From a virus, in the IMG/VR virus record IMGVR_UViG_3300027779_000011, positions 32,001 through 96,000 of that record: a stretch of DNA of 64,000 bases; one strand, 5' to 3'. Under the pieces are notes generated by a model. The model did no database searches. It saw only the letters and a program-made list of their open reading frames with translations, and was not told where the DNA came from. Of the stretch, positions 1 through 64,000 are shown one piece after another; position 1 is the first letter of the stretch, and each line of letters opens with the position of its first letter. Made by a program: the position numbers and the translations under genes.

Positions 1-25
1 CATATAATAAACAGGTTTAGGCCAA

Positions 26-235
26 ATGAATATGACTAACCTAGTTTTCATAAGCGATAGAAGCTATTATGGATTCGACTGGGAAGTATATCGGTGCAAA
101 AAAACAAATGGATTCGTGGGCATATGCCACGGATTTTCTTCATTAAAGGAAGCTAAGAACATGGCCTTATTAAAAGAGGGGATGGTTAATGCATCAAGAG
201 AAGAGAGAAGAAGAAAGAAGAAATCCAAACGATAA
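26..235 (+). CDS. hypothetical protein
   Basis: 69-aa ORF on the main coding strand. Confidence 0.55.
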   Translation: MNMTNLVFISDRSYYGFDWEVYRCKKTNGFVGICHGFSSLKEAKNMALLKEGMVNASREERRRKKKSKR

Positions 236-291
236 GCTATAAATATTTATATATTTTATAACCGATATATACTATATCAAATAGGATTGAA

Positions 292-603
292 ATGAAACTA
301 GACCATATAGCAATAAATGTCTATAGCATCTTTAATGGCGTATCTTATTATAAAGATACATATAACGCAGAAGTTATCTATGAAGACTCAAGCTGGGCTA
401 TGTTAAAAATAGGAGATACCAAAATAGCATTAGTCTTGGAAGGGCAACACAAGCCTCACATTGCGCTTGAGTGTTTTTCTTTTGATGACTTTCCTGACGG
501 ATGCGAGATAAATATGCACAGGGACGGATCTTTTTATACATACATTAGCGACCCATATGGGAACATAATAGAGAAAATTTATTATCCAAAAGAATCTGGT
601 TGA
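292..603 (+). CDS. VOC/glyoxalase-family protein
   Basis: LDHIAINV, PHIAL and YISDPYGNIIE motifs typical of the VOC fold. Confidence 0.8.
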   Translation: MKLDHIAINVYSIFNGVSYYKDTYNAEVIYEDSSWAMLKIGDTKIALVLEGQHKPHIALECFSFDDFPDGCEINMHRDGSFYTYISDPYGNIIEKIYYPKESG

Positions 604-608
604 GAACT

Positions 609-821
609 ATGAAAGATAACACTATTAGCACCGCCAGTACTCCCAGCGTAAAAAATGGTGGGGAGGGACTCCACAGTCAAGAAGATAAGGTGGATCGGAC
701 ATATGATGAATATGATGATGAATATGATAATGAATATGAAACAGAAAGGATTATAAAGAACTCCAGATATAATAAAAACCTTAGCAAAACTCCAAAAAGA
801 AAGTACAAAGTTGATTGGTAA
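609..821 (+). CDS. hypothetical protein (acidic/basic)
   Basis: ORF tightly packed between neighbours; start uncertain. Confidence 0.5.
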   Translation: MKDNTISTASTPSVKNGGEGLHSQEDKVDRTYDEYDDEYDNEYETERIIKNSRYNKNLSKTPKRKYKVDW

Positions 822-842
822 ATCGGCAAGGATGGTATCAAA

Positions 843-1112
843 ATGAAGACCGAAGGCGTATTTAAAATCAGAGGCTCCGTATATCTTATGACCTGGGAGC
901 ATAAACATGGAACAGAGCACTCTGTTCATGCAACATTCGAAGGCGCTCAAAAAAACTGCTATGAGATCATAGAAGAGTGGAAGGAAGAAGTTATTGATGG
1001 CTCTGACACGGAGTTGTTGGGCAAAGACTCAGACTATCTTTTTGAAAATTGGACTGATATAACTCACGGGCAAGAATACTTTGGAGTCCATGAGATAGAA
1101 TTGCGAGACTGA
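843..1112 (+). CDS. hypothetical phage protein
   Basis: ORF with upstream AGGA, tight packing. Confidence 0.65.
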   Translation: MKTEGVFKIRGSVYLMTWEHKHGTEHSVHATFEGAQKNCYEIIEEWKEEVIDGSDTELLGKDSDYLFENWTDITHGQEYFGVHEIELRD

Positions 1113-1118
1113 TAAAAA

Positions 1119-1307
1119 ATGAAATGGATTAAAAGACTATTGGGTTTGAACACACCATTGGAAAAGAAGAAAAAAGAGCTTTCATCTTTACAACATGAGG
1201 CGTTCTACGCTACAAGAAATGGTGACTTGAGAAAAGCTAGTGAGCTTTCCAAAAAGGCCGAACTACTTGAAGATGAGATTGTGGAGATTATTAATGAAGG
1301 TCGTTGA
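1119..1307 (+). CDS. small helical hypothetical protein
   Basis: ORF, tight packing. Confidence 0.65.
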   Translation: MKWIKRLLGLNTPLEKKKKELSSLQHEAFYATRNGDLRKASELSKKAELLEDEIVEIINEGR

Positions 1308-1530
1308 TTATAAAAGCATGTTAGATTTAGGCTATGAGGGCAGACACATTCAGCTATGGCCAGGAAACTCTGTAGACAAATGGGCTAAGATTGAGCATGT
1401 AACAGAGCAGGGTATGATGATTGAGTTTACTGAGATAAAAGCGAACGGATATAACCAGCATTATAATGTTGGCGATATTATGTTTTTGCCATGGAACTCG
1501 CTTAAGTTTATTTTTACGGAGGAACGATGA
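1294..1530 (+). CDS. hypothetical protein
   Basis: Start re-assigned to ATG1294 (GGAG upstream); ATGA overlap with ligase. Confidence 0.6.
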   Translation: MKVVDYKSMLDLGYEGRHIQLWPGNSVDKWAKIEHVTEQGMMIEFTEIKANGYNQHYNVGDIMFLPWNSLKFIFTEER

Positions 1531-2654
1531 ACCTGCCTACATTATATGGGAAGTCAACCAATGGGAAGATTAAAGAATGGAGCATATCGGTTCTCCAGAT
1601 GGGCGATGGGGTCTGTTACATCGAAACTGAGCATGGCTATGAAGCGGGCAAGAAGCAGCTTGATCAGCGCCATGTTGGAGAGGGTAAGAATATCGGTAGA
1701 GCAAACGAAACTACTCCCTACCAACAGGCATGTTCTGAGGCTCAATCTGCACATAGCCGCAAGAAAGATTCAGGATATGTAGAGGATAAGTCAAACATTC
1801 CTTCCGAATCAGATGGAATGTTCCTCCCAATGCTTGCTCATAGACATGACAAGCATGGTGCAAAGATTAGTTATCCGTGCTGGGTTCAACCAAAATTAGA
1901 TGGCGTTCGTATGCTGGCCAGGAAAGATAATGGCGCGGTAACTATGTGGTCAAGAAAGGGAAAGGTTATTGACATTCCAGATAAGATTAATCAGCAGCTT
2001 TGCGAAATGCTTTCTGATGGGCAATCTGTAGATGGAGAGTTGTACGTTCATGGCTGGACTTTCCAACGAATCATATCTGCTGTAAAAAAGAAGCGGCCAG
2101 ATACAGATTTGCTTGAGTATCACATATATGATTCCCCTCACTCTACTCTTATGTTTGAAGATAGAATCCCTTTCAACGGGATAGGTTCTGTATCTTTCCC
2201 AAAGCACTGTCAGTCGTGGACTCTTATTGGAGAGAACGTCAAATTTGTTAAAACACTTTTGGCGGATAACGAAACCGACTTTAATCTTTTCGAACAGATG
2301 TTTGTTTCAGATAGCTATGAGGGCATGATGGTCCGTAATCAAAAAAGTCTGTATAAATATAAGAATCGCTCATACGACTTGCAAAAAGTAAAAAGGTTTG
2401 TCGATGATGAATACAAAATCATCGGGGGAAAGGACGGGTCTGGTCGAGAAGTTGGCCTTGTTATCTATAAGTGTATTACTGCTGATGGGCTTAAGTTTGA
2501 TGTGCGCCCAAGGGGAAGTCATGAGGAACGAGCGAAACAGTTTAAAGACCTAGATAATAAAATAGGAAAAATGCTTACGGTACGGTATCAGGAGCTTACG
2601 GATGATGGACTTCCAAGATTCCCGGTTGGTATTGCGGTTAGGGATTATGAATAA
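1527..2654 (+). CDS. lig: ATP-dependent DNA ligase
   Basis: Motif I QPKLDG, DGELY, EGMMVR, LQKVKRF, C-terminal OB domain (LPRFPV). Confidence 0.95.
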   Translation: MNLPTLYGKSTNGKIKEWSISVLQMGDGVCYIETEHGYEAGKKQLDQRHVGEGKNIGRANETTPYQQACSEAQSAHSRKKDSGYVEDKSNIPSESDGMFLPMLAHRHDKHGAKISYPCWVQPKLDGVRMLARKDNGAVTMWSRKGKVIDIPDKINQQLCEMLSDGQSVDGELYVHGWTFQRIISAVKKKRPDTDLLEYHIYDSPHSTLMFEDRIPFNGIGSVSFPKHCQSWTLIGENVKFVKTLLADNETDFNLFEQMFVSDSYEGMMVRNQKSLYKYKNRSYDLQKVKRFVDDEYKIIGGKDGSGREVGLVIYKCITADGLKFDVRPRGSHEERAKQFKDLDNKIGKMLTVRYQELTDDGLPRFPVGIAVRDYE

Positions 2655-3021
2655 AATGAAAGTAAAAGTATATTTTAACCTGCATAAAAAGCTATTTTCC
2701 GTAGTAGCTCTAGAGGGTGATAGGAAAGGGCGCGTCATAAGGCATGTTAATAAAATAGACTTATCGAACTGTGCCTTTAGAGTTCAAAGGGCTGGTAGGG
2801 AGCGCGTGCTTAGAGAGAGTAGAAAAAACGTTCATGCTTATATATCTGGATATACTGATTCATTCAAAGACTCGGTTAATTTGGAAGAAAGAATTACATA
2901 CAATCCCTACAAATACTCTACATTTGTTGCGAAGCCAAGTGAAGCTCCGGTTGGAAACAGGAAACGCTGTAGACTTATAGCTAAAGATGGCAGAGCAGAG
3001 ATTTTGAGTACTCTTACATGA
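2647..3021 (+). CDS. conserved phage hypothetical protein
   Basis: VYFNLHKK...AGRERVLRE.RKNVHAY pattern recognised from phage proteins; start re-assigned. Confidence 0.7.
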   Translation: MNKMKVKVYFNLHKKLFSVVALEGDRKGRVIRHVNKIDLSNCAFRVQRAGRERVLRESRKNVHAYISGYTDSFKDSVNLEERITYNPYKYSTFVAKPSEAPVGNRKRCRLIAKDGRAEILSTLT

Positions 3022-3288
3022 TTAAAAATGTTTATGAATTTATATTAGACAAACTTCCTGGGTCCGAACTAAGGAGATGTAAGAGCATTAGCCCCAAAGA
3101 TACTAGGTGTGTTAAACACTTGAATCATTGGTTTAGGCATGAAGATGCTTGGCTTTGCAAGTGGAAGCAAAACAGGAGATAGGAGCGGGATTTTTTGGCC
3201 CGAACTGTAATGAGTGTGGCCACCCATAATAAGAATACAAGAAGAGTGAAACAGTTTAGAACCCTAAAAACCAAATGGAGTAAACAAC

Positions 3289-3438
3289 ATGGAATTTCTT
3301 TTTTATATGATAGCGTGCATTGGGCTAATTCTCATTAGCGTTCCGCTTATATCTATTTCGAACAGCCTTCAAAGGCTTGCTAGCACGGTTGAAGAAGATG
3401 GCTCAAAGCCCGTATTGGCAAGAGTTAGGACAAAGTAA
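3289..3438 (+). CDS. small membrane protein (49 aa)
   Basis: GGAG RBS; MEFLFYMIACIGLILISVPL hydrophobic N-terminus; below ORF-track cutoff. Confidence 0.55.
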   Translation: MEFLFYMIACIGLILISVPLISISNSLQRLASTVEEDGSKPVLARVRTK

Positions 3439-3456
3439 GCATCCTTTGGAGATTAA

Positions 3457-3699
3457 GTGAGGCTGTGTTTCGATGAAGAGTTGCTGGAGCTTTTAAGCGC
3501 AGAAGAGGTTGTCTACATATCTCTGCTTATAGAGGATCATGATTATTGTTTTTTAAACGGATTTATTGATTCTAGTGCATACTCAAAACTATATCAGTAT
3601 TATTGTGATGAAATGCCATATGGCGTAGCCAAGTTCAGAACTGGCGATGCTGATATTTGGATACTAAATAAACTCAGAGAAAGGTGCTTGCAGAGATGA
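3457..3699 (+). CDS. hypothetical phage protein
   Basis: GGAG RBS; EMPYGVAK.RTGD motif. Confidence 0.65.
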   Translation: MRLCFDEELLELLSAEEVVYISLLIEDHDYCFLNGFIDSSAYSKLYQYYCDEMPYGVAKFRTGDADIWILNKLRERCLQR

Positions 3700-3950
3700 A
3701 AGAAGAAGAAGAACATATATCACAAGAAGAGGCGGTAAGTCTGCTTAAAAAGAAAGCCGTAGACATTTGGGATGGCGCATTTCACGCACGACACAAGGGC
3801 GGTCACTTGGAGCTTGTAGTTGAGTTAGAAGATACGGGCGAAAATACTGGCCTTTGGAAACATTTCGATGGTCTAAGGTTTATGGGTCATGAGATTCACA
3901 TATTAAAAGTTCCAATCGGATACACAGAACTTTTAAAGAAGGAGAAGTAA
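3696..3950 (+). CDS. hypothetical protein
   Basis: ATGA-coupled to previous ORF. Confidence 0.6.
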   Translation: MKEEEEHISQEEAVSLLKKKAVDIWDGAFHARHKGGHLELVVELEDTGENTGLWKHFDGLRFMGHEIHILKVPIGYTELLKKEK

Positions 3951-3952
3951 AG

Positions 3953-4447
3953 GTGGGCGGCTACTCTTTAAAACTAATAACTCATGATATAGAATCTTGG
4001 TTCAATAAAGATCCAGTTAGGCCTGAACTTCCTCCTAGCTTTAGAACAAAGCCGGGAAGAGAAGTATACGGTTTGCTAGACGAAGATGGCAAGTTTAAAT
4101 CATTTTTATGTTTAGCGTATACAACACAGGTTCCGAGGGACATAGGCGAGTTGGCCAATCTTACGTCACATGACGGAAGGATAATTATTCCATATACTGT
4201 TTGGTCATATAAAAGAGGCGCTGGAAAAACGATTATAAACTTGTTAATCTCTATGACAAGAGATAACAACATGGCAGATAGAGTGGTTACACTTTCTCCT
4301 CAAACTGAAATGGCAAAAAAGTTCCATTTGAAAAATGGCGCAATTGAATTGCAACGAAATGACGACACGGTAAACTTTGAATACTCCCTAGCTTTGGGAC
4401 CCGTTTCGAGAGGAATCAAAAGAGTTTTCTCCAGTGGGGGTGGGTGA
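3953..4447 (+). CDS. GNAT-like phage protein
   Basis: YTVWSYKRGAG (acetyl-CoA-binding-like) and TLSP..MA.KFHLKNGA. Confidence 0.65.
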   Translation: MGGYSLKLITHDIESWFNKDPVRPELPPSFRTKPGREVYGLLDEDGKFKSFLCLAYTTQVPRDIGELANLTSHDGRIIIPYTVWSYKRGAGKTIINLLISMTRDNNMADRVVTLSPQTEMAKKFHLKNGAIELQRNDDTVNFEYSLALGPVSRGIKRVFSSGGG

Positions 4448-5025
4448 TTAGTAATCCAGAGTTTATTATCTTTACAGGCCCAATGTTTGGGGGAAAGACC
4501 ACAAGGCTTTTGGGCGAGGTGGAGAGGTATAGGTATCAGAAGAAATCTATACTAGCGTATAAGCCCAACATAGACAATAGATATGACGATGAAAGCATAG
4601 TAACTCATAATGGCTTTAAACTTAAGGCTAAAAAAATATCTGCTGCAAAAGAAATATTATCAGATATTAAAAGCTGGGAGGCGCTAAATCAAGACCGTCC
4701 CATAATAGTTGTCGATGAAACATTTATGATTCAGGGTAGCGGCTCTATATTGCCATATCTTTACAGGGCTGGCTATACCATCCTTACTTCTACATTACAA
4801 CTTTCTGCATCTTGTAACGCATTTGAGGAAGTAAAAGAAATGTTGCCTTGGGCAACAAGGATAGAAAAGTGTCCTGCGGTATGCACAGAATGTGGAAGGG
4901 ATGCCTTTTATACATACAGAAAAGTAGAGGATCTCAATGAGATAGTCATAGGTGGTTCTGAGTTATATGAGCCAAGGTGTTGGCAACATCATCCTAACTT
5001 TAGTAATATAGAAATAAAGATATAA
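4444..5025 (+). CDS. tdk: thymidine kinase
   Basis: GPMFGGKTT P-loop, VVDE, CTEC and YEPRC zinc motifs. Confidence 0.92.
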   Translation: MISNPEFIIFTGPMFGGKTTRLLGEVERYRYQKKSILAYKPNIDNRYDDESIVTHNGFKLKAKKISAAKEILSDIKSWEALNQDRPIIVVDETFMIQGSGSILPYLYRAGYTILTSTLQLSASCNAFEEVKEMLPWATRIEKCPAVCTECGRDAFYTYRKVEDLNEIVIGGSELYEPRCWQHHPNFSNIEIKI

Positions 5026-5028
5026 TAT

Positions 5029-5104
<76 letters not shown>

Positions 5105-5143
5105 TTTTCAACTACTATTTTATTTACTGTGAGGGACTCAGGT

Positions 5144-5968
5144 ATGAGTGATTTGGAAAGTCTTCAGTTGTGTAACTGTAAACCACGCGAACGAGCCAGT
5201 GGTAAATGTATATGCGAGCATTTAATTTCTACACAGAGTGTCGGCCTTACTGTAGAAGCTGTAAATGAAAAGAAGTATATTGAGCAATATGCTCAAAAAA
5301 AGTTAAGCTATACAAAGGAAATAGAAGGCATTATATCTTACAATACGCCAAATTTTGCGTCTATCGAAGCAACATATCAAGACACACTTGATGAGTATAA
5401 CTCATCATGGAAAAACATATTCTTTGACGGAATGAAGATTTGCAACATTGGGTGCGGTCATGGCTTTCTAGAGTTAATACTATATTATGAATTTCCAAAT
5501 TCAAAAATATGGAGCATTGATCGGAACGGCGAAAGTTGTGCGGCGAAGAAAAATGGAAAGTTCCACCATGATGTTGACGGCTTTTTGGTTCGCACTGATG
5601 TTAAAAATACTGAAGAGTTTGTGAAAATGAACTGCTATGATATGAGCAGGTTTAACTTTTTTGATTATGAAGATATAGATCAAATAAATACTAAGTTTGA
5701 TATTATAGTAAGCCAAGCATCATGGTGCTTTCATTATCCATATAGCGTATATGGCAAATGGGCAAAAGATCACTCTCATGACGAAACTAAGATTATATCT
5801 AATATAAGAAGCTCAGAAATTGAAAAAGTTAAATCTGATAATAAAAACTTCATTGTGCCACCATTTGGAAGCAGGAGTAAAAAAAGCGTACTGGCAGTAT
5901 TTGGCGATTATAATGATTCCACTTTTAACAAACATGTGCGTCGTATGGTGAAAAATTATGGAAAATAA
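5144..5968 (+). CDS. class I SAM-dependent methyltransferase
   Basis: CNIGCGHG motif I, FDIIVS, SWCFHYP; start moved downstream of the tRNA. Confidence 0.75.
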   Translation: MSDLESLQLCNCKPRERASGKCICEHLISTQSVGLTVEAVNEKKYIEQYAQKKLSYTKEIEGIISYNTPNFASIEATYQDTLDEYNSSWKNIFFDGMKICNIGCGHGFLELILYYEFPNSKIWSIDRNGESCAAKKNGKFHHDVDGFLVRTDVKNTEEFVKMNCYDMSRFNFFDYEDIDQINTKFDIIVSQASWCFHYPYSVYGKWAKDHSHDETKIISNIRSSEIEKVKSDNKNFIVPPFGSRSKKSVLAVFGDYNDSTFNKHVRRMVKNYGK

Positions 5969-6677
5969 AACAAGTGATAAGATAGAGATACCAATAGAAT
6001 TACACACTGGTTTTGGACCATTTATTATGCAAATGTCCATAACCGAAGATATAAAGGAAGACTTCAATATAATTGTCGAACAGATTAATGACTTTGATAA
6101 GCAGGATCAGTTCAAGTTCATTAAAGAAGAAGACGATGCAATTCACCAGAGATTAATAATGCCCTTTGATGTGTTGAAGGGATATGTTGATTTCTTTCAG
6201 CAAACTATGTCAGCGTATTTATCTATGGCCAGAAACAATGGAGCAGAGGTTTCTAACAGCTGGACTGTTACGTTCGATGATGCGTATGTTGCAATATGCA
6301 AATCAGGTGACTTCATACACAGCAGGGCTGGTATTCAGAATCAAATTTCATGTTTTGCCATCTTGTCCACAACAGACGAGGAGTTACTTTCTGAGTGTGA
6401 AATCATGCTTTCCTTAGCGGGTAGTGGGTCGAAGTTCTATAAAAGCAGATTAAAAATATCTCCAAAGGTCGGTGATATGTATGTATTTCCATCATCTTTA
6501 AACATAAGCATGAAGCCAATCAAAGCAGGCCTTGTCTTTACCGACTCGGGCTTGGCCGATGAAAATTTTGAAATGCGCTTTTTCGAAGGCAGGTTGAGCA
6601 TATCTGAAAAGAAAACGGACGAAGGCTGGCCACTTCTTCACGATGGGGAGGCTGTACTCTTGGAAGAAGAACTATGA
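5958..6677 (+). CDS. 2OG-Fe(II) oxygenase-like protein, metal ligands apparently missing
   Basis: PKVGDMYVFPSSL double-stranded beta-helix pattern; expected His ligands not evident. Confidence 0.55.
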   Translation: MENKTSDKIEIPIELHTGFGPFIMQMSITEDIKEDFNIIVEQINDFDKQDQFKFIKEEDDAIHQRLIMPFDVLKGYVDFFQQTMSAYLSMARNNGAEVSNSWTVTFDDAYVAICKSGDFIHSRAGIQNQISCFAILSTTDEELLSECEIMLSLAGSGSKFYKSRLKISPKVGDMYVFPSSLNISMKPIKAGLVFTDSGLADENFEMRFFEGRLSISEKKTDEGWPLLHDGEAVLLEEEL

Positions 6678-6874
6678 ATGAAATAGAAGAAAAAATAAAC
6701 CTTATGTACTCTGAACTAAAAAATCCAAGAAATGATGGGTGGGTTCAGGAACTACATTTAAAAAAACTTATTGCGATTAAAAAGTTAATATCCTCATTAG
6801 ATCTAGATAAACAAACTCTTAGATTTAAAAATAATAATGAGTTTATTAAAAGTCATATAAACGATAATACTTAA
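6674..6874 (+). CDS. hypothetical protein
   Basis: ATGA-coupled ORF; NPRNDGW motif. Confidence 0.6.
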   Translation: MNEIEEKINLMYSELKNPRNDGWVQELHLKKLIAIKKLISSLDLDKQTLRFKNNNEFIKSHINDNT

Positions 6875-7055
6875 GGGAAATTATATTTTTTAAAATATAA
6901 ATATAATTGAATATAGGCCGCTATGCAAAATAGAAAAAAAATAAAGTCTGTATTAAAAAATGCCACCAAAGTTGTGGACTATTCTATGATGGCGGTTGCA
7001 TATATTGGCTTTTTATCTTTAGTTTATTATAGAGCTTACCGAGGACAGTACAAAG

Positions 7056-7883
7056 ATGCCGAGTTTTTCAAAAACAAAAGAAACAAGTAGATTTCTAAAG
7101 ATCATTCAAAGCTCAATAAGCCCATCGAAAAGCAGATGGCAAGTTGAGTTTAGCGAGGATAAAATCACAAGCCATCTAGATCGCCTATCAGTCAGGCAGT
7201 TGGGAAAGCTTTTTAGCGATCCATATTGGGTCAATTACCCAACCTGGAGATACGCTGGTTCTAGCGGAATTACAAGAAGTACGGAGCCAACTGGAAGATG
7301 GTATGGAACCGTAATATCAAAAGTATGTAAAACCATATCTCTTGCAGACGGCATACCCTTTCAGGTATTGCAGAAAAAATCTGTTGGAGTGTGGGCTTTA
7401 TTCTGCATAGAATACACAAGCGGAAGGGATAGGATCTCAATCCTAAAAAGAGCTTATAAAAATAAAGATCCGAGGGTTAGGCTCAGGGCTGCAAAATACC
7501 TTCCTGTATCATATCTTCCAAAAATGTCAAAAGACACTAAGGCTTCGGTAAGAAACATGGTTATTAGGAGGCTTGGGATGGATAACTGCGCAGAAATGTT
7601 CTTACATGATAAGAATAGGTGGATTCACAGAAGTGCGCTTGAGGCTGCACCAATTGAGTCAATTGACTATAATGGAATAATTGAAAGATATAGGGTTTCG
7701 GCAGAAGTCCTAAAGAGATCGGGAGATAGGTATGCTTATGCGGATTTTGAACATTCTGTCACCGCTATATTGAGGAAGATTCCGAAAGAGCAGCTTCCCT
7801 ATTTTCTAGATCTTGCTGACCTCGCAAACAGTTCTTGGAATAAGACCGCAATGAAAGAGATTATTGAGGCCAGAATGTCTTAG
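7056..7883 (+). CDS. HEAT-like helical repeat protein (paralog family A)
   Basis: DPRVRLRAA / DTKASVRNMV / DKNRWIHRSA repeats; C-terminal KIP...LP...IIEARM. Confidence 0.7.
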   Translation: MPSFSKTKETSRFLKIIQSSISPSKSRWQVEFSEDKITSHLDRLSVRQLGKLFSDPYWVNYPTWRYAGSSGITRSTEPTGRWYGTVISKVCKTISLADGIPFQVLQKKSVGVWALFCIEYTSGRDRISILKRAYKNKDPRVRLRAAKYLPVSYLPKMSKDTKASVRNMVIRRLGMDNCAEMFLHDKNRWIHRSALEAAPIESIDYNGIIERYRVSAEVLKRSGDRYAYADFEHSVTAILRKIPKEQLPYFLDLADLANSSWNKTAMKEIIEARMS

Positions 7884-7959
7884 TAATAATAAAAAAAATA
7901 TAGAATATTTAGCACTCCATAAGTATTATGAATAATACATTTGATAATGGAGTGCTAAA

Positions 7960-8172
7960 ATGGAAGATAAGTTTAAGATTAATTGGTCGGAAACTAAAAG
8001 TGGATGCAACACTGTATCCGTAACAGGGTACTCCTACCAAGTAGAGGCTTGGCAGTCTGATCTTCTAAAGACATACCCTGAGTCTAAACTCAATACTAAA
8101 GTTGTTTCAAATATAGAGCATAGTAATGGATTAGTCACCATAGCGGTGTCTAGAAGGATAAAGAAAGAGTAA
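7960..8172 (+). CDS. hypothetical protein
   Basis: GGAG RBS, ORF. Confidence 0.65.
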   Translation: MEDKFKINWSETKSGCNTVSVTGYSYQVEAWQSDLLKTYPESKLNTKVVSNIEHSNGLVTIAVSRRIKKE

Positions 8173-8177
8173 ATTAT

Positions 8178-8229
8178 TGGGATTCTAACCAGCATATAAA
8201 CCATTAAGACCAAACTAAAATGAATCCCG
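8178..8229 (+). ncRNA. candidate structured RNA 1 (terminal stem + CAGCA + A-rich loop)
   Basis: GGGATTC(8179-85) pairs with GAATCCC(8222-28); CAGCA at 8190. Confidence 0.5.
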
Positions 8230-8236
8230 TTTAACA

Positions 8237-8320
8237 AGGATGGATTCAGCAAATTAAAAAAATGAAAAACCACACAGGAAGGCACAGGTGGTTCAAATAA
8301 ATAGGTGTCTATCCATCCTG
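8237..8320 (+). ncRNA. candidate structured RNA 2 (terminal stem + CAGCAA + A-rich loop)
   Basis: AGGATGGAT(8237-45) pairs perfectly with ATCCATCCT(8311-19); CAGCAA at 8247; internal AACCAC/GTGGTT stem. Confidence 0.55.
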
Positions 8321-8342
8321 ACCCCCCAATATGGAGAAAATA

Positions 8343-9830
8343 ATGTCAAGCTTTATCAGATCCCTTCAGTCATCTGATTCAAAAACTGAAAACAATTGTG
8401 TAACACACTCATCTAGCTCTAGTCATTGTGTTGATTTGTTTTTTCAAATTGGAGCCAGTCGATCCATGTCTGAATCTGAAAAGAAGACTATTTTTGACAA
8501 AGCCTTCTTTGAAAATAAATCTGATGCCATGAAGATTCTTTTTTATGCTAGAGATATTCGCGGCGGGCAAGGAGAGAGGGCTACTTTTAAAACCCTTATG
8601 AGTTACGCGGCAGTAAACTATACAGGCTATGTTCGCAACCTTGTTCCTAAGATTCCAATTTATGGCAGGTGGGATGATTTATTCTGCCTTCTTAATACGC
8701 CCCTTGAGAATGACGCTCTCAATCTGATCGGAAGAACCCTAAGTTTGAACGATGACCGCAATAGCAGTAGGGCTGAGGCAGGACTCTGTGCAAAGTGGAT
8801 GCCAAGAGAGAAGTCTTCGAAAAAGGCTATTGCTCTAAAGATTAGGAAGCATATGGGTCTTTCTAGTAAAGCCTATAGGAAGCTTCTAGTGGCGAAGACT
8901 TATGTCGTGGAAACAAAAATGTGTTCTAAAGAATGGGGTTCAATCAACTATGAGGCTGTTCCATCCTTGGCCATGAAGAACTACGGAAAAGCTTTTATAA
9001 AAAACGATGGAGAGCGGTTTAATTCTTACGTATCAGATGTTTCATCTGGCGTAAAGTCTATAAACGCATCAACGCTATATCCGCACGATCTAATTAAAAA
9101 TATTATTGATAAGTTTATCGCGGGTCATAATGATGTAGACAGCAACATCCTGTCTAAAGATGAAGCTGCAATAGTTCAGGCTCAATGGGATAATCTTCCA
9201 AACTATCTAATGAATAATCCAGAGAGAATACTGCCAGTTGTGGATACATCTGGGTCCATGTACTCTTGTGAGTCTGGGCCTTCCCCTATCTCCGTATCTA
9301 TTGCACTTGGCCTGTATATAGCAGAAAGAAACAATGGGCCATTTAAGAATCACTTTATTACATTCTCTGAAAGCCCAGAGCTTCAGAAGGTTTATGGTCA
9401 GACGATAGTTCAGAAGGCTGTCAATCTAGGCTCTGCAAGCTGGGGGTTCAGAACTGATATTCACAAGGTGTTTGATACAATTTTGAACAAGGCCGTGTCC
9501 GAGAGTGTCTTTGATTATGATATGCCATCCACAATTCTAATCTTGTCCGATATGCAGTTTGATATGGCTTGTCGGTCTAATGCAACTGCAATGCAATCTA
9601 TCGCAGAAAAGTATAACGAACATGGTTATAGTATTCCGAAGATTGTTTTCTGGAATCTTAACTCCTCCGGTAATAATTATCCAGTTAAGTTTGATGAAAA
9701 CAATACTGCCTTGATATCTGGATTTAATCCAAGTATAATGAAAGCGCTCCTATCATGCGGTGAGTTTACTCCAATTAGTATTATGAGAGAAACCATAGAC
9801 TCAAAGAGGTATTCGGAAATTATAGTATGA
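8343..9830 (+). CDS. DUF2828-type Ro60/TROVE-like helical + vWA protein
   Basis: ARDIRGGQGER, YGRWDD, KWMPRE, VDTSGSM (MIDAS), LSDMQFD, IVFWNL; start at MSSF after GGAG RBS. Confidence 0.88.
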   Translation: MSSFIRSLQSSDSKTENNCVTHSSSSSHCVDLFFQIGASRSMSESEKKTIFDKAFFENKSDAMKILFYARDIRGGQGERATFKTLMSYAAVNYTGYVRNLVPKIPIYGRWDDLFCLLNTPLENDALNLIGRTLSLNDDRNSSRAEAGLCAKWMPREKSSKKAIALKIRKHMGLSSKAYRKLLVAKTYVVETKMCSKEWGSINYEAVPSLAMKNYGKAFIKNDGERFNSYVSDVSSGVKSINASTLYPHDLIKNIIDKFIAGHNDVDSNILSKDEAAIVQAQWDNLPNYLMNNPERILPVVDTSGSMYSCESGPSPISVSIALGLYIAERNNGPFKNHFITFSESPELQKVYGQTIVQKAVNLGSASWGFRTDIHKVFDTILNKAVSESVFDYDMPSTILILSDMQFDMACRSNATAMQSIAEKYNEHGYSIPKIVFWNLNSSGNNYPVKFDENNTALISGFNPSIMKALLSCGEFTPISIMRETIDSKRYSEIIV

Positions 9831-10180
9831 GAAGTTTATTCATATTAACCTCATTAATATTATCTGCTTGCAGCGTTAAGCATGTTTCCTTTTACCCAAC
9901 GAGTAGCCCATGTGTTGACTCTATGTCTGCAAACTTTTCTTATGCTAAGTGTTCGTCAATTCATCAGAGGGTAGAGGTTTCATTAAGTGACCCGGCACAC
10001 CCACTTATGGAGCTATCTTGCGTAGAGCCAAGATTTGAAACAGAGTGGACAAAAAACGTATTCTACATTATGAGCACAGAAACACAGGGATATGTGGCAG
10101 ATGTATTGCTGCCAATCTGTATGGATACTAATTCCATGATTTTTGTAAAAATAAATACCGGGAAAAGCACCGAAGAATAA
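9827..10180 (+). CDS. Cys-rich lipoprotein (paralog of 31012-31317)
   Basis: Lipobox LSAC; Cys pattern shared with 31012 ORF. Confidence 0.65.
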   Translation: MRSLFILTSLILSACSVKHVSFYPTSSPCVDSMSANFSYAKCSSIHQRVEVSLSDPAHPLMELSCVEPRFETEWTKNVFYIMSTETQGYVADVLLPICMDTNSMIFVKINTGKSTEE

Positions 10181-10185
10181 AGTTT

Positions 10186-10261
10186 TCCCCTGTAGCTCAG
10201 TTGGTAGAGCAGGTGACTGTTAATCACCGGGTCGTAGGTTCGAATCCTGCCGGGGGAGCCA
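10186..10261 (+). tRNA. tRNA-Asn(GTT)
   Basis: Cloverleaf, loop CTGTTAA, CCA end. Confidence 0.95.
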
Positions 10262-10270
10262 TTAATCATT

Positions 10271-10816
10271 ATGAACGAATATGTAGTATCAGTAAAAGAA
10301 ATACACTCGGCGCACTACTCTGTTCCTGCCAACAGTCAGCAAGAGGCTATTCAGAAAGTTTTAGACGGTGACACTTCCATAAAATATATAGATTTGGAAT
10401 TTGAAGATACGATGGGCGAAGAAACATGGGGTGTGAACATGGAAAGACCTATAGATGGTATTCCATCGGTAAAAAAAATTAACGACAAATCAATAGATAT
10501 ACAAGGAACATGCTTTCAGGGTGGCTTTGTTGCCACCTATGATAAAATAGTTAGCAAGATCGGACCACCGCATATCAGTTATGACGGATATAAGACAGAT
10601 GCAGAATGGGCCATAGAGTTTGAAGATGAAACTATTGCTACAATATATAACTGGAAGGATGGAAAAAACTACCGAGGAGAAGATGGCCTTGAGGTAGGGG
10701 ATATTACTGAGTGGCATATTGGCGGAGAAGTGGGGAATGTTGTAGAATGGGTTACTGATCTTATAAAAGATTCGTGGCCAGTTTTTGATGAAGTTAGGCG
10801 AAAAGCGAAGGCGTAA
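10271..10816 (+). CDS. conserved phage hypothetical protein
   Basis: KTDAEW...ATIYNWKDG...WHIGG motif. Confidence 0.7.
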   Translation: MNEYVVSVKEIHSAHYSVPANSQQEAIQKVLDGDTSIKYIDLEFEDTMGEETWGVNMERPIDGIPSVKKINDKSIDIQGTCFQGGFVATYDKIVSKIGPPHISYDGYKTDAEWAIEFEDETIATIYNWKDGKNYRGEDGLEVGDITEWHIGGEVGNVVEWVTDLIKDSWPVFDEVRRKAKA

Positions 10817-10870
10817 GATACTAATTAAAAGCGTTTGTGCAGATAGCCTATCACCATACTCGGGTCTTTA

Positions 10871-11620
10871 ATGATAAATTTTTTTAAAATATATGATAAT
10901 GCCATACCAGATGTATTTTGCGATGAGGCAATATCTTTCTTTGAAGAACATGGAAACCTAACTGAGGACGGCATTGTTGCTGGCTCTAAAGAGTCTTATA
11001 AAAAAATAAAAAAAGTAGCAAAGAACACTATAGAGCTAGACCTGAGTTCACTTCTTAATAACAGAGGTGCAGATGAATACCAAGATATAAAGAAACTTCA
11101 CGACATTTTTAATAAACACTCTATAGAGTATAGCTCTAAATATTTATATGATGACAACTATATAGAAGAAGGGGATCATTCAAATTGGAATGACATAGTG
11201 GAATATTTAAAATCAAGGGACAGTCTTTTCTCAAACAGAAATGTTAAGATTGGAAATTTTTTACCCGATGTGGAAAAAATAGTTACTTCTGGATATAGAA
11301 TAAAAAAATATAACAAAAACTCTGGATATTATAACTATCATTCAGATCCGGCATGGGCCGAGGTAAGCCTTGGAGAGAACAGGTGGAGAGTTGGAGAGGG
11401 GGAGTATCTATCGAACATAAGGTTTCTCTCTGTTATAATGTATCTCAACACTGTGGACGATGGTGGCGAAACCACATTTCCTTTAATACCAATAAAAATA
11501 AAGCCGGTAAAAGGAAGAGTCGCAGTATTTCCAACTCATTGGACATACCTACATAAAGCAGAACCTCCAATGTCTAGTGATAAATATAGCATGAATACAT
11601 TTGTTAGTATAGTGGTATAA
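10871..11620 (+). CDS. 2OG-Fe(II) oxygenase (prolyl-hydroxylase-like)
   Basis: YHSD (HxD), MYLN...GGET.F, FPTHWTYLH, KY. Confidence 0.88.
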   Translation: MINFFKIYDNAIPDVFCDEAISFFEEHGNLTEDGIVAGSKESYKKIKKVAKNTIELDLSSLLNNRGADEYQDIKKLHDIFNKHSIEYSSKYLYDDNYIEEGDHSNWNDIVEYLKSRDSLFSNRNVKIGNFLPDVEKIVTSGYRIKKYNKNSGYYNYHSDPAWAEVSLGENRWRVGEGEYLSNIRFLSVIMYLNTVDDGGETTFPLIPIKIKPVKGRVAVFPTHWTYLHKAEPPMSSDKYSMNTFVSIVV

Positions 11621-11627
11621 TGTTTTT

Positions 11628-12488
11628 ATGGAGATTGACGTGTCACATGATGTAATAATTCCAATGGTATGTAGCGAAAACTACTTAGAAAAAGCCTTTT
11701 CGTTGATAAACTCAATTGAGGATAACTCTGGTCTTGACTACAAAATACACCTACATCTTGTAGGTATACCCCCTTCCGTAGTGGTGACTCTTTCTAATAA
11801 ATACAAAGTAAGTATGGATAAAGTTGAGTGCTTTTATGACTTTCCAGAAATAGTTGCTGCGAAAAAGAGACTCAGGGTTAACCCAGTCTTTGGTGGTAAC
11901 ATATACACAAGATTCTCCGCCTACTGTGCTAACTCAAGGGTGCTTGATTTCAAAAAGCTATTAGACAGAGGCGAGAAGAGAATATTATATATGGACGTTG
12001 ACTCTATAGTTCGCTCATCTTTAGAGGATTTATACTCAATAACAGATGACAATGACCTGTCAATGCATCTTAGAAACTGCCTGGACTTTCCCTTTAGATC
12101 TCATAATATGTTAAACCCAGGAGGCTGTGCTGCTGGAATAATAGGGATTAGGAACAGTCCAGAATCAGTTGACTTTGTAAACAAATGGGCGGGGCTTTTA
12201 ATGTCGGACGATCGGCTTTTGCACTGGTATTCTGAACAAAATACAGCTAATCATTTGATTGTAAATAATTTTTACAATATGAAAAAAGCTATAACCGCAG
12301 GAAAAAGAATCTTTGCGGGCAATAGAGGAAGCTTCAAAAGGGAGAACCCTGCTTTAAAAGTCTATGATTTGGAGAAAAAGTTTATAGACTGGGATTTTCA
12401 CAAAGATAGCCCGATTTGGGTTGGCAAGGGAAAGAAAAAAGGGTATGAGCAATACCAGATAGAAGAATTATCATATCTTCGTCAATAG
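11628..12488 (+). CDS. GT-A glycosyltransferase
   Basis: LYMDVD DxD motif, AGII, W..EQ, IWVGKG. Confidence 0.7.
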   Translation: MEIDVSHDVIIPMVCSENYLEKAFSLINSIEDNSGLDYKIHLHLVGIPPSVVVTLSNKYKVSMDKVECFYDFPEIVAAKKRLRVNPVFGGNIYTRFSAYCANSRVLDFKKLLDRGEKRILYMDVDSIVRSSLEDLYSITDDNDLSMHLRNCLDFPFRSHNMLNPGGCAAGIIGIRNSPESVDFVNKWAGLLMSDDRLLHWYSEQNTANHLIVNNFYNMKKAITAGKRIFAGNRGSFKRENPALKVYDLEKKFIDWDFHKDSPIWVGKGKKKGYEQYQIEELSYLRQ

Positions 12489-12493
12489 TATTC

Positions 12494-12570
12494 ACACCCT
12501 TAGCTCAGCTGGATAGAGCAACAGATTCCTAATCTGTAGGTCACAGGTTCGAATCCTGTAGGGTGTACCA
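12494..12570 (+). tRNA. tRNA-Arg(CCT)
   Basis: Cloverleaf, loop TTCCTAA, CCA end. Confidence 0.95.
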
Positions 12571-12624
12571 TTTAAATAGAATTATTTATTACTATAAAGT
12601 ATAATCAAAAAGGAGAATATAATA

Positions 12625-12828
12625 GTGAAAAAATATCAAAGTGGCAGTAAGTCTCAAAGGCAAAACCAACACACCAAAAAGCTTATTTCTAAGATAAAAA
12701 AGTTTAACTCTAAGGGAAAAAGCGTATCTGGTTTGGAAAAGGAGCTTGGGTATATGATGGGCGAAGAGAGGCCGAAATTTGCCACTGGACAAGGCGTGGG
12801 TGTGGGAAAAAAGAAATATGGAGAATAA
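12625..12828 (+). CDS. small basic protein
   Basis: AGGAG RBS, GTG start. Confidence 0.65.
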   Translation: MKKYQSGSKSQRQNQHTKKLISKIKKFNSKGKSVSGLEKELGYMMGEERPKFATGQGVGVGKKKYGE

Positions 12829-12982
12829 CCTTTTAAAAACACCAGATCTTAGAAAGATGGAGTCTCTTGAGAGGGCTGTAGATAATTGGGAAATTTTTGT
12901 TCAAACCTTTCGATCTTTTGTAGCTCTTTTGGTATTATGGACAATCGGAAGCTTTGTTGGCTGGATAATAAACTTAATATAA
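12818..12982 (+). CDS. small membrane protein
   Basis: C-terminal TM segment; start re-assigned to MENN. Confidence 0.55.
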   Translation: MENNLLKTPDLRKMESLERAVDNWEIFVQTFRSFVALLVLWTIGSFVGWIINLI

Positions 12983-12985
12983 AAA

Positions 12986-13264
12986 ATGGAGAATGAAATG
13001 GAAATTTATGTAACTATTAGAGCTGGAGAGGGAGTTGTGAATATTCTTTGCCAGGGGATTCAAAAGGATGAACTCGTAGAGGGTAATGTTGTACTTGTGG
13101 GGTGCAAAAGCTTTTCGTTAAATGTAGACGAAACATCTAGATTTGCAGCAGATCATGTTAGCCTTAGAAGTTCAGATATCGTATCCTACGTAACTGGCAC
13201 TCTTGAGTCAACGGATCAAGCACAGCATCAGGACATGGCCCAAGAAGAACCCGATTCTGAATAG
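12986..13264 (+). CDS. hypothetical protein
   Basis: ORF followed by terminator. Confidence 0.65.
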   Translation: MENEMEIYVTIRAGEGVVNILCQGIQKDELVEGNVVLVGCKSFSLNVDETSRFAADHVSLRSSDIVSYVTGTLESTDQAQHQDMAQEEPDSE

Positions 13265-13291
13265 TCTTTTAATAAAAAGTTTTAAATATAT

Positions 13292-13340
13292 ACCCCTTTC
13301 GGCAGAGGCAACCAACCCCTCTTCTCGGAAGGGGTTTTTT
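13292..13340 (+). terminator. rho-independent terminator
   Basis: ACCCCTTTCG/CGGAAGGGGT stem plus T-run. Confidence 0.75.
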
Positions 13341-13379
13341 ATTCTGCTAATTTTATATCCTTTTTAAGGATGTTGCACA

Positions 13380-14537
13380 ATGAATATAGAAGATTATAAA
13401 AAAGTATATTCTGCTTTAAAATCAAAGGATGGTTTACTATCGTCAATTGATGATGTAATTGTAAAGCTTAATATAAAGTGTTACGATGCTGCCAAGCAAG
13501 CAATATTCGATGTAAGCCATAACAAGATGGTTATAAAGAAAGCAGAAGATGACTCAAAAAAATGCAGCTCCCTAAGGGAGTGCTTATCCTATGGCTCATA
13601 CATAGGTATAGTTCTTTCTTACCGTAAGCCGGATTTTTTAGATCTTTTCATAGAAGAGAATGAGGCTGTGCTTTCTAGGTTTCCAATTAAGAAATTCTTA
13701 GGCTCCGGTCAGGTTGGCGATGTATGGGAACTTGAAGATAATAAGATACTTAAAATATTTGATAACAGTGTTCAGAATGATATTGCCAAATATGAGCAAG
13801 CAAGGGAGGCGACAGGTGATCATGATGCTCCCAGTTATGATATATCTATATATGAATTAGGAAGGCTAAAGGTGCCTGATAAATACTTTGGAATAAAGAC
13901 ACCAAGCTTTTCTTATATAGGTCGCAATCCAGAAGATAAGCCGGAGTATGCGCCAGCATATGTTATACTCGAAAGGCTTACGACATATAGTGGGATAGTA
14001 AGGACATATACAAGAGGACTTGAAGGCTCATCTATTCTTCCAGAGCCTCTTGTTAAGTCTGGTCTGCCCAATGATAAATCATTTCAGGATGCAATACTTG
14101 GTAATGATAATCCGGATTTTATAGTAGATATATTTATGACATACATAGGGGATATTATAATACAGGGAAGTATCCGAGGCTGGTACGATAATACGACTAG
14201 TAACTATTCTGGAAGAGTCTATCCAATGGATCTCGACTCTATCCTATCTCAAAAATCTGGGTTACCATTCTTAGATAGACGGCAAAAGATATCCGCTTTG
14301 GCGAAAATGTATATGGAAGAGGTTTCCGCTGATCCATGGCAGCTTCCAGAACCTAAATTCTTTAATGCTTACATGTCAATATTGAAGTCAGCAAAGCCTG
14401 ACCTTCCAGATGACTGGCTATTTAGATTAGCAGAGTCTACTATATCAAAACTTGAGCTTGGTCATAAAGATGTTCATACTGGAAATGTAGGGATAAGAGC
14501 AGAGGGCGACTTAAGCTTTGTATATTACGACAGCTAA
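13380..14537 (+). CDS. protein kinase-like protein
   Basis: Gly loop LGSGQVGDVW, ILK, YVILERL hinge, HKDVHTGN catalytic loop, terminal YYD. Confidence 0.75.
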   Translation: MNIEDYKKVYSALKSKDGLLSSIDDVIVKLNIKCYDAAKQAIFDVSHNKMVIKKAEDDSKKCSSLRECLSYGSYIGIVLSYRKPDFLDLFIEENEAVLSRFPIKKFLGSGQVGDVWELEDNKILKIFDNSVQNDIAKYEQAREATGDHDAPSYDISIYELGRLKVPDKYFGIKTPSFSYIGRNPEDKPEYAPAYVILERLTTYSGIVRTYTRGLEGSSILPEPLVKSGLPNDKSFQDAILGNDNPDFIVDIFMTYIGDIIIQGSIRGWYDNTTSNYSGRVYPMDLDSILSQKSGLPFLDRRQKISALAKMYMEEVSADPWQLPEPKFFNAYMSILKSAKPDLPDDWLFRLAESTISKLELGHKDVHTGNVGIRAEGDLSFVYYDS

Positions 14538-14538
14538 G

Positions 14539-15276
14539 TTATAAATTTCTTACTATTGTATCTATCTGCCTAAAGGGGCTTATTAATTCTCGCGGAAAGG
14601 GTGGCGATGATCGATGATGTGCAACTAAGTCCCCCCATAATTCATTAAAATGCCTTCTGATGCCTTCATAATTCTTTTTTGAAATCAGCCTAAGCATCTT
14701 GCCTACGGCGGGAGGCAGATCACCTTCTTCGTATGCAGAGATTAACTTGCCCGCTACCGAGTCAGGACGGCCAAGGAAGTCTGTGCCACCCGCGCCAGCC
14801 ATTAACCTGAAAATAGGATCTTCTTCTCCGCGCTGAACCATGTAGTAAATGGTCGCATCGACATACTCTTCAAAGTTTTTCTGCGACATTGGTTCAATTT
14901 CAGAATATTTATCTGTGGCAGCCTCTTCCTCAAAGCTTACCGGCTCTTGTAATGATAGGGCAGGCGTTTCTTCTTGCGATTGTTCGACACCCATTTGTTC
15001 TAAGTTTTCCTCTTCCTCATTTGTAATCCTGCGTTCCGGCGGCCTCTCCGGTTGTATAGATGGAGAGAGGTATGAGTCTAGGGGCGACCATAGCCTTCTC
15101 TCTGTACCCTCCTCTAAATTGTCCTCTGGGCGTGTTGACGGGGGAAGTATTAACCCACTATTAGGCCCACCTACGATTACTCCCGGTCCAACTGCCGCTA
15201 TCTTTTGAAGCTCTTTATAGTTTCTATATGAAGCTATTTTGAACATGTATCTCTTGCTTAGGGCTATTCTTTTCAT
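14539..15276 (-). CDS. hypothetical protein, probable virion cargo
   Basis: Basic leader with KIA motifs; TACTAAT upstream; AGGA RBS. Confidence 0.65.
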   Translation of the reverse strand: MKRIALSKRYMFKIASYRNYKELQKIAAVGPGVIVGGPNSGLILPPSTRPEDNLEEGTERRLWSPLDSYLSPSIQPERPPERRITNEEEENLEQMGVEQSQEETPALSLQEPVSFEEEAATDKYSEIEPMSQKNFEEYVDATIYYMVQRGEEDPIFRLMAGAGGTDFLGRPDSVAGKLISAYEEGDLPPAVGKMLRLISKKNYEGIRRHFNELWGDLVAHHRSSPPFPRELISPFRQIDTIVRNL

Positions 15277-15346
15277 TTTTCTATTCCTACATTTATTAAA
15301 TGAATATTAGTAAATTTATGACTTTTTGATCGGGAGAAAAAGCTCT

Positions 15347-16009
15347 TCAACTTTTACCCCTATGCTTCATAATATTATGCATATTATTCTTATTTACATC
15401 TAAGAACTCCTTTATGTGTATTTCCTTTTCTGAGTCATCAGAGTTGAACCATATCCATGGATATTTTGTCTTATAATCATCTATTTCTTTTTGGATGCTC
15501 GAAAGATTTATTTTAATTTTTGATATGCTTATATCACTCAACTCAGGAATATCAATTTTAAGTTCACTTGCTATTTTTATTATTTCTAAATAATCTGAAC
15601 TCGTTACAGCGTTTTGGGTTTTACTATATAATACCTTGTATGCTTCCTTAGTATCACCATCCTCTTTCATTATTTTATCTGGATGAATCTTTAAAACTAT
15701 TTTTTTATATATTTTCTTCATATCTTCGGATAAGCTGTTTTTACTTTTAGATATCTCTACGCTCTCACTCCGTTCTTCATCACCTTTATCACGCCCCACT
15801 GTGTCATTCTGTCTTGAATCTTCAGAGAAATCTTCTCTACACATACTAGGTTCGTCTTCTATAATATTATTTTCTTCAACGTATTTAAACACCTCTTCTA
15901 AAAAAGTATTTTCATATTTTTCGTATAATGTTATAGAGTCTTCTAACTCCATTCGAAGTATCTCGTACTCCAGCATTATCTTTTTAGTCTTTCTTAGTGA
16001 GTATTCCAT
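15347..16009 (-). CDS. J-domain-containing protein
   Basis: KKIYKKIVLKIHPDK (HPD motif) within coiled coils. Confidence 0.7.
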   Translation of the reverse strand: MEYSLRKTKKIMLEYEILRMELEDSITLYEKYENTFLEEVFKYVEENNIIEDEPSMCREDFSEDSRQNDTVGRDKGDEERSESVEISKSKNSLSEDMKKIYKKIVLKIHPDKIMKEDGDTKEAYKVLYSKTQNAVTSSDYLEIIKIASELKIDIPELSDISISKIKINLSSIQKEIDDYKTKYPWIWFNSDDSEKEIHIKEFLDVNKNNMHNIMKHRGKS

Positions 16010-16075
16010 TTTTTACTTCCAGAATTATTAATGATTATATGTAATATAGTAATATTATAAACAAAGGAATCTAAA

Positions 16076-16264
16076 ATGAAAGAAAAGAATAAAAAAAATA
16101 TATTATCAAGATCAGCTTCATGGCTGGCTATATTCGTTGACGAATCATTACCAAGGTTTTTCTCAAGACTATTTTGTGTAATGGGACATATCTTTTCGGC
16201 ATTACTAATAATGATTTTAATATTTTTATTTTGCTTTATGGCTATAGATTATATTCTAGGGTAG
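16076..16264 (+). CDS. small membrane protein
   Basis: AAGGA RBS, hydrophobic C-terminus. Confidence 0.5.
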   Translation: MKEKNKKNILSRSASWLAIFVDESLPRFFSRLFCVMGHIFSALLIMILIFLFCFMAIDYILG

Positions 16265-16568
16265 AGTCACTACACTTATTGCCCAGATTCTGATAATTTG
16301 GAGAAAAGGAAATATCTTCTTCTATATAAATATATTCCAATCTATCTGGCGATATTGGGATTATAACTTCTCCAATGTCAAAGCCTTCGTTGTTATAAAT
16401 ATAAAACACTAAAAACAATATTATTGATAAAGATATATGAAAAATTTTATTATTGAATCTCATAATGTTATTAACACCTACACATCATTACTTACTATTA
16501 TTGAGCAATATTCATAGAATGAATAATTCTATATTAAACTATACAGATAATGATAGGAGTAATGTTTC

Positions 16569-16835
16569 TTGGCTAACTTAACGATCACAACTCTACTGCT
16601 TTTCTTGAACTTGCTTTTTGTGGCAATACTAATCGCAAGAGGATTTCTTAAAAAAGAAATATTGCCAGAAAAGATAGATATGTTAAATGAAAGAATCCTG
16701 ATACTATCTTCAAAAATAGACCATCTTGATAAAAGAATCGACTCTCAGGATAAAAAAATAGAAAGTGTGGAGGGCATCATGGCGATTATGGCTAATTCCC
16801 AATACCTTCTATACCCTGATGATTATTCTAATTAG
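16569..16835 (+). CDS. membrane-anchored coiled-coil protein
   Basis: AGGAG RBS, N-terminal TM plus heptads. Confidence 0.6.
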   Translation: MANLTITTLLLFLNLLFVAILIARGFLKKEILPEKIDMLNERILILSSKIDHLDKRIDSQDKKIESVEGIMAIMANSQYLLYPDDYSN

Positions 16836-16915
16836 CTATTCTTGAAAAAAGGTTAATATATTTTTTCAATACCATATACCAGTGTCAAAGCAACCCAGGA
16901 GGGGCGTAATGCCAA

Positions 16916-17275
16916 GTGTACTACAAGGCTCGTAAAATTGCATTAAATAACAACCATGATTACCACCTAGCCGCATTTGCAAAAAAAGGTGGCGGGTTTG
17001 TGTTTGGGACAAATAGTGATAAGTGTTCTGCAAAATTCAGAAGAACTCATCCAGATGGAAGTGTCGGGTATCATATGCACGCAGAAATGGCTTTGATTAA
17101 TAAGTTTAGCACCGGCTCGCTTTATGAAATACATGTGGCAAGGTTCAAAAAAAATGGAGATATGACTATGGCAAGACCATGCCTGTATTGTCAAAGGTTT
17201 CTTAAGAAGCATGGGGTAAAGAGGGTTCACTATACAGATTGGAACGGAGAATGGACCTGTATGAGAATTAAATGA
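16916..17275 (+). CDS. cytidine/dCMP-deaminase-fold protein
   Basis: HAE and PCLYC zinc-binding motifs. Confidence 0.8.
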   Translation: MYYKARKIALNNNHDYHLAAFAKKGGGFVFGTNSDKCSAKFRRTHPDGSVGYHMHAEMALINKFSTGSLYEIHVARFKKNGDMTMARPCLYCQRFLKKHGVKRVHYTDWNGEWTCMRIK

Positions 17276-17610
17276 AAAATTTTTTCCTAATCACAAGGAT
17301 TTATTTATCAAACTCTTTTGATATATTGTTTAATACATTTTTTATCTTAGTAGCGAAACTCCTTGGCAATCTTGACTCATATAAAGACTTTTACTGTTCA
17401 GCTATAATAAATGGGTTTGATCATGATCTCATTCCGGAATTATTAGAAGACCAGAAGATAAACTTAGAAGAGTGCGAAGATATTATTTATATTGCCATTT
17501 TATATAACACTATTCCGTTAGTAATTTTTCCGTCAATTAGGAATGAGGTTTTCGACAAGTGTTCTGAATCAATGATAAGAAAGTTTAGATGGAAATATCT
17601 TTCCAGATAA
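17272..17610 (+). CDS. hypothetical protein
   Basis: ATGA-coupled ORF. Confidence 0.55.
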
Positions 17611-17611
17611 A

Positions 17612-17687
17612 AACAATGTAGCTCAGTTGGCAGAGCGGCTGATTTGTAATCAGCAGGTCGTAGGTTCGACTCCTATCAATGGCTCCA
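17612..17687 (+). tRNA. tRNA-Thr(TGT) with defective acceptor stem (possible pseudo-tRNA)
   Basis: Intact D, anticodon and T arms plus CCA; acceptor 5' AACAATG vs 3' CAATGGC has 3 mismatches. Confidence 0.75.
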
Positions 17688-17725
17688 CAATGGAATAGAT
17701 TTGCAGAAGCAGTAATCAATATTTT

Positions 17726-17802
17726 GCACCCGTAGCTCAGCTGGATAGAGCATCGGCCTTCTAAGCCGAGGGTCATAGGTTCGAATCCTATCGGGTGTGC
17801 CA
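17726..17802 (+). tRNA. tRNA-Arg(TCT)
   Basis: Cloverleaf, loop CTTCTAA, CCA. Confidence 0.95.
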
Positions 17803-17820
17803 TTTAAAAAAGGAATAGTT

Positions 17821-18018
17821 ATGACAAATGAAATTGCATTAAATAAATGGTTAGAGTATAACAATGTTCAGCCAGAAGATTTAGATGAAGTTGTGCATGA
17901 TGCAGCAGCTTCAATGGCTTCAAACGCAAGTAATGAAGGATTGTCCGGACAGATTGATTTCTTGAAAATTATTGCCGGATGGAGTGATCAGGATATCAAA
18001 GAAGCAATTGATCCTTGA
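17821..18018 (+). CDS. hypothetical protein
   Basis: AAGGA RBS; start moved past tRNA. Confidence 0.65.
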   Translation: MTNEIALNKWLEYNNVQPEDLDEVVHDAAASMASNASNEGLSGQIDFLKIIAGWSDQDIKEAIDP

Positions 18019-18046
18019 CTTATAAAATTTAATCGGATACATACAA

Positions 18047-18262
18047 ATGAGGCTATTGATCCTTCTACTACCACTATCTATAGGATGCTCTTCGGCAATC
18101 GCTTATGATGTTCCAGAGCAAAAAGGATGCGTAATCGACAGGTGTAATGACAAAATATGTTCTGTCGAAACACCAGAGGGATGGGTGGAAATCAGCAGAA
18201 AGCGTGACTACTATGAGGGTAAGAGAATTGCTTGCCCAACATGGCTGGTGGAACCTACATAA
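18047..18262 (+). CDS. small Cys-containing lipoprotein/secreted protein
   Basis: Signal/lipobox LSIGC and further Cys residues. Confidence 0.6.
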   Translation: MRLLILLLPLSIGCSSAIAYDVPEQKGCVIDRCNDKICSVETPEGWVEISRKRDYYEGKRIACPTWLVEPT

Positions 18263-18462
18263 AAATTTATTGGGGGGCCGGAGAGTAATTAACTCTGGTA
18301 AAAATGTGATGGAAACAAAGAGTGTCATGTTTCTTTTAATTGCTGAAAAGTCAAACCGTACAGGCTGAGGGTGCTTCTTATAATAACAGCAAAGCCAATA
18401 AGCATCTGTAACAACCTCACTACCCCTCATATTTTTGATATACTTATATTGAAATATATAGT

Positions 18463-19296
18463 ATGTTTTATCTCATAAGCAACTCTAGTTTAATAACAGA
18501 AGAGATTATAAATAAAGTTAATTTTAAAAAAAATGATAAAATATTTTTATTTAATAGAAAACATGATAATCTTTTTAAGATACTATTAAAAAACTTTGAA
18601 AATAAATATAGTTTTAAACCAGACATTTATATGTGCCAAAGAGAAACTCTAATGAAGGATGAAACCGATTACTTCTATCGTGGTTCGTCCAGTCCCTTTA
18701 TAGGTAATGAGAATATAAACACATTCTACCTTATAGCGGGCGGAGCTTCAAAGAAAGTTGGATATGACTTCGATTATGATAAAAAAATCATAAGAAGACA
18801 GACTAAAATAGATTATAATAAATACAAAAGGCATCTGTTAAGTTTCGACTCTACAAGAAAAATACAATTCGTCAATTATAAAACAATGCTCCCCCCATAT
18901 GGAATGGGGCATAGTATATTTGATATAAAGTATTATGAGCCATATACTGGATTTATAATGCTTCTTTATATAGATAATAAATTTCCAAATGAAGACAAGA
19001 CTCTCATTGGGTTCACATGTTACTCAAGTCATACTAAAAAAAGACCAAAGGATATTCCTACCCACAGGCCAAAGCTTGAATGGGAGTTGTTTTTAAGCTA
19101 TTGCAAAAGCAGAAGTGTGAGCCTTCTTTACTCGAAAGAAGAAGATGGGGTTCTTATAGATTATGATGTTATCGCAGACTTTGATCCTCTGTTTGTAATT
19201 GACGGAACAATTAATGTGGAAGATAGGTACTTGATATCACCAGATAATATAAAAAAATCTGATGATTATTATGAAAGAACTAGCAATCTATTTTGA
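18463..19296 (+). CDS. GT29 (sialyltransferase)-like protein
   Basis: ISNS...IFLFN N-terminus; PYTGF...LIGF and H..KLE resemble S and VS sialylmotifs. Confidence 0.5.
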   Translation: MFYLISNSSLITEEIINKVNFKKNDKIFLFNRKHDNLFKILLKNFENKYSFKPDIYMCQRETLMKDETDYFYRGSSSPFIGNENINTFYLIAGGASKKVGYDFDYDKKIIRRQTKIDYNKYKRHLLSFDSTRKIQFVNYKTMLPPYGMGHSIFDIKYYEPYTGFIMLLYIDNKFPNEDKTLIGFTCYSSHTKKRPKDIPTHRPKLEWELFLSYCKSRSVSLLYSKEEDGVLIDYDVIADFDPLFVIDGTINVEDRYLISPDNIKKSDDYYERTSNLF

Positions 19297-19324
19297 AATA
19301 AGATAATACTATATTTGAATTACA

Positions 19325-19609
19325 ATGACTTACGAAAATTTTGAAATTTACAAAACATTTTCTGCATCCACAGCACACATTGAAGAGTCTGATTTTGATG
19401 TTTTATACAGCAATAGATTTTGCTCATATCCTTCGGACTATGGTATTAAATTCTACTTGCATGATGAAATACTAAAAGATGTTGAAGATATAAATTGTAG
19501 CGAAGGGCTTTCTTTGCTGATTATATTTGCCATATCAAAAGGGTGTCATTATATTGATTTAGATTCTGACGGCCCCATCTATGATGGTTTTCCATCATAT
19601 GATTGGTAA
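19325..19609 (+). CDS. DUF5983-like protein
   Basis: STAHI...GCHYIDLDSDGP...PSYDW. Confidence 0.6.
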   Translation: MTYENFEIYKTFSASTAHIEESDFDVLYSNRFCSYPSDYGIKFYLHDEILKDVEDINCSEGLSLLIIFAISKGCHYIDLDSDGPIYDGFPSYDW

Positions 19610-19637
19610 CTATGTACATAAAGAAATAGAGAGGAGT

Positions 19638-19859
19638 ATGGCTTTGAAAGGTGATAATCAAAACAAGTTCTGGAGGATTACACTAAAGAACAAAGGTACG
19701 TTTTTTAAAAAGTCAAACTCTTTTTTAATTGAGGCTGATGGGTATTCTGAATCTGATATACGAAAAATACTAAATGAAACTCATCCAGAGTGGGAAATAG
19801 GGGAAGTGAGTTCTAAACCTAACGACACCCCGAATGAGTCTGTGTCTTCAGCCATATAA
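19638..19859 (+). CDS. hypothetical protein
   Basis: GGAG RBS before MALKG. Confidence 0.55.
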   Translation: MALKGDNQNKFWRITLKNKGTFFKKSNSFLIEADGYSESDIRKILNETHPEWEIGEVSSKPNDTPNESVSSAI

Positions 19860-20007
19860 AGACTTTATAAAGTGTATATAGTGTCTAGGAATAAAAATAA
19901 TTTAAGTATAAATATACTGTATATAAAATAGTTTATAACATACTTATCCATATAAATAATATTTTTTATAATTGGAATATATAGCTCTGAAAATATATCA
20001 AACATAT

Positions 20008-20085
20008 AGGGCTATAGCTCAATTTGGTTAGAGCGGCTGTCTCATAAACAGCAGGTTCCCGGTTCAAGTCCGGGTAGCCCTACCA
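20008..20085 (+). tRNA. tRNA with CAT anticodon, probably Ile2 (lysidine)
   Basis: Cloverleaf, loop CTCATAA, no initiator features, next to tilS. Confidence 0.85.
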
Positions 20086-20104
20086 TTAACAAGAGGCGAG
20101 AACA

Positions 20105-20275
20105 GTGAGTCAAGAAGAAAGCACAATGGTCCAATACTTAAAGGGACTGGAGAGAAGGATTAAGTTCCTTGAGGATACGATAGTAACCCTCTTAGTTGCA
20201 CTAAAAGAAGGTGGGGTAATAGTTGATTCTGATGAAGAACTAGACAATAAACAATATCAATTTGATTTCGAATAA
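20105..20275 (+). CDS. small hypothetical protein (56 aa)
   Basis: GTG start after GAGG/GAG; fills the gap between tRNA and tilS. Confidence 0.55.
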   Translation: MSQEESTMVQYLKGLERRIKFLEDTIVTLLVALKEGGVIVDSDEELDNKQYQFDFE

Positions 20276-20278
20276 AGC

Positions 20279-20911
20279 ATGTTTAAGCTAACACATAAAA
20301 TTCCAGATTCGATCTTAATCGCCGTATCTGGTGGCGCAGATTCTATGGCAGCACTAGACTTTCTAAAACAGGGAAGGTCCGTAGGGGTTCTTCATTTTAA
20401 CCACGGAACAATCCATGCGGCTGAAGCACAAAAGTGTGTTGAGGATTACTGCACAGAAAATAATTTAGAACTCAAGGTTGGATATATAAATAAAGATGTC
20501 CCAAAGGGAGTCTCAAGAGAAGACTTCTGGAGAAGAGAAAGGTACAATTTTCTTGACTTCTCATCAAAAGCATTTTGGGGCGGTCTATATACAGAACATG
20601 CCTCTCCGGTTGTAACATGCCACCATCTAGATGATGCCGTAGAGACTTGGCTATTTACGTCTATGCACGGAGAGGGAAGGCTCATTCCATCTAAAAGGGA
20701 TAATTATATCAGGCCGTTTCTAGTAACCAGAAAGGCTGTTTTTGAAGACTGGTGTGATAGAAAAGATGTGCCATATGTAGTCGATCCAAGTAATCTGGAT
20801 ACTTCATTTATGAGAAACTATATTCGGCACGAACTGATGCCACACGCCCTAAGAGTTAACCCTGGAATTCACAAGGTTATTAGAAAAAAAATTATCAACT
20901 CACTTGGTTGA
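20279..20911 (+). CDS. tilS: tRNA(Ile)-lysidine synthase, catalytic domain only
   Basis: AVSGGADS PP-loop, HFNHG, HHLDD.VET, IRP, DPSN, RNYIRH. Confidence 0.9.
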   Translation: MFKLTHKIPDSILIAVSGGADSMAALDFLKQGRSVGVLHFNHGTIHAAEAQKCVEDYCTENNLELKVGYINKDVPKGVSREDFWRRERYNFLDFSSKAFWGGLYTEHASPVVTCHHLDDAVETWLFTSMHGEGRLIPSKRDNYIRPFLVTRKAVFEDWCDRKDVPYVVDPSNLDTSFMRNYIRHELMPHALRVNPGIHKVIRKKIINSLG

Positions 20912-20918
20912 TGATTAT

Positions 20919-21004
20919 GGCTGAGTGGTGGAACGGTATACACAGGAGACTTAAAATCTCCCGCCCCATTGGGCTTGCGGGTTCGAATCCCGCCTCAGCT
21001 ACCA
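20919..21004 (+). tRNA. tRNA-Leu(TAA)
   Basis: Long variable arm, loop CTTAAAA, CCA. Confidence 0.95.
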
Positions 21005-21023
21005 CTTCTTATTGGAGGATAAT

Positions 21024-21332
21024 ATGGAGAAAATTAGTAAATTGAACGAAAGAGAATATAATAAAAACCCATTTGACGCATATAGGTGTTTCCACATTGG
21101 AGACTTTAGAGTTTCAGATGATATTATGGTTATGAAAAACGGAAAGAGAGTCTCCGGAACTGTTACCGCAGTAGACTTAAAAAACGTAGTAATTTCATAC
21201 GAAACAAAAGATGGTTCTGCGCATAATGCCGGAATCAACGATATAGTGTTTCTTGGCGATTCTCGACCGATGGGAACACAGAATGTTGGGCAGGGTAACA
21301 AGGGGAGAGGTGGTGCATATGATAGAGGTTGA
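21024..21332 (+). CDS. hypothetical SH3-like protein
   Basis: GGAGG RBS before MEKISK. Confidence 0.6.
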   Translation: MEKISKLNEREYNKNPFDAYRCFHIGDFRVSDDIMVMKNGKRVSGTVTAVDLKNVVISYETKDGSAHNAGINDIVFLGDSRPMGTQNVGQGNKGRGGAYDRG

Positions 21333-21558
21333 TTATAATGGGTACACATATAAATATGATAAAAACCTGGGAAATCGTCCCTGGGTTAATTCACAAACAA
21401 ATGTCGCCGTACCAGTTAGCTTATACTCTAAGCTGAGACAGGTGGCAATTTCTGGTGGTGTTGATGCGACAGCATTTACCACTTCTGTAGCTAGTAACGA
21501 TATGAAGAATAGTACAAAAAAGGCCACAAAGAAGAGTGGTTTTATTAAAATCTTTTAA
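21319..21558 (+). CDS. hypothetical protein
   Basis: Start re-assigned to MIEVD. Confidence 0.6.
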   Translation: MIEVDYNGYTYKYDKNLGNRPWVNSQTNVAVPVSLYSKLRQVAISGGVDATAFTTSVASNDMKNSTKKATKKSGFIKIF

Positions 21559-21570
21559 AGGAGGATTAAA

Positions 21571-21765
21571 ATGAAGGTAGAGAGTCATAACACAAATAAC
21601 GTACAGATGAAGATTAGCAACGGTGACCCCGGAAAGCGTGCTGGAGGAAACAACTTGAAGCTCACAGTATCTTCAGAGTCATGGCGTGTTCCAGACCAGA
21701 CGGTTAAGATGACAATACGCGAAGCACAAGCCCTACGCAGCTTTCTAAATAAGCATTTGCGATAA
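21571..21765 (+). CDS. hypothetical protein
   Basis: Strong AGGAGG RBS; terminator follows. Confidence 0.7.
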   Translation: MKVESHNTNNVQMKISNGDPGKRAGGNNLKLTVSSESWRVPDQTVKMTIREAQALRSFLNKHLR

Positions 21766-21773
21766 AGGCGACT

Positions 21774-21815
21774 AATGGCATGGTGGAGCAAAACTCTGCT
21801 ATGCCATTTTTTTTT
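21774..21815 (+). terminator. rho-independent terminator
   Basis: AATGGCATGGTGGAG/CTCTGCTATGCCATT stem plus long T-run. Confidence 0.85.
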
Positions 21816-21890
21816 CATATAATAGTTGAAAAATTTTAACCCCTCGGTATATTATTCTAACAAGGGTGATAAGTATTTAGTGGAGGTACT

Positions 21891-22340
21891 ATGGATTTGA
21901 ATTCCTTTTTAAAAACGAATAAGGCTAATATTCTTTATTCTTATTCTGAAAATATACTAGCTAATGGCTCAAAGGAGTTCGGATGGGAGGTCGGGGATAA
22001 CATCCCTGATGAGGATATCTTCGTTTTATCTACCCCTTCTAGGTCTAAGAAGTTTAGTGAGTCAGATTTGGAACGATCAAAACAGCATGGGAGCAATCTG
22101 ACCACCCTTTCTGATTACAGAAAGTTCTTTAGCTCGTTTACCGGCCACTCTCCGGAGGATTTTATTGGCAAGTATTCTTCTGACGAGGCTCTCTTAGTAT
22201 CTGACTGGGACGGTATCAGTAAAAATATAGTTAGAGATGATGAGGCTAAGTTTTATTTGAACCTGGCCAAGCTGATTACTGAGGAGAAAAAGTTCTCTAT
22301 GTATGGAAGAATCTTTAAAATTTACAGCACAGGTACTTGA
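21891..22340 (+). CDS. hypothetical protein
   Basis: GGAGG RBS. Confidence 0.7.
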   Translation: MDLNSFLKTNKANILYSYSENILANGSKEFGWEVGDNIPDEDIFVLSTPSRSKKFSESDLERSKQHGSNLTTLSDYRKFFSSFTGHSPEDFIGKYSSDEALLVSDWDGISKNIVRDDEAKFYLNLAKLITEEKKFSMYGRIFKIYSTGT

Positions 22341-22530
22341 AAAAAACAGGTTTTATGTTAGGAAAAGATAAGAAGAATGCCACACATGAGATATGTTAGA
22401 ATAGCGTATCATACTATGATGATGCTACTATTATCTTGCTCTATATAAGTCTACTATACTTTGGGCGCAATAGCTCAAAACTATTAATCTAACTCTATGA
22501 ATATGAATACCTTTTGGAGGATTTAACAGT

Positions 22531-23991
22531 ATGTCAAAGGATAAATATTCTGAAGATCATTTTATAGAGGTAGCTGGTTCTGCTGGCAACAGTACTCTAT
22601 ACGTTTCAAACAATATTAATGTGCTCCACGAAGTGTCCTCTCGAAGTCTCGAAACAACCTTAATAACTACTAATGATCTGATCGTCGAGGATGACGCATC
22701 GTTTGGTACGGATACAGATAGTGGGAAGTTTACTGTTAGTAATTCTGATATTGACCTCTCTGGATGCGAGTTCGTGGGCTCTATTGATTTTGATTCGAAC
22801 CTTAAAAGCTTCGACTTTATGTCTAGGGGCTTTACCAGCACAGAGTCGATTGATATAAAAATGGTAGGCTCAACAGGAACTTATCTGGCTCTATTCTCAG
22901 AAGGTGATGCTCACATATTTGCAGAAAGCTCAATGAAGATCTCGGCTGGGATGGAATCTGGGACTCTAAATTTGGTTTCTCAAGCTACTAGGGACTGGAC
23001 TATTTCCGATACCACCGAATATGCAGACGATGGGATGGGTGATAAAGATCTATTTCTACAGGCTGGTGAGAATGTAGTTATTCATTCCGAAGATAACATT
23101 GTTTTAAAATCTAAAGGAACCTCTACATCATCTCATGACATTAGAATAGTAAACTCAGCTGGTGGAACGTCTATACCATATGGGGCATCTTTGGGTGGCG
23201 GGTACTATGGAGCAATATCACCTATTCCAACGGAGTACAAGTATTCTAAATATAGAGATTGGACAAATGACACAGACGCCACCGGGTCAAGCAAGGTTAG
23301 AAATGACCATGCTAATAAGTATAAGACGTGGCCTTCATACTCTGGGAGATATCCAGATGGCTGGGTTACTCCAAAGCTAGAGGTCGGGTACACATGCTGG
23401 TCTGGTTTCGCCAAAGCAAGGGACTCCGGTGGATTGTGGACTGACAAGTGGAGTGATACCAAAAGTTGGATGATTGGTATTCCGCTACCTACTCTTTGGG
23501 ATGATGACGTTATTATAATGGGGATTAACTACACAGTTAAGAGGCTGAAGAATGTCTATAACAAATCAGATAACAGAAACTTAACCGGACTCGACTATGA
23601 TGGTTCAACTGGCACGCTTGAGTTCATAGGTGGCTTTATGCTTCCTGATTATAGGTATGTCAATTCTTTTGGTGATAGTGTTGAGGCGGGTGGCATACCC
23701 GACGAATCTGGTCGTCTTTCTCATGGTATGGGTGCTTATATCTCTAGGGAAGATCGGCCATCGGGCAGTCATAGTCGAGGAAACCATCTTATTATTCGAA
23801 TGGCAGCAGGTGGTGGGGATCATGAGTTTAATAGAGACTACGGAATAGACCCAGAAGGCGGCGGCACCACAACGTTAACTATCCCCATACTTGATGATGA
23901 CGGAAGCGACTCAGGAGCGACACATAGCATGGGAAATGTCATGGGGGTACAAGTAAAGGTTTTGATATTTTACACTAGAAAGGATTTGTAG
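22531..23991 (+). CDS. probable structural protein (beta-rich, tail/spike-like)
   Basis: GGAGG RBS; G/S/T/D-rich, beta-helix-like N-half. Confidence 0.55.
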   Translation: MSKDKYSEDHFIEVAGSAGNSTLYVSNNINVLHEVSSRSLETTLITTNDLIVEDDASFGTDTDSGKFTVSNSDIDLSGCEFVGSIDFDSNLKSFDFMSRGFTSTESIDIKMVGSTGTYLALFSEGDAHIFAESSMKISAGMESGTLNLVSQATRDWTISDTTEYADDGMGDKDLFLQAGENVVIHSEDNIVLKSKGTSTSSHDIRIVNSAGGTSIPYGASLGGGYYGAISPIPTEYKYSKYRDWTNDTDATGSSKVRNDHANKYKTWPSYSGRYPDGWVTPKLEVGYTCWSGFAKARDSGGLWTDKWSDTKSWMIGIPLPTLWDDDVIIMGINYTVKRLKNVYNKSDNRNLTGLDYDGSTGTLEFIGGFMLPDYRYVNSFGDSVEAGGIPDESGRLSHGMGAYISREDRPSGSHSRGNHLIIRMAAGGGDHEFNRDYGIDPEGGGTTTLTIPILDDDGSDSGATHSMGNVMGVQVKVLIFYTRKDL

Positions 23992-24116
23992 CATGGTAAG
24001 GAGTTATGAGACGGCTATATCAAGAAAGACAATTGTTATAGAACTGCTAATAATTTATGAAAAATCTAATAATTATCGTACCTATCTAATAGAGAAGTAG
24101 TTATTGGATTTATATA

Positions 24117-25076
24117 ATGGATTATCATTTAAATAAGCTGAATTCGCTTTACTTGCACCTTATTAGTAACGGATATATATATGGTGCTAATAGAGTATTG
24201 AGCTTTGCTATGGATTACATATCCACAAAGCCTATGGTTAAAACCTCAGTAAGAAAGAATAAGCTTCTTCACCTGCTTGGTCCGTCAGGAGGTAGGTCTG
24301 TTGGGATAGTATCTCCGTATAAATCACTTAATTCTAGAAAAGAAAATAAAAATAAATACCAAGAGCTGGTCAGGGATATTCAAACCATGGGTCTTGATAC
24401 TCTTGGTAACTTTTGGCATGGTTCATGGGAAGAGGATGTTGTTATAGATGATGATGGCGAATCTACAGACAGAAGGAGTCGGGTACAACCAATAGTTGAC
24501 AGAATCTTTCGAGGAACATCTGATAGAGCTTTGGCGGAATTAAGCGATTTTTCAGATGTAAGCGAGTCTGAAGAGGATGAGTTAAAGTCTCTTTCTGATG
24601 ACTATGAGGAGAGTGATGGTGAACTAATTAGTTTAAAAATTAGGCAGTCGAAGATACCAGCATGGTATGAGAAAAAATATGAGGGTCCGATATTCGAAAA
24701 CAAAGAGGGTAATAAATATATAAAGATACCAGCTTCTGAGCGTAGTGTTATAATAAAAGATATTTCTTTTGAACAAATCAAAAGCCTTTCTCAAAAGTAC
24801 GAACAGGATGCTTTTATATATAGAAGCTTAGACGGCGTAACCGGAATGTACTGGACTGGAGGGGAAAATGCAGGGCATGTTGAGTTAGCAACCCTTCCAG
24901 AAGAGGACTCTTCGGAGCTAAACACTGGGCTTAGTATAGACACTGGAAGATTATACACCAAGCAAAGGAGTAGGGGGAATCTCCCTTCTTTTGAATATAA
25001 CTTCTGGCAAAGAGATATGATTCCTTATGATGGTGAAATCACAAAGGATAATATAGATGCTTCACTGCTAAGATGA
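24117..25076 (+). CDS. SAM lyase (T3 gp0.3 SAMase)-like protein with acidic insertion
   Basis: IVSPYKS, N..Y..L, GSWEE, SERS, YEQDAFIYRS and TGMYW match, in order, T3 SAMase VSAFRS, GCYRE, EEKT, WEQDCVLVYKS and AGLVY (T3 sequence recalled from memory). Confidence 0.6.
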   Translation: MDYHLNKLNSLYLHLISNGYIYGANRVLSFAMDYISTKPMVKTSVRKNKLLHLLGPSGGRSVGIVSPYKSLNSRKENKNKYQELVRDIQTMGLDTLGNFWHGSWEEDVVIDDDGESTDRRSRVQPIVDRIFRGTSDRALAELSDFSDVSESEEDELKSLSDDYEESDGELISLKIRQSKIPAWYEKKYEGPIFENKEGNKYIKIPASERSVIIKDISFEQIKSLSQKYEQDAFIYRSLDGVTGMYWTGGENAGHVELATLPEEDSSELNTGLSIDTGRLYTKQRSRGNLPSFEYNFWQRDMIPYDGEITKDNIDASLLR

Positions 25077-25107
25077 GTTTTATAGCACGATACATTCAGG
25101 AGCCCAG

Positions 25108-25512
25108 GTGAGCATTAAAAATCCTAGTGCTGCGCTGCTGGATACGATTGAGCCATCAATCATTAGGGCGAAGAAAATTGCCTTACTTAGGTGCAAAGAA
25201 GAAAACAATATGGCGTTTTTATATAGGCATGAAAGTAAGTTCAGAATAGTATGGATGAAGCCTCCATCCGTTGAAGTGCCAGACAACATATCTAGAAAGT
25301 TTGTGAGAATTAACTTTTCAGGTTCAATGGATGTTTCGGAAATACTATTCAATATAGGAAGATATGATAGATCATATGACACAGATTTGTTTAGTTCAGA
25401 CGAACCAAGCACCATTTTGTATATGTATGGAAGTCACTGGAATCATATCTGTGAAGAAGTATTGGCCGGCTCTATAGCATTAGTCAGCGTAAAGGATATA
25501 TTTAAAAATTAG
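25108..25512 (+). CDS. hypothetical protein
   Basis: AGGAG RBS, GTG start, lies between the SAM-lyase-like gene and metK. Confidence 0.65.
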   Translation: MSIKNPSAALLDTIEPSIIRAKKIALLRCKEENNMAFLYRHESKFRIVWMKPPSVEVPDNISRKFVRINFSGSMDVSEILFNIGRYDRSYDTDLFSSDEPSTILYMYGSHWNHICEEVLAGSIALVSVKDIFKN

Positions 25513-25521
25513 GAGTATATA

Positions 25522-26721
25522 ATGTCGAATGAAAGTTATTTGTGGACCAGCGAATGTGTTGGTGCAGGGCATCCAGATAAGGTTGCAGACCAGATATCAG
25601 ATGCTGTTTTGGATTCATATTTATCGGAAGATAAAAATTCAAAAGTTGCTTGCGAGACAATGATTGCACCAGGGCTTATAGTTGTAGCTGGAGAGGTAAA
25701 TTCCAAGCTGAGACACCTTGATGTTAATGGTTTAGCAAAACAGGTTGTTTCTGATATTGGATATAATTCTAGAAATGGTTTTGATATAGACTCATGCAAG
25801 GTTATAAACGCAATTGGCTCTCAGTCAAATCAGATAAATAACGCAGTTGAAACAGAGGGTGTTGACTCCGGAGCGGGTGATCAGGGGATGATGTTTGGTT
25901 ACGCTACAAATGAAACGGATTCTTTCATGCCAACATCAATTGAGATTTCTAGGAAGATAACGAACTTCTTTGATCTGGCCAGAACTCAGGAGGGTGTAAC
26001 TATGCTTGAGCCTGACTTCAAAACACAGGTTACCCTAAGGTGTTCTGATGATGGCTCTCCAATCGCTGTCGATGCAGTTGTTATATCTTCGCAGCACAAG
26101 GCAGGGTACCAGCTGATAGAGGTAAGGGAAATGCTTAGGTCTTTAGTTAGAAATTGCGTTTCCGGTATGCCTAAAAAGCTATCAAGTCTTTTTACGAATG
26201 ATACAAGGTACTTGCTAAACCCATCTGGATTATGGACCCTTGGTGGTCCAGCCGCAGATACGGGTCTTACTGGAAGAAAGATTGTTGTTGATAACTATGG
26301 CTCTGATTGCCAAATCGGAGGTGGTGCGTTCTCAGGAAAAGATCCATCTAAGGTAGATAGGTCTGCTGCTTACGCGGCTAGATATGTAGCCAAGAACATT
26401 GTTGCTTCTGGAATATCAGATAAAGTAAAGATTCAGCTTTCATATGCCATTGGAGTTTCAGAAGCTGTTTCTTTCAGGGTAGACACGATGGGGACTTCGA
26501 ATGTTAAATACGCTGATCACGAAATAGAAAGTATGGTATCCGAGGTATTTAAAACAACTCCTTCTAATATAATTGAAAAGCTACAGCTCAGAAACCCCAT
26601 ATATAGGAGCACGGCATCCAATGGTCATTTTGGAATTTCTCCTTATAGACATGATAATATTTCGTATTATACATGGGAGGAGCTTTCTGAGGTTGATGGC
26701 TTGAAGTTAATGTTCTTTTAA
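25522..26721 (+). CDS. metK: S-adenosylmethionine synthetase
   Basis: GHPDK, GAGDQG, GGGAFSGKD signatures. Confidence 0.97.
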   Translation: MSNESYLWTSECVGAGHPDKVADQISDAVLDSYLSEDKNSKVACETMIAPGLIVVAGEVNSKLRHLDVNGLAKQVVSDIGYNSRNGFDIDSCKVINAIGSQSNQINNAVETEGVDSGAGDQGMMFGYATNETDSFMPTSIEISRKITNFFDLARTQEGVTMLEPDFKTQVTLRCSDDGSPIAVDAVVISSQHKAGYQLIEVREMLRSLVRNCVSGMPKKLSSLFTNDTRYLLNPSGLWTLGGPAADTGLTGRKIVVDNYGSDCQIGGGAFSGKDPSKVDRSAAYAARYVAKNIVASGISDKVKIQLSYAIGVSEAVSFRVDTMGTSNVKYADHEIESMVSEVFKTTPSNIIEKLQLRNPIYRSTASNGHFGISPYRHDNISYYTWEELSEVDGLKLMFF

Positions 26722-26727
26722 AATAAT

Positions 26728-27122
26728 GGGGGCGTACTGGTTTCGACAGGGTAATAAGGTCGGATAGTGCAGGCGGTCTACGGTAACAGATGACCTAAAA
26801 ATTGTTACAAAAAACTATAATTGCCAATAACAATTATTATTACAGCAACGTCGCTTTAGCGGCTTAGTTGTCTGGGCCTCTAACGGCCTCGTCACCCAAT
26901 GTTAGATAACAGGTAGAGATCCTGCGAAATAAAAAAATCAAGATGGATACCTCATTTGTATCGGTGAAAGTCCGACTGTAGGGATGAGTGGACTTCTGAG
27001 GCTACATAGGAAGAGGGTTTTTGTGGCTACCTTGCTGATTTGGGAATACATCAGATAAGCTTGTGAATGACTTGAAGGAAGAGTTACTCTGGACGCGGAT
27101 TCGATTTCCGCCGCCTCCACCA
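26728..27122 (+). ncRNA. ssrA: tmRNA; tag (A)ANNNYYYSNVALAA at 26823-26867
   Basis: GGGGGCG/CGCCTCC acceptor with G3.U, GGTTTCGAC, TTCGATT T-loop, ACCA end, tag ORF ending ALAA-stop. Confidence 0.95.
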
Positions 27123-27135
27123 TCTATTCTCCGCG

Positions 27136-27180
27136 CCTCCACTGTTTTTGTTACTAATTTAGTACAATAGACAGTGGAGG
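27136..27180 (+). promoter_or_regulatory. RBS-sequestering hairpin containing TACTAAT
   Basis: CCTCCACTGT pairs with ACAGTGGAGG (contains the GGAGG RBS of the 27187 gene). Confidence 0.7.
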
Positions 27181-27186
27181 TTCAGA

Positions 27187-27747
27187 GTGAGAAAGAATAA
27201 AGCAAAGAAGATAATATTAACGTGCAATATTTGTGACACATCATTTGAGAAGCTATCGGGGGAGTACAAGAGGCAGACTAATAAAAATCCCGATAGATTA
27301 TGGTACTGCTCCTTATCGTGCGCCGGAATAAAAAATAAAAATAGCTTAGGTAAACACCTTGGAGTAGGAAACCCTAAGAGCTTAGTTTCGAATAATCGAA
27401 GAACTAAGCTTACAGAATTCAAGTGGTTTATGAAGGTTATAAGGCAAAGGTCTAAAGCTTTCAATATAGATGAGGCATATCTTAAGACTTTATGGGAAGG
27501 TCAGGGCGGCAAGTGTCCGCTTACCGGATGGGATCTGACCCTTCCTAAACACAGCTGCGATTGGTATAGTGATGATAATAAACATGTTCGCGCTTCCCTT
27601 GATCGGATTGATAGCTCTAAAGGCTATATTAAAGATAACGTAAGATTTATAGCGGTTATAGCAAATTATTGCAAAAATTCTTTTTCAGATGATGAAGTTA
27701 AGTTATTCTGTAAAGCTGTTGTTGAAAATAATAATTTAGCAAAATAA
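27187..27747 (+). CDS. free-standing HNH-like (beta-beta-alpha-Me) homing endonuclease with N-terminal Zn finger
   Basis: CNIC/YCSLSC N-terminus; Q.GKCPLTG, SLDRIDSSKGYIKDNV, N..K. Confidence 0.8.
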   Translation: MRKNKAKKIILTCNICDTSFEKLSGEYKRQTNKNPDRLWYCSLSCAGIKNKNSLGKHLGVGNPKSLVSNNRRTKLTEFKWFMKVIRQRSKAFNIDEAYLKTLWEGQGGKCPLTGWDLTLPKHSCDWYSDDNKHVRASLDRIDSSKGYIKDNVRFIAVIANYCKNSFSDDEVKLFCKAVVENNNLAK

Positions 27748-27775
27748 CTTTTAGAACATGAATAAGGAGCAAGTA

Positions 27776-28393
27776 ATGAAAGAAGAACTAGATAAAAAAC
27801 TAGTTAAGACATTTCCCCTCCTCTATGGTGATAGATATGCTTCGATGCAATCAACCTGTATGTGCTGGGGATTCCCCGGTGATGGTTGGTTTGATATCAT
27901 TTGGGATTTGTCCTCAAAACTTGAACCTCTTATTCAGAAGTTCATTGACGATAATCCTAATGCGCCTTGTTACGGATGTGGTTGCGCCAAGGAGCGTCAC
28001 TATGGATGGAAGAGTCAGAGCCCCGGCAAGTGCCTAGCAATCCACGTTGACCCAGATTCAGAAGAAGAACCACCTGGAAATTACAGAGCATGTTTCTGTG
28101 ATGGGTACAGCTCATCCAACCCTAAGGCTTCACAGGTGAAAGAGAAGTACGGGGGACTTAGGTTTTATATGACTTGTGACACTGACGAAATCTTTAGTCT
28201 GATTGAAGAGGCCGAGGCATTATCATACAAGACTTGTGAGGCATGTGGAGAACCGGGAGAAAAGAGGGGCGGCGGCTGGATTCATACCCTTTGCGATGAC
28301 TGCCATGAGAACTGGGATAAGATTCGATCAAAGAGATGGGAGAGAGAAGAGGAATGGAGTTACCAGATAAAGAAGAGCAAATGGCAAACTTAA
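27776..28393 (+). CDS. Cys-rich conserved phage protein, copy 1
   Basis: GDGW, QVKEKYGGLRFY, TCEACG, TLCDDC; start approximate. Confidence 0.8.
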   Translation: MKEELDKKLVKTFPLLYGDRYASMQSTCMCWGFPGDGWFDIIWDLSSKLEPLIQKFIDDNPNAPCYGCGCAKERHYGWKSQSPGKCLAIHVDPDSEEEPPGNYRACFCDGYSSSNPKASQVKEKYGGLRFYMTCDTDEIFSLIEEAEALSYKTCEACGEPGEKRGGGWIHTLCDDCHENWDKIRSKRWEREEEWSYQIKKSKWQT

Positions 28394-28418
28394 ATCGGAA
28401 CTTGCGAGAGACAAGCAA

Positions 28419-28955
28419 ATGACTTATTTGACAAAACTCTGGTATTGGTTGCGAGGACAGTATTATATCCTCGCGAGCCCAGAGCACAGAATTAAAACCT
28501 ACTATACTTGCGGAACAAACTTCCAACATGACCAACAACTAAAAGCTTATAGCTCAGTTGAACTCTTAAAGAAAGACAGAGACTGCTACGGTGAATGTGG
28601 AATTGTTAAACTAAAGCTGGTTAACCTCAAGTGGGTTGAGGAACAATATATTCCGTGGAGTTGCGATGCCTGTGGTGCTCCTTGCAAAAAGAGTTTAGGT
28701 CCAGAAGGATATTGCGATACTTGTCGCCCTATTATGCTCAACGGCGGCAACACACCAGAAAGAGTTCAAGAGCAGACTAAGTGGCTGGAAAAGGTTATTA
28801 CATGGAGAGAAGAGGACGTCCTCGACGACGAAGATGAGCAATTGTACGACAGGCTCATCAAAGAGATCACCGCCGAGTGTCATAGCGAGACTCTCGACTG
28901 GGATGAGGATAGAATGAGAGCGAGACTCCGAAAAGTATTAGAAACTAGAGGTTAA
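28419..28955 (+). CDS. hypothetical Cys-containing protein
   Basis: ORF with CxxC pairs. Confidence 0.6.
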   Translation: MTYLTKLWYWLRGQYYILASPEHRIKTYYTCGTNFQHDQQLKAYSSVELLKKDRDCYGECGIVKLKLVNLKWVEEQYIPWSCDACGAPCKKSLGPEGYCDTCRPIMLNGGNTPERVQEQTKWLEKVITWREEDVLDDEDEQLYDRLIKEITAECHSETLDWDEDRMRARLRKVLETRG

Positions 28956-28957
28956 TA

Positions 28958-29353
28958 ATGTCAAGTGGCTGGAAGTACGGTTTAATCAAAGTCGCAATTG
29001 AAGATGAAGGTGCCGACTATGAAACGCAGATTAATCTACTTGTCGAACTGTATCCCTTGGGCGACAACGGAGAGTATGACTCGTTTTGTATAGCAAGACT
29101 TCAATCAATCGAAGAAATTCAGAATGCCCAGAAAGACATCGAGCACGACGGTATTAACGAATGGTTTTACGATAACGGAGTGTTTGAGTGGAAGGTTTGT
29201 AATAACTGTACCCAAGGCGATTGGGATTGGATTCGATCAAAAAGAATGGAAGAAAAAGAAAAACACTCACCAGATTGCAAATGGCATAAAGATTGGCACG
29301 CTTGCAATTGTGGAGTGTTTGATAACGCTGGCGAAGGAAAAAATGAAACCTGA
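28958..29353 (+). CDS. hypothetical protein (chimeric C-terminus)
   Basis: GAGG RBS; carries the WIRSKR segment shared with the 27776 and 30315 gene ends. Confidence 0.6.
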   Translation: MSSGWKYGLIKVAIEDEGADYETQINLLVELYPLGDNGEYDSFCIARLQSIEEIQNAQKDIEHDGINEWFYDNGVFEWKVCNNCTQGDWDWIRSKRMEEKEKHSPDCKWHKDWHACNCGVFDNAGEGKNET

Positions 29354-29645
29354 AATTGAAGACACAGACATTATCATCAGACGAGCAGCAAACGGCTGGA
29401 TCGTTTTCTCTGGCTCAGAGCATGAGGAAAGTTGCTTCATAACAACAGTGTATGAGGAAGGAGATACAGAGTGGGCTGAGGCTGATACGCTGATACATCT
29501 TTTCCATGATCATTTCCCTGGATACACTCAGTCAAAAAAGCTGGGTGGTATAAAACTAGAAGTGCGAGAGCAGGGATATGCGTTTGAACGAGAGCAGGGA
29601 TATGCGTTTGAAGAGGATAAGGAACAAAATAATGACCAAGGATGA
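29343..29645 (+). CDS. hypothetical protein
   Basis: AAGGA RBS before MKPEIED; internal 24-bp duplication. Confidence 0.6.
   Translation: MKPEIEDTDIIIRRAANGWIVFSGSEHEESCFITTVYEEGDTEWAEADTLIHLFHDHFPGYTQSKKLGGIKLEVREQGYAFEREQGYAFEEDKEQNNDQG
29565..29612 (+). repeat. 24-bp tandem duplication (REQGYAFE x2)
   Basis: CGAGAGCAGGGATATGCGTTTGAA repeated exactly. Confidence 0.9.
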
Positions 29646-29865
29646 CATCAGTAAACAAAATAATGACTGCTATGTCACAAAAGTCCAAGAGCTGCCTAAC
29701 GGCGAACTGTTTGTTGAACTGCCTCAAAAACTAATAGACCAACTTGGTTGGGAGGTTGGCGATGAAGTTAAGTGGGAAGAGTCAGAGATCTGTGAAGATT
29801 GGGGTGAGCACAAGGGATTTACACTGAGTAATAAATCCAAGCTGGTTCGGGATGATTTAGAATAA
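29632..29865 (+). CDS. AbrB/MazE-like DNA-binding protein
   Basis: ELFVELPQKLIDQLGWEVGDEVKW. Confidence 0.65.
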   Translation: MTKDDISKQNNDCYVTKVQELPNGELFVELPQKLIDQLGWEVGDEVKWEESEICEDWGEHKGFTLSNKSKLVRDDLE

Positions 29866-29870
29866 TTTTA

Positions 29871-29950
29871 ATTCGATTCCCATCGCCTCCACTGTTTTTA
29901 TTATCTACTTAGTATAATAGACAGTTGAGGTTCAGAGTTGAAAATAACAA
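29871..29950 (+). repeat. second copy of tmRNA 3'-end remnant plus hairpin
   Basis: TTCGATTCCC..CGCCTCCACTGTTTTT...AATAGACAGTTGAGGTTCAGAGT matches 27100-27188. Confidence 0.8.
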
Positions 29951-29963
29951 AGAAAAGAATATA

Positions 29964-30203
29964 ATGCTAACACAGGGAGCTATAATGTTTGATCCTGGCA
30001 GCTTAGTCGGCAAAGAGGTCCGATCTTTAAGCGACGAAGAATACGGACACCGCGTTTTAACTTATAATTCAGATACCCAGAGGTATATTGTTGAGACTAT
30101 TTACTGGAATAACAGAGAGATAGTGAATCCAGATTATCTTGGAAGCACAATTAGTAAGGATGGCCTATACCGCAAATATGATGTAAGATTTGCGGGGGAA
30201 TAA
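29964..30203 (+). CDS. hypothetical protein
   Basis: ORF; start uncertain. Confidence 0.55.
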   Translation: MLTQGAIMFDPGSLVGKEVRSLSDEEYGHRVLTYNSDTQRYIVETIYWNNREIVNPDYLGSTISKDGLYRKYDVRFAGE

Positions 30204-30314
30204 GGTTATCGTCAACAGGTATTTGTTGTAATTATATGTAGAACTGCCCATGATTACTTCTGCAAACATACAGATGGATACTTAATTCTTCCGTCTTAAT
30301 TTCTGGAGCTTAAA

Positions 30315-30890
30315 ATGAAGGAAGAGCTAGATAAAAAACTTGTTAAGGCGTTCCCACTTCTCTATGGAGATAGGCATGGTCCAATACGGTCAACAGCTAT
30401 GTGCTGGGGCTTCGCATGTTCAGACGGGTGGTTTGATATAGTTTGGGATTTGTCCTCAAAACTTGAACCGCTTATTCAGAAGTTTATTGACGACAACCCC
30501 AACATGTCCTGTTGGGATTGTGGCTGTGACAAGAACCGGCACTACGGATGGAAACATATTCCCGGTAAGTGTCTGGTAATACACGTCGATATAGATTCAG
30601 AAGAAGAGCCACCAAACAACTACCTCGCCTGTCATTGCGAAAAGTATATGGCATCTCACCCAAGAGCCGCTCAGGTAAAAGAGAAGTTTGGAGGGCTTAG
30701 GTTCTACATGACATGCGCCAACGACGAAATCTTCAATCTGATCGAAAAGGCAGAAACGCTATCCTACAAAACTTGCGAGGAATGTGGAAAGCCGGGAGAA
30801 GAGAGGAACGTCGGCTGGATTCATACCCTTTGCGATTATTGTCATGAGAAATGGGATAAGATTCGATCAAGAAGATGGGAAGAAGAATGA
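30315..30890 (+). CDS. Cys-rich conserved phage protein, copy 2
   Basis: Colinear, highly similar paralog of 27776-28393. Confidence 0.8.
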   Translation: MKEELDKKLVKAFPLLYGDRHGPIRSTAMCWGFACSDGWFDIVWDLSSKLEPLIQKFIDDNPNMSCWDCGCDKNRHYGWKHIPGKCLVIHVDIDSEEEPPNNYLACHCEKYMASHPRAAQVKEKFGGLRFYMTCANDEIFNLIEKAETLSYKTCEECGKPGEERNVGWIHTLCDYCHEKWDKIRSRRWEEE

Positions 30891-31011
30891 AACCTGAAAT
30901 TGAAGACACGATATGACAAATAAACATTCTACATTAACTAAATAATATTAATCCTAAGCAAAATGAAAAATATGGTGCGTTATTATAAAATTAATTTGGT
31001 ATCATAACTAT

Positions 31012-31317
31012 ATGATATTCTTATTTTTAATTAGCTGCATGGCCTCCAAATCAGCTATAGACTTCAACCCAACTAATAGTATGTGTCTTGACGCAACAGT
31101 TGCTAATATGAATCTGGCCGGTTGTGATGTAGTATCTGTTGAGAAAACTATTTATGGTATAACTAAGGTTTATTGCTATGAGGCAGATGGCGCAATGGAT
31201 TCAGAGTGGATTAATAATGAATTTTTTGGAATTTCGTTTGGAATGAAAATTCCAGAAGATGTAAAGCCAATATGCACAGACCCATTTCTAATTATGACTG
31301 TAGCTGAAAAAGATTAG
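31012..31317 (+). CDS. Cys-rich lipoprotein (paralog of 9827-10180)
   Basis: LISC lipobox; PT...C.D...AN....C...C...EW..N.F...PIC.D. Confidence 0.65.
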   Translation: MIFLFLISCMASKSAIDFNPTNSMCLDATVANMNLAGCDVVSVEKTIYGITKVYCYEADGAMDSEWINNEFFGISFGMKIPEDVKPICTDPFLIMTVAEKD

Positions 31318-31363
31318 AATATTAAATTGCCCTTTGGGTAGAATATCAAACCTGGAGGAAATT

Positions 31364-31585
31364 ATGAGTTTGTTTAATAAATTATTTGGTATGTTTTCTG
31401 GTGCAAATCTTTCTGGTAAGAAGCACGCTGTTATCGCACATACAAAGTCTTCTCTTGGGAGTAACACTTTGTCTACAATGAAAGTTTCGGAGCTTAGAGT
31501 AATGGCTAGGACTATGGGATTGAGCGGATACTCTTCAATGAGAAAGGCAGATCTTGTTAGCTACATTGAGCAGAACCAAGCATAG
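31364..31585 (+). CDS. Rho-N-terminal-domain protein
   Basis: MKVSELRVMARTMGLSGYSSMRKADLVSYI; GGAGG RBS. Confidence 0.75.
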   Translation: MSLFNKLFGMFSGANLSGKKHAVIAHTKSSLGSNTLSTMKVSELRVMARTMGLSGYSSMRKADLVSYIEQNQA

Positions 31586-31589
31586 CTGC

Positions 31590-31617
31590 TTGACATACAA
31601 ATATATGTGAATATAAT
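31590..31617 (+). promoter_or_regulatory. sigma70 consensus promoter for dnaK
   Basis: TTGACA-N16-TATAAT. Confidence 0.75.
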
Positions 31618-31691
31618 TAAGTTATCAAATCTATGATAGATTGATGGCGGAATATTTAAACCAATTATGGTTAAATGAAAGGAGAAATACT

Positions 31692-33578
31692 GTGAGTAAG
31701 ATTATAGGCATTGACCTTGGTACTACAAACTCTGCTATTGCGATAATGGAGTCAAGTAGTCCAAGAGTTTTGGAGAATGAAGAGGGTGGCAGAACAACTC
31801 CTTCTGTTGTATGTTATACAAAGAATGGAGAAAGGCTTGTGGGCGATATAGCTAGGCGACAGGCTGTTGTTAACCCAGATAGAACCGTATACTCTGTAAA
31901 GAGGTTTATGGGCAGGAAGTTCTCAGATGTAAAAGAGGAGTCTAAGAAAGTCCCGTATGGCATCACATCTGGAAAGGACGACTCCTGTAAGATAAAGATT
32001 GGAAGTGATACATTTTCGCCGGAAGAAATTAGTGCTCAAATACTTTTAAAGATAAAGAGGGCAGCAGAAAAATATACTGGTGCTAAAGTAAATGAAGCGG
32101 TAATAACCGTTCCTGCATATTTCAATGATGCGCAAAGGCAAGCAACTAAGGATGCTGGAAAGATTGCGGGACTTGAGGTTAGAAGAATTATAAATGAACC
32201 CACTGCTGCCGCATTAGCATATGGGCTAGATAAGTCTGAGGACCAAAAGGTTGTTGTGTTTGATCTTGGCGGCGGAACATTTGATGTGTCCGTACTAGAT
32301 ATATCCGATGGAGTCGTAGAGGTGCTGTCAACAAACGGCGATACCCACCTTGGTGGTGATGACATTGACCAAATTCTTATAGACTGGATGATGGATTCTT
32401 TCAAAGAAGATTCAAAGATGGATGTTTCATCTGATAATATCGTAATTCAAAGGCTAAAGGAAGCCGCAGAGAAGGCTAAGATCGAGCTTTCAAGTGCTCA
32501 GTCAACTGATATAACTCTGCCGTTTTTAACAGCAGATAGCACAGGGCCGAAACATTTAAACGCCACCCTGTCAAGATCGAAATTTGAGCAGATGATCGAA
32601 AGCTTTGTCCAAAGGGTTATGATTCCAGCGGATAAAGCCGTAAAGGATTCAGGCGTATCGCTATCCGAAATAGATGAAGTCATCCTTGTTGGTGGGTCAA
32701 CAAGGATTCCGATTGTAAAAGAGGCAGTCGAGAAATTTTTTGGAAAGACTCCTAATTCGTCTGTAAATCCAGATGAGGTAGTAGCCCTAGGAGCCGCCGT
32801 TCAAGCTGGCGTGTTCTCTGGAGATGTTACAGATATTTTGCTTCTTGACGTTACGCCCCTTTCTCTTGGCATTGAGACTATGGGTGGTGTTATGACTAAT
32901 TTAATTTCCAGAAACACCACAATACCTTGCACGAAGAGTCAGGTATTCTCAACCGCTGAATCGAATCAGACAGCGGTTGATATAAATGTCTTTCAAGGAG
33001 AAAGGAAGCTAGCTGTAGAGAACATGTCACTGGGGTCATTCAGGCTTGATGGGGTGCCTCCAGCGCCAAGGGGCGTTCCTCAGATCGAGGTTTCGTTTGA
33101 TATAGACGCAAATGGAATAGTTAGTGTTTATGCGAAAGATCAGGCTACTAAAAAGGAGCAGTCTATAACGGTAAGTGGGGTTGGTACGCTTTCGGATGAT
33201 GAAGTTGAAAAAATGGTAAAAGAGGCTAAAGATAACGAGGATGAGGATAGAGCCAAACTTGAGCTGATAGAAAAAAGGAATCAGCTAGATTCTTTAGTTT
33301 ATCAATCTACAAAGTTTGTTGATGAGAACAGAGAGTCTCTCTCTAGCGATCTGATAGATAATCTAGAGTCCTCTGTTGAGGATGCCAGAGAGTCGCTGGA
33401 TGCAGATAATATTAACGATTTGGATAGATGTATTCAAAGTGTTCAATCTGCCCTTCATGAATTATCAAGTCAAATGCATGAAGAAGTTTCGGATACGGAA
33501 GGCGTGGAGCCTAATGATGCTTCTAACGCTACCGATGATAACGTTGTTGATGTTGACTTCAAAGATGTTGTTGAATAG
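31692..33578 (+). CDS. dnaK: Hsp70 chaperone DnaK
   Basis: [33 protein letters not shown]; GTG start after AGGAG. Confidence 0.98.
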
Positions 33579-33640
33579 AATTAATTCAAAATAATGGTGA
33601 TTAGCTATTTATTAGAGAGAAAATAAGATAAGGAGGTTAT

Positions 33641-34126
33641 ATGAATAATATAAATAGAAACTATAAAATAGCCCCGAGTAGCCTATCGAAGAGTGAGTTC
33701 TTAACACCATTTGATGCTATATTTGATGATATGATTAACAGCATGTTTCCAACCGCATCAAGAGATCTTGGAGAGAACTTTTTCAACAAAGGTTCGTACC
33801 CAAAGGTTAATGTTATAAACAAGATAGACAGCCTCTTGATAGAGGCTGCAATACCCGGCATGAGCAGAGAAGATGTTGATGTTGAAGTTCATGATGGAGT
33901 GCTCACAGTTAGAGGATCTAGCAATCAACATGAGAATATAAATGACGGCCAGTATGTAAAAAGAGAGATAAAGAGATCTTCTTTCCAAAGATCATTTAGA
34001 CTTGGTGAGAATCTTTTATCTTCGAAAATTACTGCATCTTATGAGAAGGGTATTCTATCATTAAATATCCCAAAGAAGGTGATCGAAGATTCTCCATCAG
34101 ATCCCGTAAAGATTGAGATAGGCTAG
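33641..34126 (+). CDS. small heat shock protein Hsp20
   Basis: Alpha-crystallin domain, FQRSF.L, ASYEKGIL, terminal IEI. Confidence 0.92.
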   Translation: MNNINRNYKIAPSSLSKSEFLTPFDAIFDDMINSMFPTASRDLGENFFNKGSYPKVNVINKIDSLLIEAAIPGMSREDVDVEVHDGVLTVRGSSNQHENINDGQYVKREIKRSSFQRSFRLGENLLSSKITASYEKGILSLNIPKKVIEDSPSDPVKIEIG

Positions 34127-34204
34127 TTATATAATAAGATAATCATAATCGCTTGCTAATTAATTATGTATAGTTGATAATGCTGCTTAGCTTAGGAGGT
34201 TATT

Positions 34205-34429
34205 ATGGAAAAAGAGTTAACACCAATAGAGGCTGCCTCTTATTGTGCATATAGCTTTTCTTATAATATGTATAATGATATGTTGTTATTTACTACATTG
34301 AATATAATTTCAACTATGAACAACTCAGGGATCATAGGACTTAATGAGTCTGTTGAAGATGACATGACAGAGCAGCTTTGTAGACAAGTATTAACAAATT
34401 CAGAATATAGAACCATAGGTATAGCGTAG
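34205..34429 (+). CDS. hypothetical protein
   Basis: AGGAGG RBS. Confidence 0.65.
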   Translation: MEKELTPIEAASYCAYSFSYNMYNDMLLFTTLNIISTMNNSGIIGLNESVEDDMTEQLCRQVLTNSEYRTIGIA

Positions 34430-34438
34430 AATTTAGAA

Positions 34439-35089
34439 ATGAAAATTTTTTCTATTAAAAAGATTCCAATAGAAATACATTATAGTCTAATATTACTCTC
34501 CCTTGTTCTGTTTTTTATAGAGTTGATTAGTAACGGATTCTACTCTACGATTACCTATGGCTCATTATTTATAGTGTTATTTTCATCAGTAATGTTGCAT
34601 GAGATTGGACATGCTTTGGTCGCGAGGAAGTTTGGAATACCAACTAGAAAAATAATATTGTTCCCGCTTGGCGGAATAGCCTTTATTGATTCTAAAAATA
34701 TGACTCCTAAGCAAGAGTTTTTTATCTCAATTGCAGGACCACTTGTAAATCTTCTTGTTGTATTACTTGGATTAATTATAACATTAATTAGTGATTCGTT
34801 TTTCATTTATTGTATTATAATTATAAATATGATTATGGGTATATTTAACTTAATTCCAGCATATCCTATGGATGGAGGAAGGGTTCTTCGATCGGGCCTT
34901 TCTATGTTTTTAAGTCATAAGGTTGCGACAAATATATCTGTATCAATTTCTCTTTTAATATCAGCATCTCTTATTATATCTGGAATACTCTATAGCTGGA
35001 TATCAGTTATTATAATTGGTATATTTTTAATATATTATAATTGCAAACAACTAAAAGGATCTTTCAAAAGGGAGGATGATGATGGATGA
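34439..35089 (+). CDS. site-2 protease family (M50) membrane metalloprotease
   Basis: HEIGH, AGP, NLIPAYPMDGG, several TM helices. Confidence 0.92.
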   Translation: MKIFSIKKIPIEIHYSLILLSLVLFFIELISNGFYSTITYGSLFIVLFSSVMLHEIGHALVARKFGIPTRKIILFPLGGIAFIDSKNMTPKQEFFISIAGPLVNLLVVLLGLIITLISDSFFIYCIIIINMIMGIFNLIPAYPMDGGRVLRSGLSMFLSHKVATNISVSISLLISASLIISGILYSWISVIIIGIFLIYYNCKQLKGSFKREDDDG

Positions 35090-35253
35090 TGAGAAGCCTA
35101 AATTTATTTATTTTAAGTTCTTAGGAAGGAAGCAGGTTCAAGTATCCAAAGAACAGTGGGAAGCTGATTGGAAAATTTGGCATGAAAGAGTTCACAAAAA
35201 GGGAGCTTCGTGGCATCTGAAATAGAACGCGGAAAGTCTAAACTATAATAAGT

Positions 35254-37218
35254 TTATGATGATATTATCTTATCGGTATGCTTCACATTTCTAGAAGCGA
35301 CAAGCTTTAGCCCGCCACCTGCTTCTCCAACTGGCGTTTGAACTGGTACGTTTTGAGATATGGGTAGCGGAATAACGTTAGATGTAGCGGCTGGTTTCAA
35401 GGGTGGTAGTCCTGCGCTTATCATATCTTCTAGTGCGGAGCTGTCGCTAGCATTATCCTGTGTTCTTCGCGCCTCCATTTCCTGATCTGTTAATCGGATG
35501 TTTGATAACACGGGAGCGCCTTCAGATGTGGACATTGAAGAAGCCCACTTTCTGCTAGCGTTAGCGAACGCTATCTGAAGAACGGTGTCGTATGCTGAGG
35601 ATAACCTGTCCTTTATACCTGTTTCAATTCCCATTATAATTATACTAGTAAATATATCTATGCAGACTGCCACAGCGGTTACCACACCTGCCGTTAGTAA
35701 ACCCGCCAGTTCAAGAACTATAAATATTATATCGAGTACAGCCTGAACTGTATTTAATATAACTTGGTACATGTTATGTTGGAGATCTCTGAGACCCTTT
35801 GCATACTTGGCCAAAACAAGCTGCCTAGATGGTTCATCCGAGCTTTCTTGAAACTTAGAGCCGCACTCTTCAGCTGTTTCGTTATACTTAAGAACCTTCA
35901 TACCGCTTAGGCTAATTCCTGCTTTACTTGCAAGTGGAGATACGTCATCTTGAAGAGCCTTCCATCCATAATAGACTCCATCCACTATTGCCCCGACACT
36001 AAATATAAGGCCTAAGAATGGGAGAACTTTTGCTCCATATTTCATTATTAATTTTATTATTGCGATGACACCTCCAGTGAGAAAGGCCCAAGTCGCTGCC
36101 GAAGCATCCTTTATCCACTCCCATAGCTTACATGCTGCGGTACTTATCCCATCCCAAACTGTTCCTAGACCTTCTGTTGTAATATCATATGCGTCTGAAA
36201 TGAAATCGGTTGCGGGGCCAGCTAACTCAACGGCGCCATCCCAAGTATCTTCAGCTACATCTGCAACATAACTAACGGCATCATCAGCCCACTGAGGCCA
36301 TGCGGTCTTGCTTAATGAATCTCCATTTCCGGCTGTCTTTAATAGCTCTGCATCGTTTCCATTCATATATGATTCTTTATTTATGGGACCCCTGAATGAC
36401 TGTGATGATTCAAATATTTCATCAAAAGATTTTTCCCCACTCCCAACAGCGTCTACGAACTCCTTAAGATCACTATTTAGAATAGACCTTCCACTACTTC
36501 CATACTTTTTAATATAATCTAGCTCAAGATAAGTTTTTAAACATTGTAGGGCATATGAGTTTGAATAATTTGAATAATACTTTTTATCTGATGCTATTTT
36601 GATAACGCTGTTTTCTGCAAATGACTTCTTGTCAAAGCCTTTTAGTATCATTTTATTTTCTGTTATTTTATATGTAGCAATTATTACATCATGATTACTT
36701 GAGTAGTAAGTATCGTGTCTTTTTGATATAGCCCTCTTTCTTATTTGACTAATTCTTTTTACACTTGCAGTTGATTCATCAATACATTCTTTATTCTCTT
36801 CGATAGTGTCGAAAACAGACGGGTCTTGTTGATATTGATCTTCAAGAGCGGGCAAAGCACCTGGGTCTGCCTTGGACTTATTTAATATGTCCTGAGCTCC
36901 ATTCTTTCCTACATTTCCATCCATTTTTTTACAAAATCCAGTTATTCCCTCAAGACCTGAGGCAAAAGCTGCGGAGGTTGCTTTTTCTTCATGCTTGTTA
37001 AACTCAGCCATAACATCCCACCACTCTCTTGCTTCGGGGCTCATATCGTCAACATCAACGCCTTCTGGCATAGGGAATAAGCTTCCTTCATCTCCAGTGG
37101 TTGAAACCGCAGCTTTGCCGGTCCCTCTAATGAGAGCAGCTTCTTGCGCTTTTTTGGATATGAATATCCTCTTGCTTTGCTTTTCAGAATATTCTTTGTG
37201 TTTTTTAGATATTATCAT
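35254..37218 (-). CDS. probable virion/ejected protein with hydrophobic helical segments
   Basis: Repeated K-x-A motifs (SKKA, RKRA, IKIA, LKTA, SKTA); two long hydrophobic segments. Confidence 0.65.
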   Translation of the reverse strand: MIISKKHKEYSEKQSKRIFISKKAQEAALIRGTGKAAVSTTGDEGSLFPMPEGVDVDDMSPEAREWWDVMAEFNKHEEKATSAAFASGLEGITGFCKKMDGNVGKNGAQDILNKSKADPGALPALEDQYQQDPSVFDTIEENKECIDESTASVKRISQIRKRAISKRHDTYYSSNHDVIIATYKITENKMILKGFDKKSFAENSVIKIASDKKYYSNYSNSYALQCLKTYLELDYIKKYGSSGRSILNSDLKEFVDAVGSGEKSFDEIFESSQSFRGPINKESYMNGNDAELLKTAGNGDSLSKTAWPQWADDAVSYVADVAEDTWDGAVELAGPATDFISDAYDITTEGLGTVWDGISTAACKLWEWIKDASAATWAFLTGGVIAIIKLIMKYGAKVLPFLGLIFSVGAIVDGVYYGWKALQDDVSPLASKAGISLSGMKVLKYNETAEECGSKFQESSDEPSRQLVLAKYAKGLRDLQHNMYQVILNTVQAVLDIIFIVLELAGLLTAGVVTAVAVCIDIFTSIIIMGIETGIKDRLSSAYDTVLQIAFANASRKWASSMSTSEGAPVLSNIRLTDQEMEARRTQDNASDSSALEDMISAGLPPLKPAATSNVIPLPISQNVPVQTPVGEAGGGLKLVASRNVKHTDKIISS

Positions 37219-37348
37219 AATTAAATCTTTTTTTAAATATTACTATATATTATATAAAAAAAATACAGCATATATGGAGTTCACCGCTTAATAGTAAAGA
37301 TTTTATTAGTAAGTGCTTAATTTCTTTTTCATATACATGGAGTAAAAT

Positions 37349-37621
37349 ATGAGCAGCATATCTGAATTTAGAAAAATCATAGACAATGTTTCTGCGATGG
37401 AAGAGCTTGTGGCGGCCCAAAACCTTCTTAGGGATATAATGGCCATAAACGATATGAGGGAGAAAATTGACAATCTTGAGAGCGTTCTTTCAAATGGGGA
37501 GAGGGCTATGTTTTATTTTTTTGCAGCAAAGTTAGACTCTGATGAGGTAATAGTTGCTTCAGAGAAAATCCTAGGAAAGATAAATAGACTTCGAAAGAAA
37601 GAGAAGAAAGAAGTAGAATAG
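37349..37621 (+). CDS. hypothetical protein
   Basis: GGAG RBS. Confidence 0.65.
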   Translation: MSSISEFRKIIDNVSAMEELVAAQNLLRDIMAINDMREKIDNLESVLSNGERAMFYFFAAKLDSDEVIVASEKILGKINRLRKKEKKEVE

Positions 37622-37644
37622 GATATTACCAGGAACTTTAAAGT

Positions 37645-38313
37645 ATGAAAAGAATAGTCCTTTCTGATATACACATCGGTAGCAAGTATTACAAAGCAGA
37701 AGAGCTTACTTCGTTTTTAAAAAATGAATATTACGACCAGCTAATTTTAGATGGAGACATACTGGATTTAATAAAATCCCCAATGTTTACAGAGAGGGCT
37801 TATGATCTGCTAAGCGCAATTGATTATTCAAAAGAAATAATATATGTAATTGGAAATCATGATATAGCATTACTGGGATTCTCTGGAAAAGATTTTTTTG
37901 GCATAAAGTTTGTAGAGAAGTTTGAATTTGAAGAGGGCGGAAGAAAATTCAGAATAGAGCATGGCGATAAGTATGAAGCCGGAATTATTCATTATAACTT
38001 TTCAATGAAGATAATATCAATTATTCAAGACTGGCTTGAACATTCTTTTAATATAGACCTAACATCTTGGTTTGTTGATAGAAAGATGAAGAAGAGGAAA
38101 CTTAGGAGAATTTGGGATATAATAGATAGAAATAAAGATGCTGACGTTATAGTCATGGGACACTCGCATTGTCCGGAAGCGATAATATGGGTTGATGAGA
38201 AACAAAATATAAAAACATATGTTAACAGTGGAGACTGGGTTTCTCATCAGTCTTATGTTGAGATAATAGATGGAGTTATAAGGCTTAGAAGTTATGAATC
38301 AGAAAATAGTTAA
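37645..38313 (+). CDS. calcineurin-like metallophosphoesterase (LpxH-like)
   Basis: SDIH, GDILD, GNHD, EHGD, GHSH, NSGDW. Confidence 0.85.
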   Translation: MKRIVLSDIHIGSKYYKAEELTSFLKNEYYDQLILDGDILDLIKSPMFTERAYDLLSAIDYSKEIIYVIGNHDIALLGFSGKDFFGIKFVEKFEFEEGGRKFRIEHGDKYEAGIIHYNFSMKIISIIQDWLEHSFNIDLTSWFVDRKMKKRKLRRIWDIIDRNKDADVIVMGHSHCPEAIIWVDEKQNIKTYVNSGDWVSHQSYVEIIDGVIRLRSYESENS

Positions 38314-38920
38314 AACATCTTTAGATATAGATGATTGGTTTAGTTCACTTAATGAGAATATTGACCTGTGGATAACAGACCCACCGTATCCGTTTGATAA
38401 TAAAAATGGAACAAACAGGTTTAATTATAAAGATGGAAATGATAATATGTACCAAAGGCTCAGCTGGTCAAAGTTATCATCTATTTTCTCTGAAATGTAT
38501 AATAGATCCAATGAAGGATCTAGGGCATATGTTTTTTGTAATCGTGATGGGTTGTTTGAGACCCAGCCCCTATTGAAGAAGTCAGGGTGGACATTCAGAA
38601 ATGTATTAATATGGGACAAGAAGAGGCTTGGTATGGGCTATCACTGGAGGAACAAGGCTGAATATATCTTATATGTAACGAAAGGAAAGCCGAAGTCTTA
38701 TGTGAAAGGTGCCGGAAACATATTTTCCTATAGCAAACCAAGAAACATGGGCGTTTCTGCGAAGCCTTATGATATTTGGGCCGATATACTGGAGAATAGC
38801 GCCGTGTTGGGCGATACTTGTGCAGACCCGTTTGCTGGTTCGGACCCAATGGAGAAAGCTTTGTTGAGTTATCCAAATCTATATAGTAAAATAGGCTCTG
38901 CTTATACAAATTCTGTATAG
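38294..38920 (+). CDS. DNA N6-adenine/N4-cytosine methyltransferase (beta class)
   Basis: TDPPY catalytic motif, then DPFAGS SAM-binding motif. Confidence 0.85.
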   Translation: MNQKIVKTSLDIDDWFSSLNENIDLWITDPPYPFDNKNGTNRFNYKDGNDNMYQRLSWSKLSSIFSEMYNRSNEGSRAYVFCNRDGLFETQPLLKKSGWTFRNVLIWDKKRLGMGYHWRNKAEYILYVTKGKPKSYVKGAGNIFSYSKPRNMGVSAKPYDIWADILENSAVLGDTCADPFAGSDPMEKALLSYPNLYSKIGSAYTNSV

Positions 38921-38962
38921 CTTGTTGGTATAATATAATTATATTTAAAGGAGAATTATATA

Positions 38963-39232
38963 ATGTTAGATAAATTAAAAGAGTTATTGCGAAGATGGAA
39001 AGTTCAGGTAGTTGTTGTTGGCGGGGCTTTGGTTGTCGCTACGGCATATGGAACCTGTACCTATGAGCCTTTTGCTCAAGAGCAAGAGGGAGAAGGGTCT
39101 GCCGAAGAAGCTTCTATGGAAGCAACTGAAGCAGCTGAAGCAGCTGAAACAACTGAAGCAGCTGAAGCAGCTGAAGCAGCTGAAACAACTGAAGCAACTG
39201 AAGCAACTGAAACAACTGAAGCAACAGAGTAA
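38963..39232 (+). CDS. membrane-anchored protein with acidic E-A/T-A/T repeat tail
   Basis: AGGAG RBS, N-terminal TM, 9-bp repeats. Confidence 0.7.
   Translation: MLDKLKELLRRWKVQVVVVGGALVVATAYGTCTYEPFAQEQEGEGSAEEASMEATEAAEAAETTEAAEAAEAAETTEATEATETTEATE
39119..39229 (+). repeat. 9-bp tandem repeat (~12 units)
   Basis: GAA(G/A)CA(A/G)CT units. Confidence 0.9.
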
Positions 39233-39251
39233 TTTATAAGCGGAGGGCTTT

Positions 39252-40877
39252 ATGTCTTTTAAAAATGTAGACCTAGGAAGAGATGCTAGGGAGAAAATGA
39301 AAAAGGGTCTTGACATTCTTGCAAATGCGGTAAAGGTCACTCTTGGGCCGCGTGGCAGACACGTTGCAATACAGAGAGAGTATGGCCCTCCGCAAATTAC
39401 AAAAGATGGTGTTACTGTTGCCAGATCTATAAACCTATCTAATAGTGTTGAGGATATGGGTGCTCAGCTTATAAAGTCTGTTGCCGCAACAACAAATGCC
39501 GTTGCTGGCGACGGCACTACAACTGCAACTGTCTTGGCTCAATATATTTATAATGATGGAGCCAAGATGGTTGAAGCTGGCCATAACCCTGTTTTGATAA
39601 AAAGGGGAATCGACATTGCCGTAAAGAATGTTTCGAATTCGCTAAAAGAACTCAGTGTTCAGCTTACAGATGGCGATAGCATAAAAAGTGTTGCCTCAAT
39701 ATCTGCAAATAATGATATGGAGCTAGGTAGCTTAATTGCAGATGCGGTAATGAATGTTGGAAACGATGGAATGATATCAGTAGAAGACTCTGCCGGAACA
39801 GATACCTCGGTATCATACACCGATGGGCTAAAGATAGATAGGGGGTATTTGTCTCCAATGTTTATAACCAATCCAGAGAAGCTTTTGGTCGAGATGGAAA
39901 ACCCATTAATTCTTTGCTTTGATGGTAATATGGGCTTTCATAACTTCAATAAAGAGTATCTTCCGTTATTCAAAAAAGTTTCAGAATCAGGGAGAAAGGT
40001 TCTTGTTATAGCCAAAGAGTTTGATCATGAGGTTATGTCGACTTTCATTTTGAATAATTCAAAGGGCTCTATATCTTCATGCCTAATTCGGGCTCCTGGG
40101 TTTGGTGACTTCAGAAGGGATATGCTTGGAGATATAGCGGCAGCATGTGGTGGAAAGTTGTTCACAGATGACTCTGGAGTTGGACTTTCGGAATCAGAGG
40201 TAGATGATTTGGGTACGGCAAGGAGAATCGTAGTCTCTAGATTCGAGGCAACTATTGTTGACGGTGGAGGTTCTATGGATGATATAGAACGAAGAGTATC
40301 TGCATTAAAAGCCCAGCTTGATTCGGATATGTTAGAAGGCTTTGAAATAGCATCTCTGAAGAGTAGGATTTCAAAACTTTCTGGTGGAGTTGCAGTAATA
40401 AAAGTTGGTGGATCAACTGAGAGTGAAATGAAAGAGAGAAAAGATAGGGTCGAGGATGCTATAAACGCTGTTAAGGCTGCTATCGAAGAAGGCGTTGTCC
40501 CAGGAGGGGGTGCTTCTTTGATTCACTGTGTTAATTCGGTCGAGTTATTTGAGTCATCAAAGGAGTACATGAGTTTGCTACCGGAAGAGAAGATTGGGGT
40601 GGGCATAGTCAAGAACTCTCTTTCTGCTCCATTTAGACAGATAATGATAAACTCCGGAATGGAAAATCAGTATATGAGAATTATGGATAAGATACTTCTG
40701 AAGAAAGGGTTTTCTGGGTATAACGCTTTGTCAAATACTTTTTCAAATAATATGTTAAAAAGCGGAGTCATAGACCCCACAAAGGTAGTTAGAACTGCAA
40801 TAGTAAATGCGGCATCTGCAAGTGGAATTATGCTAACCACAGAAGTTGCAATATCATCAGCAGATGAACAAAAATAA
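39252..40877 (+). CDS. groEL: chaperonin GroEL
   Basis: TLGPRGR, ITKDGVTVA, GDGTTTATVLA, PGGG, IDPTKV. Confidence 0.96.
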   Translation: MSFKNVDLGRDAREKMKKGLDILANAVKVTLGPRGRHVAIQREYGPPQITKDGVTVARSINLSNSVEDMGAQLIKSVAATTNAVAGDGTTTATVLAQYIYNDGAKMVEAGHNPVLIKRGIDIAVKNVSNSLKELSVQLTDGDSIKSVASISANNDMELGSLIADAVMNVGNDGMISVEDSAGTDTSVSYTDGLKIDRGYLSPMFITNPEKLLVEMENPLILCFDGNMGFHNFNKEYLPLFKKVSESGRKVLVIAKEFDHEVMSTFILNNSKGSISSCLIRAPGFGDFRRDMLGDIAAACGGKLFTDDSGVGLSESEVDDLGTARRIVVSRFEATIVDGGGSMDDIERRVSALKAQLDSDMLEGFEIASLKSRISKLSGGVAVIKVGGSTESEMKERKDRVEDAINAVKAAIEEGVVPGGGASLIHCVNSVELFESSKEYMSLLPEEKIGVGIVKNSLSAPFRQIMINSGMENQYMRIMDKILLKKGFSGYNALSNTFSNNMLKSGVIDPTKVVRTAIVNAASASGIMLTTEVAISSADEQK

Positions 40878-40926
40878 TATATTTTATATGTGATATATAT
40901 ACGTTAAACTACACAGGAGGTTGAGA

Positions 40927-41196
40927 ATGTCGAATAATGTTGTACCGCTTGAGTCCACAGGGGAGTATAAGGAACCGTTGCTGGATGAAAGCATCGTTGT
41001 TTCCAAACTTATGTCTGCTGGGGTAAACCAGATACATAGGTCTTATGACGAAGAGCAAAAGAAAGTCTATAGGCAATTTGTAGAATCAAGGCTTTCTTTT
41101 ATAGCACCGTGCTGGAGCGACCTTAACGATGGTGTTAAGATTGAGGTTATTACAGCACATGCAGAAGATTTTTTGCGATTTGTAAATGGAGAATGA
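40927..41196 (+). CDS. hypothetical protein
   Basis: GGAGG RBS. Confidence 0.65.
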   Translation: MSNNVVPLESTGEYKEPLLDESIVVSKLMSAGVNQIHRSYDEEQKKVYRQFVESRLSFIAPCWSDLNDGVKIEVITAHAEDFLRFVNGE

Positions 41197-42040
41197 TATG
41201 TCAAATTCATTAAAAGATAGTCTTATGGGTATTGGAATCAACTCTTTTTTCAGAGGAACTGGGTACGGAAGAAGCACACATAATTATGATCAACTAAAGG
41301 AATCTATATTGCTTCATAAAGACTTCCCGGATAAGTGGTTCTGCCTTTTAGATGATGACGGAAAACAATCTGCTCTAGAATATGCTTCTTCTAATATCCC
41401 AACAATATATTCTGATGGAGGTGATGATTGGTCGAAGCTGATTGACGATGTTAGCTCTGGAGATGTAGATCCTAAGGATATATCTGGGTGGTATGGAAAG
41501 TCATCGGTTGTTCAGGCCGCAACTCTTAATCCGCATTATGATTGGTCTAGCCTATTCACAAGTGTTATTCGTGATAACGATAGCTTGGGGTATATAAGCC
41601 CATCTATTAGAATTGTGATAGATTGTTACTCTGAATACGATGGTAGTGATTTTTATGATTATGTTTTTAACAACGCAAAGGGCCGCAAGTGGGAGCTTAG
41701 GGCGCAGCTTTATATGGCGCTTGTAAAGAGTGGAACGCTTACTCCGAAAATGGCAAGGAAGATGCGAAGCGATGGTGCATCAAAGGCATCTAAAGCTGCG
41801 CTAGAATCTCTGATTTCAAATATATCACTTTATCCAGATAATGAGCCTCTTTTTGTTCAGTTTGTAGATACAGCATATGAAGAAGTTGCGATTTCGTTGG
41901 CAAAAAAAATACCAGAGAATATGCTAACCTACATGGTAGGCTCTCAGTTTCATTATGTAAAAAGAATAGTTGAAGATAGAATGAGAGCTATTGAGCTTAG
42001 AAAGGATCAGGAAGAATCCGAATCAGAATTGCCATTTTAA
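41186..42040 (+). CDS. helical repeat protein (paralog family A)
   Basis: C-terminal KKIPENMLTYMVG...IVEDRM. Confidence 0.65.
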   Translation: MENDMSNSLKDSLMGIGINSFFRGTGYGRSTHNYDQLKESILLHKDFPDKWFCLLDDDGKQSALEYASSNIPTIYSDGGDDWSKLIDDVSSGDVDPKDISGWYGKSSVVQAATLNPHYDWSSLFTSVIRDNDSLGYISPSIRIVIDCYSEYDGSDFYDYVFNNAKGRKWELRAQLYMALVKSGTLTPKMARKMRSDGASKASKAALESLISNISLYPDNEPLFVQFVDTAYEEVAISLAKKIPENMLTYMVGSQFHYVKRIVEDRMRAIELRKDQEESESELPF

Positions 42041-42052
42041 TAGGATTAAATA

Positions 42053-42325
42053 ATGACTAATATTAATGAAGCATGTTACCTCTCCAGTCCCATTCACAAG
42101 AATTCTTTAAACATAGAGCTAACAGAGGATATGGAAAGCAACCTAGTCCTATCTATTGACGGATCAATTATGGCTATTAAAAAAAGCGTAATTTCTAATT
42201 ATATAGACGACCAGGATATTCTAATGATTAGAATGGGATTTCGAAAAGCTACAGATGAGTTATTGAAATACTCAGATGAAGAAGGACTTTATAAGTTTTT
42301 ATCCTGTCTTGTTGATTTAGAATAA
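42053..42325 (+). CDS. hypothetical protein
   Basis: AGGA RBS. Confidence 0.6.
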   Translation: MTNINEACYLSSPIHKNSLNIELTEDMESNLVLSIDGSIMAIKKSVISNYIDDQDILMIRMGFRKATDELLKYSDEEGLYKFLSCLVDLE

Positions 42326-42349
42326 ATAAAAATCAAAAACTTATTCTGC

Positions 42350-42383
42350 ACCCATAGTAAAATTACTTTACTATGGGTTTTTT
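42350..42383 (+). terminator. rho-independent terminator
   Basis: CCCATAGTAAA/TTTACTATGGG plus T6. Confidence 0.85.
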
Positions 42384-42417
42384 ATTAATTTTTTTATTAA
42401 AAGCATAGGGATTAATA

Positions 42418-42837
42418 ATGATAAAGCTATCTGCATTTGAATCAGCAAGAATAACAGACCCTTCCAGTGGAAAAGAGGTTAAGGTTTCCACCACAGTCAG
42501 GATGCAGTATAGGTGGCTATATAGAAATTATGAGCCTGAGTTTCAAAGCATGAGAAATAATATTCTTAATGAGATAATAGGAAAAGATTATTCTGGTAGC
42601 TCCGGTGATGGCAATATGGTGCATAGGTTTAAGCTTGGAAGCTCTAGCATTGAATCAAAGGAAAGGGAGATTGCTGAGATCAGAAAGTTTTCTCCATCAT
42701 CAGAAAGAGCTAGGGCTTTTAATTTCTTTATAGCAGTAGAGCGAAGTGATGGAATTTATATATTAGCCGTAAAGCAAAGCTGGAAGTCTCCTAAGTATAC
42801 CAAAACTTATGGTTATACAAAGAAAAGCAGAACTTAA
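42418..42837 (+). CDS. hypothetical protein (MIKLS leader)
   Basis: ORF after terminator and TATTAAT. Confidence 0.65.
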   Translation: MIKLSAFESARITDPSSGKEVKVSTTVRMQYRWLYRNYEPEFQSMRNNILNEIIGKDYSGSSGDGNMVHRFKLGSSSIESKEREIAEIRKFSPSSERARAFNFFIAVERSDGIYILAVKQSWKSPKYTKTYGYTKKSRT

Positions 42838-42883
42838 GGCTCTACTAATTTAATATAAAGTATTGTATTTTAATGAGGTTATA

Positions 42884-43546
42884 ATGAATAAAAAGACTGC
42901 ACAATTAAAGCCGCCAAACTGGGACCCCGATATTCTGCCAAAGTTAAAGCAGATAAACTATGGTTCTCAAGAGGGTGAGATAAAGAGAATTTTAAACGAT
43001 CCAAGTAAAATTATATTTGACGCAACCTCTCCATCGGATAATCCCAATGCTTCTGCTTGGGTCACAACCGATGATTTGAAAGATGGAAAAATTGATGCGG
43101 TTCATATAAACGCAACAAAGATTCCAAAACCGGGGGATGGCTTTGAACAAATGGCCAATCAAATAATCGCATCAATTTCAGCATTGTTATCTCATGAAGT
43201 CGGACACATTGAAGACTTCAGAGAGGAGCTTTATGAATCAGGACAAGACCCGTTTCCGGGTGGAGAGGCTGTAGCTGAAGAAGCACAAAGACAACAGGAG
43301 CAAAGAGCAATGTTAGCATTAGAACAAATGGCGTCAGCAAAGAGTACTTTGGTGAAGCTTTCAAATGATCTAGATGGTTCTGGTAATGGAAAGATTGCAG
43401 ATAGTATAGATAAATTATTATATGTTATCTCAAAAGAGGAAGTCAGTATAAATAAGACGGCCATACAAAAAGATGATGACGTGTTGGCAGAAGAAGTGTT
43501 TATGTTTAATGACTCATTTTATAAGAAACCATTCGGAAGGATGTGA
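42884..43546 (+). CDS. zincin-like metallopeptidase with cargo motif
   Basis: HEVGH; N-terminal KKTA; C-terminal LVKLSNDLDGSG...ADSID; GAGG RBS. Confidence 0.7.
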   Translation: MNKKTAQLKPPNWDPDILPKLKQINYGSQEGEIKRILNDPSKIIFDATSPSDNPNASAWVTTDDLKDGKIDAVHINATKIPKPGDGFEQMANQIIASISALLSHEVGHIEDFREELYESGQDPFPGGEAVAEEAQRQQEQRAMLALEQMASAKSTLVKLSNDLDGSGNGKIADSIDKLLYVISKEEVSINKTAIQKDDDVLAEEVFMFNDSFYKKPFGRM

Positions 43547-43568
43547 TGATTGGCAAATATTCAAATAA

Positions 43569-45863
43569 ATGGGTGATATAAAAACCATGAAGAAGAAAAC
43601 CGTAGAACAAGAGAATGAGCTTGGAGATACTCCGACTGATGCGATAGCTGGTATGCACATGCCAGATCCCGAAGGTTCGTGGAGAGGCTCCGATCCGGGA
43701 GAGAATAGCTATACTTATGATAAGAAGCAGATTGCATACCATGAAAGACGCCTGACCGGGAGAAAAAGAAAGGAAAATGGTTTATCAAAAGGGGCAAGAG
43801 GTCTTTTGGATATGCAAACGGAACAGGGAAAGTCCGGTGAATATTTTGAAGAGGATGAGACCGGGTTATTTGGCAATGAATCTCCTGAAGATTTACCTAC
43901 TAATAAACCAGATAGAAATATAAGATATGAATCATCTACCGGCAGCTCAGACGTAGATCTGTCTGATTTTTCGTTCTTGGGGTTTGGAAAAGAATCAAAA
44001 AGGAATTATGAAATGAACAATGAATTAATCAAGCTATCAAACTTATTAGACGAGATCGGAAGCGTTAATGCTGCGGATAGAATAGATCTTATGATTATAA
44101 AGGAAGCGGTAACTACGCCTTCTGGGTGGAGTTCACGTCCTAGCTCTAGTGCCTCTACGTCTCAGCAGAATCTTCATCGCGCTTGTACTGCATATTATAC
44201 AGCAATAGATACTATGGAGTCTCAGAATTATTACAGTGGAGGCGACGAAGGTGCTGCCGAGGATGTTATAAATGCAGTATGGGCAAGATATAATGCCTTT
44301 GACGGCTGGGGTGATAACGATGATGCACTTCCAAATGCACTTATTAGCGCAGCTCGTTCGGCTGAGCCAAGTCTTACATCAAGACCTGAGGGTTATTCTT
44401 CATGGTTTGAAGCTGTTGTAAAAGAAGGGGACGTTAATTTTTCCAACGGAAACTCAGCCTTCTACGGTAATTCTGACGGATTTGCAATAGACGCCAAGAA
44501 TTTTTGGGGGAAAATGAAGAGTGCAATCAAAAAAAACAGGGCAGCCGAAACAGCAGCCGAAACAGCAGCGGCAACAGGAGGAACCGCTCTCCAAGATGAT
44601 ATGGACCCTGAAGATAAGATGGGAGATGCTCCCTTTTTCTACCTTCTTACTGAAGCACAAAAGACCACTGCTGAACAGCCCGAGGCAGATTTCTTAAGAC
44701 TAGAATGGGGAGCATCTGAAACACCCCCTCAGTGGAGAATACAGTTTAGAAAAATGCGTGATCTTTCTGTGTGGCTAGAGGCCAATTCAGAAAAGAGAAG
44801 CCTTGTAACGGAAGAGTGGATTGAAGAATTATCAGAACTTGGGAATGGGGCATACAAGGATGGGTTTCAATGGACTACGGGAGCTGTGACAGAGTATGCC
44901 AACAAAGGAAAGATTCCGCATCCAGGGAAGGGATACGCTGCTTATTACGACTCTTGGGAAGGGTGGACTGACTCATGGACTGTAATGTATGACCTTCTGC
45001 GTAACCAAGAAACAGTAAAGGCCTCTGGCGAATTTGCACAACAACAAGCAGAAGGAAGATCGGGCGGCGGCGGCGGTGGTGGTGGCAGTAGAGCCGTTGC
45101 TTCTATCGTTGATTTATCAGGTGGAGTAATAACTGATTCTGATACTGGTAACAAATTCAGAACATGGGTCTATTCAGATGCTGCGAGGGCTAGGTGGGCC
45201 TCTAGTAATAACTTTGATAGTTCTCACACAGTGTTTAATTCCAGAGCTATGAGGAGTGCTTGGGCGACTTATGGTAATCAGTATAAACAATATTTGCAAG
45301 TCGCTGGACCGGACGAGTTACTTGCTGGCTCCGGAACCGGAAGTGTGGCAAGGCGAGAATCTGTGGATGATTTACTTGGGGAGACAGCTCCACAAGCACC
45401 TCCAGTTGCAGCTCCACAAGCACCTCCAATTGCATCTCCACAAGCACCTCCAGTTGCAGCGACTCAGCCAGAAGCAGGGTGGACTATCGAGAATGTTGGT
45501 TCCGCAGTAGATGAGTTATATAGAGGGGTTCGGATTGGCAAAAACAGTGAAAGGAAAGTAAGAAGAACGACTGCTAGAGCACTAAGAGATTTGGGCCGTG
45601 GTTCTACCCAGGAGATTCTAAACTACTTGTCTGGAAGAACACCTCCATCATCTGCTACGATGAGATACAGCGAAGTTTATAACGCTCTAATGGACCTAAA
45701 GGAACAGCTATCAGGAGGCCGCAAATCAAGGGCGGCTAGGATTGATAGGATTAATGCCTTGTCGAAAACCAGTGACGATGTCATAGATACTTATAAGAAA
45801 GCCGCAAACAACCGAAGAAGAAGGGTGTCTGAGGATAGAAAAAAGCTTTACGATAGTATCTGA
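43569..45863 (+). CDS. large probable virion-internal protein
   Basis: NELIKLSNLLDEIG..AADRID...IKEA motif; G-rich and APQAPP linkers; basic C-tail. Confidence 0.7.
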   Translation: MGDIKTMKKKTVEQENELGDTPTDAIAGMHMPDPEGSWRGSDPGENSYTYDKKQIAYHERRLTGRKRKENGLSKGARGLLDMQTEQGKSGEYFEEDETGLFGNESPEDLPTNKPDRNIRYESSTGSSDVDLSDFSFLGFGKESKRNYEMNNELIKLSNLLDEIGSVNAADRIDLMIIKEAVTTPSGWSSRPSSSASTSQQNLHRACTAYYTAIDTMESQNYYSGGDEGAAEDVINAVWARYNAFDGWGDNDDALPNALISAARSAEPSLTSRPEGYSSWFEAVVKEGDVNFSNGNSAFYGNSDGFAIDAKNFWGKMKSAIKKNRAAETAAETAAATGGTALQDDMDPEDKMGDAPFFYLLTEAQKTTAEQPEADFLRLEWGASETPPQWRIQFRKMRDLSVWLEANSEKRSLVTEEWIEELSELGNGAYKDGFQWTTGAVTEYANKGKIPHPGKGYAAYYDSWEGWTDSWTVMYDLLRNQETVKASGEFAQQQAEGRSGGGGGGGGSRAVASIVDLSGGVITDSDTGNKFRTWVYSDAARARWASSNNFDSSHTVFNSRAMRSAWATYGNQYKQYLQVAGPDELLAGSGTGSVARRESVDDLLGETAPQAPPVAAPQAPPIASPQAPPVAATQPEAGWTIENVGSAVDELYRGVRIGKNSERKVRRTTARALRDLGRGSTQEILNYLSGRTPPSSATMRYSEVYNALMDLKEQLSGGRKSRAARIDRINALSKTSDDVIDTYKKAANNRRRRVSEDRKKLYDSI
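45387..45458 (+). repeat. 24-bp tandem repeat x3 (APQAPPVA)
   Basis: GCTCCACAAGCACCTCCAGTTGCA-like units. Confidence 0.9.
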
Positions 45864-45907
45864 TGCTTATATTTAATAACTTGAATTACCAAAGAGGAAT
45901 CTAAAAA

Positions 45908-47473
45908 ATGCAAAACGAATTAATCAAACTTTCAAAGACCTTAAGCGGTCTTGGCCATAAGAAGCACTCCAGTATAGTCAGAGGCCTTGGAGTACCAAGC
46001 GTCAGCATTATGCTTTCAAAGTTTGCAGGAGCTCCAAACCCAGGACTTATAAAGCTCATCAATGGAAATGCTGCTAATAGCAAAAGTCAGGTAGGAATTA
46101 ATCTCAGCTATAAAGGCAATGACGATCTTGGAGAGTGGGCAACGGGTTCGGATGAAATATCCATTGCAACCCAGGAAGTGCTGACAGACTTTATAGATAT
46201 GGTAAAAGGGATAAATGCTGATACCCCAGAAAAAGCCTATGAAACACGCGCAAAGATAAAGGCTATCACGGTAAGTGTTTATACTGATACCGCAGGTAAT
46301 GATGCTAATAACGAAGCTCGTAGTCAAAGGCGAGCAGATATAATTGTTGCAGCCCTAAGGCAAGATGTTCCTGGGGTAACCTTCACAGGGAAGGGTATGG
46401 GAGAGGATGCGGAAAAGAATAAGAGATACCTTAACTTCCAAATTACCGAAATAGAAGCTAGGCAAGCTGTAATGGATTCCCATGTAGTGGCCCTTAATGA
46501 TGGTGGAACAGCGTACTGGTTTCTAAGACAAGGTAACTACTTTGTTGTAGATGTTACCAAGCCAGATGCCCATAGAGCCGCTACCAAAGCCGAATCTGCA
46601 ATCCAGAAAGACAGCACTGGTAAAGGGACCGGTGATGCTGGAAATGCTCTTGTTTATTTTGGAGCAGAGGCTGCTATTGCAGCTGGGGCAATTAGCCCGG
46701 TAGAAAATCCAGCCGGAACAATTTATATGGTAGATAGCGCGAAGCTTACGGGTGCCGCAGCCATGATGAGCTTAGAGGATACAATTCAGTCACCAACAAC
46801 TCCATCTGAAAGAGCCACTAAGCTTGGTGCGTCTGCCGAGGCAGGACAGGTTGCTAGGACCGAAAGTGAAGCTTGGCCAGCAGAGGTCGTAAAAGATTCA
46901 ATAAGAAGACTCCTTGAGATCAGAGAACCATTGGAGATAGACCCAGATGGAGGTGGCTCACAGCCCGCTGCTCAAGCCTTAGCTGCACATCGCGTTAGGC
47001 GCAATATGAGGAGAATGTTCAAGACTAATATGGAAAAAAACCCTGACGGGTTTGACCGTACTGTTCAGAAATTGGCTCAGGAAATGACAGCTAGTCCAAA
47101 CTTTGTATATAATCCAGATGAAGGTGCCGCAGGATCTAACATAGGAATGGTGTTTATGGCGGCGATGCAATCAGAGAGTGTGGCCCAGTCTACTGGTGGC
47201 TCTGCTTCGTCAAGAGCAAAGAACTCAAGAAAGGGTAGGCGAAGAATGGAGAAGGCTAAAGCCAGAGCACGAAAAAGGTCTGATAGAGAGAGATATGATA
47301 ACCCGCTAATTCCAAACTTTATGGAGCGTGGCCAGAAGTTTAACGAGAGAGGCGAGAGAAAGGCTTCCTCAAGCACAATAGAAAGCCTTCATAAGATTTC
47401 AATGAAAAAGTCATCTGCAAAGTCTGCCGCTAAGAAAAGAAGAGAAAGAATTAAAAAAGAAAATATGCGATAA
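45908..47473 (+). CDS. OmpA-like peptidoglycan-binding domain protein with cargo leader
   Basis: NELIKLSKTLSGLG leader; YTD..G....N...SQRRA....L...GKGMGE. Confidence 0.7.
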   Translation: MQNELIKLSKTLSGLGHKKHSSIVRGLGVPSVSIMLSKFAGAPNPGLIKLINGNAANSKSQVGINLSYKGNDDLGEWATGSDEISIATQEVLTDFIDMVKGINADTPEKAYETRAKIKAITVSVYTDTAGNDANNEARSQRRADIIVAALRQDVPGVTFTGKGMGEDAEKNKRYLNFQITEIEARQAVMDSHVVALNDGGTAYWFLRQGNYFVVDVTKPDAHRAATKAESAIQKDSTGKGTGDAGNALVYFGAEAAIAAGAISPVENPAGTIYMVDSAKLTGAAAMMSLEDTIQSPTTPSERATKLGASAEAGQVARTESEAWPAEVVKDSIRRLLEIREPLEIDPDGGGSQPAAQALAAHRVRRNMRRMFKTNMEKNPDGFDRTVQKLAQEMTASPNFVYNPDEGAAGSNIGMVFMAAMQSESVAQSTGGSASSRAKNSRKGRRRMEKAKARARKRSDRERYDNPLIPNFMERGQKFNERGERKASSSTIESLHKISMKKSSAKSAAKKRRERIKKENMR

Positions 47474-47504
47474 GTTTTTATAATATATTTTATATACAAA
47501 CTAT

Positions 47505-47538
47505 AAAACCCCGAACAGTATTGTCGGGGTTTTGTTTT
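47505..47538 (+). terminator. rho-independent terminator
   Basis: AAAACCCCGA/TCGGGGTTTT. Confidence 0.75.
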
Positions 47539-48115
47539 GATTAATATTTTCGATGACGGAAAGACCAAGCTTCGTAAGAAGAAAAAGCATAGGAAACTTT
47601 CTCATAAAAATAAAAAGCAGAATGAAGAGATAGCGGGGAAGGAGAATCTATCAAAGCTGAACCCAATGGCATATCCTATTCTTGCTCTGCATTATAATAA
47701 GAAGCGGCCATCTGAGTGGATAGTAACTACATTTAAAACTATTAACGAGAAGCCACACCACTTAACTGATAAGTGGATTAACAGCATTAATAAATGGGTG
47801 TCTGGAGTTTGTGATTCAATGTCTCTAGATGAGCCAGATATTCAGATAGGTAACAGGATTGATGTTGGCCCTATTGAAATTATAAAGATTAAAGAGCCAA
47901 ACATGATGGCCGAGTTTCCAAGTCCAGCAGTTATAGCCAGAGATGAGAGGGGATGGAAGTGGTTTTTCAAAACATCAAAAGCGTATCTTTATAAGGATGG
48001 AGACTTCATAACATTAAGAGCCACCATATCTTCTCATGGGGAGGGCATTACTTTTTTAAAGCGCCCAAGTAAAATTTCAAAGCTATGCCAAGATATGTTG
48101 GCTGGCGAAGAATAA
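47537..48115 (+). CDS. hypothetical protein, possible C-terminal OB fold
   Basis: FITLRATISSH...TFLKRP. Confidence 0.55.
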   Translation: MINIFDDGKTKLRKKKKHRKLSHKNKKQNEEIAGKENLSKLNPMAYPILALHYNKKRPSEWIVTTFKTINEKPHHLTDKWINSINKWVSGVCDSMSLDEPDIQIGNRIDVGPIEIIKIKEPNMMAEFPSPAVIARDERGWKWFFKTSKAYLYKDGDFITLRATISSHGEGITFLKRPSKISKLCQDMLAGEE

Positions 48116-48142
48116 TATTTAAAATTTTTTTAAGAGGTAGCC

Positions 48143-49159
48143 GTGATTGACATAGCAGATATTGTAGTTGGATTGGCGTGGGGTGACGAAGCAAAGGGAA
48201 AGATAACAAGTCATCTTTCATCAAAGAAGTTCATATCTGGAAAACCTTATTATGATTTTGTAATTAGGTGGGCAGGGGGTAATAACGCAGGGCATACAGT
48301 TTACGTTAACGGAAACAAGTTCAAGACGCACCTTATACCATCTGGAATTTTTTATGGTGTTCAATCAGTTATTGGACCCAATTGTGTTTTGAACATTAAT
48401 TCGTTCAAGGATGAGTTAAGTTATCTTAGTGACAATGGATTTGACACAACGCTGGTAAAGGTAGCTCCAAACTGTCACATTGTAAGTGAAGAGCATATAC
48501 AATTCGATAAGGACAACTTAGCTGCAAAGTTAGGCACAACATCTAGAGGTATTGCCCCATGTTATTCGGATAAGGCGGCAAGGATCGGGATGCTAGCTAA
48601 GGACGTTCTTAGTCCCAATATGATTTGGAACGAGAAGCTTCATGGTAATATTCTATGTGAAGGAGCACAGGGAGTTTGGTTAGACATAAACCATGGAAAT
48701 TATCCATATGTTACTTCGAGCGAAACCCTCCCTTATGCCGCTTGCAGTATAGGGTTTCCGCCACAAAAAATAAACAATATATATGGGGCAGCAAAAATTT
48801 ATGATACCAGGAGCGGCGAAGATCCTAAGTTCCCAAACAGTTTGTTAGATGACCCGGTTTTGTCAAGATTGGCTGAGATTGGTAGTGAGTATGGAGTCAC
48901 TACTGGAAGAAGAAGAAAGGTCAATTGGTTAAATTTAGACATGTTGGTTAGATCAATTAATATTTCAGGGGCAACACATATTATTATTAGCAAGTGCGAT
49001 ATAATTAAAGAGCTAGATATCTATAAGCTTTTTTATAATAACGAATATCTTTCATTTCATTCTATGGGAGATATGCAGAGTTTTATAACTGAGAAAATAG
49101 AAGGCTTATGCGCCCTGGTAAGGCAGATTAGATTTTCATATTCGCCAGAGGGATTATAA
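48143..49159 (+). CDS. purA: adenylosuccinate synthetase (short form)
   Basis: WGDEAKGK, GG.NAGHT, GTT.RGI.P.Y, EGAQG, YPYVTSS, GVTTGR.R. Confidence 0.93.
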   Translation: MIDIADIVVGLAWGDEAKGKITSHLSSKKFISGKPYYDFVIRWAGGNNAGHTVYVNGNKFKTHLIPSGIFYGVQSVIGPNCVLNINSFKDELSYLSDNGFDTTLVKVAPNCHIVSEEHIQFDKDNLAAKLGTTSRGIAPCYSDKAARIGMLAKDVLSPNMIWNEKLHGNILCEGAQGVWLDINHGNYPYVTSSETLPYAACSIGFPPQKINNIYGAAKIYDTRSGEDPKFPNSLLDDPVLSRLAEIGSEYGVTTGRRRKVNWLNLDMLVRSINISGATHIIISKCDIIKELDIYKLFYNNEYLSFHSMGDMQSFITEKIEGLCALVRQIRFSYSPEGL

Positions 49160-49986
49160 TGAGTAAGAAAAACGTTCTATTATATCATGCAAACTGCCCA
49201 GATGGATTTGGTTCAGCATATTCATTTTGGAAGAAGTTTGGTGATAACATGGAGTATATAGCGGTAAAGCATGGGGAGCCGCCCCCCAGTGGGCTAGAAG
49301 GGAAGAATGTTTATATAGCAGACTTTTCATATAGCAAAGATGTTCTTATTTTTTTAAATGAGAAAACTTATAGCCTCAAGGTTATAGACCACCATATTTC
49401 CGCAGAAAGAGATTTAAAAGATCTTGACTTCTGCCATTTCGATATGAGTCATTCTGGAGCATATCTTTCCTGGGCCTTTAACTTTCCGGACCAGCCCATA
49501 CCAAAGCTTATTAAGTATATAGAAGATCGGGATTTGTGGCTATGGAAAATGCCACATGCGGAGGAAGTACTTTCTACGATAGATTCTTATGATCGAACAT
49601 TTGAATGGTGGGACCACATCAACTCAATACTAGAAACACAGGATGGGTTTAATAAGCTTGTGAACGAAGGTGAGGCAATCTTAAGATATAAAAACAAATT
49701 GGTATATACAATATCAAAGAACAGCTATGTGATGAATATAGCCGGTGATAAAATTCCTGTAGTTAACACACCTTTCTTTCAGTCGGAAATCGCAGGAACA
49801 ATGTCTAAGGATGAAAAGTATGCTGCTGCATATTATTATGATGGGGAAGCTTTCGTATTCTCACTAAGGGCTTCTGATGATGAAGTTGATGTTTCTGAAA
49901 TAGCGAAATCATTTGGTGGTGGTGGACATAAAAAAGCCGCTGGATTTAGTGTTAAAAGTTTGGATTTTTTTAAGGATAAAGAATGA
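49159..49986 (+). CDS. DHH/DHHA1 phosphoesterase (nanoRNase-like)
   Basis: CPDG, IDHH, DRDLW, SLR, GGGHKKAAG. Confidence 0.9.
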   Translation: MSKKNVLLYHANCPDGFGSAYSFWKKFGDNMEYIAVKHGEPPPSGLEGKNVYIADFSYSKDVLIFLNEKTYSLKVIDHHISAERDLKDLDFCHFDMSHSGAYLSWAFNFPDQPIPKLIKYIEDRDLWLWKMPHAEEVLSTIDSYDRTFEWWDHINSILETQDGFNKLVNEGEAILRYKNKLVYTISKNSYVMNIAGDKIPVVNTPFFQSEIAGTMSKDEKYAAAYYYDGEAFVFSLRASDDEVDVSEIAKSFGGGGHKKAAGFSVKSLDFFKDKE

Positions 49987-50687
49987 GTTTAAGTAATTAT
50001 AGTCAAGAGCAAATAAATAGCGCAATAGAAAAAATGAAAATCATATCTGATTATTCTTTATGGCAGGCTTCCGGACTATCTAGGACTAAGTATGTAGGCA
50101 GCCAGTCATTTACAAGAGACGAGTATTTGATTTGCCTGGTTGAGGATATAGATGGAGAGTATTTCGTAATGGACTATGTAAGAAGCTCACTATCTTGTGT
50201 TATGATGGTAGAGCATCCAGATATGGCAGATTCTATAATTAAGAATACTGTCCATTCCAGTTTAAAGCTGCACATGATAGCGATGGGCTATTATAGTGAC
50301 ATAGCCATTATTGATAAGCTTTGCTCAGATCCAAGTGCAGAGGTTAGACAGTGGGCTTCATATCACTGTTCTATGGATGCTCTTAAGTCTATGATAAATG
50401 ATAGTAACGCAAAGGTAAGAAGGTCGGTGTTTAATAGGCTAGGTCCGGTCGAATACCTTGATGAAATGCTGAATGATAAGGATGCTCAGATAAGAGAGGC
50501 TGGGGCCAGATTTGCTCCAATGAATTATCATGGGTTTTCGAAAATGTGCAATGAGCTTTCCAAGAGAGTATTCCCGTGGGTTGTTAGCAAGATAAAGAGA
50601 GATAAGCTTCCAATGCTTTTGGGAAATAGGAATATGAACAATATTCGCTCTAAAAACGCATTGAGCGAAAGAATGAATCAACAATAA
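49983..50687 (+). CDS. HEAT-like repeat protein (paralog family A)
   Basis: DPSAEVR / DSNAKVR / DKDAQIR repeats; KIKRDKLPMLLG...LSERM. Confidence 0.7.
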   Translation: MSLSNYSQEQINSAIEKMKIISDYSLWQASGLSRTKYVGSQSFTRDEYLICLVEDIDGEYFVMDYVRSSLSCVMMVEHPDMADSIIKNTVHSSLKLHMIAMGYYSDIAIIDKLCSDPSAEVRQWASYHCSMDALKSMINDSNAKVRRSVFNRLGPVEYLDEMLNDKDAQIREAGARFAPMNYHGFSKMCNELSKRVFPWVVSKIKRDKLPMLLGNRNMNNIRSKNALSERMNQQ

Positions 50688-50712
50688 TACAAATTACTCA
50701 AAGAGGTTGAAA

Positions 50713-51630
50713 ATGGCTGCAAGGTATACTTCTGATTATATTAATCAGGCTGAAATTAAAAGTGATGAGTGGACTCCAGACGAAGGTGACTTCGAAGTTA
50801 TTATTAGAAAGTTTTCTAACTTTGTCTTTGAAAGTGATTGCTATTGGGGGTGGAAGGCTTCGGATAGGATCGGAGAGGTTTTTGACGATAAAATGCTCTC
50901 CTTTGTTTGGAATAATATCTCAAGCTTGAGGTTCCATATCGTTGATGCGTTAGTTAATGATTTTACAAATAAGCCTGTTTGCTCGGAATCTTTTAGGAAT
51001 AGACTTATAGCCGATCTCTATGATTTAATTCCAAGAAATGATAATTGTGCTGATAACATACTAAGGGGAGACCTAGTAAAACTTTTACATCCAGACTATA
51101 ATTATATGGACGAAATTTTTTCACTAAGACTTATTGATCCAGAGGGTAGTATTATGACCAGGTGGCATGTTCAAGGCATGGCCTACTCAAAAGATCCTGC
51201 TTTTTACGCGTATCTCTGGAGTGAAATCAAAAGAAGTAGTGGATATATAGACAAGAAAATCGAAGTTGCTAAAAATATGATCAATAATGATGCAATGTCT
51301 GAAAAGGTAATTAAAGAGGCTGCATCAAATGGAACGAAGAAGCTTAAGCGATTCTTTATATCTGAACTTGGTTGTAAGATGACCTATTATCGACAAAAGT
51401 TGCGATATATGGATGAAGACGAAGCTCTTTATGGTTTTTATCAAAATAATAATTCCAAGCTTGAAGCATATATGCTATTGTTTGCAAATTTTGATGATGA
51501 CAGATCTCTATCTACGATGGCAGATGTTTTGTCTATAGATAATCTTCCTTGGATTATGCCGCTACTTGGAAAATATCGTTGGATTTCACAAAGTGTAGAA
51601 AGAAGGATTGCTCAACAAGAAAACCAATAG
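50713..51630 (+). CDS. helical repeat protein (paralog family A)
   Basis: C-terminal VLSIDNLPWIM...VERRI. Confidence 0.6.
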   Translation: MAARYTSDYINQAEIKSDEWTPDEGDFEVIIRKFSNFVFESDCYWGWKASDRIGEVFDDKMLSFVWNNISSLRFHIVDALVNDFTNKPVCSESFRNRLIADLYDLIPRNDNCADNILRGDLVKLLHPDYNYMDEIFSLRLIDPEGSIMTRWHVQGMAYSKDPAFYAYLWSEIKRSSGYIDKKIEVAKNMINNDAMSEKVIKEAASNGTKKLKRFFISELGCKMTYYRQKLRYMDEDEALYGFYQNNNSKLEAYMLLFANFDDDRSLSTMADVLSIDNLPWIMPLLGKYRWISQSVERRIAQQENQ

Positions 51631-51677
51631 GAGATCATTTCTTATGAATAAATTAATATGTGCTTCAACTTTTATAG

Positions 51678-52430
51678 TTGTATAGAAGTTTTTTAAGCCT
51701 GATAGCACTGGCTTCAACGCTAGTGCTCAGTTCTGTCGGTCGAGCGTCGGTAAGTTATGGTCCTTTAAGTGACATGAATTTGTCAAGAGGAAGCACTCAA
51801 AACATTGAGACAGATATTTACCCGGTTACTTATAGAGTATATTCTTATGATACTGTTGATAACCGAACAGAACAAAGGCTTGGAGAGATAATATCAACGG
51901 CTACAAGCTTGCTTGGTAGCTATGCTAAAGGAAGAGGTCTTCCTTTAGATGATTGTGGGGGAAACCAGACTATAGAGTTTTTTATAGTTCCCTATTCTGT
52001 TTTAAACGACAGAGGAAGGTTTTCCGAATGGCCATATGAAAATGGTGCCGGAAGCAGCTCATCTAATATAGTTGCATTGTTTTCACCAAGGAGGACGGAA
52101 TCTAATATTGACGCTATAATGTTCACTAAAGATTCTTTTTCTAGAGATCATTATGTTGCTCATGAGTTAGCTCATTACTGGTATGAAAGACTCTGCTGGA
52201 GTTCTTCCTCTACAGTTAGAACTGAACCGTTTGCGATGGGGTTTGAATCATATTATTTATCAAACCATCAAAGAAGTGGGTATACTCGCGGCAACAATCA
52301 CTCTTCTGATGTAGTCACTCCTATTCCCACGATAAGAGGTGGAGGCGGAAGGGTCGGTGGAAAAGGAGAGTCACATAACAGTTATATCCCCACGATAAGA
52401 GGTGGAGGCGGAAGAGGGGGTGGAAAATAA
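51678..52430 (+). CDS. secreted zincin-like metallopeptidase with RGG-rich tail
   Basis: Signal peptide, AHELAHYW...E, duplicated IPTIRGGGGR.GGK. Confidence 0.7.
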   Translation: MYRSFLSLIALASTLVLSSVGRASVSYGPLSDMNLSRGSTQNIETDIYPVTYRVYSYDTVDNRTEQRLGEIISTATSLLGSYAKGRGLPLDDCGGNQTIEFFIVPYSVLNDRGRFSEWPYENGAGSSSSNIVALFSPRRTESNIDAIMFTKDSFSRDHYVAHELAHYWYERLCWSSSSTVRTEPFAMGFESYYLSNHQRSGYTRGNNHSSDVVTPIPTIRGGGGRVGGKGESHNSYIPTIRGGGGRGGGK

Positions 52431-52482
52431 TATGTTCCACTTGCCATTGTTAAACAAATGATTGGTTGGTATTATATAAATA

Positions 52483-53589
52483 ATGTATATTGAAGAAAAA
52501 GAACATTTGGCTTTTGATGACGTTTTGTTAAGACCTTTATACTCCGAAGTCAGGTCTAGGTCCATTCCAGATACTGCAACTAATATTGCAGGAATTGAAA
52601 TGTCTATACCGATTATATCCTCTCCGATGGATACGGTTACTGAGTATGAAATGGCAATTGCGATTGCAGAGAGTGGCGGAATGGGCATAATACATAGGTT
52701 TATGACACCATCAAAGCAGCTTCTAAATCTGAGGAAGGTTGCTAGAGCGTCATCTTCTATGTATAATACAGGCTATCCGGTTGTTCCCGCTGTTGGAGTT
52801 GGTAAGAGTGAGAGGGAGCGGTTTATTCAGATCTTAAATGGGATTAATCCATACGCCATTAGTGCGGTTGCAATTGATATTGCAAATGGCCATTCGGTTC
52901 TGATGAAGGAGATGATCGACTTTGTTAACCAGAAAACAGGTGGCGACATTCCAATTATAGCTGGGAATGTAGCGACGGGAGATGGTTTTGCCTACCTTGC
53001 TGAGTCTGGAGCAAGTGCAATAAGGGTGGGTATTGGCGGCGGTTCTATTTGTAAGACAAGAATAATGACTGGAGCCGGTATGCCAACATTCCAATCTGTT
53101 GTTGATTGCTCTGAAGCAAAGAACTCTTCGAACGAGTATGATAGTGTTTCGATAATTGCAGATGGCGGAATAAGGTATCCGGCTGATTTAGTCAAGAGTA
53201 TCGCAGCAGGGGCAGATGCTGTGATGGTAGGGAGAGTTCTTTCATCAACAGATGAGACCCCAGGTGAATATTTTGATGCGAATGGAAATATAGTAGATTA
53301 TAGTAGCGGCATAGAAAAATATAAGAAATACAGGGGAATGGCCTCATCTGAGGTTCAGGATGATAAGAGGGGTGGGCTAAAGTCAGGAACCTGTGCAGAG
53401 GGGGTGTCTACCCTTATAAAGAGTAGGGGGTCTGCTTCTGATGTGATGGATGAATTCTTTGCAGGATTGAGATCTGGTATGACTTATGTTAATGCTCTTG
53501 ACTTGAAACAACTTAGAGAAAATGCAATTTTTATAAAAATAACAAAGGCTGGCGCTGATGAGTCACATGCCTTTGGAACAAAGAAATAG
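52483..53589 (+). CDS. guaB: IMP dehydrogenase/GMP reductase family (no CBS domains)
   Basis: FDDVLL, SSPMDTVT, GIGGGSICKTR, ADGGI, YRGMAS. Confidence 0.88.
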   Translation: MYIEEKEHLAFDDVLLRPLYSEVRSRSIPDTATNIAGIEMSIPIISSPMDTVTEYEMAIAIAESGGMGIIHRFMTPSKQLLNLRKVARASSSMYNTGYPVVPAVGVGKSERERFIQILNGINPYAISAVAIDIANGHSVLMKEMIDFVNQKTGGDIPIIAGNVATGDGFAYLAESGASAIRVGIGGGSICKTRIMTGAGMPTFQSVVDCSEAKNSSNEYDSVSIIADGGIRYPADLVKSIAAGADAVMVGRVLSSTDETPGEYFDANGNIVDYSSGIEKYKKYRGMASSEVQDDKRGGLKSGTCAEGVSTLIKSRGSASDVMDEFFAGLRSGMTYVNALDLKQLRENAIFIKITKAGADESHAFGTKK

Positions 53590-53599
53590 GAGTTAACTC

Positions 53600-53977
53600 A
53601 TGAACAATGCTTTGTGGAAATGGAATGATGATGCTAACAATATTGACAATGTAAAGGTGGCTATTGATACAATCTTTTTAAGAATGGATCTTCTAGAGTC
53701 GAAGCTAGATGACACACTTGATTGCCTTCTTGATAACCTAGACAGGGATAAGCTTGCTGCGAATAAAGCAAAGGAGTTTTATGATGATGATAATGTTAAA
53801 GACATACTGTCCTCATTCTCCTCTGGTTTTGAGGGTGGTGGGGCATCTAATGTCTTAGATCTAGTATCTTCCCTTCATGACTTAAAGGGTAAGTTATCAA
53901 CGCTTGGTAGTAATTTAAATACAGCTCCAAGCGATCTATCAGAAATGCCTTCTGAGGAAGATGTTGATACGGATTAA
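53600..53977 (+). CDS. hypothetical helical protein
   Basis: AGGAG RBS. Confidence 0.65.
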   Translation: MNNALWKWNDDANNIDNVKVAIDTIFLRMDLLESKLDDTLDCLLDNLDRDKLAANKAKEFYDDDNVKDILSSFSSGFEGGGASNVLDLVSSLHDLKGKLSTLGSNLNTAPSDLSEMPSEEDVDTD

Positions 53978-54088
53978 TTAATTTTATGATACTTTTTATA
54001 TATTAGATATATATAGTTATCAGGGATATTCCTGATTCTGTCTACTTTCCAATATAATTGTAACTGTTGAAAAAAAGGAAAATATAAT

Positions 54089-55162
54089 ATGGATGTTAAG
54101 TTTACTAAAAAAATCCTAAAGGAAATGCCTAAGGATAAGTCAGTCATGCTTCATGCAAAGCATGGTGTCGGAAAATCATCTGTTGTTCGTCAGGTTGCCG
54201 AAGAACTAGCAGAAGAAACAAATGAGCCTTATGGCTTTTGGGACGTAAGACTGTCCCAATGTGAGGTCGGAGATATCAAAGGCTTGCCGGATGCAGACCG
54301 TGAAGCTAAGGTTATCAGGTTCTTGAAGCAAGAGTGGTGGCCGCGAGATAAGGATAGTAAGGGTATCTTGTTTTTTGATGAGATTAACCGTGCGTCAAAA
54401 GATGTCCTTCAAGCCGTGTTTGAGATATGTTTGGACCGACGATTGGATGGAGAAGAACTGCCGGAAGGCTGGAGGGTTGTTGCTGCGGTAAACTCTGATG
54501 ATGATTATGATGTTCAGGAGCTTGATCCAGCACTTCATGATCGGTGGTTTCATATTGATTTCGACCCGTCTGTTTCTGACTGGACTCTATGGGCCAGAGA
54601 GAATGGTGTTGAGCAGTCGATAATTGAGTTTGTTTCAAGGAACCACAATCTTCTAGACCCCCCAATTGGGAACCTTGAGGCAGGTAGGACGTATCCATCC
54701 CGCAGAAGTTGGGTTTCATTGTCAGACTCCATCATGGGGATGGGCTTATTGGCAGAGGGTAATGATGCTATTCTTACGCAAGTTACCAAGGGCTGGGTCG
54801 GTCGAGAGATTGCGGTTATGTTTCCGAAGTTTGTTGCAAATGAGTTTACTCAGCTTAGGCCGGAAGATGTCTTGGATACCTTTTCAAAGGTAGAGTCTAA
54901 GATTGAAGCAGCATGTGATGATATTGAGGTTATTGCGGCACTAGCACGAAATGTTGTGCAAGAGGTCAATGAACGAAGTGCTATCAAAATGAAGGACAAG
55001 CAGAAGGAAGCTCTGAAGAAGTTCTTTATGGTGCTTCCAAATGATGTAGCATCTGACACCTGGGTTGCCCTTCTAGCTGGGAAGAAGAGTAAGAAGCTAG
55101 TTATGATGTGGCAAGCTGATACAGCGTTTGGAGAACACCTGAAGCGTATTTATCAAGTCTGA
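54089..55162 (+). CDS. MoxR-like AAA+ ATPase
   Basis: HGVGKS Walker A, FFDEINR Walker B, LDPALHDRW, PSRRSW. Confidence 0.9.
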   Translation: MDVKFTKKILKEMPKDKSVMLHAKHGVGKSSVVRQVAEELAEETNEPYGFWDVRLSQCEVGDIKGLPDADREAKVIRFLKQEWWPRDKDSKGILFFDEINRASKDVLQAVFEICLDRRLDGEELPEGWRVVAAVNSDDDYDVQELDPALHDRWFHIDFDPSVSDWTLWARENGVEQSIIEFVSRNHNLLDPPIGNLEAGRTYPSRRSWVSLSDSIMGMGLLAEGNDAILTQVTKGWVGREIAVMFPKFVANEFTQLRPEDVLDTFSKVESKIEAACDDIEVIAALARNVVQEVNERSAIKMKDKQKEALKKFFMVLPNDVASDTWVALLAGKKSKKLVMMWQADTAFGEHLKRIYQV

Positions 55163-55171
55163 TTTCACCAA

Positions 55172-55201
55172 GGGTACACTTGGCGCGCTCCAAGTGTACC
55201 C
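55172..55201 (+). promoter_or_regulatory. intercistronic 12-bp stem-loop
   Basis: GGGTACACTTGG/CCAAGTGTACCC perfect stem. Confidence 0.7.
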
Positions 55202-55226
55202 AATATTTTTATCATTAGGAGGTTTT

Positions 55227-56438
55227 ATGTTGAATACATCAGTTGCTCCATCAGTAGGGCCACAAGTCGTAGATGATGTTAGTCTAAAAAGTAGTGTCAA
55301 TTCTCGTCAAATTAGAGACAGAATTGAAGGCGATATTGCAAAGCTAATTACATTTCAGCCCTTGTACGGCATCGTGTTTATGAGCTTGAATAAGATCGAG
55401 TCAAGGAAGATTCCAACGCTTGCCGTTGGAGTTACTAGGCGAGTTGATCTTGCTCTATATTACAATCCAGACTTTATAGATGGCCTTAGTCGGGCAGAGT
55501 TGAGGGCGGTGTTGAAGCATGAGGCTTTGCACGTTTTGCTTCATCATATCTCTAGAGCAAAGCACTTCTCTTATAATATGCGTGGGTATAATATTGCGGC
55601 AGATATGGCAATTAATCAGCATATCGAAGGATTGCCGGAGGGCTGCTTTTACCCAAGCACCCTTAATCTTCCAGATTCCGAATCCTCTGAGTGGTATTAT
55701 GAAAGCTTAAAGAAGGAGTCAGATGAAAATGGCCATGATATAAGCGAGGTTGGCGAAGGAAAGGGCAAGCTCGTAGATGACCACTCTATGTGGCAGGATA
55801 TGGATGATGATATTATCAAAGAAAAGATTCGTCATATAGCAGAAAAGGCCATAAAGGAACAGGAGAAGAAGGGTTGGGGCGATGTAGGAGCAGATCTGGC
55901 AGGAAAGATTATAGCCGCAAACAAACCTGTTGTAAACTGGAAGAGGGAGGTTCGATACTTTATTAACAAGCTTGTCATGATGGGGCGAAAGAGTACTCGT
56001 ATGCGGCCCAATCGTCGCTATGGATATGTTAACCCCGGAAGCAAAAGGGACTATACTAGTAGGCTTTTAATTGGGGTTGATACATCTGGCTCTGTAAGTG
56101 ATGAGCAGCTAAAGATGTTCTTCACAGAAATAAATGGAATGATCGATCATGTGCAGGTAGACGTTATTCAGTTTGATTACAATTTACAGGGAGAGCCTGA
56201 GCCTTTTAGAAAGAAGTCTAAGGATATTAATATCATAGGAAGGGGCGGGACTAATTTTGAGCCAGTAATTAAGCTAGCAGATGAGATGAAGTACGATGGT
56301 CTTATTATATTCACAGATGGTTACGCGCCATTCCCAACAAAGCCAAAGGCCCGTATGCTTTGGGCTGTATCAGAAAGAGACAGCGATGTTAATTTTCCTT
56401 ATGGAAAGAAAGTAGTTGTAGCAGAAAAAAGAGTTTGA
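55227..56438 (+). CDS. DUF2201-type metallopeptidase + vWA protein
   Basis: HEALH, NIAADMAIN, DTSGS, GRGGT, TDGY; GGAGG RBS. Confidence 0.88.
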   Translation: MLNTSVAPSVGPQVVDDVSLKSSVNSRQIRDRIEGDIAKLITFQPLYGIVFMSLNKIESRKIPTLAVGVTRRVDLALYYNPDFIDGLSRAELRAVLKHEALHVLLHHISRAKHFSYNMRGYNIAADMAINQHIEGLPEGCFYPSTLNLPDSESSEWYYESLKKESDENGHDISEVGEGKGKLVDDHSMWQDMDDDIIKEKIRHIAEKAIKEQEKKGWGDVGADLAGKIIAANKPVVNWKREVRYFINKLVMMGRKSTRMRPNRRYGYVNPGSKRDYTSRLLIGVDTSGSVSDEQLKMFFTEINGMIDHVQVDVIQFDYNLQGEPEPFRKKSKDINIIGRGGTNFEPVIKLADEMKYDGLIIFTDGYAPFPTKPKARMLWAVSERDSDVNFPYGKKVVVAEKRV

Positions 56439-56447
56439 CGTGTAGCT

Positions 56448-56488
56448 TTTGGGTAGCATACCATTTGTGTGCTACCCAAATTTTTTTT
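56448..56488 (+). terminator. rho-independent terminator
   Basis: TTTGGGTAGCA/TGCTACCCAAA plus T8. Confidence 0.85.
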
Positions 56489-56498
56489 AGGGAGATAG

Positions 56499-57692
56499 AT
56501 GTTAATTTTGAATAACAAGATAACTAGCAAGTTGTCTACATTGATGGTTGCTTTTGATGCAGGTTCTAGGATTGAGGGGGATGACTTTAATAGCGGAATA
56601 TCCCATATGCTTGAGCATTGCATTTTCAAGGGAACTACAAATAGGGATTGGCTAGAGGTACAAAGAGAGTTTGCGTTCATAGGGGCAAGGCCAAACGCAT
56701 TTACTTCAAGTGAGATGGTTTGTTATCATGTTACTGTTCCATATGAAAACTTAGAATCTGCGGCAGATATATTATCTGATATTGTATTCAACTCTACAAT
56801 TCCAGATGAAGAATTCATCAAGGAAAAAGAGGTCGTAAAGGAAGAGGAGATATCAAGAAAAGACGATGTTGACGGATACATGTGGGAGGCGTTTTCAAAA
56901 GAGTGGTTCTCCAACCATCTGTCTGTTCCGGTTATAGGCACAAAGGATTCTATTGATAGATTCACAAGAGATGAGGTGAATTCATTTTACAACAAATATT
57001 GTGATAAAAAGGGTGCTATAGTATCCTTAGCGAGTTCTCTTAACAAGAGGGCTTCAAAGCAGTTATTAAACAAATACTTTGGAAAGTCAACCGGAAGATT
57101 CAGAAAGAACTATTCTTTGGATGACTCAACATATGAGCAGTCTAGAACCGTATTGCTTTCGAAAGATGGAATAGAACACTCCTATGTTTGGATGGCATAT
57201 CCGGGGATAGTCACCGGTAGTGATTGGGCTGCGGCCTCTCATGTTCTTATGTCAATTTTTGGAAGCGGCATGGACAGCAGACTCTTTACAGAGGTTAGGG
57301 AAAGAAGCGGCTTGGTTTATGGAATAGGGTCCGGTATGCAATCTTTTCAGGATGGCTCAGTGTGTCTTATTGACTTCTCATCAAGAGAGAAGAATGTGGA
57401 AAAGGCATTGTCAATCGTAGATGGGCAAGTTGACTTGATAAAGTCAGAACGAATTACAGATGAGGAGCTTGAGCGGGCTAAGAACAAAATACGTTCTTCT
57501 GTCTATTCTTTAAATGAGAATAGCTTTGGCGTTGCCTTTTCTAATTTAAAATCAAGATTTAACTCGACTTCAAATATAGAGGAACTTATGAACAAAATAA
57601 ACTCCGTAACAAAAGATGATATAATTGATGTTGCAAATATTGTTTTTGACAAAGATAGGCAGCTAACGATGGTATGTAAAAATAATAATTAG
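56499..57692 (+). CDS. M16 family zinc peptidase
   Basis: HMLEH inverted zincin, NAFTS, SRLFTEVRE..GLVY. Confidence 0.92.
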   Translation: MLILNNKITSKLSTLMVAFDAGSRIEGDDFNSGISHMLEHCIFKGTTNRDWLEVQREFAFIGARPNAFTSSEMVCYHVTVPYENLESAADILSDIVFNSTIPDEEFIKEKEVVKEEEISRKDDVDGYMWEAFSKEWFSNHLSVPVIGTKDSIDRFTRDEVNSFYNKYCDKKGAIVSLASSLNKRASKQLLNKYFGKSTGRFRKNYSLDDSTYEQSRTVLLSKDGIEHSYVWMAYPGIVTGSDWAAASHVLMSIFGSGMDSRLFTEVRERSGLVYGIGSGMQSFQDGSVCLIDFSSREKNVEKALSIVDGQVDLIKSERITDEELERAKNKIRSSVYSLNENSFGVAFSNLKSRFNSTSNIEELMNKINSVTKDDIIDVANIVFDKDRQLTMVCKNNN

Positions 57693-57736
57693 AAATAATT
57701 TATTTAGTATAATTAAAAGATAGTTAAAGAATATAT

Positions 57737-58279
57737 ATGTCGTTATTAAATATAATTACTGTTCCAAATAAGCTGTTGAGGCAACGATGCTTTGATGTTA
57801 CAGATGATATGTTTGGAGAAGAACTCGATTCCTTTATGTCATCTATGGCAGAGACGATGTATTCTTTAAAAGGTGTCGGATTAGCAGCCCCGCAAGTCGG
57901 CTTGGGTTACAGGGTATTGGTAGCAGACATGTCAGAGGGTAGGCGAGAATCTTATGTCAAGATGGTGAACCCTGAGATTGTGGATTTGTCAGATGAAACA
58001 ATAAAGATAAGCGAAGGTTGTTTATCTGTTCCAAACTTTGAAACAGAAGTAGAGAGGTCTTGGGAAGTGACTGTTCTTTATAGCACCCCGCTTGGGGAGA
58101 GGACAAAAGAAAGGCTTTCTGGATATTATTCTGTTGTTATTCAGCATGAGATAGACCACTTGAATGGCATAACTATTTTGGATAAAGCTGGAAACCTCAC
58201 TAGACGGATGTATATGAACAAGATTAAAAAATCTAAAAAGAAGTTCGAAAGACTTCTTAAGAAAAATAGCCTAATATGA
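57737..58279 (+). CDS. def: peptide deformylase
   Basis: GVGLAAPQVG, EGCLS, QHEIDHLNG. Confidence 0.95.
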   Translation: MSLLNIITVPNKLLRQRCFDVTDDMFGEELDSFMSSMAETMYSLKGVGLAAPQVGLGYRVLVADMSEGRRESYVKMVNPEIVDLSDETIKISEGCLSVPNFETEVERSWEVTVLYSTPLGERTKERLSGYYSVVIQHEIDHLNGITILDKAGNLTRRMYMNKIKKSKKKFERLLKKNSLI

Positions 58280-58608
58280 ACACAGTAAGAGAAAAGCATA
58301 GCTGGGGAGGCGTTGAAATATGGGCAAAGAGCAAGCACTTTGTAGGCATATTTTATTCTATCGACGCAAGAGAGAGCGTTATAATACCAAGCTGTAACTC
58401 TTCCGTTTCTACATATAGGGTTTCCTCTGGAATACTATTGGTACAGGAGGAGGGATGTGATAAAGGCTCCGATGGAGTTATTATAACTTCGGGTGATTCA
58501 ATTTCGTTAAATAATAATATCGGACATATTTTTTCTGCAATAAGAGACTGCGAGATTTATGGAATTATCCCGCCGTCTTCGGGAGAAAAGGTTGGCAAAA
58601 AAAAATAG
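58276..58608 (+). CDS. degenerate cupin-fold protein
   Basis: K.SWG..IW N-terminus, GDSI...H.F pattern. Confidence 0.5.
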   Translation: MNTVREKHSWGGVEIWAKSKHFVGIFYSIDARESVIIPSCNSSVSTYRVSSGILLVQEEGCDKGSDGVIITSGDSISLNNNIGHIFSAIRDCEIYGIIPPSSGEKVGKKK

Positions 58609-58692
58609 ATATGTTTATTATGGTTAAATAATGTATTAGTTGAGAACTATTTACATTAACAGTAATATTATGATTATCATTAGTAATTTTAT

Positions 58693-59013
58693 TTGAGGTT
58701 AACTTTGTTTTATAATTTATTATTCTTTGTACTTTCTTCGTGTGGTATAACTTTTCTTATAACACACTCTTCGATTTTTGAGCCAGTTAGAGAGTTTATA
58801 GGGCGCAGGTCTGATTTTTTCGGAGAGCTTGTAAACTGTCCGATGTGCTCTGGTTTTTGGGTTGGTTTCTTCATATCTATTATTGATTTTCAAGATTATA
58901 ACCCAATATATTCGGGAGCGATAGTCAGTCTGGTTTCTTGGCTTATTGCTGTATTTGCTTTTTATATAAACTCCATAGCGCTGGCTATGGAGACTTCGAT
59001 AGAAGAGGATTGA
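58693..59013 (+). CDS. DUF1360-like membrane protein
   Basis: SIFEPVR...CPMCSGFWVG, TM helices. Confidence 0.65.
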   Translation: MRLTLFYNLLFFVLSSCGITFLITHSSIFEPVREFIGRRSDFFGELVNCPMCSGFWVGFFISIIDFQDYNPIYSGAIVSLVSWLIAVFAFYINSIALAMETSIEED

Positions 59014-59015
59014 TT

Positions 59016-59510
59016 ATGAACAAAAAAGAAGAAGTTGCTATCAGTAAAAGAAAAGTTGCATTACCAGGAAGAATTATAGATCTTCTATGGTCGGATGATG
59101 AATTTTATAGAGAAGTTGTATCTTCAAAGAAAATAACTCTAGATAAGTTTCCCAAAACAGACCAGTGGGTTGACGAAATGGGGTTTCATATGGAATTTGC
59201 ATTGGCCGGATATTCAACAAAGGATATAAGTATTAAGATCCATAACAGCACTCTGCTTGTTGAGAGCAGAAGAGATAGAGGCGATGACATGATTCCATCT
59301 GAAGACGGAGTTAGGAGCGCTAAGCCAAAGATAACTTACGGATCAATAGTTAGAGGAATTGCTAGAAGAAATTTTAAAAGCAAGGTTATAATTTCTTCTG
59401 ATTTTAGCATAGAGGATGCTGCCGCAAGTATGTTAAATGGATTATTACATATAATAATCCCAAAGGGAGTAGAACAGGAATGTACAATTGTTCGAATAAA
59501 AGAGGTGTAG
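59016..59510 (+). CDS. small heat shock protein (IbpA-like)
   Basis: FP..D, FALAGY, RGIA.R.F, A.M.NGLL.I; start re-assigned. Confidence 0.85.
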   Translation: MNKKEEVAISKRKVALPGRIIDLLWSDDEFYREVVSSKKITLDKFPKTDQWVDEMGFHMEFALAGYSTKDISIKIHNSTLLVESRRDRGDDMIPSEDGVRSAKPKITYGSIVRGIARRNFKSKVIISSDFSIEDAAASMLNGLLHIIIPKGVEQECTIVRIKEV

Positions 59511-59511
59511 T

Positions 59512-59754
59512 ATGAGCGATATAAGTTTATTAATAACCACAATGGTTTCGTCTATAGTTGATGACACAGACAGTGTTTCTGTGTCAATGACCGAGGAGAA
59601 TAATGGATATCTGTTTGAGATAAAAGTAGACAAACAGGACGTTGGAAAGATAATTGGAAAGAAGGGAAGAATTGCTTCTGCTATAAGAACTGTAGCCAAG
59701 GCAGCTGGCGCTAAGAATGGCGTTAGGGCAATGGTAAATGTATTAAATGAGTAG
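59512..59754 (+). CDS. KH-domain RNA-binding protein (KhpA-like)
   Basis: DVGKIIGKKGRIASAIRTV. Confidence 0.88.
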   Translation: MSDISLLITTMVSSIVDDTDSVSVSMTEENNGYLFEIKVDKQDVGKIIGKKGRIASAIRTVAKAAGAKNGVRAMVNVLNE

Positions 59755-60148
59755 TGGAGGAAGTATGCCTAAGACATGGAGACAGAGGTGCTTGTCTAAC
59801 CCAGATACAATGTTTGTTAGAGCTATAAGCTCAGCAAAGAGAAGGTCCGTTCAAAAAGAAGTTGCATTTAATATATCTGCAAAGTTTTTAAAAGACCTGT
59901 ATCTTGAGCAGAACGGTCTTTGCCATTATTCTGGTATGCCTATCAGCATGGTAAAAAGAGACCCAAGGGTTTTACATGATCCTTTTAAAATGACTCTTGA
60001 CAGGGTTGACCCAGGAAAAGGATATGTGAAGAATAATGTAGTCTGGTGTGCCTATTGTGTAAACTCTATGAAGCAAAAAATGCCGTTAAAAACTTTTGTT
60101 AACGTATGTAGAGCTATAGCGAAAAATTCATCTAGTCATAAAAAATGA
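59747..60148 (+). CDS. HNH-like endonuclease (same family as 27187)
   Basis: QNGLCHYSG, TLDRVDPGKGYVKNNV, N.MK. Confidence 0.78.
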   Translation: MSSGGSMPKTWRQRCLSNPDTMFVRAISSAKRRSVQKEVAFNISAKFLKDLYLEQNGLCHYSGMPISMVKRDPRVLHDPFKMTLDRVDPGKGYVKNNVVWCAYCVNSMKQKMPLKTFVNVCRAIAKNSSSHKK

Positions 60149-60354
60149 AAAAAGAAGAAGAGATATCAGATACAACCATAAGGGATGGCGTAATTGAGAT
60201 ATATCGCAATTACGGAATAGACATATCTGATATTGAAGATGATGACATCAAGAGGGTTGTAAGGCATTATAGAAGAAATCCAGATTCTTTATCTCAAGAT
60301 ATAAAATCTTCTAAGGAGAACTCTCATAATGTGATTGATAATGATATAATATAG
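60145..60354 (+). CDS. hypothetical protein
   Basis: ATGA-coupled ORF. Confidence 0.55.
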   Translation: MKKEEEISDTTIRDGVIEIYRNYGIDISDIEDDDIKRVVRHYRRNPDSLSQDIKSSKENSHNVIDNDII

Positions 60355-60413
60355 TAATTATACAAATATATATGAACACACGAGTGTGCGTGTGTTAATG
60401 GGCCAAATATTAA

Positions 60414-60701
60414 ATGACTAACAAGAAAGAAATATCTAAAATGCTCTCTAGGAGAACGCTGCTTTCCCAGAGGGAATCACTTCAGGTTGTAGAAGAGGTT
60501 TTCTCAATTATTAAAGAAGAAATAATTAATGGTAATGACGTGTCTATAGTTGGGTTTGGAAAGTTTTATATATACCAGCATGCTTCTAGGCCGGTTAGAA
60601 ATCCAAAAACCCAAGAGAGTATGCTGCTTGAACCATACAGCTGCCTTAGGTTTAAAGTTAGTAATTTAATCAAAAACAACTTAAAGAACTCTGGTGGTTA
60701 G
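60414..60701 (+). CDS. HU/IHF-family DNA-binding protein
   Basis: GFGKF, RNPKT, F..S..IK. Confidence 0.9.
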   Translation: MTNKKEISKMLSRRTLLSQRESLQVVEEVFSIIKEEIINGNDVSIVGFGKFYIYQHASRPVRNPKTQESMLLEPYSCLRFKVSNLIKNNLKNSGG

Positions 60702-60711
60702 GTATATTTAA

Positions 60712-63700
60712 ATGAGTACTAAAATTACATTTATCGGCCTTGATGGCGATGCCGAACTAGAGGCAATGCTTAGGGACGCTGCATCTTCAGATGGGGAGCC
60801 GACCGGAACGGATGGGGTTGTTATTAATATACAATCCCTGGAAGCAACGTGGAATATAACTTCTGAAAAATGGGACATTGAGTTAATTGTAAAGATATTG
60901 GCAAGCGATGATTCCCTGTGGACTCATTGGCATTACGCAATAAATTCTACTTTTTCTGAGTCAGGAGCGGCTGGCGGATATATGGTTTTGGGCGGCGGCC
61001 TCATAAAGGTTATCTCGTCTGTTAGCCCCGGAGCATATAGCTTTGCAGTCGTAGCTGTAAATGGAGACCATGAAGCTGCAAGCAATGTCGATGTAACAAC
61101 TGTATTATTACCTGTCGATGGGTCTGCAACTGTAATTACCGACGCACTAGGCATAGACGGAGAGGAGACTGTATCTGTAAATCTACTGAGCTTGGCAGAC
61201 GAGCTTGGTATAGACAAAGAAGACCTGGTTGAGGCGATAGTTGCGTCAACATCTGTAGACACAGAGGTCACATCTGGAACACCACTTGTTGGTGGAAAGA
61301 CTTATTATAAAAATGCGGAAACAATAGTTACATCACAAGTAGCTAATGCATGGTTTGGTGGCGAGCGCAACCAACCATCATCCATTGGGCTTCCCTCCAA
61401 TGACCCGAAGGTTATAGGAATAGTACATGACGGGAGCCTAAGTCTGGATGGGCATGCTGAAAAAATTATGCTTACAACCAGCGCCAACATAAGGGGCAAG
61501 TTGCCTCATGTGAATCTATCTGCTCAGGGTGATATTGATGGCCCGGCTGTATTTAAGGCAAACGTAAAAACATGGCCAGCGTCAGAATATGTTGGTAAAG
61601 CTATTCCTGAAATTGATGCGTCAACTGGAGAGTATTACCTAGATTTATCACTTCTTAGGGCTGAGTTGGAAGATATGAGTGGAGGAGCTTTTGAGGAGTA
61701 TCCCGATTTTTCCACAACTCTATTTGAAGAAATAAGTAGCGTGCAGTCCGAGATAACCTTAACGGACGGGTTAAGCTTTCCAGATTCCGGTTATGTAAAG
61801 ATCGAAGAAGAGTTTATACTTTATACCGGAAAGACCGGAGATGACATACTTACAGGGTGTGTGAGAGGGATTTTGCCAAGCGCCGCGCCCACAGAGCATT
61901 CAGAGGGAACTGTAGTAAGAAGTATTCCGGACGTTATTAAAACCGTGCATGAAAAATATACCGATATTGTTATATCGGCAAATGTTGATGAGAGACTAGA
62001 CTTTGTGTTCGGGTCCTCCTCACCAGAGTTTTCAGCAGACACCTTTACACATAGGAACAGGTTCTTGTTTGACAAGCATAACGCGGCATTTAGAGCTGGC
62101 ACAGTAACAGGCACCTATTGGAACGCCGCCCACAGGGGTATTGCGTCTGCGGCGTTTGGTTATAATGGGGTTGCAAAGGGAGACGCGACGTTCGTAGCCG
62201 GTGCTTTTAACTACGCGGAGACTCCAGGTTCTGTGGTCATGGGGTTTGGAAGTTCGATTTGGGAGGGGGATGAAGAATCTAGCACCACTAGCCTTGGTGT
62301 AGCATCCTCTTCAAACACTATAACTGGTGGAGAGTATAACGACATTTATAATGGATACGGCTCCGGAGCTCTCTCTGGTGCAATAAACTGGGTTGACTTT
62401 TCAAGGTCTTCCGCTATTGTGTCTGGTGAGAAAAACTGGATTAGAGGCTCTTGTGATGAGAGGGTTAATTATTCGTTTATAGGTTCTGGGTATCAAAATA
62501 TAATAAACTTCTCCAATGGTTCCGGAATAGTTGCTGGAGATGAAAATATTATTGGTGGAGAGTCAACGGGTTCTTTTATAGGAGCTGGGGAGAATAATAA
62601 CATCCTCACAAATGAGGATGCCACAACTTCTTCTGGCCTTAAAAACGTGCTTAAAAATAGGGACAAGCTAATAGAAAATTCCCCATTCGCTCCCGGCGTG
62701 CTTGCGGATAGGTGGACTTGCGAGGATGATGACGGATATGGGAGATCGGAAAGAAGAAAGAAAATGAAAGATTCCGGTTCTAGTTACTTTGGTACTTCAT
62801 TCAACTCAGTTATAGGTGGTGGAAAGGAAAACACCATTGTCAACGCAGACCAGTCTTTTGTGGGCGGTGGAGATGAAAATATAATATCGGTATCAAGAAG
62901 CTCATCTATACTCGGAGGAGAGAATAATTCGATTGAGCCATATATTATCATCACAGGCCCCTTCGGAACTGGTTTTCACAGGTCATTCTCGATATCCCCA
63001 AGTTATGTCTCGGCAATAGTCGGAGGAAGAGATAACTTCATAATGGCAGACGCAAGCGCATCCACGATTGTAGGAGGTGTTGCGAACACCATAGTTGAAT
63101 CCGAGGTTGGGTTGCTATTCGGAAAGGATAATGCATCTCGAAAGACTCCGACAACAGAGGTTGTCACAAGGTTTACTCATACAACAGGTTACGCGGCAAA
63201 ATCTAATTTATACGGGCAGCACGCTCATGCTTCCGGCGGCTTTTATTCTGCAGGAGGAAGCACATCTAAGAGTGGAGCAAAATACGTTAAGCACACTTCT
63301 TCTCAAACAAGAAAGCTGATGGGCTATGAGGATCTTAGCAAAACTTCTGGATTCTTGAGAACCAAGGATGCTTCGTCAGATGTTTTATTGCAAAAAGTAA
63401 TAAACCAGGACGCCAAAGATATATCCGATGAAAGGGAGTTTGCCGAACAGGTTGGCTCTAAAAAGTCAGATATTATTAAAGCGGGACAGGCAAAGTATAT
63501 AAGCAAAGTAATGGAGTCTGATCCAGACCCAACAACTGAAAGCATTTGGAGCTCTAACTCTGATATGCACATTGGGTCGGCTCAGACATCTGTTCTAACA
63601 CTTAGGAGAGAGGTTACCTTTGGAGACTTTCTTACTCAGATTAACCCTCCGATGCTTTTTGGAGAAGAAACCGAAAAGGTCGGATATGGATTTCAGGAGG

Positions 63701-64000
63701 TAAAGACATTCTCCACTTCTAACTCTGGTCCTAAATTTCTTATATTCACAAGAACCTTAGATAGGGATGAGAAGGGGAGCCATGAGAGCAAGACGTTTGA
63801 TAGCTGGTATCACTCACCCTCCAGCTATTTGAGTGATAGCCAGGGAAATGGCCTGCCTCTAACTGCAGATTATAGTTCTCGCGGTTCAGTCAGCGGCCTT
63901 CCTAGGCAGTCAGCAGAATTCCAATGGCTTCAGATATCTGATGTGCATCTTAATAGGGCGTATAAAATTCCAGCAGTTGGATTTTCTTCTTTCACCTGGG
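60712..64000 (+). CDS. large tail-fibre/adhesin-like protein, 3'-partial
   Basis: ATG60712, read open in frame 1 to the window end (absent from the track because it has no stop); repeated S.I.(G/S)G..N beta-roll units. Confidence 0.75.
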   Translation, partial: MSTKITFIGLDGDAELEAMLRDAASSDGEPTGTDGVVINIQSLEATWNITSEKWDIELIVKILASDDSLWTHWHYAINSTFSESGAAGGYMVLGGGLIKVISSVSPGAYSFAVVAVNGDHEAASNVDVTTVLLPVDGSATVITDALGIDGEETVSVNLLSLADELGIDKEDLVEAIVASTSVDTEVTSGTPLVGGKTYYKNAETIVTSQVANAWFGGERNQPSSIGLPSNDPKVIGIVHDGSLSLDGHAEKIMLTTSANIRGKLPHVNLSAQGDIDGPAVFKANVKTWPASEYVGKAIPEIDASTGEYYLDLSLLRAELEDMSGGAFEEYPDFSTTLFEEISSVQSEITLTDGLSFPDSGYVKIEEEFILYTGKTGDDILTGCVRGILPSAAPTEHSEGTVVRSIPDVIKTVHEKYTDIVISANVDERLDFVFGSSSPEFSADTFTHRNRFLFDKHNAAFRAGTVTGTYWNAAHRGIASAAFGYNGVAKGDATFVAGAFNYAETPGSVVMGFGSSIWEGDEESSTTSLGVASSSNTITGGEYNDIYNGYGSGALSGAINWVDFSRSSAIVSGEKNWIRGSCDERVNYSFIGSGYQNIINFSNGSGIVAGDENIIGGESTGSFIGAGENNNILTNEDATTSSGLKNVLKNRDKLIENSPFAPGVLADRWTCEDDDGYGRSERRKKMKDSGSSYFGTSFNSVIGGGKENTIVNADQSFVGGGDENIISVSRSSSILGGENNSIEPYIIITGPFGTGFHRSFSISPSYVSAIVGGRDNFIMADASASTIVGGVANTIVESEVGLLFGKDNASRKTPTTEVVTRFTHTTGYAAKSNLYGQHAHASGGFYSAGGSTSKSGAKYVKHTSSQTRKLMGYEDLSKTSGFLRTKDASSDVLLQKVINQDAKDISDEREFAEQVGSKKSDIIKAGQAKYISKVMESDPDPTTESIWSSNSDMHIGSAQTSVLTLRREVTFGDFLTQINPPMLFGEETEKVGYGFQEVKTFSTSNSGPKFLIFTRTLDRDEKGSHESKTFDSWYHSPSSYLSDSQGNGLPLTADYSSRGSVSGLPRQSAEFQWLQISDVHLNRAYKIPAVGFSSFTW

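What the first reader, a model, noticed from the sequence alone, without database searches (positions are those of the whole stretch)
13345..47473. Shared leader and K-x-A/S motifs on unrelated proteins: a putative head-packaged effector cargo system
Seen: NELIKLSNLLDEIG..AADRID..IIKEA (43569), NELIKLSKTLSGLG...LSKFA (45908), TLVKLSNDLDGSG..IADSID...INKTA (42884, at the C-terminus), and looser LNKLNSLYLHLISNG...VKTS (24117) and YKKVYSALKSKDG...IKKA (13380). K-x-A/S sites also follow basic leaders in 14539 (FKIA, QKIA), 35254 (SKKA, RKRA, IKIA, LKTA, SKTA), 42418 and 42884 (KKTA). The attached domains differ: kinase, SAM-lyase-like, HExxH peptidase, OmpA-like domain, TM protein. Known: T4 and phiKZ-like phages target internal proteins to proheads through propeptides removed by the prohead protease. 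Inference: the helical motif is a capsid-targeting signal and K-x-A/S the cleavage site, which would define a modular set of injected enzymes.
Basis: partly seen in the sequence, partly recalled or inferred. Interest (0 to 1): 0.75.

Follow-up and report, generated by a model that had tools for sequence, protein, structure and literature searches.

The report
Portable address tag, marine jumbo phage
Three neighbouring genes share a real 32-residue two-helix tag that thousands of unrelated marine giant-phage proteins also carry, and it most likely docks them to one common partner, perhaps the assembling phage head, though the proposed K-x-A/S cut site and two of the five examples fail testing.

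Summary
The core observation is real. The proteins at window 42884, 43569 and 45908 share a ~32-residue helix-turn-helix tag. A profile finds 7 clear copies plus one half copy in this 158.7-kb piece of a ~288-kb phage, against a best E of 0.029 in shuffled controls. The "looser" examples (24117, 13380) are not members. Plain K-x-[A/S] is not enriched.

The tag is not private to this genome: 2,412 protein clusters carry it, mostly at the extreme N-terminus of otherwise unrelated, unannotated proteins. A related 317-kb phage has 15 copies, and another contig has 11 tagged genes in a row. Between relatives the tag stays in place while the body behind it is replaced. Pfam, PHROGs, NCBIfam, the PDB and the searched literature do not cover it.

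Head targeting is plausible but unproven. Two tagged genes lie in the head-gene block, and one cargo is a peptidoglycan-binding domain with no signal peptide. The tag ends in hydrophobic-x-K-x-[A/S], a pattern enriched 2.7-fold and conserved in head-block proteins. Against a simple cleavable leader: internal, C-terminal, multi-copy and stand-alone tags exist.

Other first-stage readers flagged the same tag on other windows of this genome.

The parts
42884..43546 (+). 220-aa HExxH (zincin-like) protein carrying the tag near its C-terminus. A TTG at 42863 is an alternative start; public gene calls use the ATG at 42884.
   Evidence: HExxHxED is invariant in 4 orthologues at 30-67% identity, and all keep the tag at the same place. 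The AF2 model is too weak to classify the fold.
43343..43438 (+). Tag copy 1 (two-helix hairpin), followed by INKTA at the tag's end
   Evidence: Profile E 6e-15 (own profile) and 6e-6 (public profile). INKTA-type ending is kept in the G002, L015 and P0163 orthologues.
43569..45863 (+). 764-aa protein of unknown function with an internal tag
   Evidence: no family. The G002 orthologue (1052 aa, 28% identity over the N-terminal 240 aa) has a decayed tag at the same position.
44019..44114 (+). Tag copy 2, residues 151-182 of the 764-aa protein
   Evidence: Profile E 3e-15 and 3.5e-8
45908..47473 (+). 521-aa protein: N-terminal half tag, OmpA-like peptidoglycan-binding domain, no signal peptide, basic C-terminus
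   Evidence: No orthologue in the syntenic region of relative G002.
45914..45967 (+). Tag copy 3, first helix and turn only; the second helix has degenerated
   Evidence: Public-profile E 0.16, residues 2-20. It shares the heptapeptide NELIKLS with copy 2.
46244..46459 (+). OmpA_C-like domain (residues 113-184)
   Evidence: Pfam PF00691 at 22.6 bits, below its cut-off of 27.2. Seven OmpA-domain PDB sequences and five NCBIfam peptidoglycan-anchor families align to the same stretch, each weakly.
42843..42849 (+). TACTAAT word 41 nt upstream of the zincin start: candidate promoter element shared with head-block genes
24117..25076 (+).
   Evidence: No score with any profile
13380..14537 (+).
   Evidence: No score with any profile
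35254..37218 (-). 654-aa protein named for its K-x-A sites; no tag; 8 hydrophobic-x-K-x-[AS] sites against 2.9 expected (p 0.01, not significant over 229 tests)

Best explanation
The shared peptide is a self-contained docking tag of about 32 residues: helix, K-G turn, helix, with consensus close to LIKLAxHLDxxGxxKEADxLDxIIKKA. Marine jumbo phages attach it to many otherwise unrelated proteins, usually as the very first residues. Shown: it is a conserved, portable module with a sharp end, and in related phages the tag stays at a genomic slot while the protein body behind it is replaced. Inferred: all tagged proteins bind one common phage-encoded partner through the tag. The most likely destination is the assembling head, so that tagged proteins are packed and later delivered with the DNA. 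That would be a functional analogue of the T4 capsid-targeting sequence. Further inferred: the tag's last residues (I-I-K-K-A type) and its first helix (L-I-K-L-A) fit a hydrophobic-x-K-x-[A/S] pattern. That pattern is selected in head-block proteins and may be the prohead protease site, so N-terminal tags could be trimmed off after loading.
For: Module: 2,412 cluster representatives match at E<=1e-3 and 230 at E<=1e-10. In 123 N-terminal copies D13, G16 and D25 are 100% conserved, L5, L12, K19, E20 and A21 are >=95%, and conservation collapses after column 32. AF2 gives a helical hairpin at pLDDT 88.7. Copies within this genome differ freely at synonymous sites, so the peptide is under selection. 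Unrelated bodies: only 4 Pfam hits among 92 carriers, and the bodies of an 11-gene tagged array share no similarity. Cargo exchange: in the g134061 slot the relative G002 (MCP 84% identical) has the same N-terminal tag with an unrelated body. In the g128023 slot the N-domain and tag are kept, the body is replaced, and the gene is split exactly at the tag's start. Head link: tagged g134061 lies just upstream of the terminase and portal genes, and g128023 lies in the same block. TACTAAT precedes 3 tagged genes directly and several head-block genes, including a conserved site in G002. One cargo is an OmpA-like peptidoglycan binder with no signal peptide, and one public carrier has LysM. Protease-code link: 87% of N-terminal tags end in hydrophobic-x-K-x-[AS]. 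The pattern is K-specific and 2.7-fold enriched in the head block (z 9.9), with 14 sites in the protein that holds the prohead-protease domain. 26 of 54 sites persist as the pattern in G002 orthologues against 17 of 107 for control patterns (p 2.4e-5).
Against: There is no virion proteome and no cultured relative, so packaging is untested. Portal, major head protein and the protease protein carry no tag. Tags also occur internally (58 of 206), C-terminally (20 of 206), in 2-3 copies per protein, and as stand-alone 35-46-aa genes. In the zincin family the tag is a stable internal part across orthologues. None of this fits a simple cleavable leader. Most tagged genes lie outside the head block, and the window trio sits between a chaperonin gene and nucleotide-metabolism genes. 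Bodies of public carriers are not enriched in the K pattern. The TACTAAT link to tagged genes is weak in G002, at 1 of 7 sites.
Confidence: 0.4

Rival explanations
1. Self-associating hairpin. Tags bind each other, so proteins with 2-3 tags act as cross-linkers and single-tag proteins as clients. Together they would build a multi-protein body, such as an intracellular assembly site or an internal head body, rather than docking to one dedicated receptor.
For: About a third of the best public carriers have 2-3 tags, often one at each end. The two-copy protein folds as four helices with pTM 0.70. Stand-alone tag genes could act as caps or competitors. The tag has an amphipathic, TPR-like residue pattern.
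Against: No multimer prediction or contact map could be made. The invariant polar residues (D13, K19, E20, D22, D25) look more like a specific interface than a generic helical bundle. In this genome every carrier has a single tag.
Confidence: 0.2
2. Host-directed binding module. The tag docks diverse phage effectors onto one conserved host protein or structure during takeover, with no role in the virion.
For: Arrays of small, mostly acidic, fast-changing tagged proteins lie away from structural genes. Many tagged genes neighbour metabolic or early-looking genes.
Against: Two tagged genes are embedded in the head block at conserved slots. The tag ending matches a pattern selected in head proteins. 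A peptidoglycan-binding cargo with no export signal is hard to place in the cytoplasm.
Confidence: 0.15
3. Chaperonin-recruitment tag. The hairpin directs client proteins to one of the two phage-encoded Cpn60 chaperonins.
For: The window trio lies 2 kb downstream of a Cpn60 gene, and this arrangement is conserved in L015, G002 and G004/G005. PMC10052503 cites a report that a T4 head-protein N-terminus directs proteins to GroEL.
Against: G003, with 21 tags, showed no Cpn60 match, although it is only 67% complete. Most tag clusters are far from the chaperonin genes. Very small tagged proteins and tag-only genes are unlikely folding clients.
Confidence: 0.1
4. Ordinary paralogy. The three window genes are diverged duplicates, and the shared stretch is only their best-conserved remnant with no common role.
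For: The genes are adjacent, and copies 2 and 3 share an identical heptapeptide.
Against: There is no similarity outside the tag. The tag sits at different positions in the three proteins. It occurs on thousands of unrelated proteins, and bodies are exchanged behind a fixed tag.
Confidence: 0.05

Closest known systems
T4 capsid-targeting sequence (CTS) of the internal proteins IPI-III (PMC3012670; Mullaney and Black 1996 as cited in PMC10052503)
   Same: A conserved peptide at the N-terminus is the only thing shared by a diverse, fast-changing set of proteins. Genes are clustered, and cargo differs between related phages. In T4 the CTS loads proteins, including foreign ones, into the scaffolding core.
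   Different: There is no sequence relation. The tag here is a 32-residue folded hairpin, where the T4 CTS (from my own knowledge) is about ten residues. It is also found internally, C-terminally, in multiple copies and alone. The candidate cut site is Lys-based, not Glu-based. Packaging is not shown here.
N-terminal propeptides of phiKZ/SPN3US-type giant phage head and ejection proteins, cut by the gp175/gp245 prohead protease (PMC10052503, PMC5694885)
   Same: Both are jumbo phages with many head-associated proteins of unknown function. In both, a short recognition pattern recurs many times in head proteins and in the protease itself, and propeptides are cut at several sites.
   Different: Those propeptides are 20-254 residues long, are not one shared module, and are cut after Glu in an x-x-E type motif. 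The pattern here centres on Lys. The protease domain matched only phrog_18299, inside a 1125-aa protein.
P22 scaffolding protein C-terminal helix-loop-helix coat-binding domain (from my own knowledge; not retrieved by any search here)
   Same: A small, autonomous helix-turn-helix with a basic second helix that is sufficient to bring attached cargo into a procapsid.
   Different: It is C-terminal and belongs to one protein, not a family-wide tag. No sequence or fold match was found.
Tetratricopeptide (TPR) unit
   Same: The residue pattern of helix A, the Gly turn and the E-A start of helix B resemble one TPR unit. The only PDB look-alikes are designed TPR proteins.
   Different: It is a single unit, not a repeat array. 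No Pfam TPR model matches, and the E-values are not significant.

Membership tests
T4-type capsid-targeting sequence / internal-protein system | One conserved peptide shared by otherwise unrelated proteins, at the N-terminus | tested here: met
   128 of 206 public copies are N-terminal and the bodies are unrelated. However, 78 of 206 are internal or C-terminal.
T4-type capsid-targeting sequence / internal-protein system | Sequence relation to the T4 CTS or the internal-protein families | tested here: not met
   No PHROG, Pfam or NCBIfam family matches any carrier, and tblastn against 50,697 phage records found nothing.
T4-type capsid-targeting sequence / internal-protein system | Peptide followed by a prohead-protease cleavage site and removed on maturation | tested here: inconclusive
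   87% of tags end in hydrophobic-x-K-x-[AS], and that pattern is enriched and conserved in head-block proteins. No cleavage data exist.
T4-type capsid-targeting sequence / internal-protein system | Carriers are present inside proheads or virions | not testable with these tools
   No cultured relative and no proteome.
T4-type capsid-targeting sequence / internal-protein system | Cargo differs between related phages at conserved loci | tested here: met
   The g134061 and g128023 slots compared with G002; the window trio compared with L015 and G002.
phiKZ/SPN3US prohead-protease propeptide system | Cleavage motif ending in Glu | tested here: not met
   The control pattern with E in place of K is not enriched (ratio 1.07) and is poorly conserved (18%).
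OmpA_C-like peptidoglycan-binding domain (PF00691), for the 45908 protein | Match above the family's gathering score | tested here: not met
   22.6 bits against a cut-off of 27.2.
OmpA_C-like peptidoglycan-binding domain (PF00691), for the 45908 protein | Core TD..G....N..S.RRA peptidoglycan-binding signature aligned to solved OmpA domains | tested here: met
   Seven PDB OmpA-domain sequences and five NCBIfam anchor families align to residues 113-184.
Zincin metallopeptidase, for the 42884 protein | Conserved HExxH with a further acidic ligand | tested here: met
   HExxHxED is invariant in 4 orthologues, and G002 has HEQDH.
Zincin metallopeptidase, for the 42884 protein | Zincin fold | tested here: inconclusive
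   AF2 pLDDT is 52.7. The strand-strand-strand-helix layout is compatible but unusable for a fold search. No PDB sequence match.
TPR repeat | Match to a TPR profile, or tandem units | tested here: not met
   No Pfam TPR hit. There is a single unit, and only non-significant designed-TPR hits.

The most novel reading that the evidence does not exclude
Marine jumbo phages share a universal 32-residue address tag that loads a rapidly exchangeable arsenal of proteins into the capsid for delivery with the DNA. The tag would be read together with a Lys-centred prohead-protease code (hydrophobic-x-K-x-A/S) unlike the Glu-based codes of T4 and phiKZ-like phages. Any protein behind the tag would then be a candidate injected effector, giving a sequence-only way to list the injected proteins of uncultured giant phages.
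Probability: 0.3. Interest if true: 0.85.

Novelty: new variant of a known kind. Interest (0 to 1): 0.68.

Why it matters
Most genes of marine giant phages have no known function. If it works as a docking tag, a conserved, easily recognised tag on thousands of otherwise unrelated proteins groups them into one functional class and points to a single partner that can be found by pull-down. If the partner is the prohead, the tag would reveal which proteins uncultured jumbo phages inject. It would also define a new protease specificity and offer a natural handle for loading foreign proteins into large capsids. The exchange of bodies behind a fixed tag is a clear example of modular evolution at the level of protein parts.

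Tried and rejected
- DNA and protein searches of GenBank phages found no relative and no tag; the terminase is only about 25% identical to Bacillus siphophage terminases.
- The word-indexed homologue searches returned only the query for the tag region and for the OmpA-like protein.
- A literature search for the motif strings found nothing relevant, and the jumbo-phage review does not describe such a tag.
- The ESM Atlas gave only unnamed short clusters.
- Foldseek against the PDB and BFVD gave nothing below E about 1.
- I looked for the earlier-noted early boundary word near the tagged genes at 19-31 kb and found none, probably because I searched the wrong stretch; I dropped that line.
- The idea that cargo bodies avoid K-x-[AS] was rejected: the depletion is shared by K-x-[GT] and K-x-[DE], so it is generic periodicity.
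- Divergent-tag status for g21186, window 24117 and window 13380 was rejected; g20600 is marginal only.
- The zincin fold search was abandoned because the model was poor.
- Window 35254 as a tag carrier was rejected.
Full report
WHAT IS THERE

The window is bases 32001-96000 of a 158,716-bp virus record. The same genes also lie on a 287,985-bp metagenome contig. The element is therefore part of an uncultured marine jumbo phage, and the held genome is incomplete.

Three consecutive plus-strand genes carry a shared peptide:
- the zincin-like gene at 42884-43546,
- the 764-aa gene at 43569-45863,
- the 521-aa gene at 45908-47473.

The peptide is near the C-terminus in the first, at residues 151-182 in the second, and at the N-terminus in the third, where only the first helix survives.

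IS IT MORE THAN CHANCE?

A profile built from the copies, iterated on the six-frame translation of the whole genome, converges on eight ORFs, all real plus-strand genes. Three are in the window. The others are at genome 19492, 19754, ~30777, 128023 and 134061.

An independent profile made from 149 public carriers recovers seven of them at E 1e-6 to 1e-17, and the 45908 copy only as a half motif (E 0.16). Twenty shuffled six-frame sets give a best E of 0.029.

Window 35254, 14539 and 42418 have no tag.

THE K-x-A/S CLAIM

Plain K-x-[A/S] occurs 568 times against 535 +/- 20 expected (z 1.6), and none of the eight named proteins stands out.

The longer pattern [LIVMF]-x-K-x-[AS] is enriched (220 against 149, z 6). 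The enrichment is specific to Lys: R, E, D, Q, N, T, S and G controls give ratios of 0.9-1.13. It is concentrated in the late block beyond 126 kb (83 against 30.5, z 9.9), against 1.16-fold elsewhere.

The most enriched proteins are all head-block proteins:
- the 1125-aa protein that contains the prohead-protease domain, with 14 sites against 2.9 expected,
- g126457, g148312 and g150147.

The window's 45908, 43569 and 35254 proteins rank next (p 0.003-0.01). That is not significant over 229 tests, and part of the count comes from the tag itself.

Against the 84%-identical-MCP relative G002, 26 of 54 head-block sites persist as the pattern, often with different residues filling it. For control patterns the figure is 17 of 107 (Fisher p 2.4e-5). 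So a Lys-centred pattern is under selection in head-block proteins.

THE TAG IS A WIDESPREAD MODULE

An exhaustive profile search of 1.84 billion representatives finds 2,412 proteins at E<=1e-3 and 230 at E<=1e-10. Among the best 149 there are 206 copies: 128 N-terminal, 58 internal and 20 C-terminal.

In 123 N-terminal copies the peptide starts at Met1. D13, G16 and D25 are invariant, and L5, L12, K19, E20 and A21 are >=95%. Conservation collapses after column 32 into a variable, acidic stretch. 87% end in hydrophobic-x-K-x-[AS].

A natural two-copy protein folds with pLDDT 88.7, each tag as helix 2-14, a K-G turn, then a second helix.

The following do not cover the tag:
- Pfam, PHROGs and NCBIfam,
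- PDB sequences,
- Foldseek against the PDB and BFVD,
- the ESM Atlas,
- GenBank phages,
- the literature that I could search.

The only look-alikes are designed TPR proteins at non-significant scores.

Among 92 longer carriers only four have any Pfam domain: one LysM and three zinc ribbons.

GENOMIC BEHAVIOUR

- One 277-kb contig has 11 tagged genes within 8 kb, with mutually unrelated, mostly acidic bodies.
- G002 (316,664 bp, 94% complete) has 15 tags, 10 of them in one cluster. G003 (223 kb) has 21.
- Within this genome the copies differ freely at synonymous sites, so they are old and kept by selection on the peptide.

G002 is a true relative: MCP 84%, portal 73% and Cpn60 58% identical, and terminase 72%. 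Its gene order matches this genome's.
- In the slot of g134061, just upstream of the terminase genes, G002 has a 160-aa gene with the same N-terminal tag but an unrelated body.
- g128023 is one gene here: N-domain, internal tag, body. In G002 the N-domain gene (46% identical) stops exactly where a separate gene begins with the tag, and that gene's body is unrelated.
- The window trio corresponds in G002 to a zincin with an internal tag, a 120-aa N-tagged gene, a 268-aa gene, and a 1052-aa orthologue of the 764-aa protein whose tag has decayed. There is no OmpA-like gene.
- In L015 (Cpn60 56% identical) the zincin orthologue again keeps the tag, and the next gene is a new body with an N-terminal tag.

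The exchangeable unit is therefore what lies behind the tag.

WHAT THE CARGOES ARE

- **Zincin:** it has an invariant HExxHxED motif in four orthologues. Its fold could not be modelled.
- **45908 protein:** it has an OmpA_C-like peptidoglycan-binding core at residues 113-184, supported weakly but consistently by Pfam, seven PDB entries and five NCBIfam families. Its N-terminus is the half tag, not a signal peptide.
- **764-aa protein:** it matches nothing.

MECHANISM

Shown: a conserved, autonomous, portable hairpin with exchangeable bodies.

Inferred: it docks its carriers to one common partner. I rate the assembling head as the most likely destination (about 0.4), for these reasons:
- Two tagged genes sit at conserved slots inside the head-gene block.
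- The candidate promoter word TACTAAT is about 7-fold concentrated in intergenic DNA. It directly precedes three tagged genes and several head-block genes, and one head-block site is conserved in G002.
- A peptidoglycan-binding cargo without an export signal makes sense if it is delivered from the particle.
- Both ends of the tag fit the Lys pattern that is selected in head-block proteins, including the protease protein.
- The whole arrangement parallels the T4 internal proteins, a diverse set sharing only a capsid-targeting sequence (PMC3012670), and the multi-site propeptide trimming of SPN3US (PMC10052503).

Against this reading:
- There are no virion data.
- Portal, MCP and the protease protein carry no tag.
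- Many tags are internal, C-terminal, multiple or stand-alone.
- In the zincin family the tag is a stable internal element.
- Most tagged genes are not in the head block.
- Public cargo bodies show no excess of the Lys pattern.

Rivals are tag-tag self-association building a multi-protein body, a host-directed binding module, and chaperonin recruitment. The last is suggested by the trio's conserved position next to a Cpn60 gene and by the T4 GroEL precedent cited.

EARLIER NOTES

Other first-stage readers flagged the same tag, the cargo-slot idea and the Lys pattern on other windows of this genome. I tested these independently:
- The cargo-slot idea holds for two slots.
- The Lys pattern holds for the head block.
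- Of the listed 'degenerate' head-block tag copies, none reached significance with my profiles.

VERDICT

The tag is an undescribed, widespread module. It is best filed as a new variant of the known 'shared targeting peptide on diverse cargo' kind, and its destination is still to be shown.

Noticed in passing
window 48143-49986: A PurZ-like adenylosuccinate synthetase (phrog_1211, E 1.6e-67) is followed by a DHH phosphoesterase (phrog_4771). This pairing suggests that the phage may replace adenine by 2-aminoadenine in its DNA.
   Followed up: no
window 39252-40877 and genome 121491-123140: Two diverged phage-encoded Cpn60 chaperonins (36% identical to each other). Both are conserved in relatives G002 and G004.
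   Followed up: partly
window 26728-27122: A phage-borne tmRNA gene (tag peptide ANNNYYYSNVALAA), plus six tRNA genes in the window at 5029, 10186, 12494, 17726, 20008 and 20919.
   Followed up: no
window 54089-57692: A MoxR-type AAA ATPase, a DUF2201 vWA/metallopeptidase-like protein and an M16 (pitrilysin-type) peptidase lie in a row. The M16 family includes enzymes that remove targeting presequences, so it is an alternative candidate for tag processing.
   Followed up: no
genome 144944-148321 (outside the window): A 1125-aa protein carries the prohead-protease domain at residues ~103-213 and 14 hydrophobic-x-K-x-[AS] sites, 10 of them kept in the G002 orthologue. This suggests a large self-processing head protein.
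   Followed up: partly
window 42843, 10819 and 27152; genome 19379, 19441, 30739, 125870, 132651, 132658, 142401, 149692, 156563: The word TACTAAT is concentrated in intergenic DNA, in one orientation, 20-160 nt upstream of start codons. It is a candidate promoter element. The site before the orthologue of g149745 is conserved in G002.
   Followed up: partly
genome 128023-129147 versus G002 58531-59792: There is a gene fusion/split exactly at the first codon of the tag. It is one gene here and two overlapping genes in the relative. A third form (P0013) has three tags.
   Followed up: yes
genome 141299-144889 (outside the window): Between portal and MCP lie proteins with weak phosphatase (DSPc) and methyltransferase plus DUF192 signatures. 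These are enzymes in a position usually held by head-internal proteins.
   Followed up: no
window 60712-64000 and onward (genome 92712-97787); genome 107626-114783: Two giant ORFs of 1691 and 2385 residues have no PHROG match.
   Followed up: no
L007/L010 1-8500: Eleven genes in 8 kb each begin with the tag, interleaved with untagged genes including a NUDIX gene. One is a 46-aa tag-only gene overlapping the next gene by 14 nt.
   Followed up: partly

Follow-up and report, generated by a model that had tools for sequence, protein, structure and literature searches.

A T3-type SAM-lyase relative with two added modules, encoded beside a SAM synthetase in a conserved cassette of marine giant phages

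Described SAM lyases and the locus compared with them

Few anti-defence enzymes of phages are known to act broadly, and SAM lyases, which destroy the methyl donor SAM, are among them: they counter type I restriction, BREX and possibly SAM-AMP CRISPR signalling. To our knowledge, their genes have so far been found standing alone, among the early genes of small phages. In T3, a small phage that lacks MetK (the SAM synthetase), gp0.3 (SAMase; PDB 7OCK, 8BB1; PF23780) is encoded by the first of the early genes. The T3-type enzyme is a monomer folded into a nine-stranded barrel (bioRxiv 10.1101/2023.02.27.530186) and physically binds MetK (PMC8406200; bioRxiv 10.1101/2023.02.27.530186), whereas Svi3-3, of the Svi3-3/Orf1 type of environmental phage SAM lyases (PDB 6ZM9, 6ZNB), is a PII-like trimer whose active sites lie where subunits meet. 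The SAM-AMP lyases, CRISPR-associated in C. botulinum and with a phage candidate, AcrIIIB4, belong to the same superfamily; in these trimeric relatives the T-loop ending in the key Glu sets the choice between SAM and SAM-AMP, and one phage SAM-AMP lyase, which carries an extra domain, acts on SAM-AMP but not on SAM (PMC12255297). MetK itself is known as a phage auxiliary gene (phrog_1569), for example in the Streptococcus Javan and S. suis prophages.

Here, we discuss a window of 64,000 nucleotides (IMG/VR record IMGVR_UViG_3300027779_000011, positions 32,001 to 96,000) from a giant marine phage, in which a gene for a 319-aa SAM-lyase-family protein (24117–25076; this and all features below are on the plus strand) was recognized by ORF call, profile match and predicted model. 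The protein is a variant relative of a known kind of enzyme, and its gene context is new and paradoxical. Like T3 gp0.3, it is phage-encoded, has a barrel with two helices (126–134 of about 150 residues aligned) and collinear motifs, and is functionally connected to MetK. It differs from T3 gp0.3 in sequence (about 10–13% identity, with Trp for a Tyr), in an extra 94-aa domain before the key Glu and a 45-aa leader, in not keeping the MetK-contact residues of T3, and in adjoining a phage MetK gene. With the Svi3-3/Orf1 enzymes it shares the conserved Gly, Glu, Gln and the aromatic residue on the sulfonium (PMC7877911), but the additional strands at its C-terminal end are those of the T3-type barrel. 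The SAM-AMP lyases resemble it in the importance of the loop before the catalytic Glu and, for the phage enzyme, in carrying an added domain; unlike it, they are trimeric and PII-like with an N-terminal fusion rather than a loop insertion, and none was listed as a fold match of the window model.

Membership, fold and added modules of the lyase-like protein

The sequence-only reading had proposed a SAM lyase from a handful of motifs, and each was found at its claimed residue: IVSPYKS at 64, GSWEE at 102, SERS at 207, YEQDAFIYRS at 228 and TGMYW at 242. The T3 motifs that it had cited (VSAFRS, GCYRE, EEKT, WEQD and AGLVY) lie in this order in the T3 sequence and aligned motif for motif. This likeness exceeds chance, because the family profile matched T3 gp0.3 with collinear motifs (hhalign, E 3e-5) and a fold search singled out the T3 SAM lyase. 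About 50 shorter relatives of roughly 200 aa, which lack the insert, scored above the Pfam cut-offs for S-AdoMet_lyase (PF23780; 36.8 bits for P0008, and 34.9, 32.7 and 30.5 bits, cut-off 28) and DUF3293 (PF11697; 26–39 bits, cut-off 25), and among 34 family members DUF3293 was matched by 33 and S-AdoMet_lyase by 29. The insert-free profile in turn matched the window protein in two pieces flanking the insert (residues 38–106 and 207–317, E 9e-11 and 6e-19). Judged through these intermediates and profiles, the protein is a divergent SAM-lyase-superfamily relative of the T3 gp0.3 type.

Direct searches were less telling. The best direct Pfam match of the window protein was DUF3293, a 73-position model with no described function (a literature search found no mention of it), at 21.1 bits over residues 207–232 only, which is below the cut-off of 25. 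PF23780 had no match to the protein in a Pfam scan (curated cut-off 28 bits), nor to anything in the phage's own genome, since the 94-aa insert splits the domain; two orthologs, P0002 and P0003, reached 13.3 and 11.9 bits, with matches confined to the first 30–44 model positions. Against PDB sequences there was a chance match only (3kws, E 0.34), and tblastn of the protein against 50,697 phage records gave no match. Longer family members carried only DUF7178 or unannotated extra regions, and none was fused to MetK or a methyltransferase.

The AF2 model was confident (pLDDT 84). Its top Foldseek match was the T3 SAM lyase (probability 0.98, E 0.04), which was also the sole match above Z 8 in a VIA fold search of 48,161 chains (8bb1_E, Z 10.9, rmsd 3.6, 126 of 147 aligned; 7ock_L, Z 9.8, 134 of 152 aligned); among unrelated chains the best score was 5.9, and 6zm9 and 6znb, of the Svi3-3/Orf1 type, matched weakly as monomers (Z 5.5–5.6). 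The alignment with the T3 enzyme ran from model residue 51 to 296–297, and the protein is thus predicted to adopt the T3-type barrel, with about nine strands and two helices on its outside. The sequence-only reading had expected E208 and Q230 to form a trimer-interface pocket, an expectation borrowed from Svi3-3 that is not apt for a protein matching the monomeric T3 type.

The N-terminal half of the core (residues 46–106; 24252–24434) aligns with T3 residues 12–57 and contains S66/Y68, N77 and G102-S-W104, and the C-terminal half (residues 201–319; 24717–25073), delimited by alignment and family conservation, contains E208, S210 and Q230-D231. Across 34 family members, N77 and E208 were invariant, and Y68, G92, W104, S210 and Q230 nearly so. 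The alignment paired E208 with E68, as had been proposed from the motifs, Q230-D231 with Q94-D95, which agrees with the proposed Q230–Q94 match, and G102-x-W104 with the G-x-Y of T3; W104 stands where characterised enzymes carry Tyr, which one family member (P0026) also has. E208, Q230, W104 and S210 have equivalents in T3 and Svi3-3 that bind SAM, and the double mutant E68Q/Q94A lacks activity (PMC7877911; bioRxiv 10.1101/2023.02.27.530186). By alignment, the substrate-holding residues G102-x-W104, E208, S210 and Q230-D231 are kept.

Two modules are added to this core. The inserted domain (residues 107–200, 94 aa; 24435–24716) lies after the G-x-aromatic motif and before the key Glu, in the β2–β3 hairpin (the T-loop equivalent) that directly precedes this residue, and it is missing from the roughly 50 shorter homologs. 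It is predicted to be folded (pLDDT 82–94) and has the conserved motifs GxSDRA, RQSKIP and GPI; it is under selection, as its identity among orthologs (44–76%) is similar to that of the C-terminal core. The earlier description of about 90 strongly acidic residues replacing a loop was right in size and place, and the segment is acidic (26 Asp/Glu against 14 Lys/Arg, net −12), but it is a conserved domain, predicted to be folded, rather than a loop replacement. Its suggested role as a DNA mimic is weakened, since the acidity is not well conserved, with a much weaker acidic run in the most distant ortholog. No relatives of the insert were found outside the orthologs in an exhaustive representative search, and the Atlas yielded no look-alikes by features, with structure rows at TM ≤ 0.36. 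The leader (residues 1–45; 24117–24251) was modelled as a helical hairpin (residues 2–17 and 21–35) followed by a low-confidence linker with V-K-T-S (41–44), and it is conserved in the orthologs P0002, P0003 and P0006.

The cassette and its conservation

Downstream of the lyase-like gene, the predicted 134-aa ORF, intact metK and tmRNA gene were all present at the claimed gaps of 31, 9 and 6 nt. The small ORF (25108–25512; GTG start, AGGAG upstream) was supported by an ORF call and by homologs, which were found only in this cassette, and it matched no Pfam, PHROG or NCBIfam family. Its model (pLDDT 74) had no close fold (best Z 3.3 in VIA, best Foldseek E 0.55), and one complex prediction of its product with the lyase-like protein scored 0.00, under the mark, which is no evidence either way. 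The phage MetK (399 aa; 25522–26721) matched PF00438, PF02772 and PF02773 over their full length as well as phrog_1569, and at 446.8 bits against a cut-off of 309.4 it belongs to TIGR01034 at equivalog level. It was 85–90% identical across related loci, and no cellular or other phage MetK found exceeded 48–49% identity to it; its best cellular matches were in Bacteroidota. The tmRNA gene (26728–27122), called by ARAGORN and by Rfam RF00023 (122.1 bits, gathering score 47), starts 6 nt past the metK stop and encodes a tag peptide ending in ALAA (ARAGORN); the metK–tmRNA adjacency recurred in a related locus, L012. Directly upstream of the lyase-like gene lies a 486-aa ORF (22531–23991) with no match to a Pfam, PHROG or NCBIfam family, whose homologs in loci L001 and L002 (31–43% identical) occupy the same place.

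No terminator-like sites were found between the cassette genes, as had been claimed, although there is a weak terminator-like hairpin inside the lyase-like ORF (24972–24986). No SAM riboswitch was detected in front of the cassette at Rfam gathering scores. A TGCTAAT motif, noted earlier upstream of the gene, does occur 66 nt 5′ of the start codon (24045–24051), but its 14 copies in the window against 15.9 expected do not exceed chance, and this candidate was rejected as a promoter motif.

The linkage of the lyase-like gene to metK, which had been singled out beforehand as a test in relatives, was kept in all of those found: the order lyase-like gene, small ORF and MetK was the same in 7 of 7 related marine loci from different samples, with genes that overlap or abut. 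Conversely, no lyase-family gene lay within 4 kb of MetK in any of 80 other phage MetK loci, and none of five other phage records with lyase relatives had MetK. The cassette of lyase-like gene, 134-aa orphan ORF, MetK and tmRNA is confined to a single clade of marine giant phages, in which it is conserved and probably co-transcribed. Its MetK resembles other phage auxiliary MetK in being a full-length, apparently active synthetase in a phage with methyltransferases, which are encoded in the window at 5072 and 38294 (given earlier as 5144 and 38294); here, however, it is fixed behind a lyase relative and an orphan ORF and before a tmRNA. A literature search found no description of a phage SAM synthetase paired with a SAM hydrolase or lyase gene, nor of a paired 'destroy and supply' SAM module, and a survey of polyvalent proteins does not mention SAM lyases.

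Readings of the lyase–MetK pair

To tie a lyase relative permanently to the enzyme that makes its substrate seems self-defeating without regulation of the pair, and if the lyase relative is active, the question is how SAM destruction can serve as a weapon for a phage whose own methylases need SAM. In the explanation that we prefer, the T3-type core, with its helical leader and its folded acidic domain before the key Glu, most likely still cleaves SAM to 5′-methylthioadenosine and homoserine lactone, as predicted from homology and fold. The phage would probably control both SAM breakdown and SAM supply: the lyase would strip SAM from host defences (type I R-M, BREX, SAM-AMP signalling), and the very divergent MetK would supply it to the phage methyltransferases. 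Because the cassette genes are probably expressed together, a wasteful make-and-break cycle would have to be blocked at the protein level, and the leader, the inserted domain and the small ORF are candidate control elements that may act by sequestration, gating or inhibition. Taken whole, this account of a T3-type lyase with two added modules in a MetK cassette for two-sided SAM control seems to us evenly poised between right and wrong. A more detailed version, in which a lyase gated by its insert, a cleavable leader or the orphan ORF, and maybe delivered in the virion, works with a lyase-insensitive synthetase so that SAM-dependent host immunity (type I R-M, BREX, SAM-AMP signalling) is starved while the phage's own methyltransferases stay supplied, we hold only tentatively and think rather improbable.

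Several observations speak against the preferred explanation. The window protein reaches no Pfam cut-off, its aromatic residue is Trp where characterised enzymes have Tyr, and the 94-residue domain beside the key Glu could obstruct the site or change which substrate is used; the probable co-expression with MetK also speaks against plain SAM destruction.

The sequence-only reading had offered another way out of the futile cycle, and it is only in this respect that it departs from our explanation: the lyase would be made late, targeted to the capsid by its leader, perhaps cut at K-x-S/A and injected with the DNA, where it would destroy SAM at once and blind SAM-dependent defences before the phage MetK rebuilt the pool. 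Prohead sequestration would account for the co-expression with MetK. A recurrent tag (L-I-K-L-A/S..L-D..G...A-D.I-D, then hydrophobic-K-x-A/S) was found in at least 8 proteins of the genome, and the N-terminus of the homolog P0004 matched the tag HMM (E 4e-4). The claim that the lyase leader shares this motif held in part: there is a modest in-register likeness (hhalign P 0.005), and the leader HMM found tag-cluster ORFs (E 1e-4 and 4e-3), but the tag HMM gave the leader no significant score (E 16). Nearly all family members have K-x-A-L-R/K at the leader–core junction, and many have an 'LIRLA'-type N-terminus. However, this stretch may simply be part of the fold, because it is helical in the model (residues 47–54) and the structural alignment with T3 begins within it, at residue 51. 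Moreover, the tag as a capsid-targeting signal and K-x-A/S as a cleavage site are both putative, and a single record of the phage collection matched, which is uncultured. We regard virion delivery as unlikely.

We are similarly doubtful of a reading in which the protein acts by binding SAM or one of its derivatives, without bulk destruction of SAM, as a sensor or regulatory partner of MetK with the insert as contact surface, or as a SAM-AMP-directed anti-CRISPR. The probable tight co-expression suits a partner of MetK better than an antagonist, and the T3 precedent shows that such enzymes can contact MetK; yet the T3 contact residues T4, N9, Q103, T104 and H105 are not kept. In the hhalign alignment, T3 'SQTHTAG' paired with 'SLDGVTG', and the T3 N-terminal tail had no counterpart, so that binding, if any, may use other surfaces. 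As for SAM-AMP, the insert sits in exactly the loop that decides the substrate in the trimeric enzymes, and CorA-type SAM-AMP systems are known in B. fragilis (PMC10600005), a member of the Bacteroidota to which the best cellular matches of MetK belong. Against this, the fold matches the T3 type (Z about 10) rather than that of the trimeric Svi3-3 and SAM-AMP lyases (Z 5.5), and the SAM-holding residues are invariant family-wide, as expected of an enzyme.

Far less probable, in our view, is a two-step pathway run for the sake of its product, with MetK and the lyase-like enzyme converting methionine and ATP to MTA and homoserine lactone or another SAM cyclisation product; it might serve salvage or signalling, or deprive the host of methionine and ATP. 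In pathways, the genes for an enzyme and for the producer of its substrate are typically linked in operon-like fashion, and other SAM-cyclising enzymes yield different products (PMC11794875). Nevertheless, the cassette has no downstream enzyme, the 159-kb record, which is about 47% of the genome, contains no gene of the MTA phosphorylase/nucleosidase family (PF01048), and insert-free relatives were found without MetK. That the resemblance to SAM lyases is superficial and the protein unrelated is scarcely credible, despite direct Pfam matches below threshold and a Foldseek E of just 0.04, given transitive homology through about 50 intermediates above Pfam cut-offs, a unique fold match (Z 9.8–10.9) and motifs all collinear with T3. 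The T3-type SAM-lyase fold thereby gains about 50 clusters of large-phage proteins, a family whose members carried only the label DUF3293 or no annotation.

A relative of the T3 SAM lyase

The ORF at 24117-25076 (319 aa) proved to be real, with every motif quoted in the sequence-only reading at its quoted residue, and the T3 motifs that this reading had cited are present in the same order in T3 gene 0.3 (L017:402-857). Searched directly against Pfam, the window protein gave only sub-threshold matches (DUF3293, 21.1 bits, residues 207-232). An exhaustive HMMER search yielded 51 cluster representatives; bar a few orthologs, these relatives were proteins of about 200 aa that matched in two stretches and had no counterpart of residues 107-200 (hereafter, the insert). 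DUF3293 was matched by 33 of the 34 aligned members and S-AdoMet_lyase (PF23780) by 29, and insert-free members exceeded the curated cut-offs of both. A profile of the insert-free members recovered the window gene at residues 38-106 (E = 9e-11) and 207-317 (E = 6e-19). Furthermore, the family profile aligned motif by motif with the T3 SAM lyase (hhalign, E = 3e-5), pairing G102-S-W104 with G-C-Y, Q230-D231 with Q94-D95, and E208 with E68, so that the proposed match of E208 and Q230 to T3 E68 and Q94 held.

The AlphaFold2 model, for which the family alignment served as input, was confident (pLDDT 84.4, pTM 0.73), and its top Foldseek match was the T3 SAM lyase (probability 0.98, E = 0.04). The T3 SAM lyase chain 7ock_L was superposed with a Z of 9.8 (rmsd 3.6, 134 of 152 residues, model range 51-297), and 8bb1_E reached a Z of 10.9. 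When the model was compared without bias to 48,161 PDB representatives, 7ock_L was the sole chain to score above Z 8; the best unrelated chain reached 5.9 and trimeric Svi3-3 5.5-5.6. Because profile homology, motif alignment and fold matches agree, the window protein is a member of the SAM-lyase superfamily, of T3 type. Cryo-EM at 2.8 Å showed this type to be a monomer, a barrel of nine strands with two helices on its outside, whereas Svi3-3 is a trimer (bioRxiv 10.1101/2023.02.27.530186). A trimer-interface pocket formed by E208 and Q230, by which the sequence-only reading would have judged the assignment, was therefore the wrong test.

Strict conservation in Svi3-3 is limited to Gly56, Glu69, and Gln104; the residue stacked on its sulfonium is Tyr58, and the E69Q mutant has almost no activity left (PMC7877911). 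The T3 enzyme is inactivated when E68Q and Q94A are combined (bioRxiv 10.1101/2023.02.27.530186). Across the 34 aligned members, E208 and N77 never vary, and W104, S210, Q230, Y68, G92, G240, G243, and Y245 hardly do. The aromatic position is Trp throughout the family, with Tyr in the homolog P0026, and Trp should also be able to make a cation-pi contact. As far as residue conservation can tell, the active site looks intact.

The lyase-like family is modular. A C-terminal extension (consensus G-K-K-V.N-P-N...T-R..Y-P.V.V-S-T-A-L-K...F...L.Q-E...W) is common to several of the insert-free relatives P0008, P0011, P0017, P0035, P0046, and P0053, and the lyase domain is fused to DUF7178 in two proteins of about 800 aa.

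The insert and the leader

The beta2-beta3 hairpin that hosts the insert terminates in the key Glu and is the counterpart of the T-loop in trimeric SAM/SAM-AMP enzymes, where that loop sets specificity for SAM versus SAM-AMP (PMC12255297). AlphaFold2 models the insert as folded (pLDDT 82-94), comprising two helices and several strands. Across five orthologs its identity is 44-76%, with the motifs GxSDRA, RQSKIP, and GPI fixed; it is thus conserved about as well as the core's C-terminal part (47-69%) and less well than the catalytic parts (70-86%). Neither the exhaustive HMMER search nor an Atlas search found relatives of the insert outside the orthologs. The acidity noted earlier is borne out by a net charge of −12; since the most distant ortholog has a far less pronounced acidic stretch, however, a DNA-mimic role is not favoured.

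The leader (residues 1-45) is a helical hairpin in the model and is conserved in orthologs. It had been likened to a tag of about 30 aa (L-I-K-L-A/S..L-D..G...A-D.I-D, then usually hydrophobic-K-x-A/S), which turns up at the N-terminus, internally, or at the C-terminus of at least eight otherwise unrelated proteins of the phage. Five copies were used to build an HMM, which retrieved three more proteins (E = 1e-10 to 3e-6) as well as a marginal match. Copies in the window lie in the ORFs at 42863-43546 (aa 158-200), 43569-45863 (aa 148-190), and 45908-47473 (aa 1-42), and tag ORFs outside it, on G000:C1, are at 19492-19764, 19754-20575, 20600-21181, 21186-22193, 30621-31022, 128023-129147, and 134061-134816. 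The tag HMM gives the lyase leader no score, but the N-terminus of the lyase homolog P0004 matches it (E = 4e-4), the lyase leaders and the tag are in register by profile-profile alignment (P = 0.005), and a leader HMM retrieves two tag-cluster ORFs (E = 1e-4 and 4e-3). Based on the register and this retrieval, it is plausible that the leader began as a copy of the tag and has since diverged; the tag itself may serve as a signal for targeting or processing. At 54089-57692, three genes in a row encode a MoxR-like AAA_5 ATPase (54089), a metallopeptidase of the DUF2201 family that also has a VWA-like domain (55194), and an insulinase-type M16 peptidase (56499). The last of these might be the protease that acts at the K-x-A/S sites.

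Pairing with MetK

The lyase-like gene is followed, after the previously described gaps of 31, 9, and 6 nt, by a small ORF (25108-25512, 134 aa; GTG start with an AGGAG site 5' of it), a full-length metK (25522-26721; TIGR01034 equivalog, 447 bits vs a cut-off of 309), and the tmRNA gene (26728-27122). The run is indeed free of terminator-like sites between genes, with one weak hairpin inside the lyase ORF at 24972. The upstream TGCTAAT does occur at 24045, yet the count of the motif (14 vs 15.9 expected) shows no enrichment. Near the cassette just one terminator is convincing, a strong hairpin at 21774-21808 (15 pairs, then a T run), upstream of ORF 21891; an HNH/endonuclease VII-like gene (27187-27747) lies 3' of the tmRNA.

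Seven related loci from different samples (L001, L002, and L012-L016), found with the lyase or the small ORF as query, all keep the order lyase-like gene, small ORF, MetK, with genes mostly overlapping or abutting, which bears out the linkage expected in relatives. Compared with the window proteins, the lyases are 57-80% identical, the small ORFs 29-46%, and the MetKs 85-90%, and an upstream 486-aa ORF is syntenic wherever visible. The tmRNA also follows metK in L012 (2295-2640), where its tag peptide differs from that of the window and ends in ALAA. As a guard against ascertainment bias, we searched conversely from MetK: a lyase-family gene occurred within 4 kb in 0 of 80 other phage MetK loci in IMG/VR, and four positive controls were recovered. 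MetK was absent from five other phage records holding insert-free lyase relatives, and was not seen in two neighbourhoods of such relatives. The lyase-MetK linkage is confined to the clade whose lyases bear the insert, and within that clade it is stable. The phage MetK is at most 49% identical to the 80 other phage MetKs, and among 185,579 species genomes no MetK exceeds 48%, the best cellular matches being Bacteroidota; it is therefore a deep, phage-specific, old lineage and was not captured recently.

Possible roles and phage setting

The SAM-lyase enzyme family is already known and curated. The novelty lies in the extra domain within the specificity hairpin, in the leader, and in the constant association with MetK and the small ORF, which is an orphan; a literature search found no published description of this association. 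Homology, fold, conserved residues, insert, and synteny are established by the comparisons made here. We infer that the lyase-like enzyme would cleave SAM and that the cassette would give the phage control over both SAM removal and SAM supply. A co-expressed SAM maker and SAM breaker would run a futile cycle, and therefore some protein-level control would be needed, for which the leader, the insert, and the orphan ORF are candidates. Packaging of the lyase into the virion, as proposed earlier, would be a coherent answer to the futile cycle, its sole basis being the weak likeness of the leader to the tag. Alternatively, the lyase-like protein may be a SAM-sensing partner of MetK, may have a changed substrate such as SAM-AMP, or may form a two-step pathway with MetK.

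The IMG/VR phage record containing the window is 158.7 kb long and 47% complete by CheckV, and the phage is accordingly a giant one. A 288-kb contig carries an identical copy of the small ORF, and the sequences of the relatives derive from marine metagenomes, Tara among them. Within the window are six tRNAs, the tmRNA, chaperonins, and methyltransferases, namely one DNA N6/N4 methylase and one further methyltransferase. In the ORF listings, two paralogous Cys-rich ORFs (27758-28393 and 30315-30890) have nearly identical N-terminal halves (KEELDKKLVK.FPLLYGDR ... DLSSKLEPLIQKFIDDNPN).
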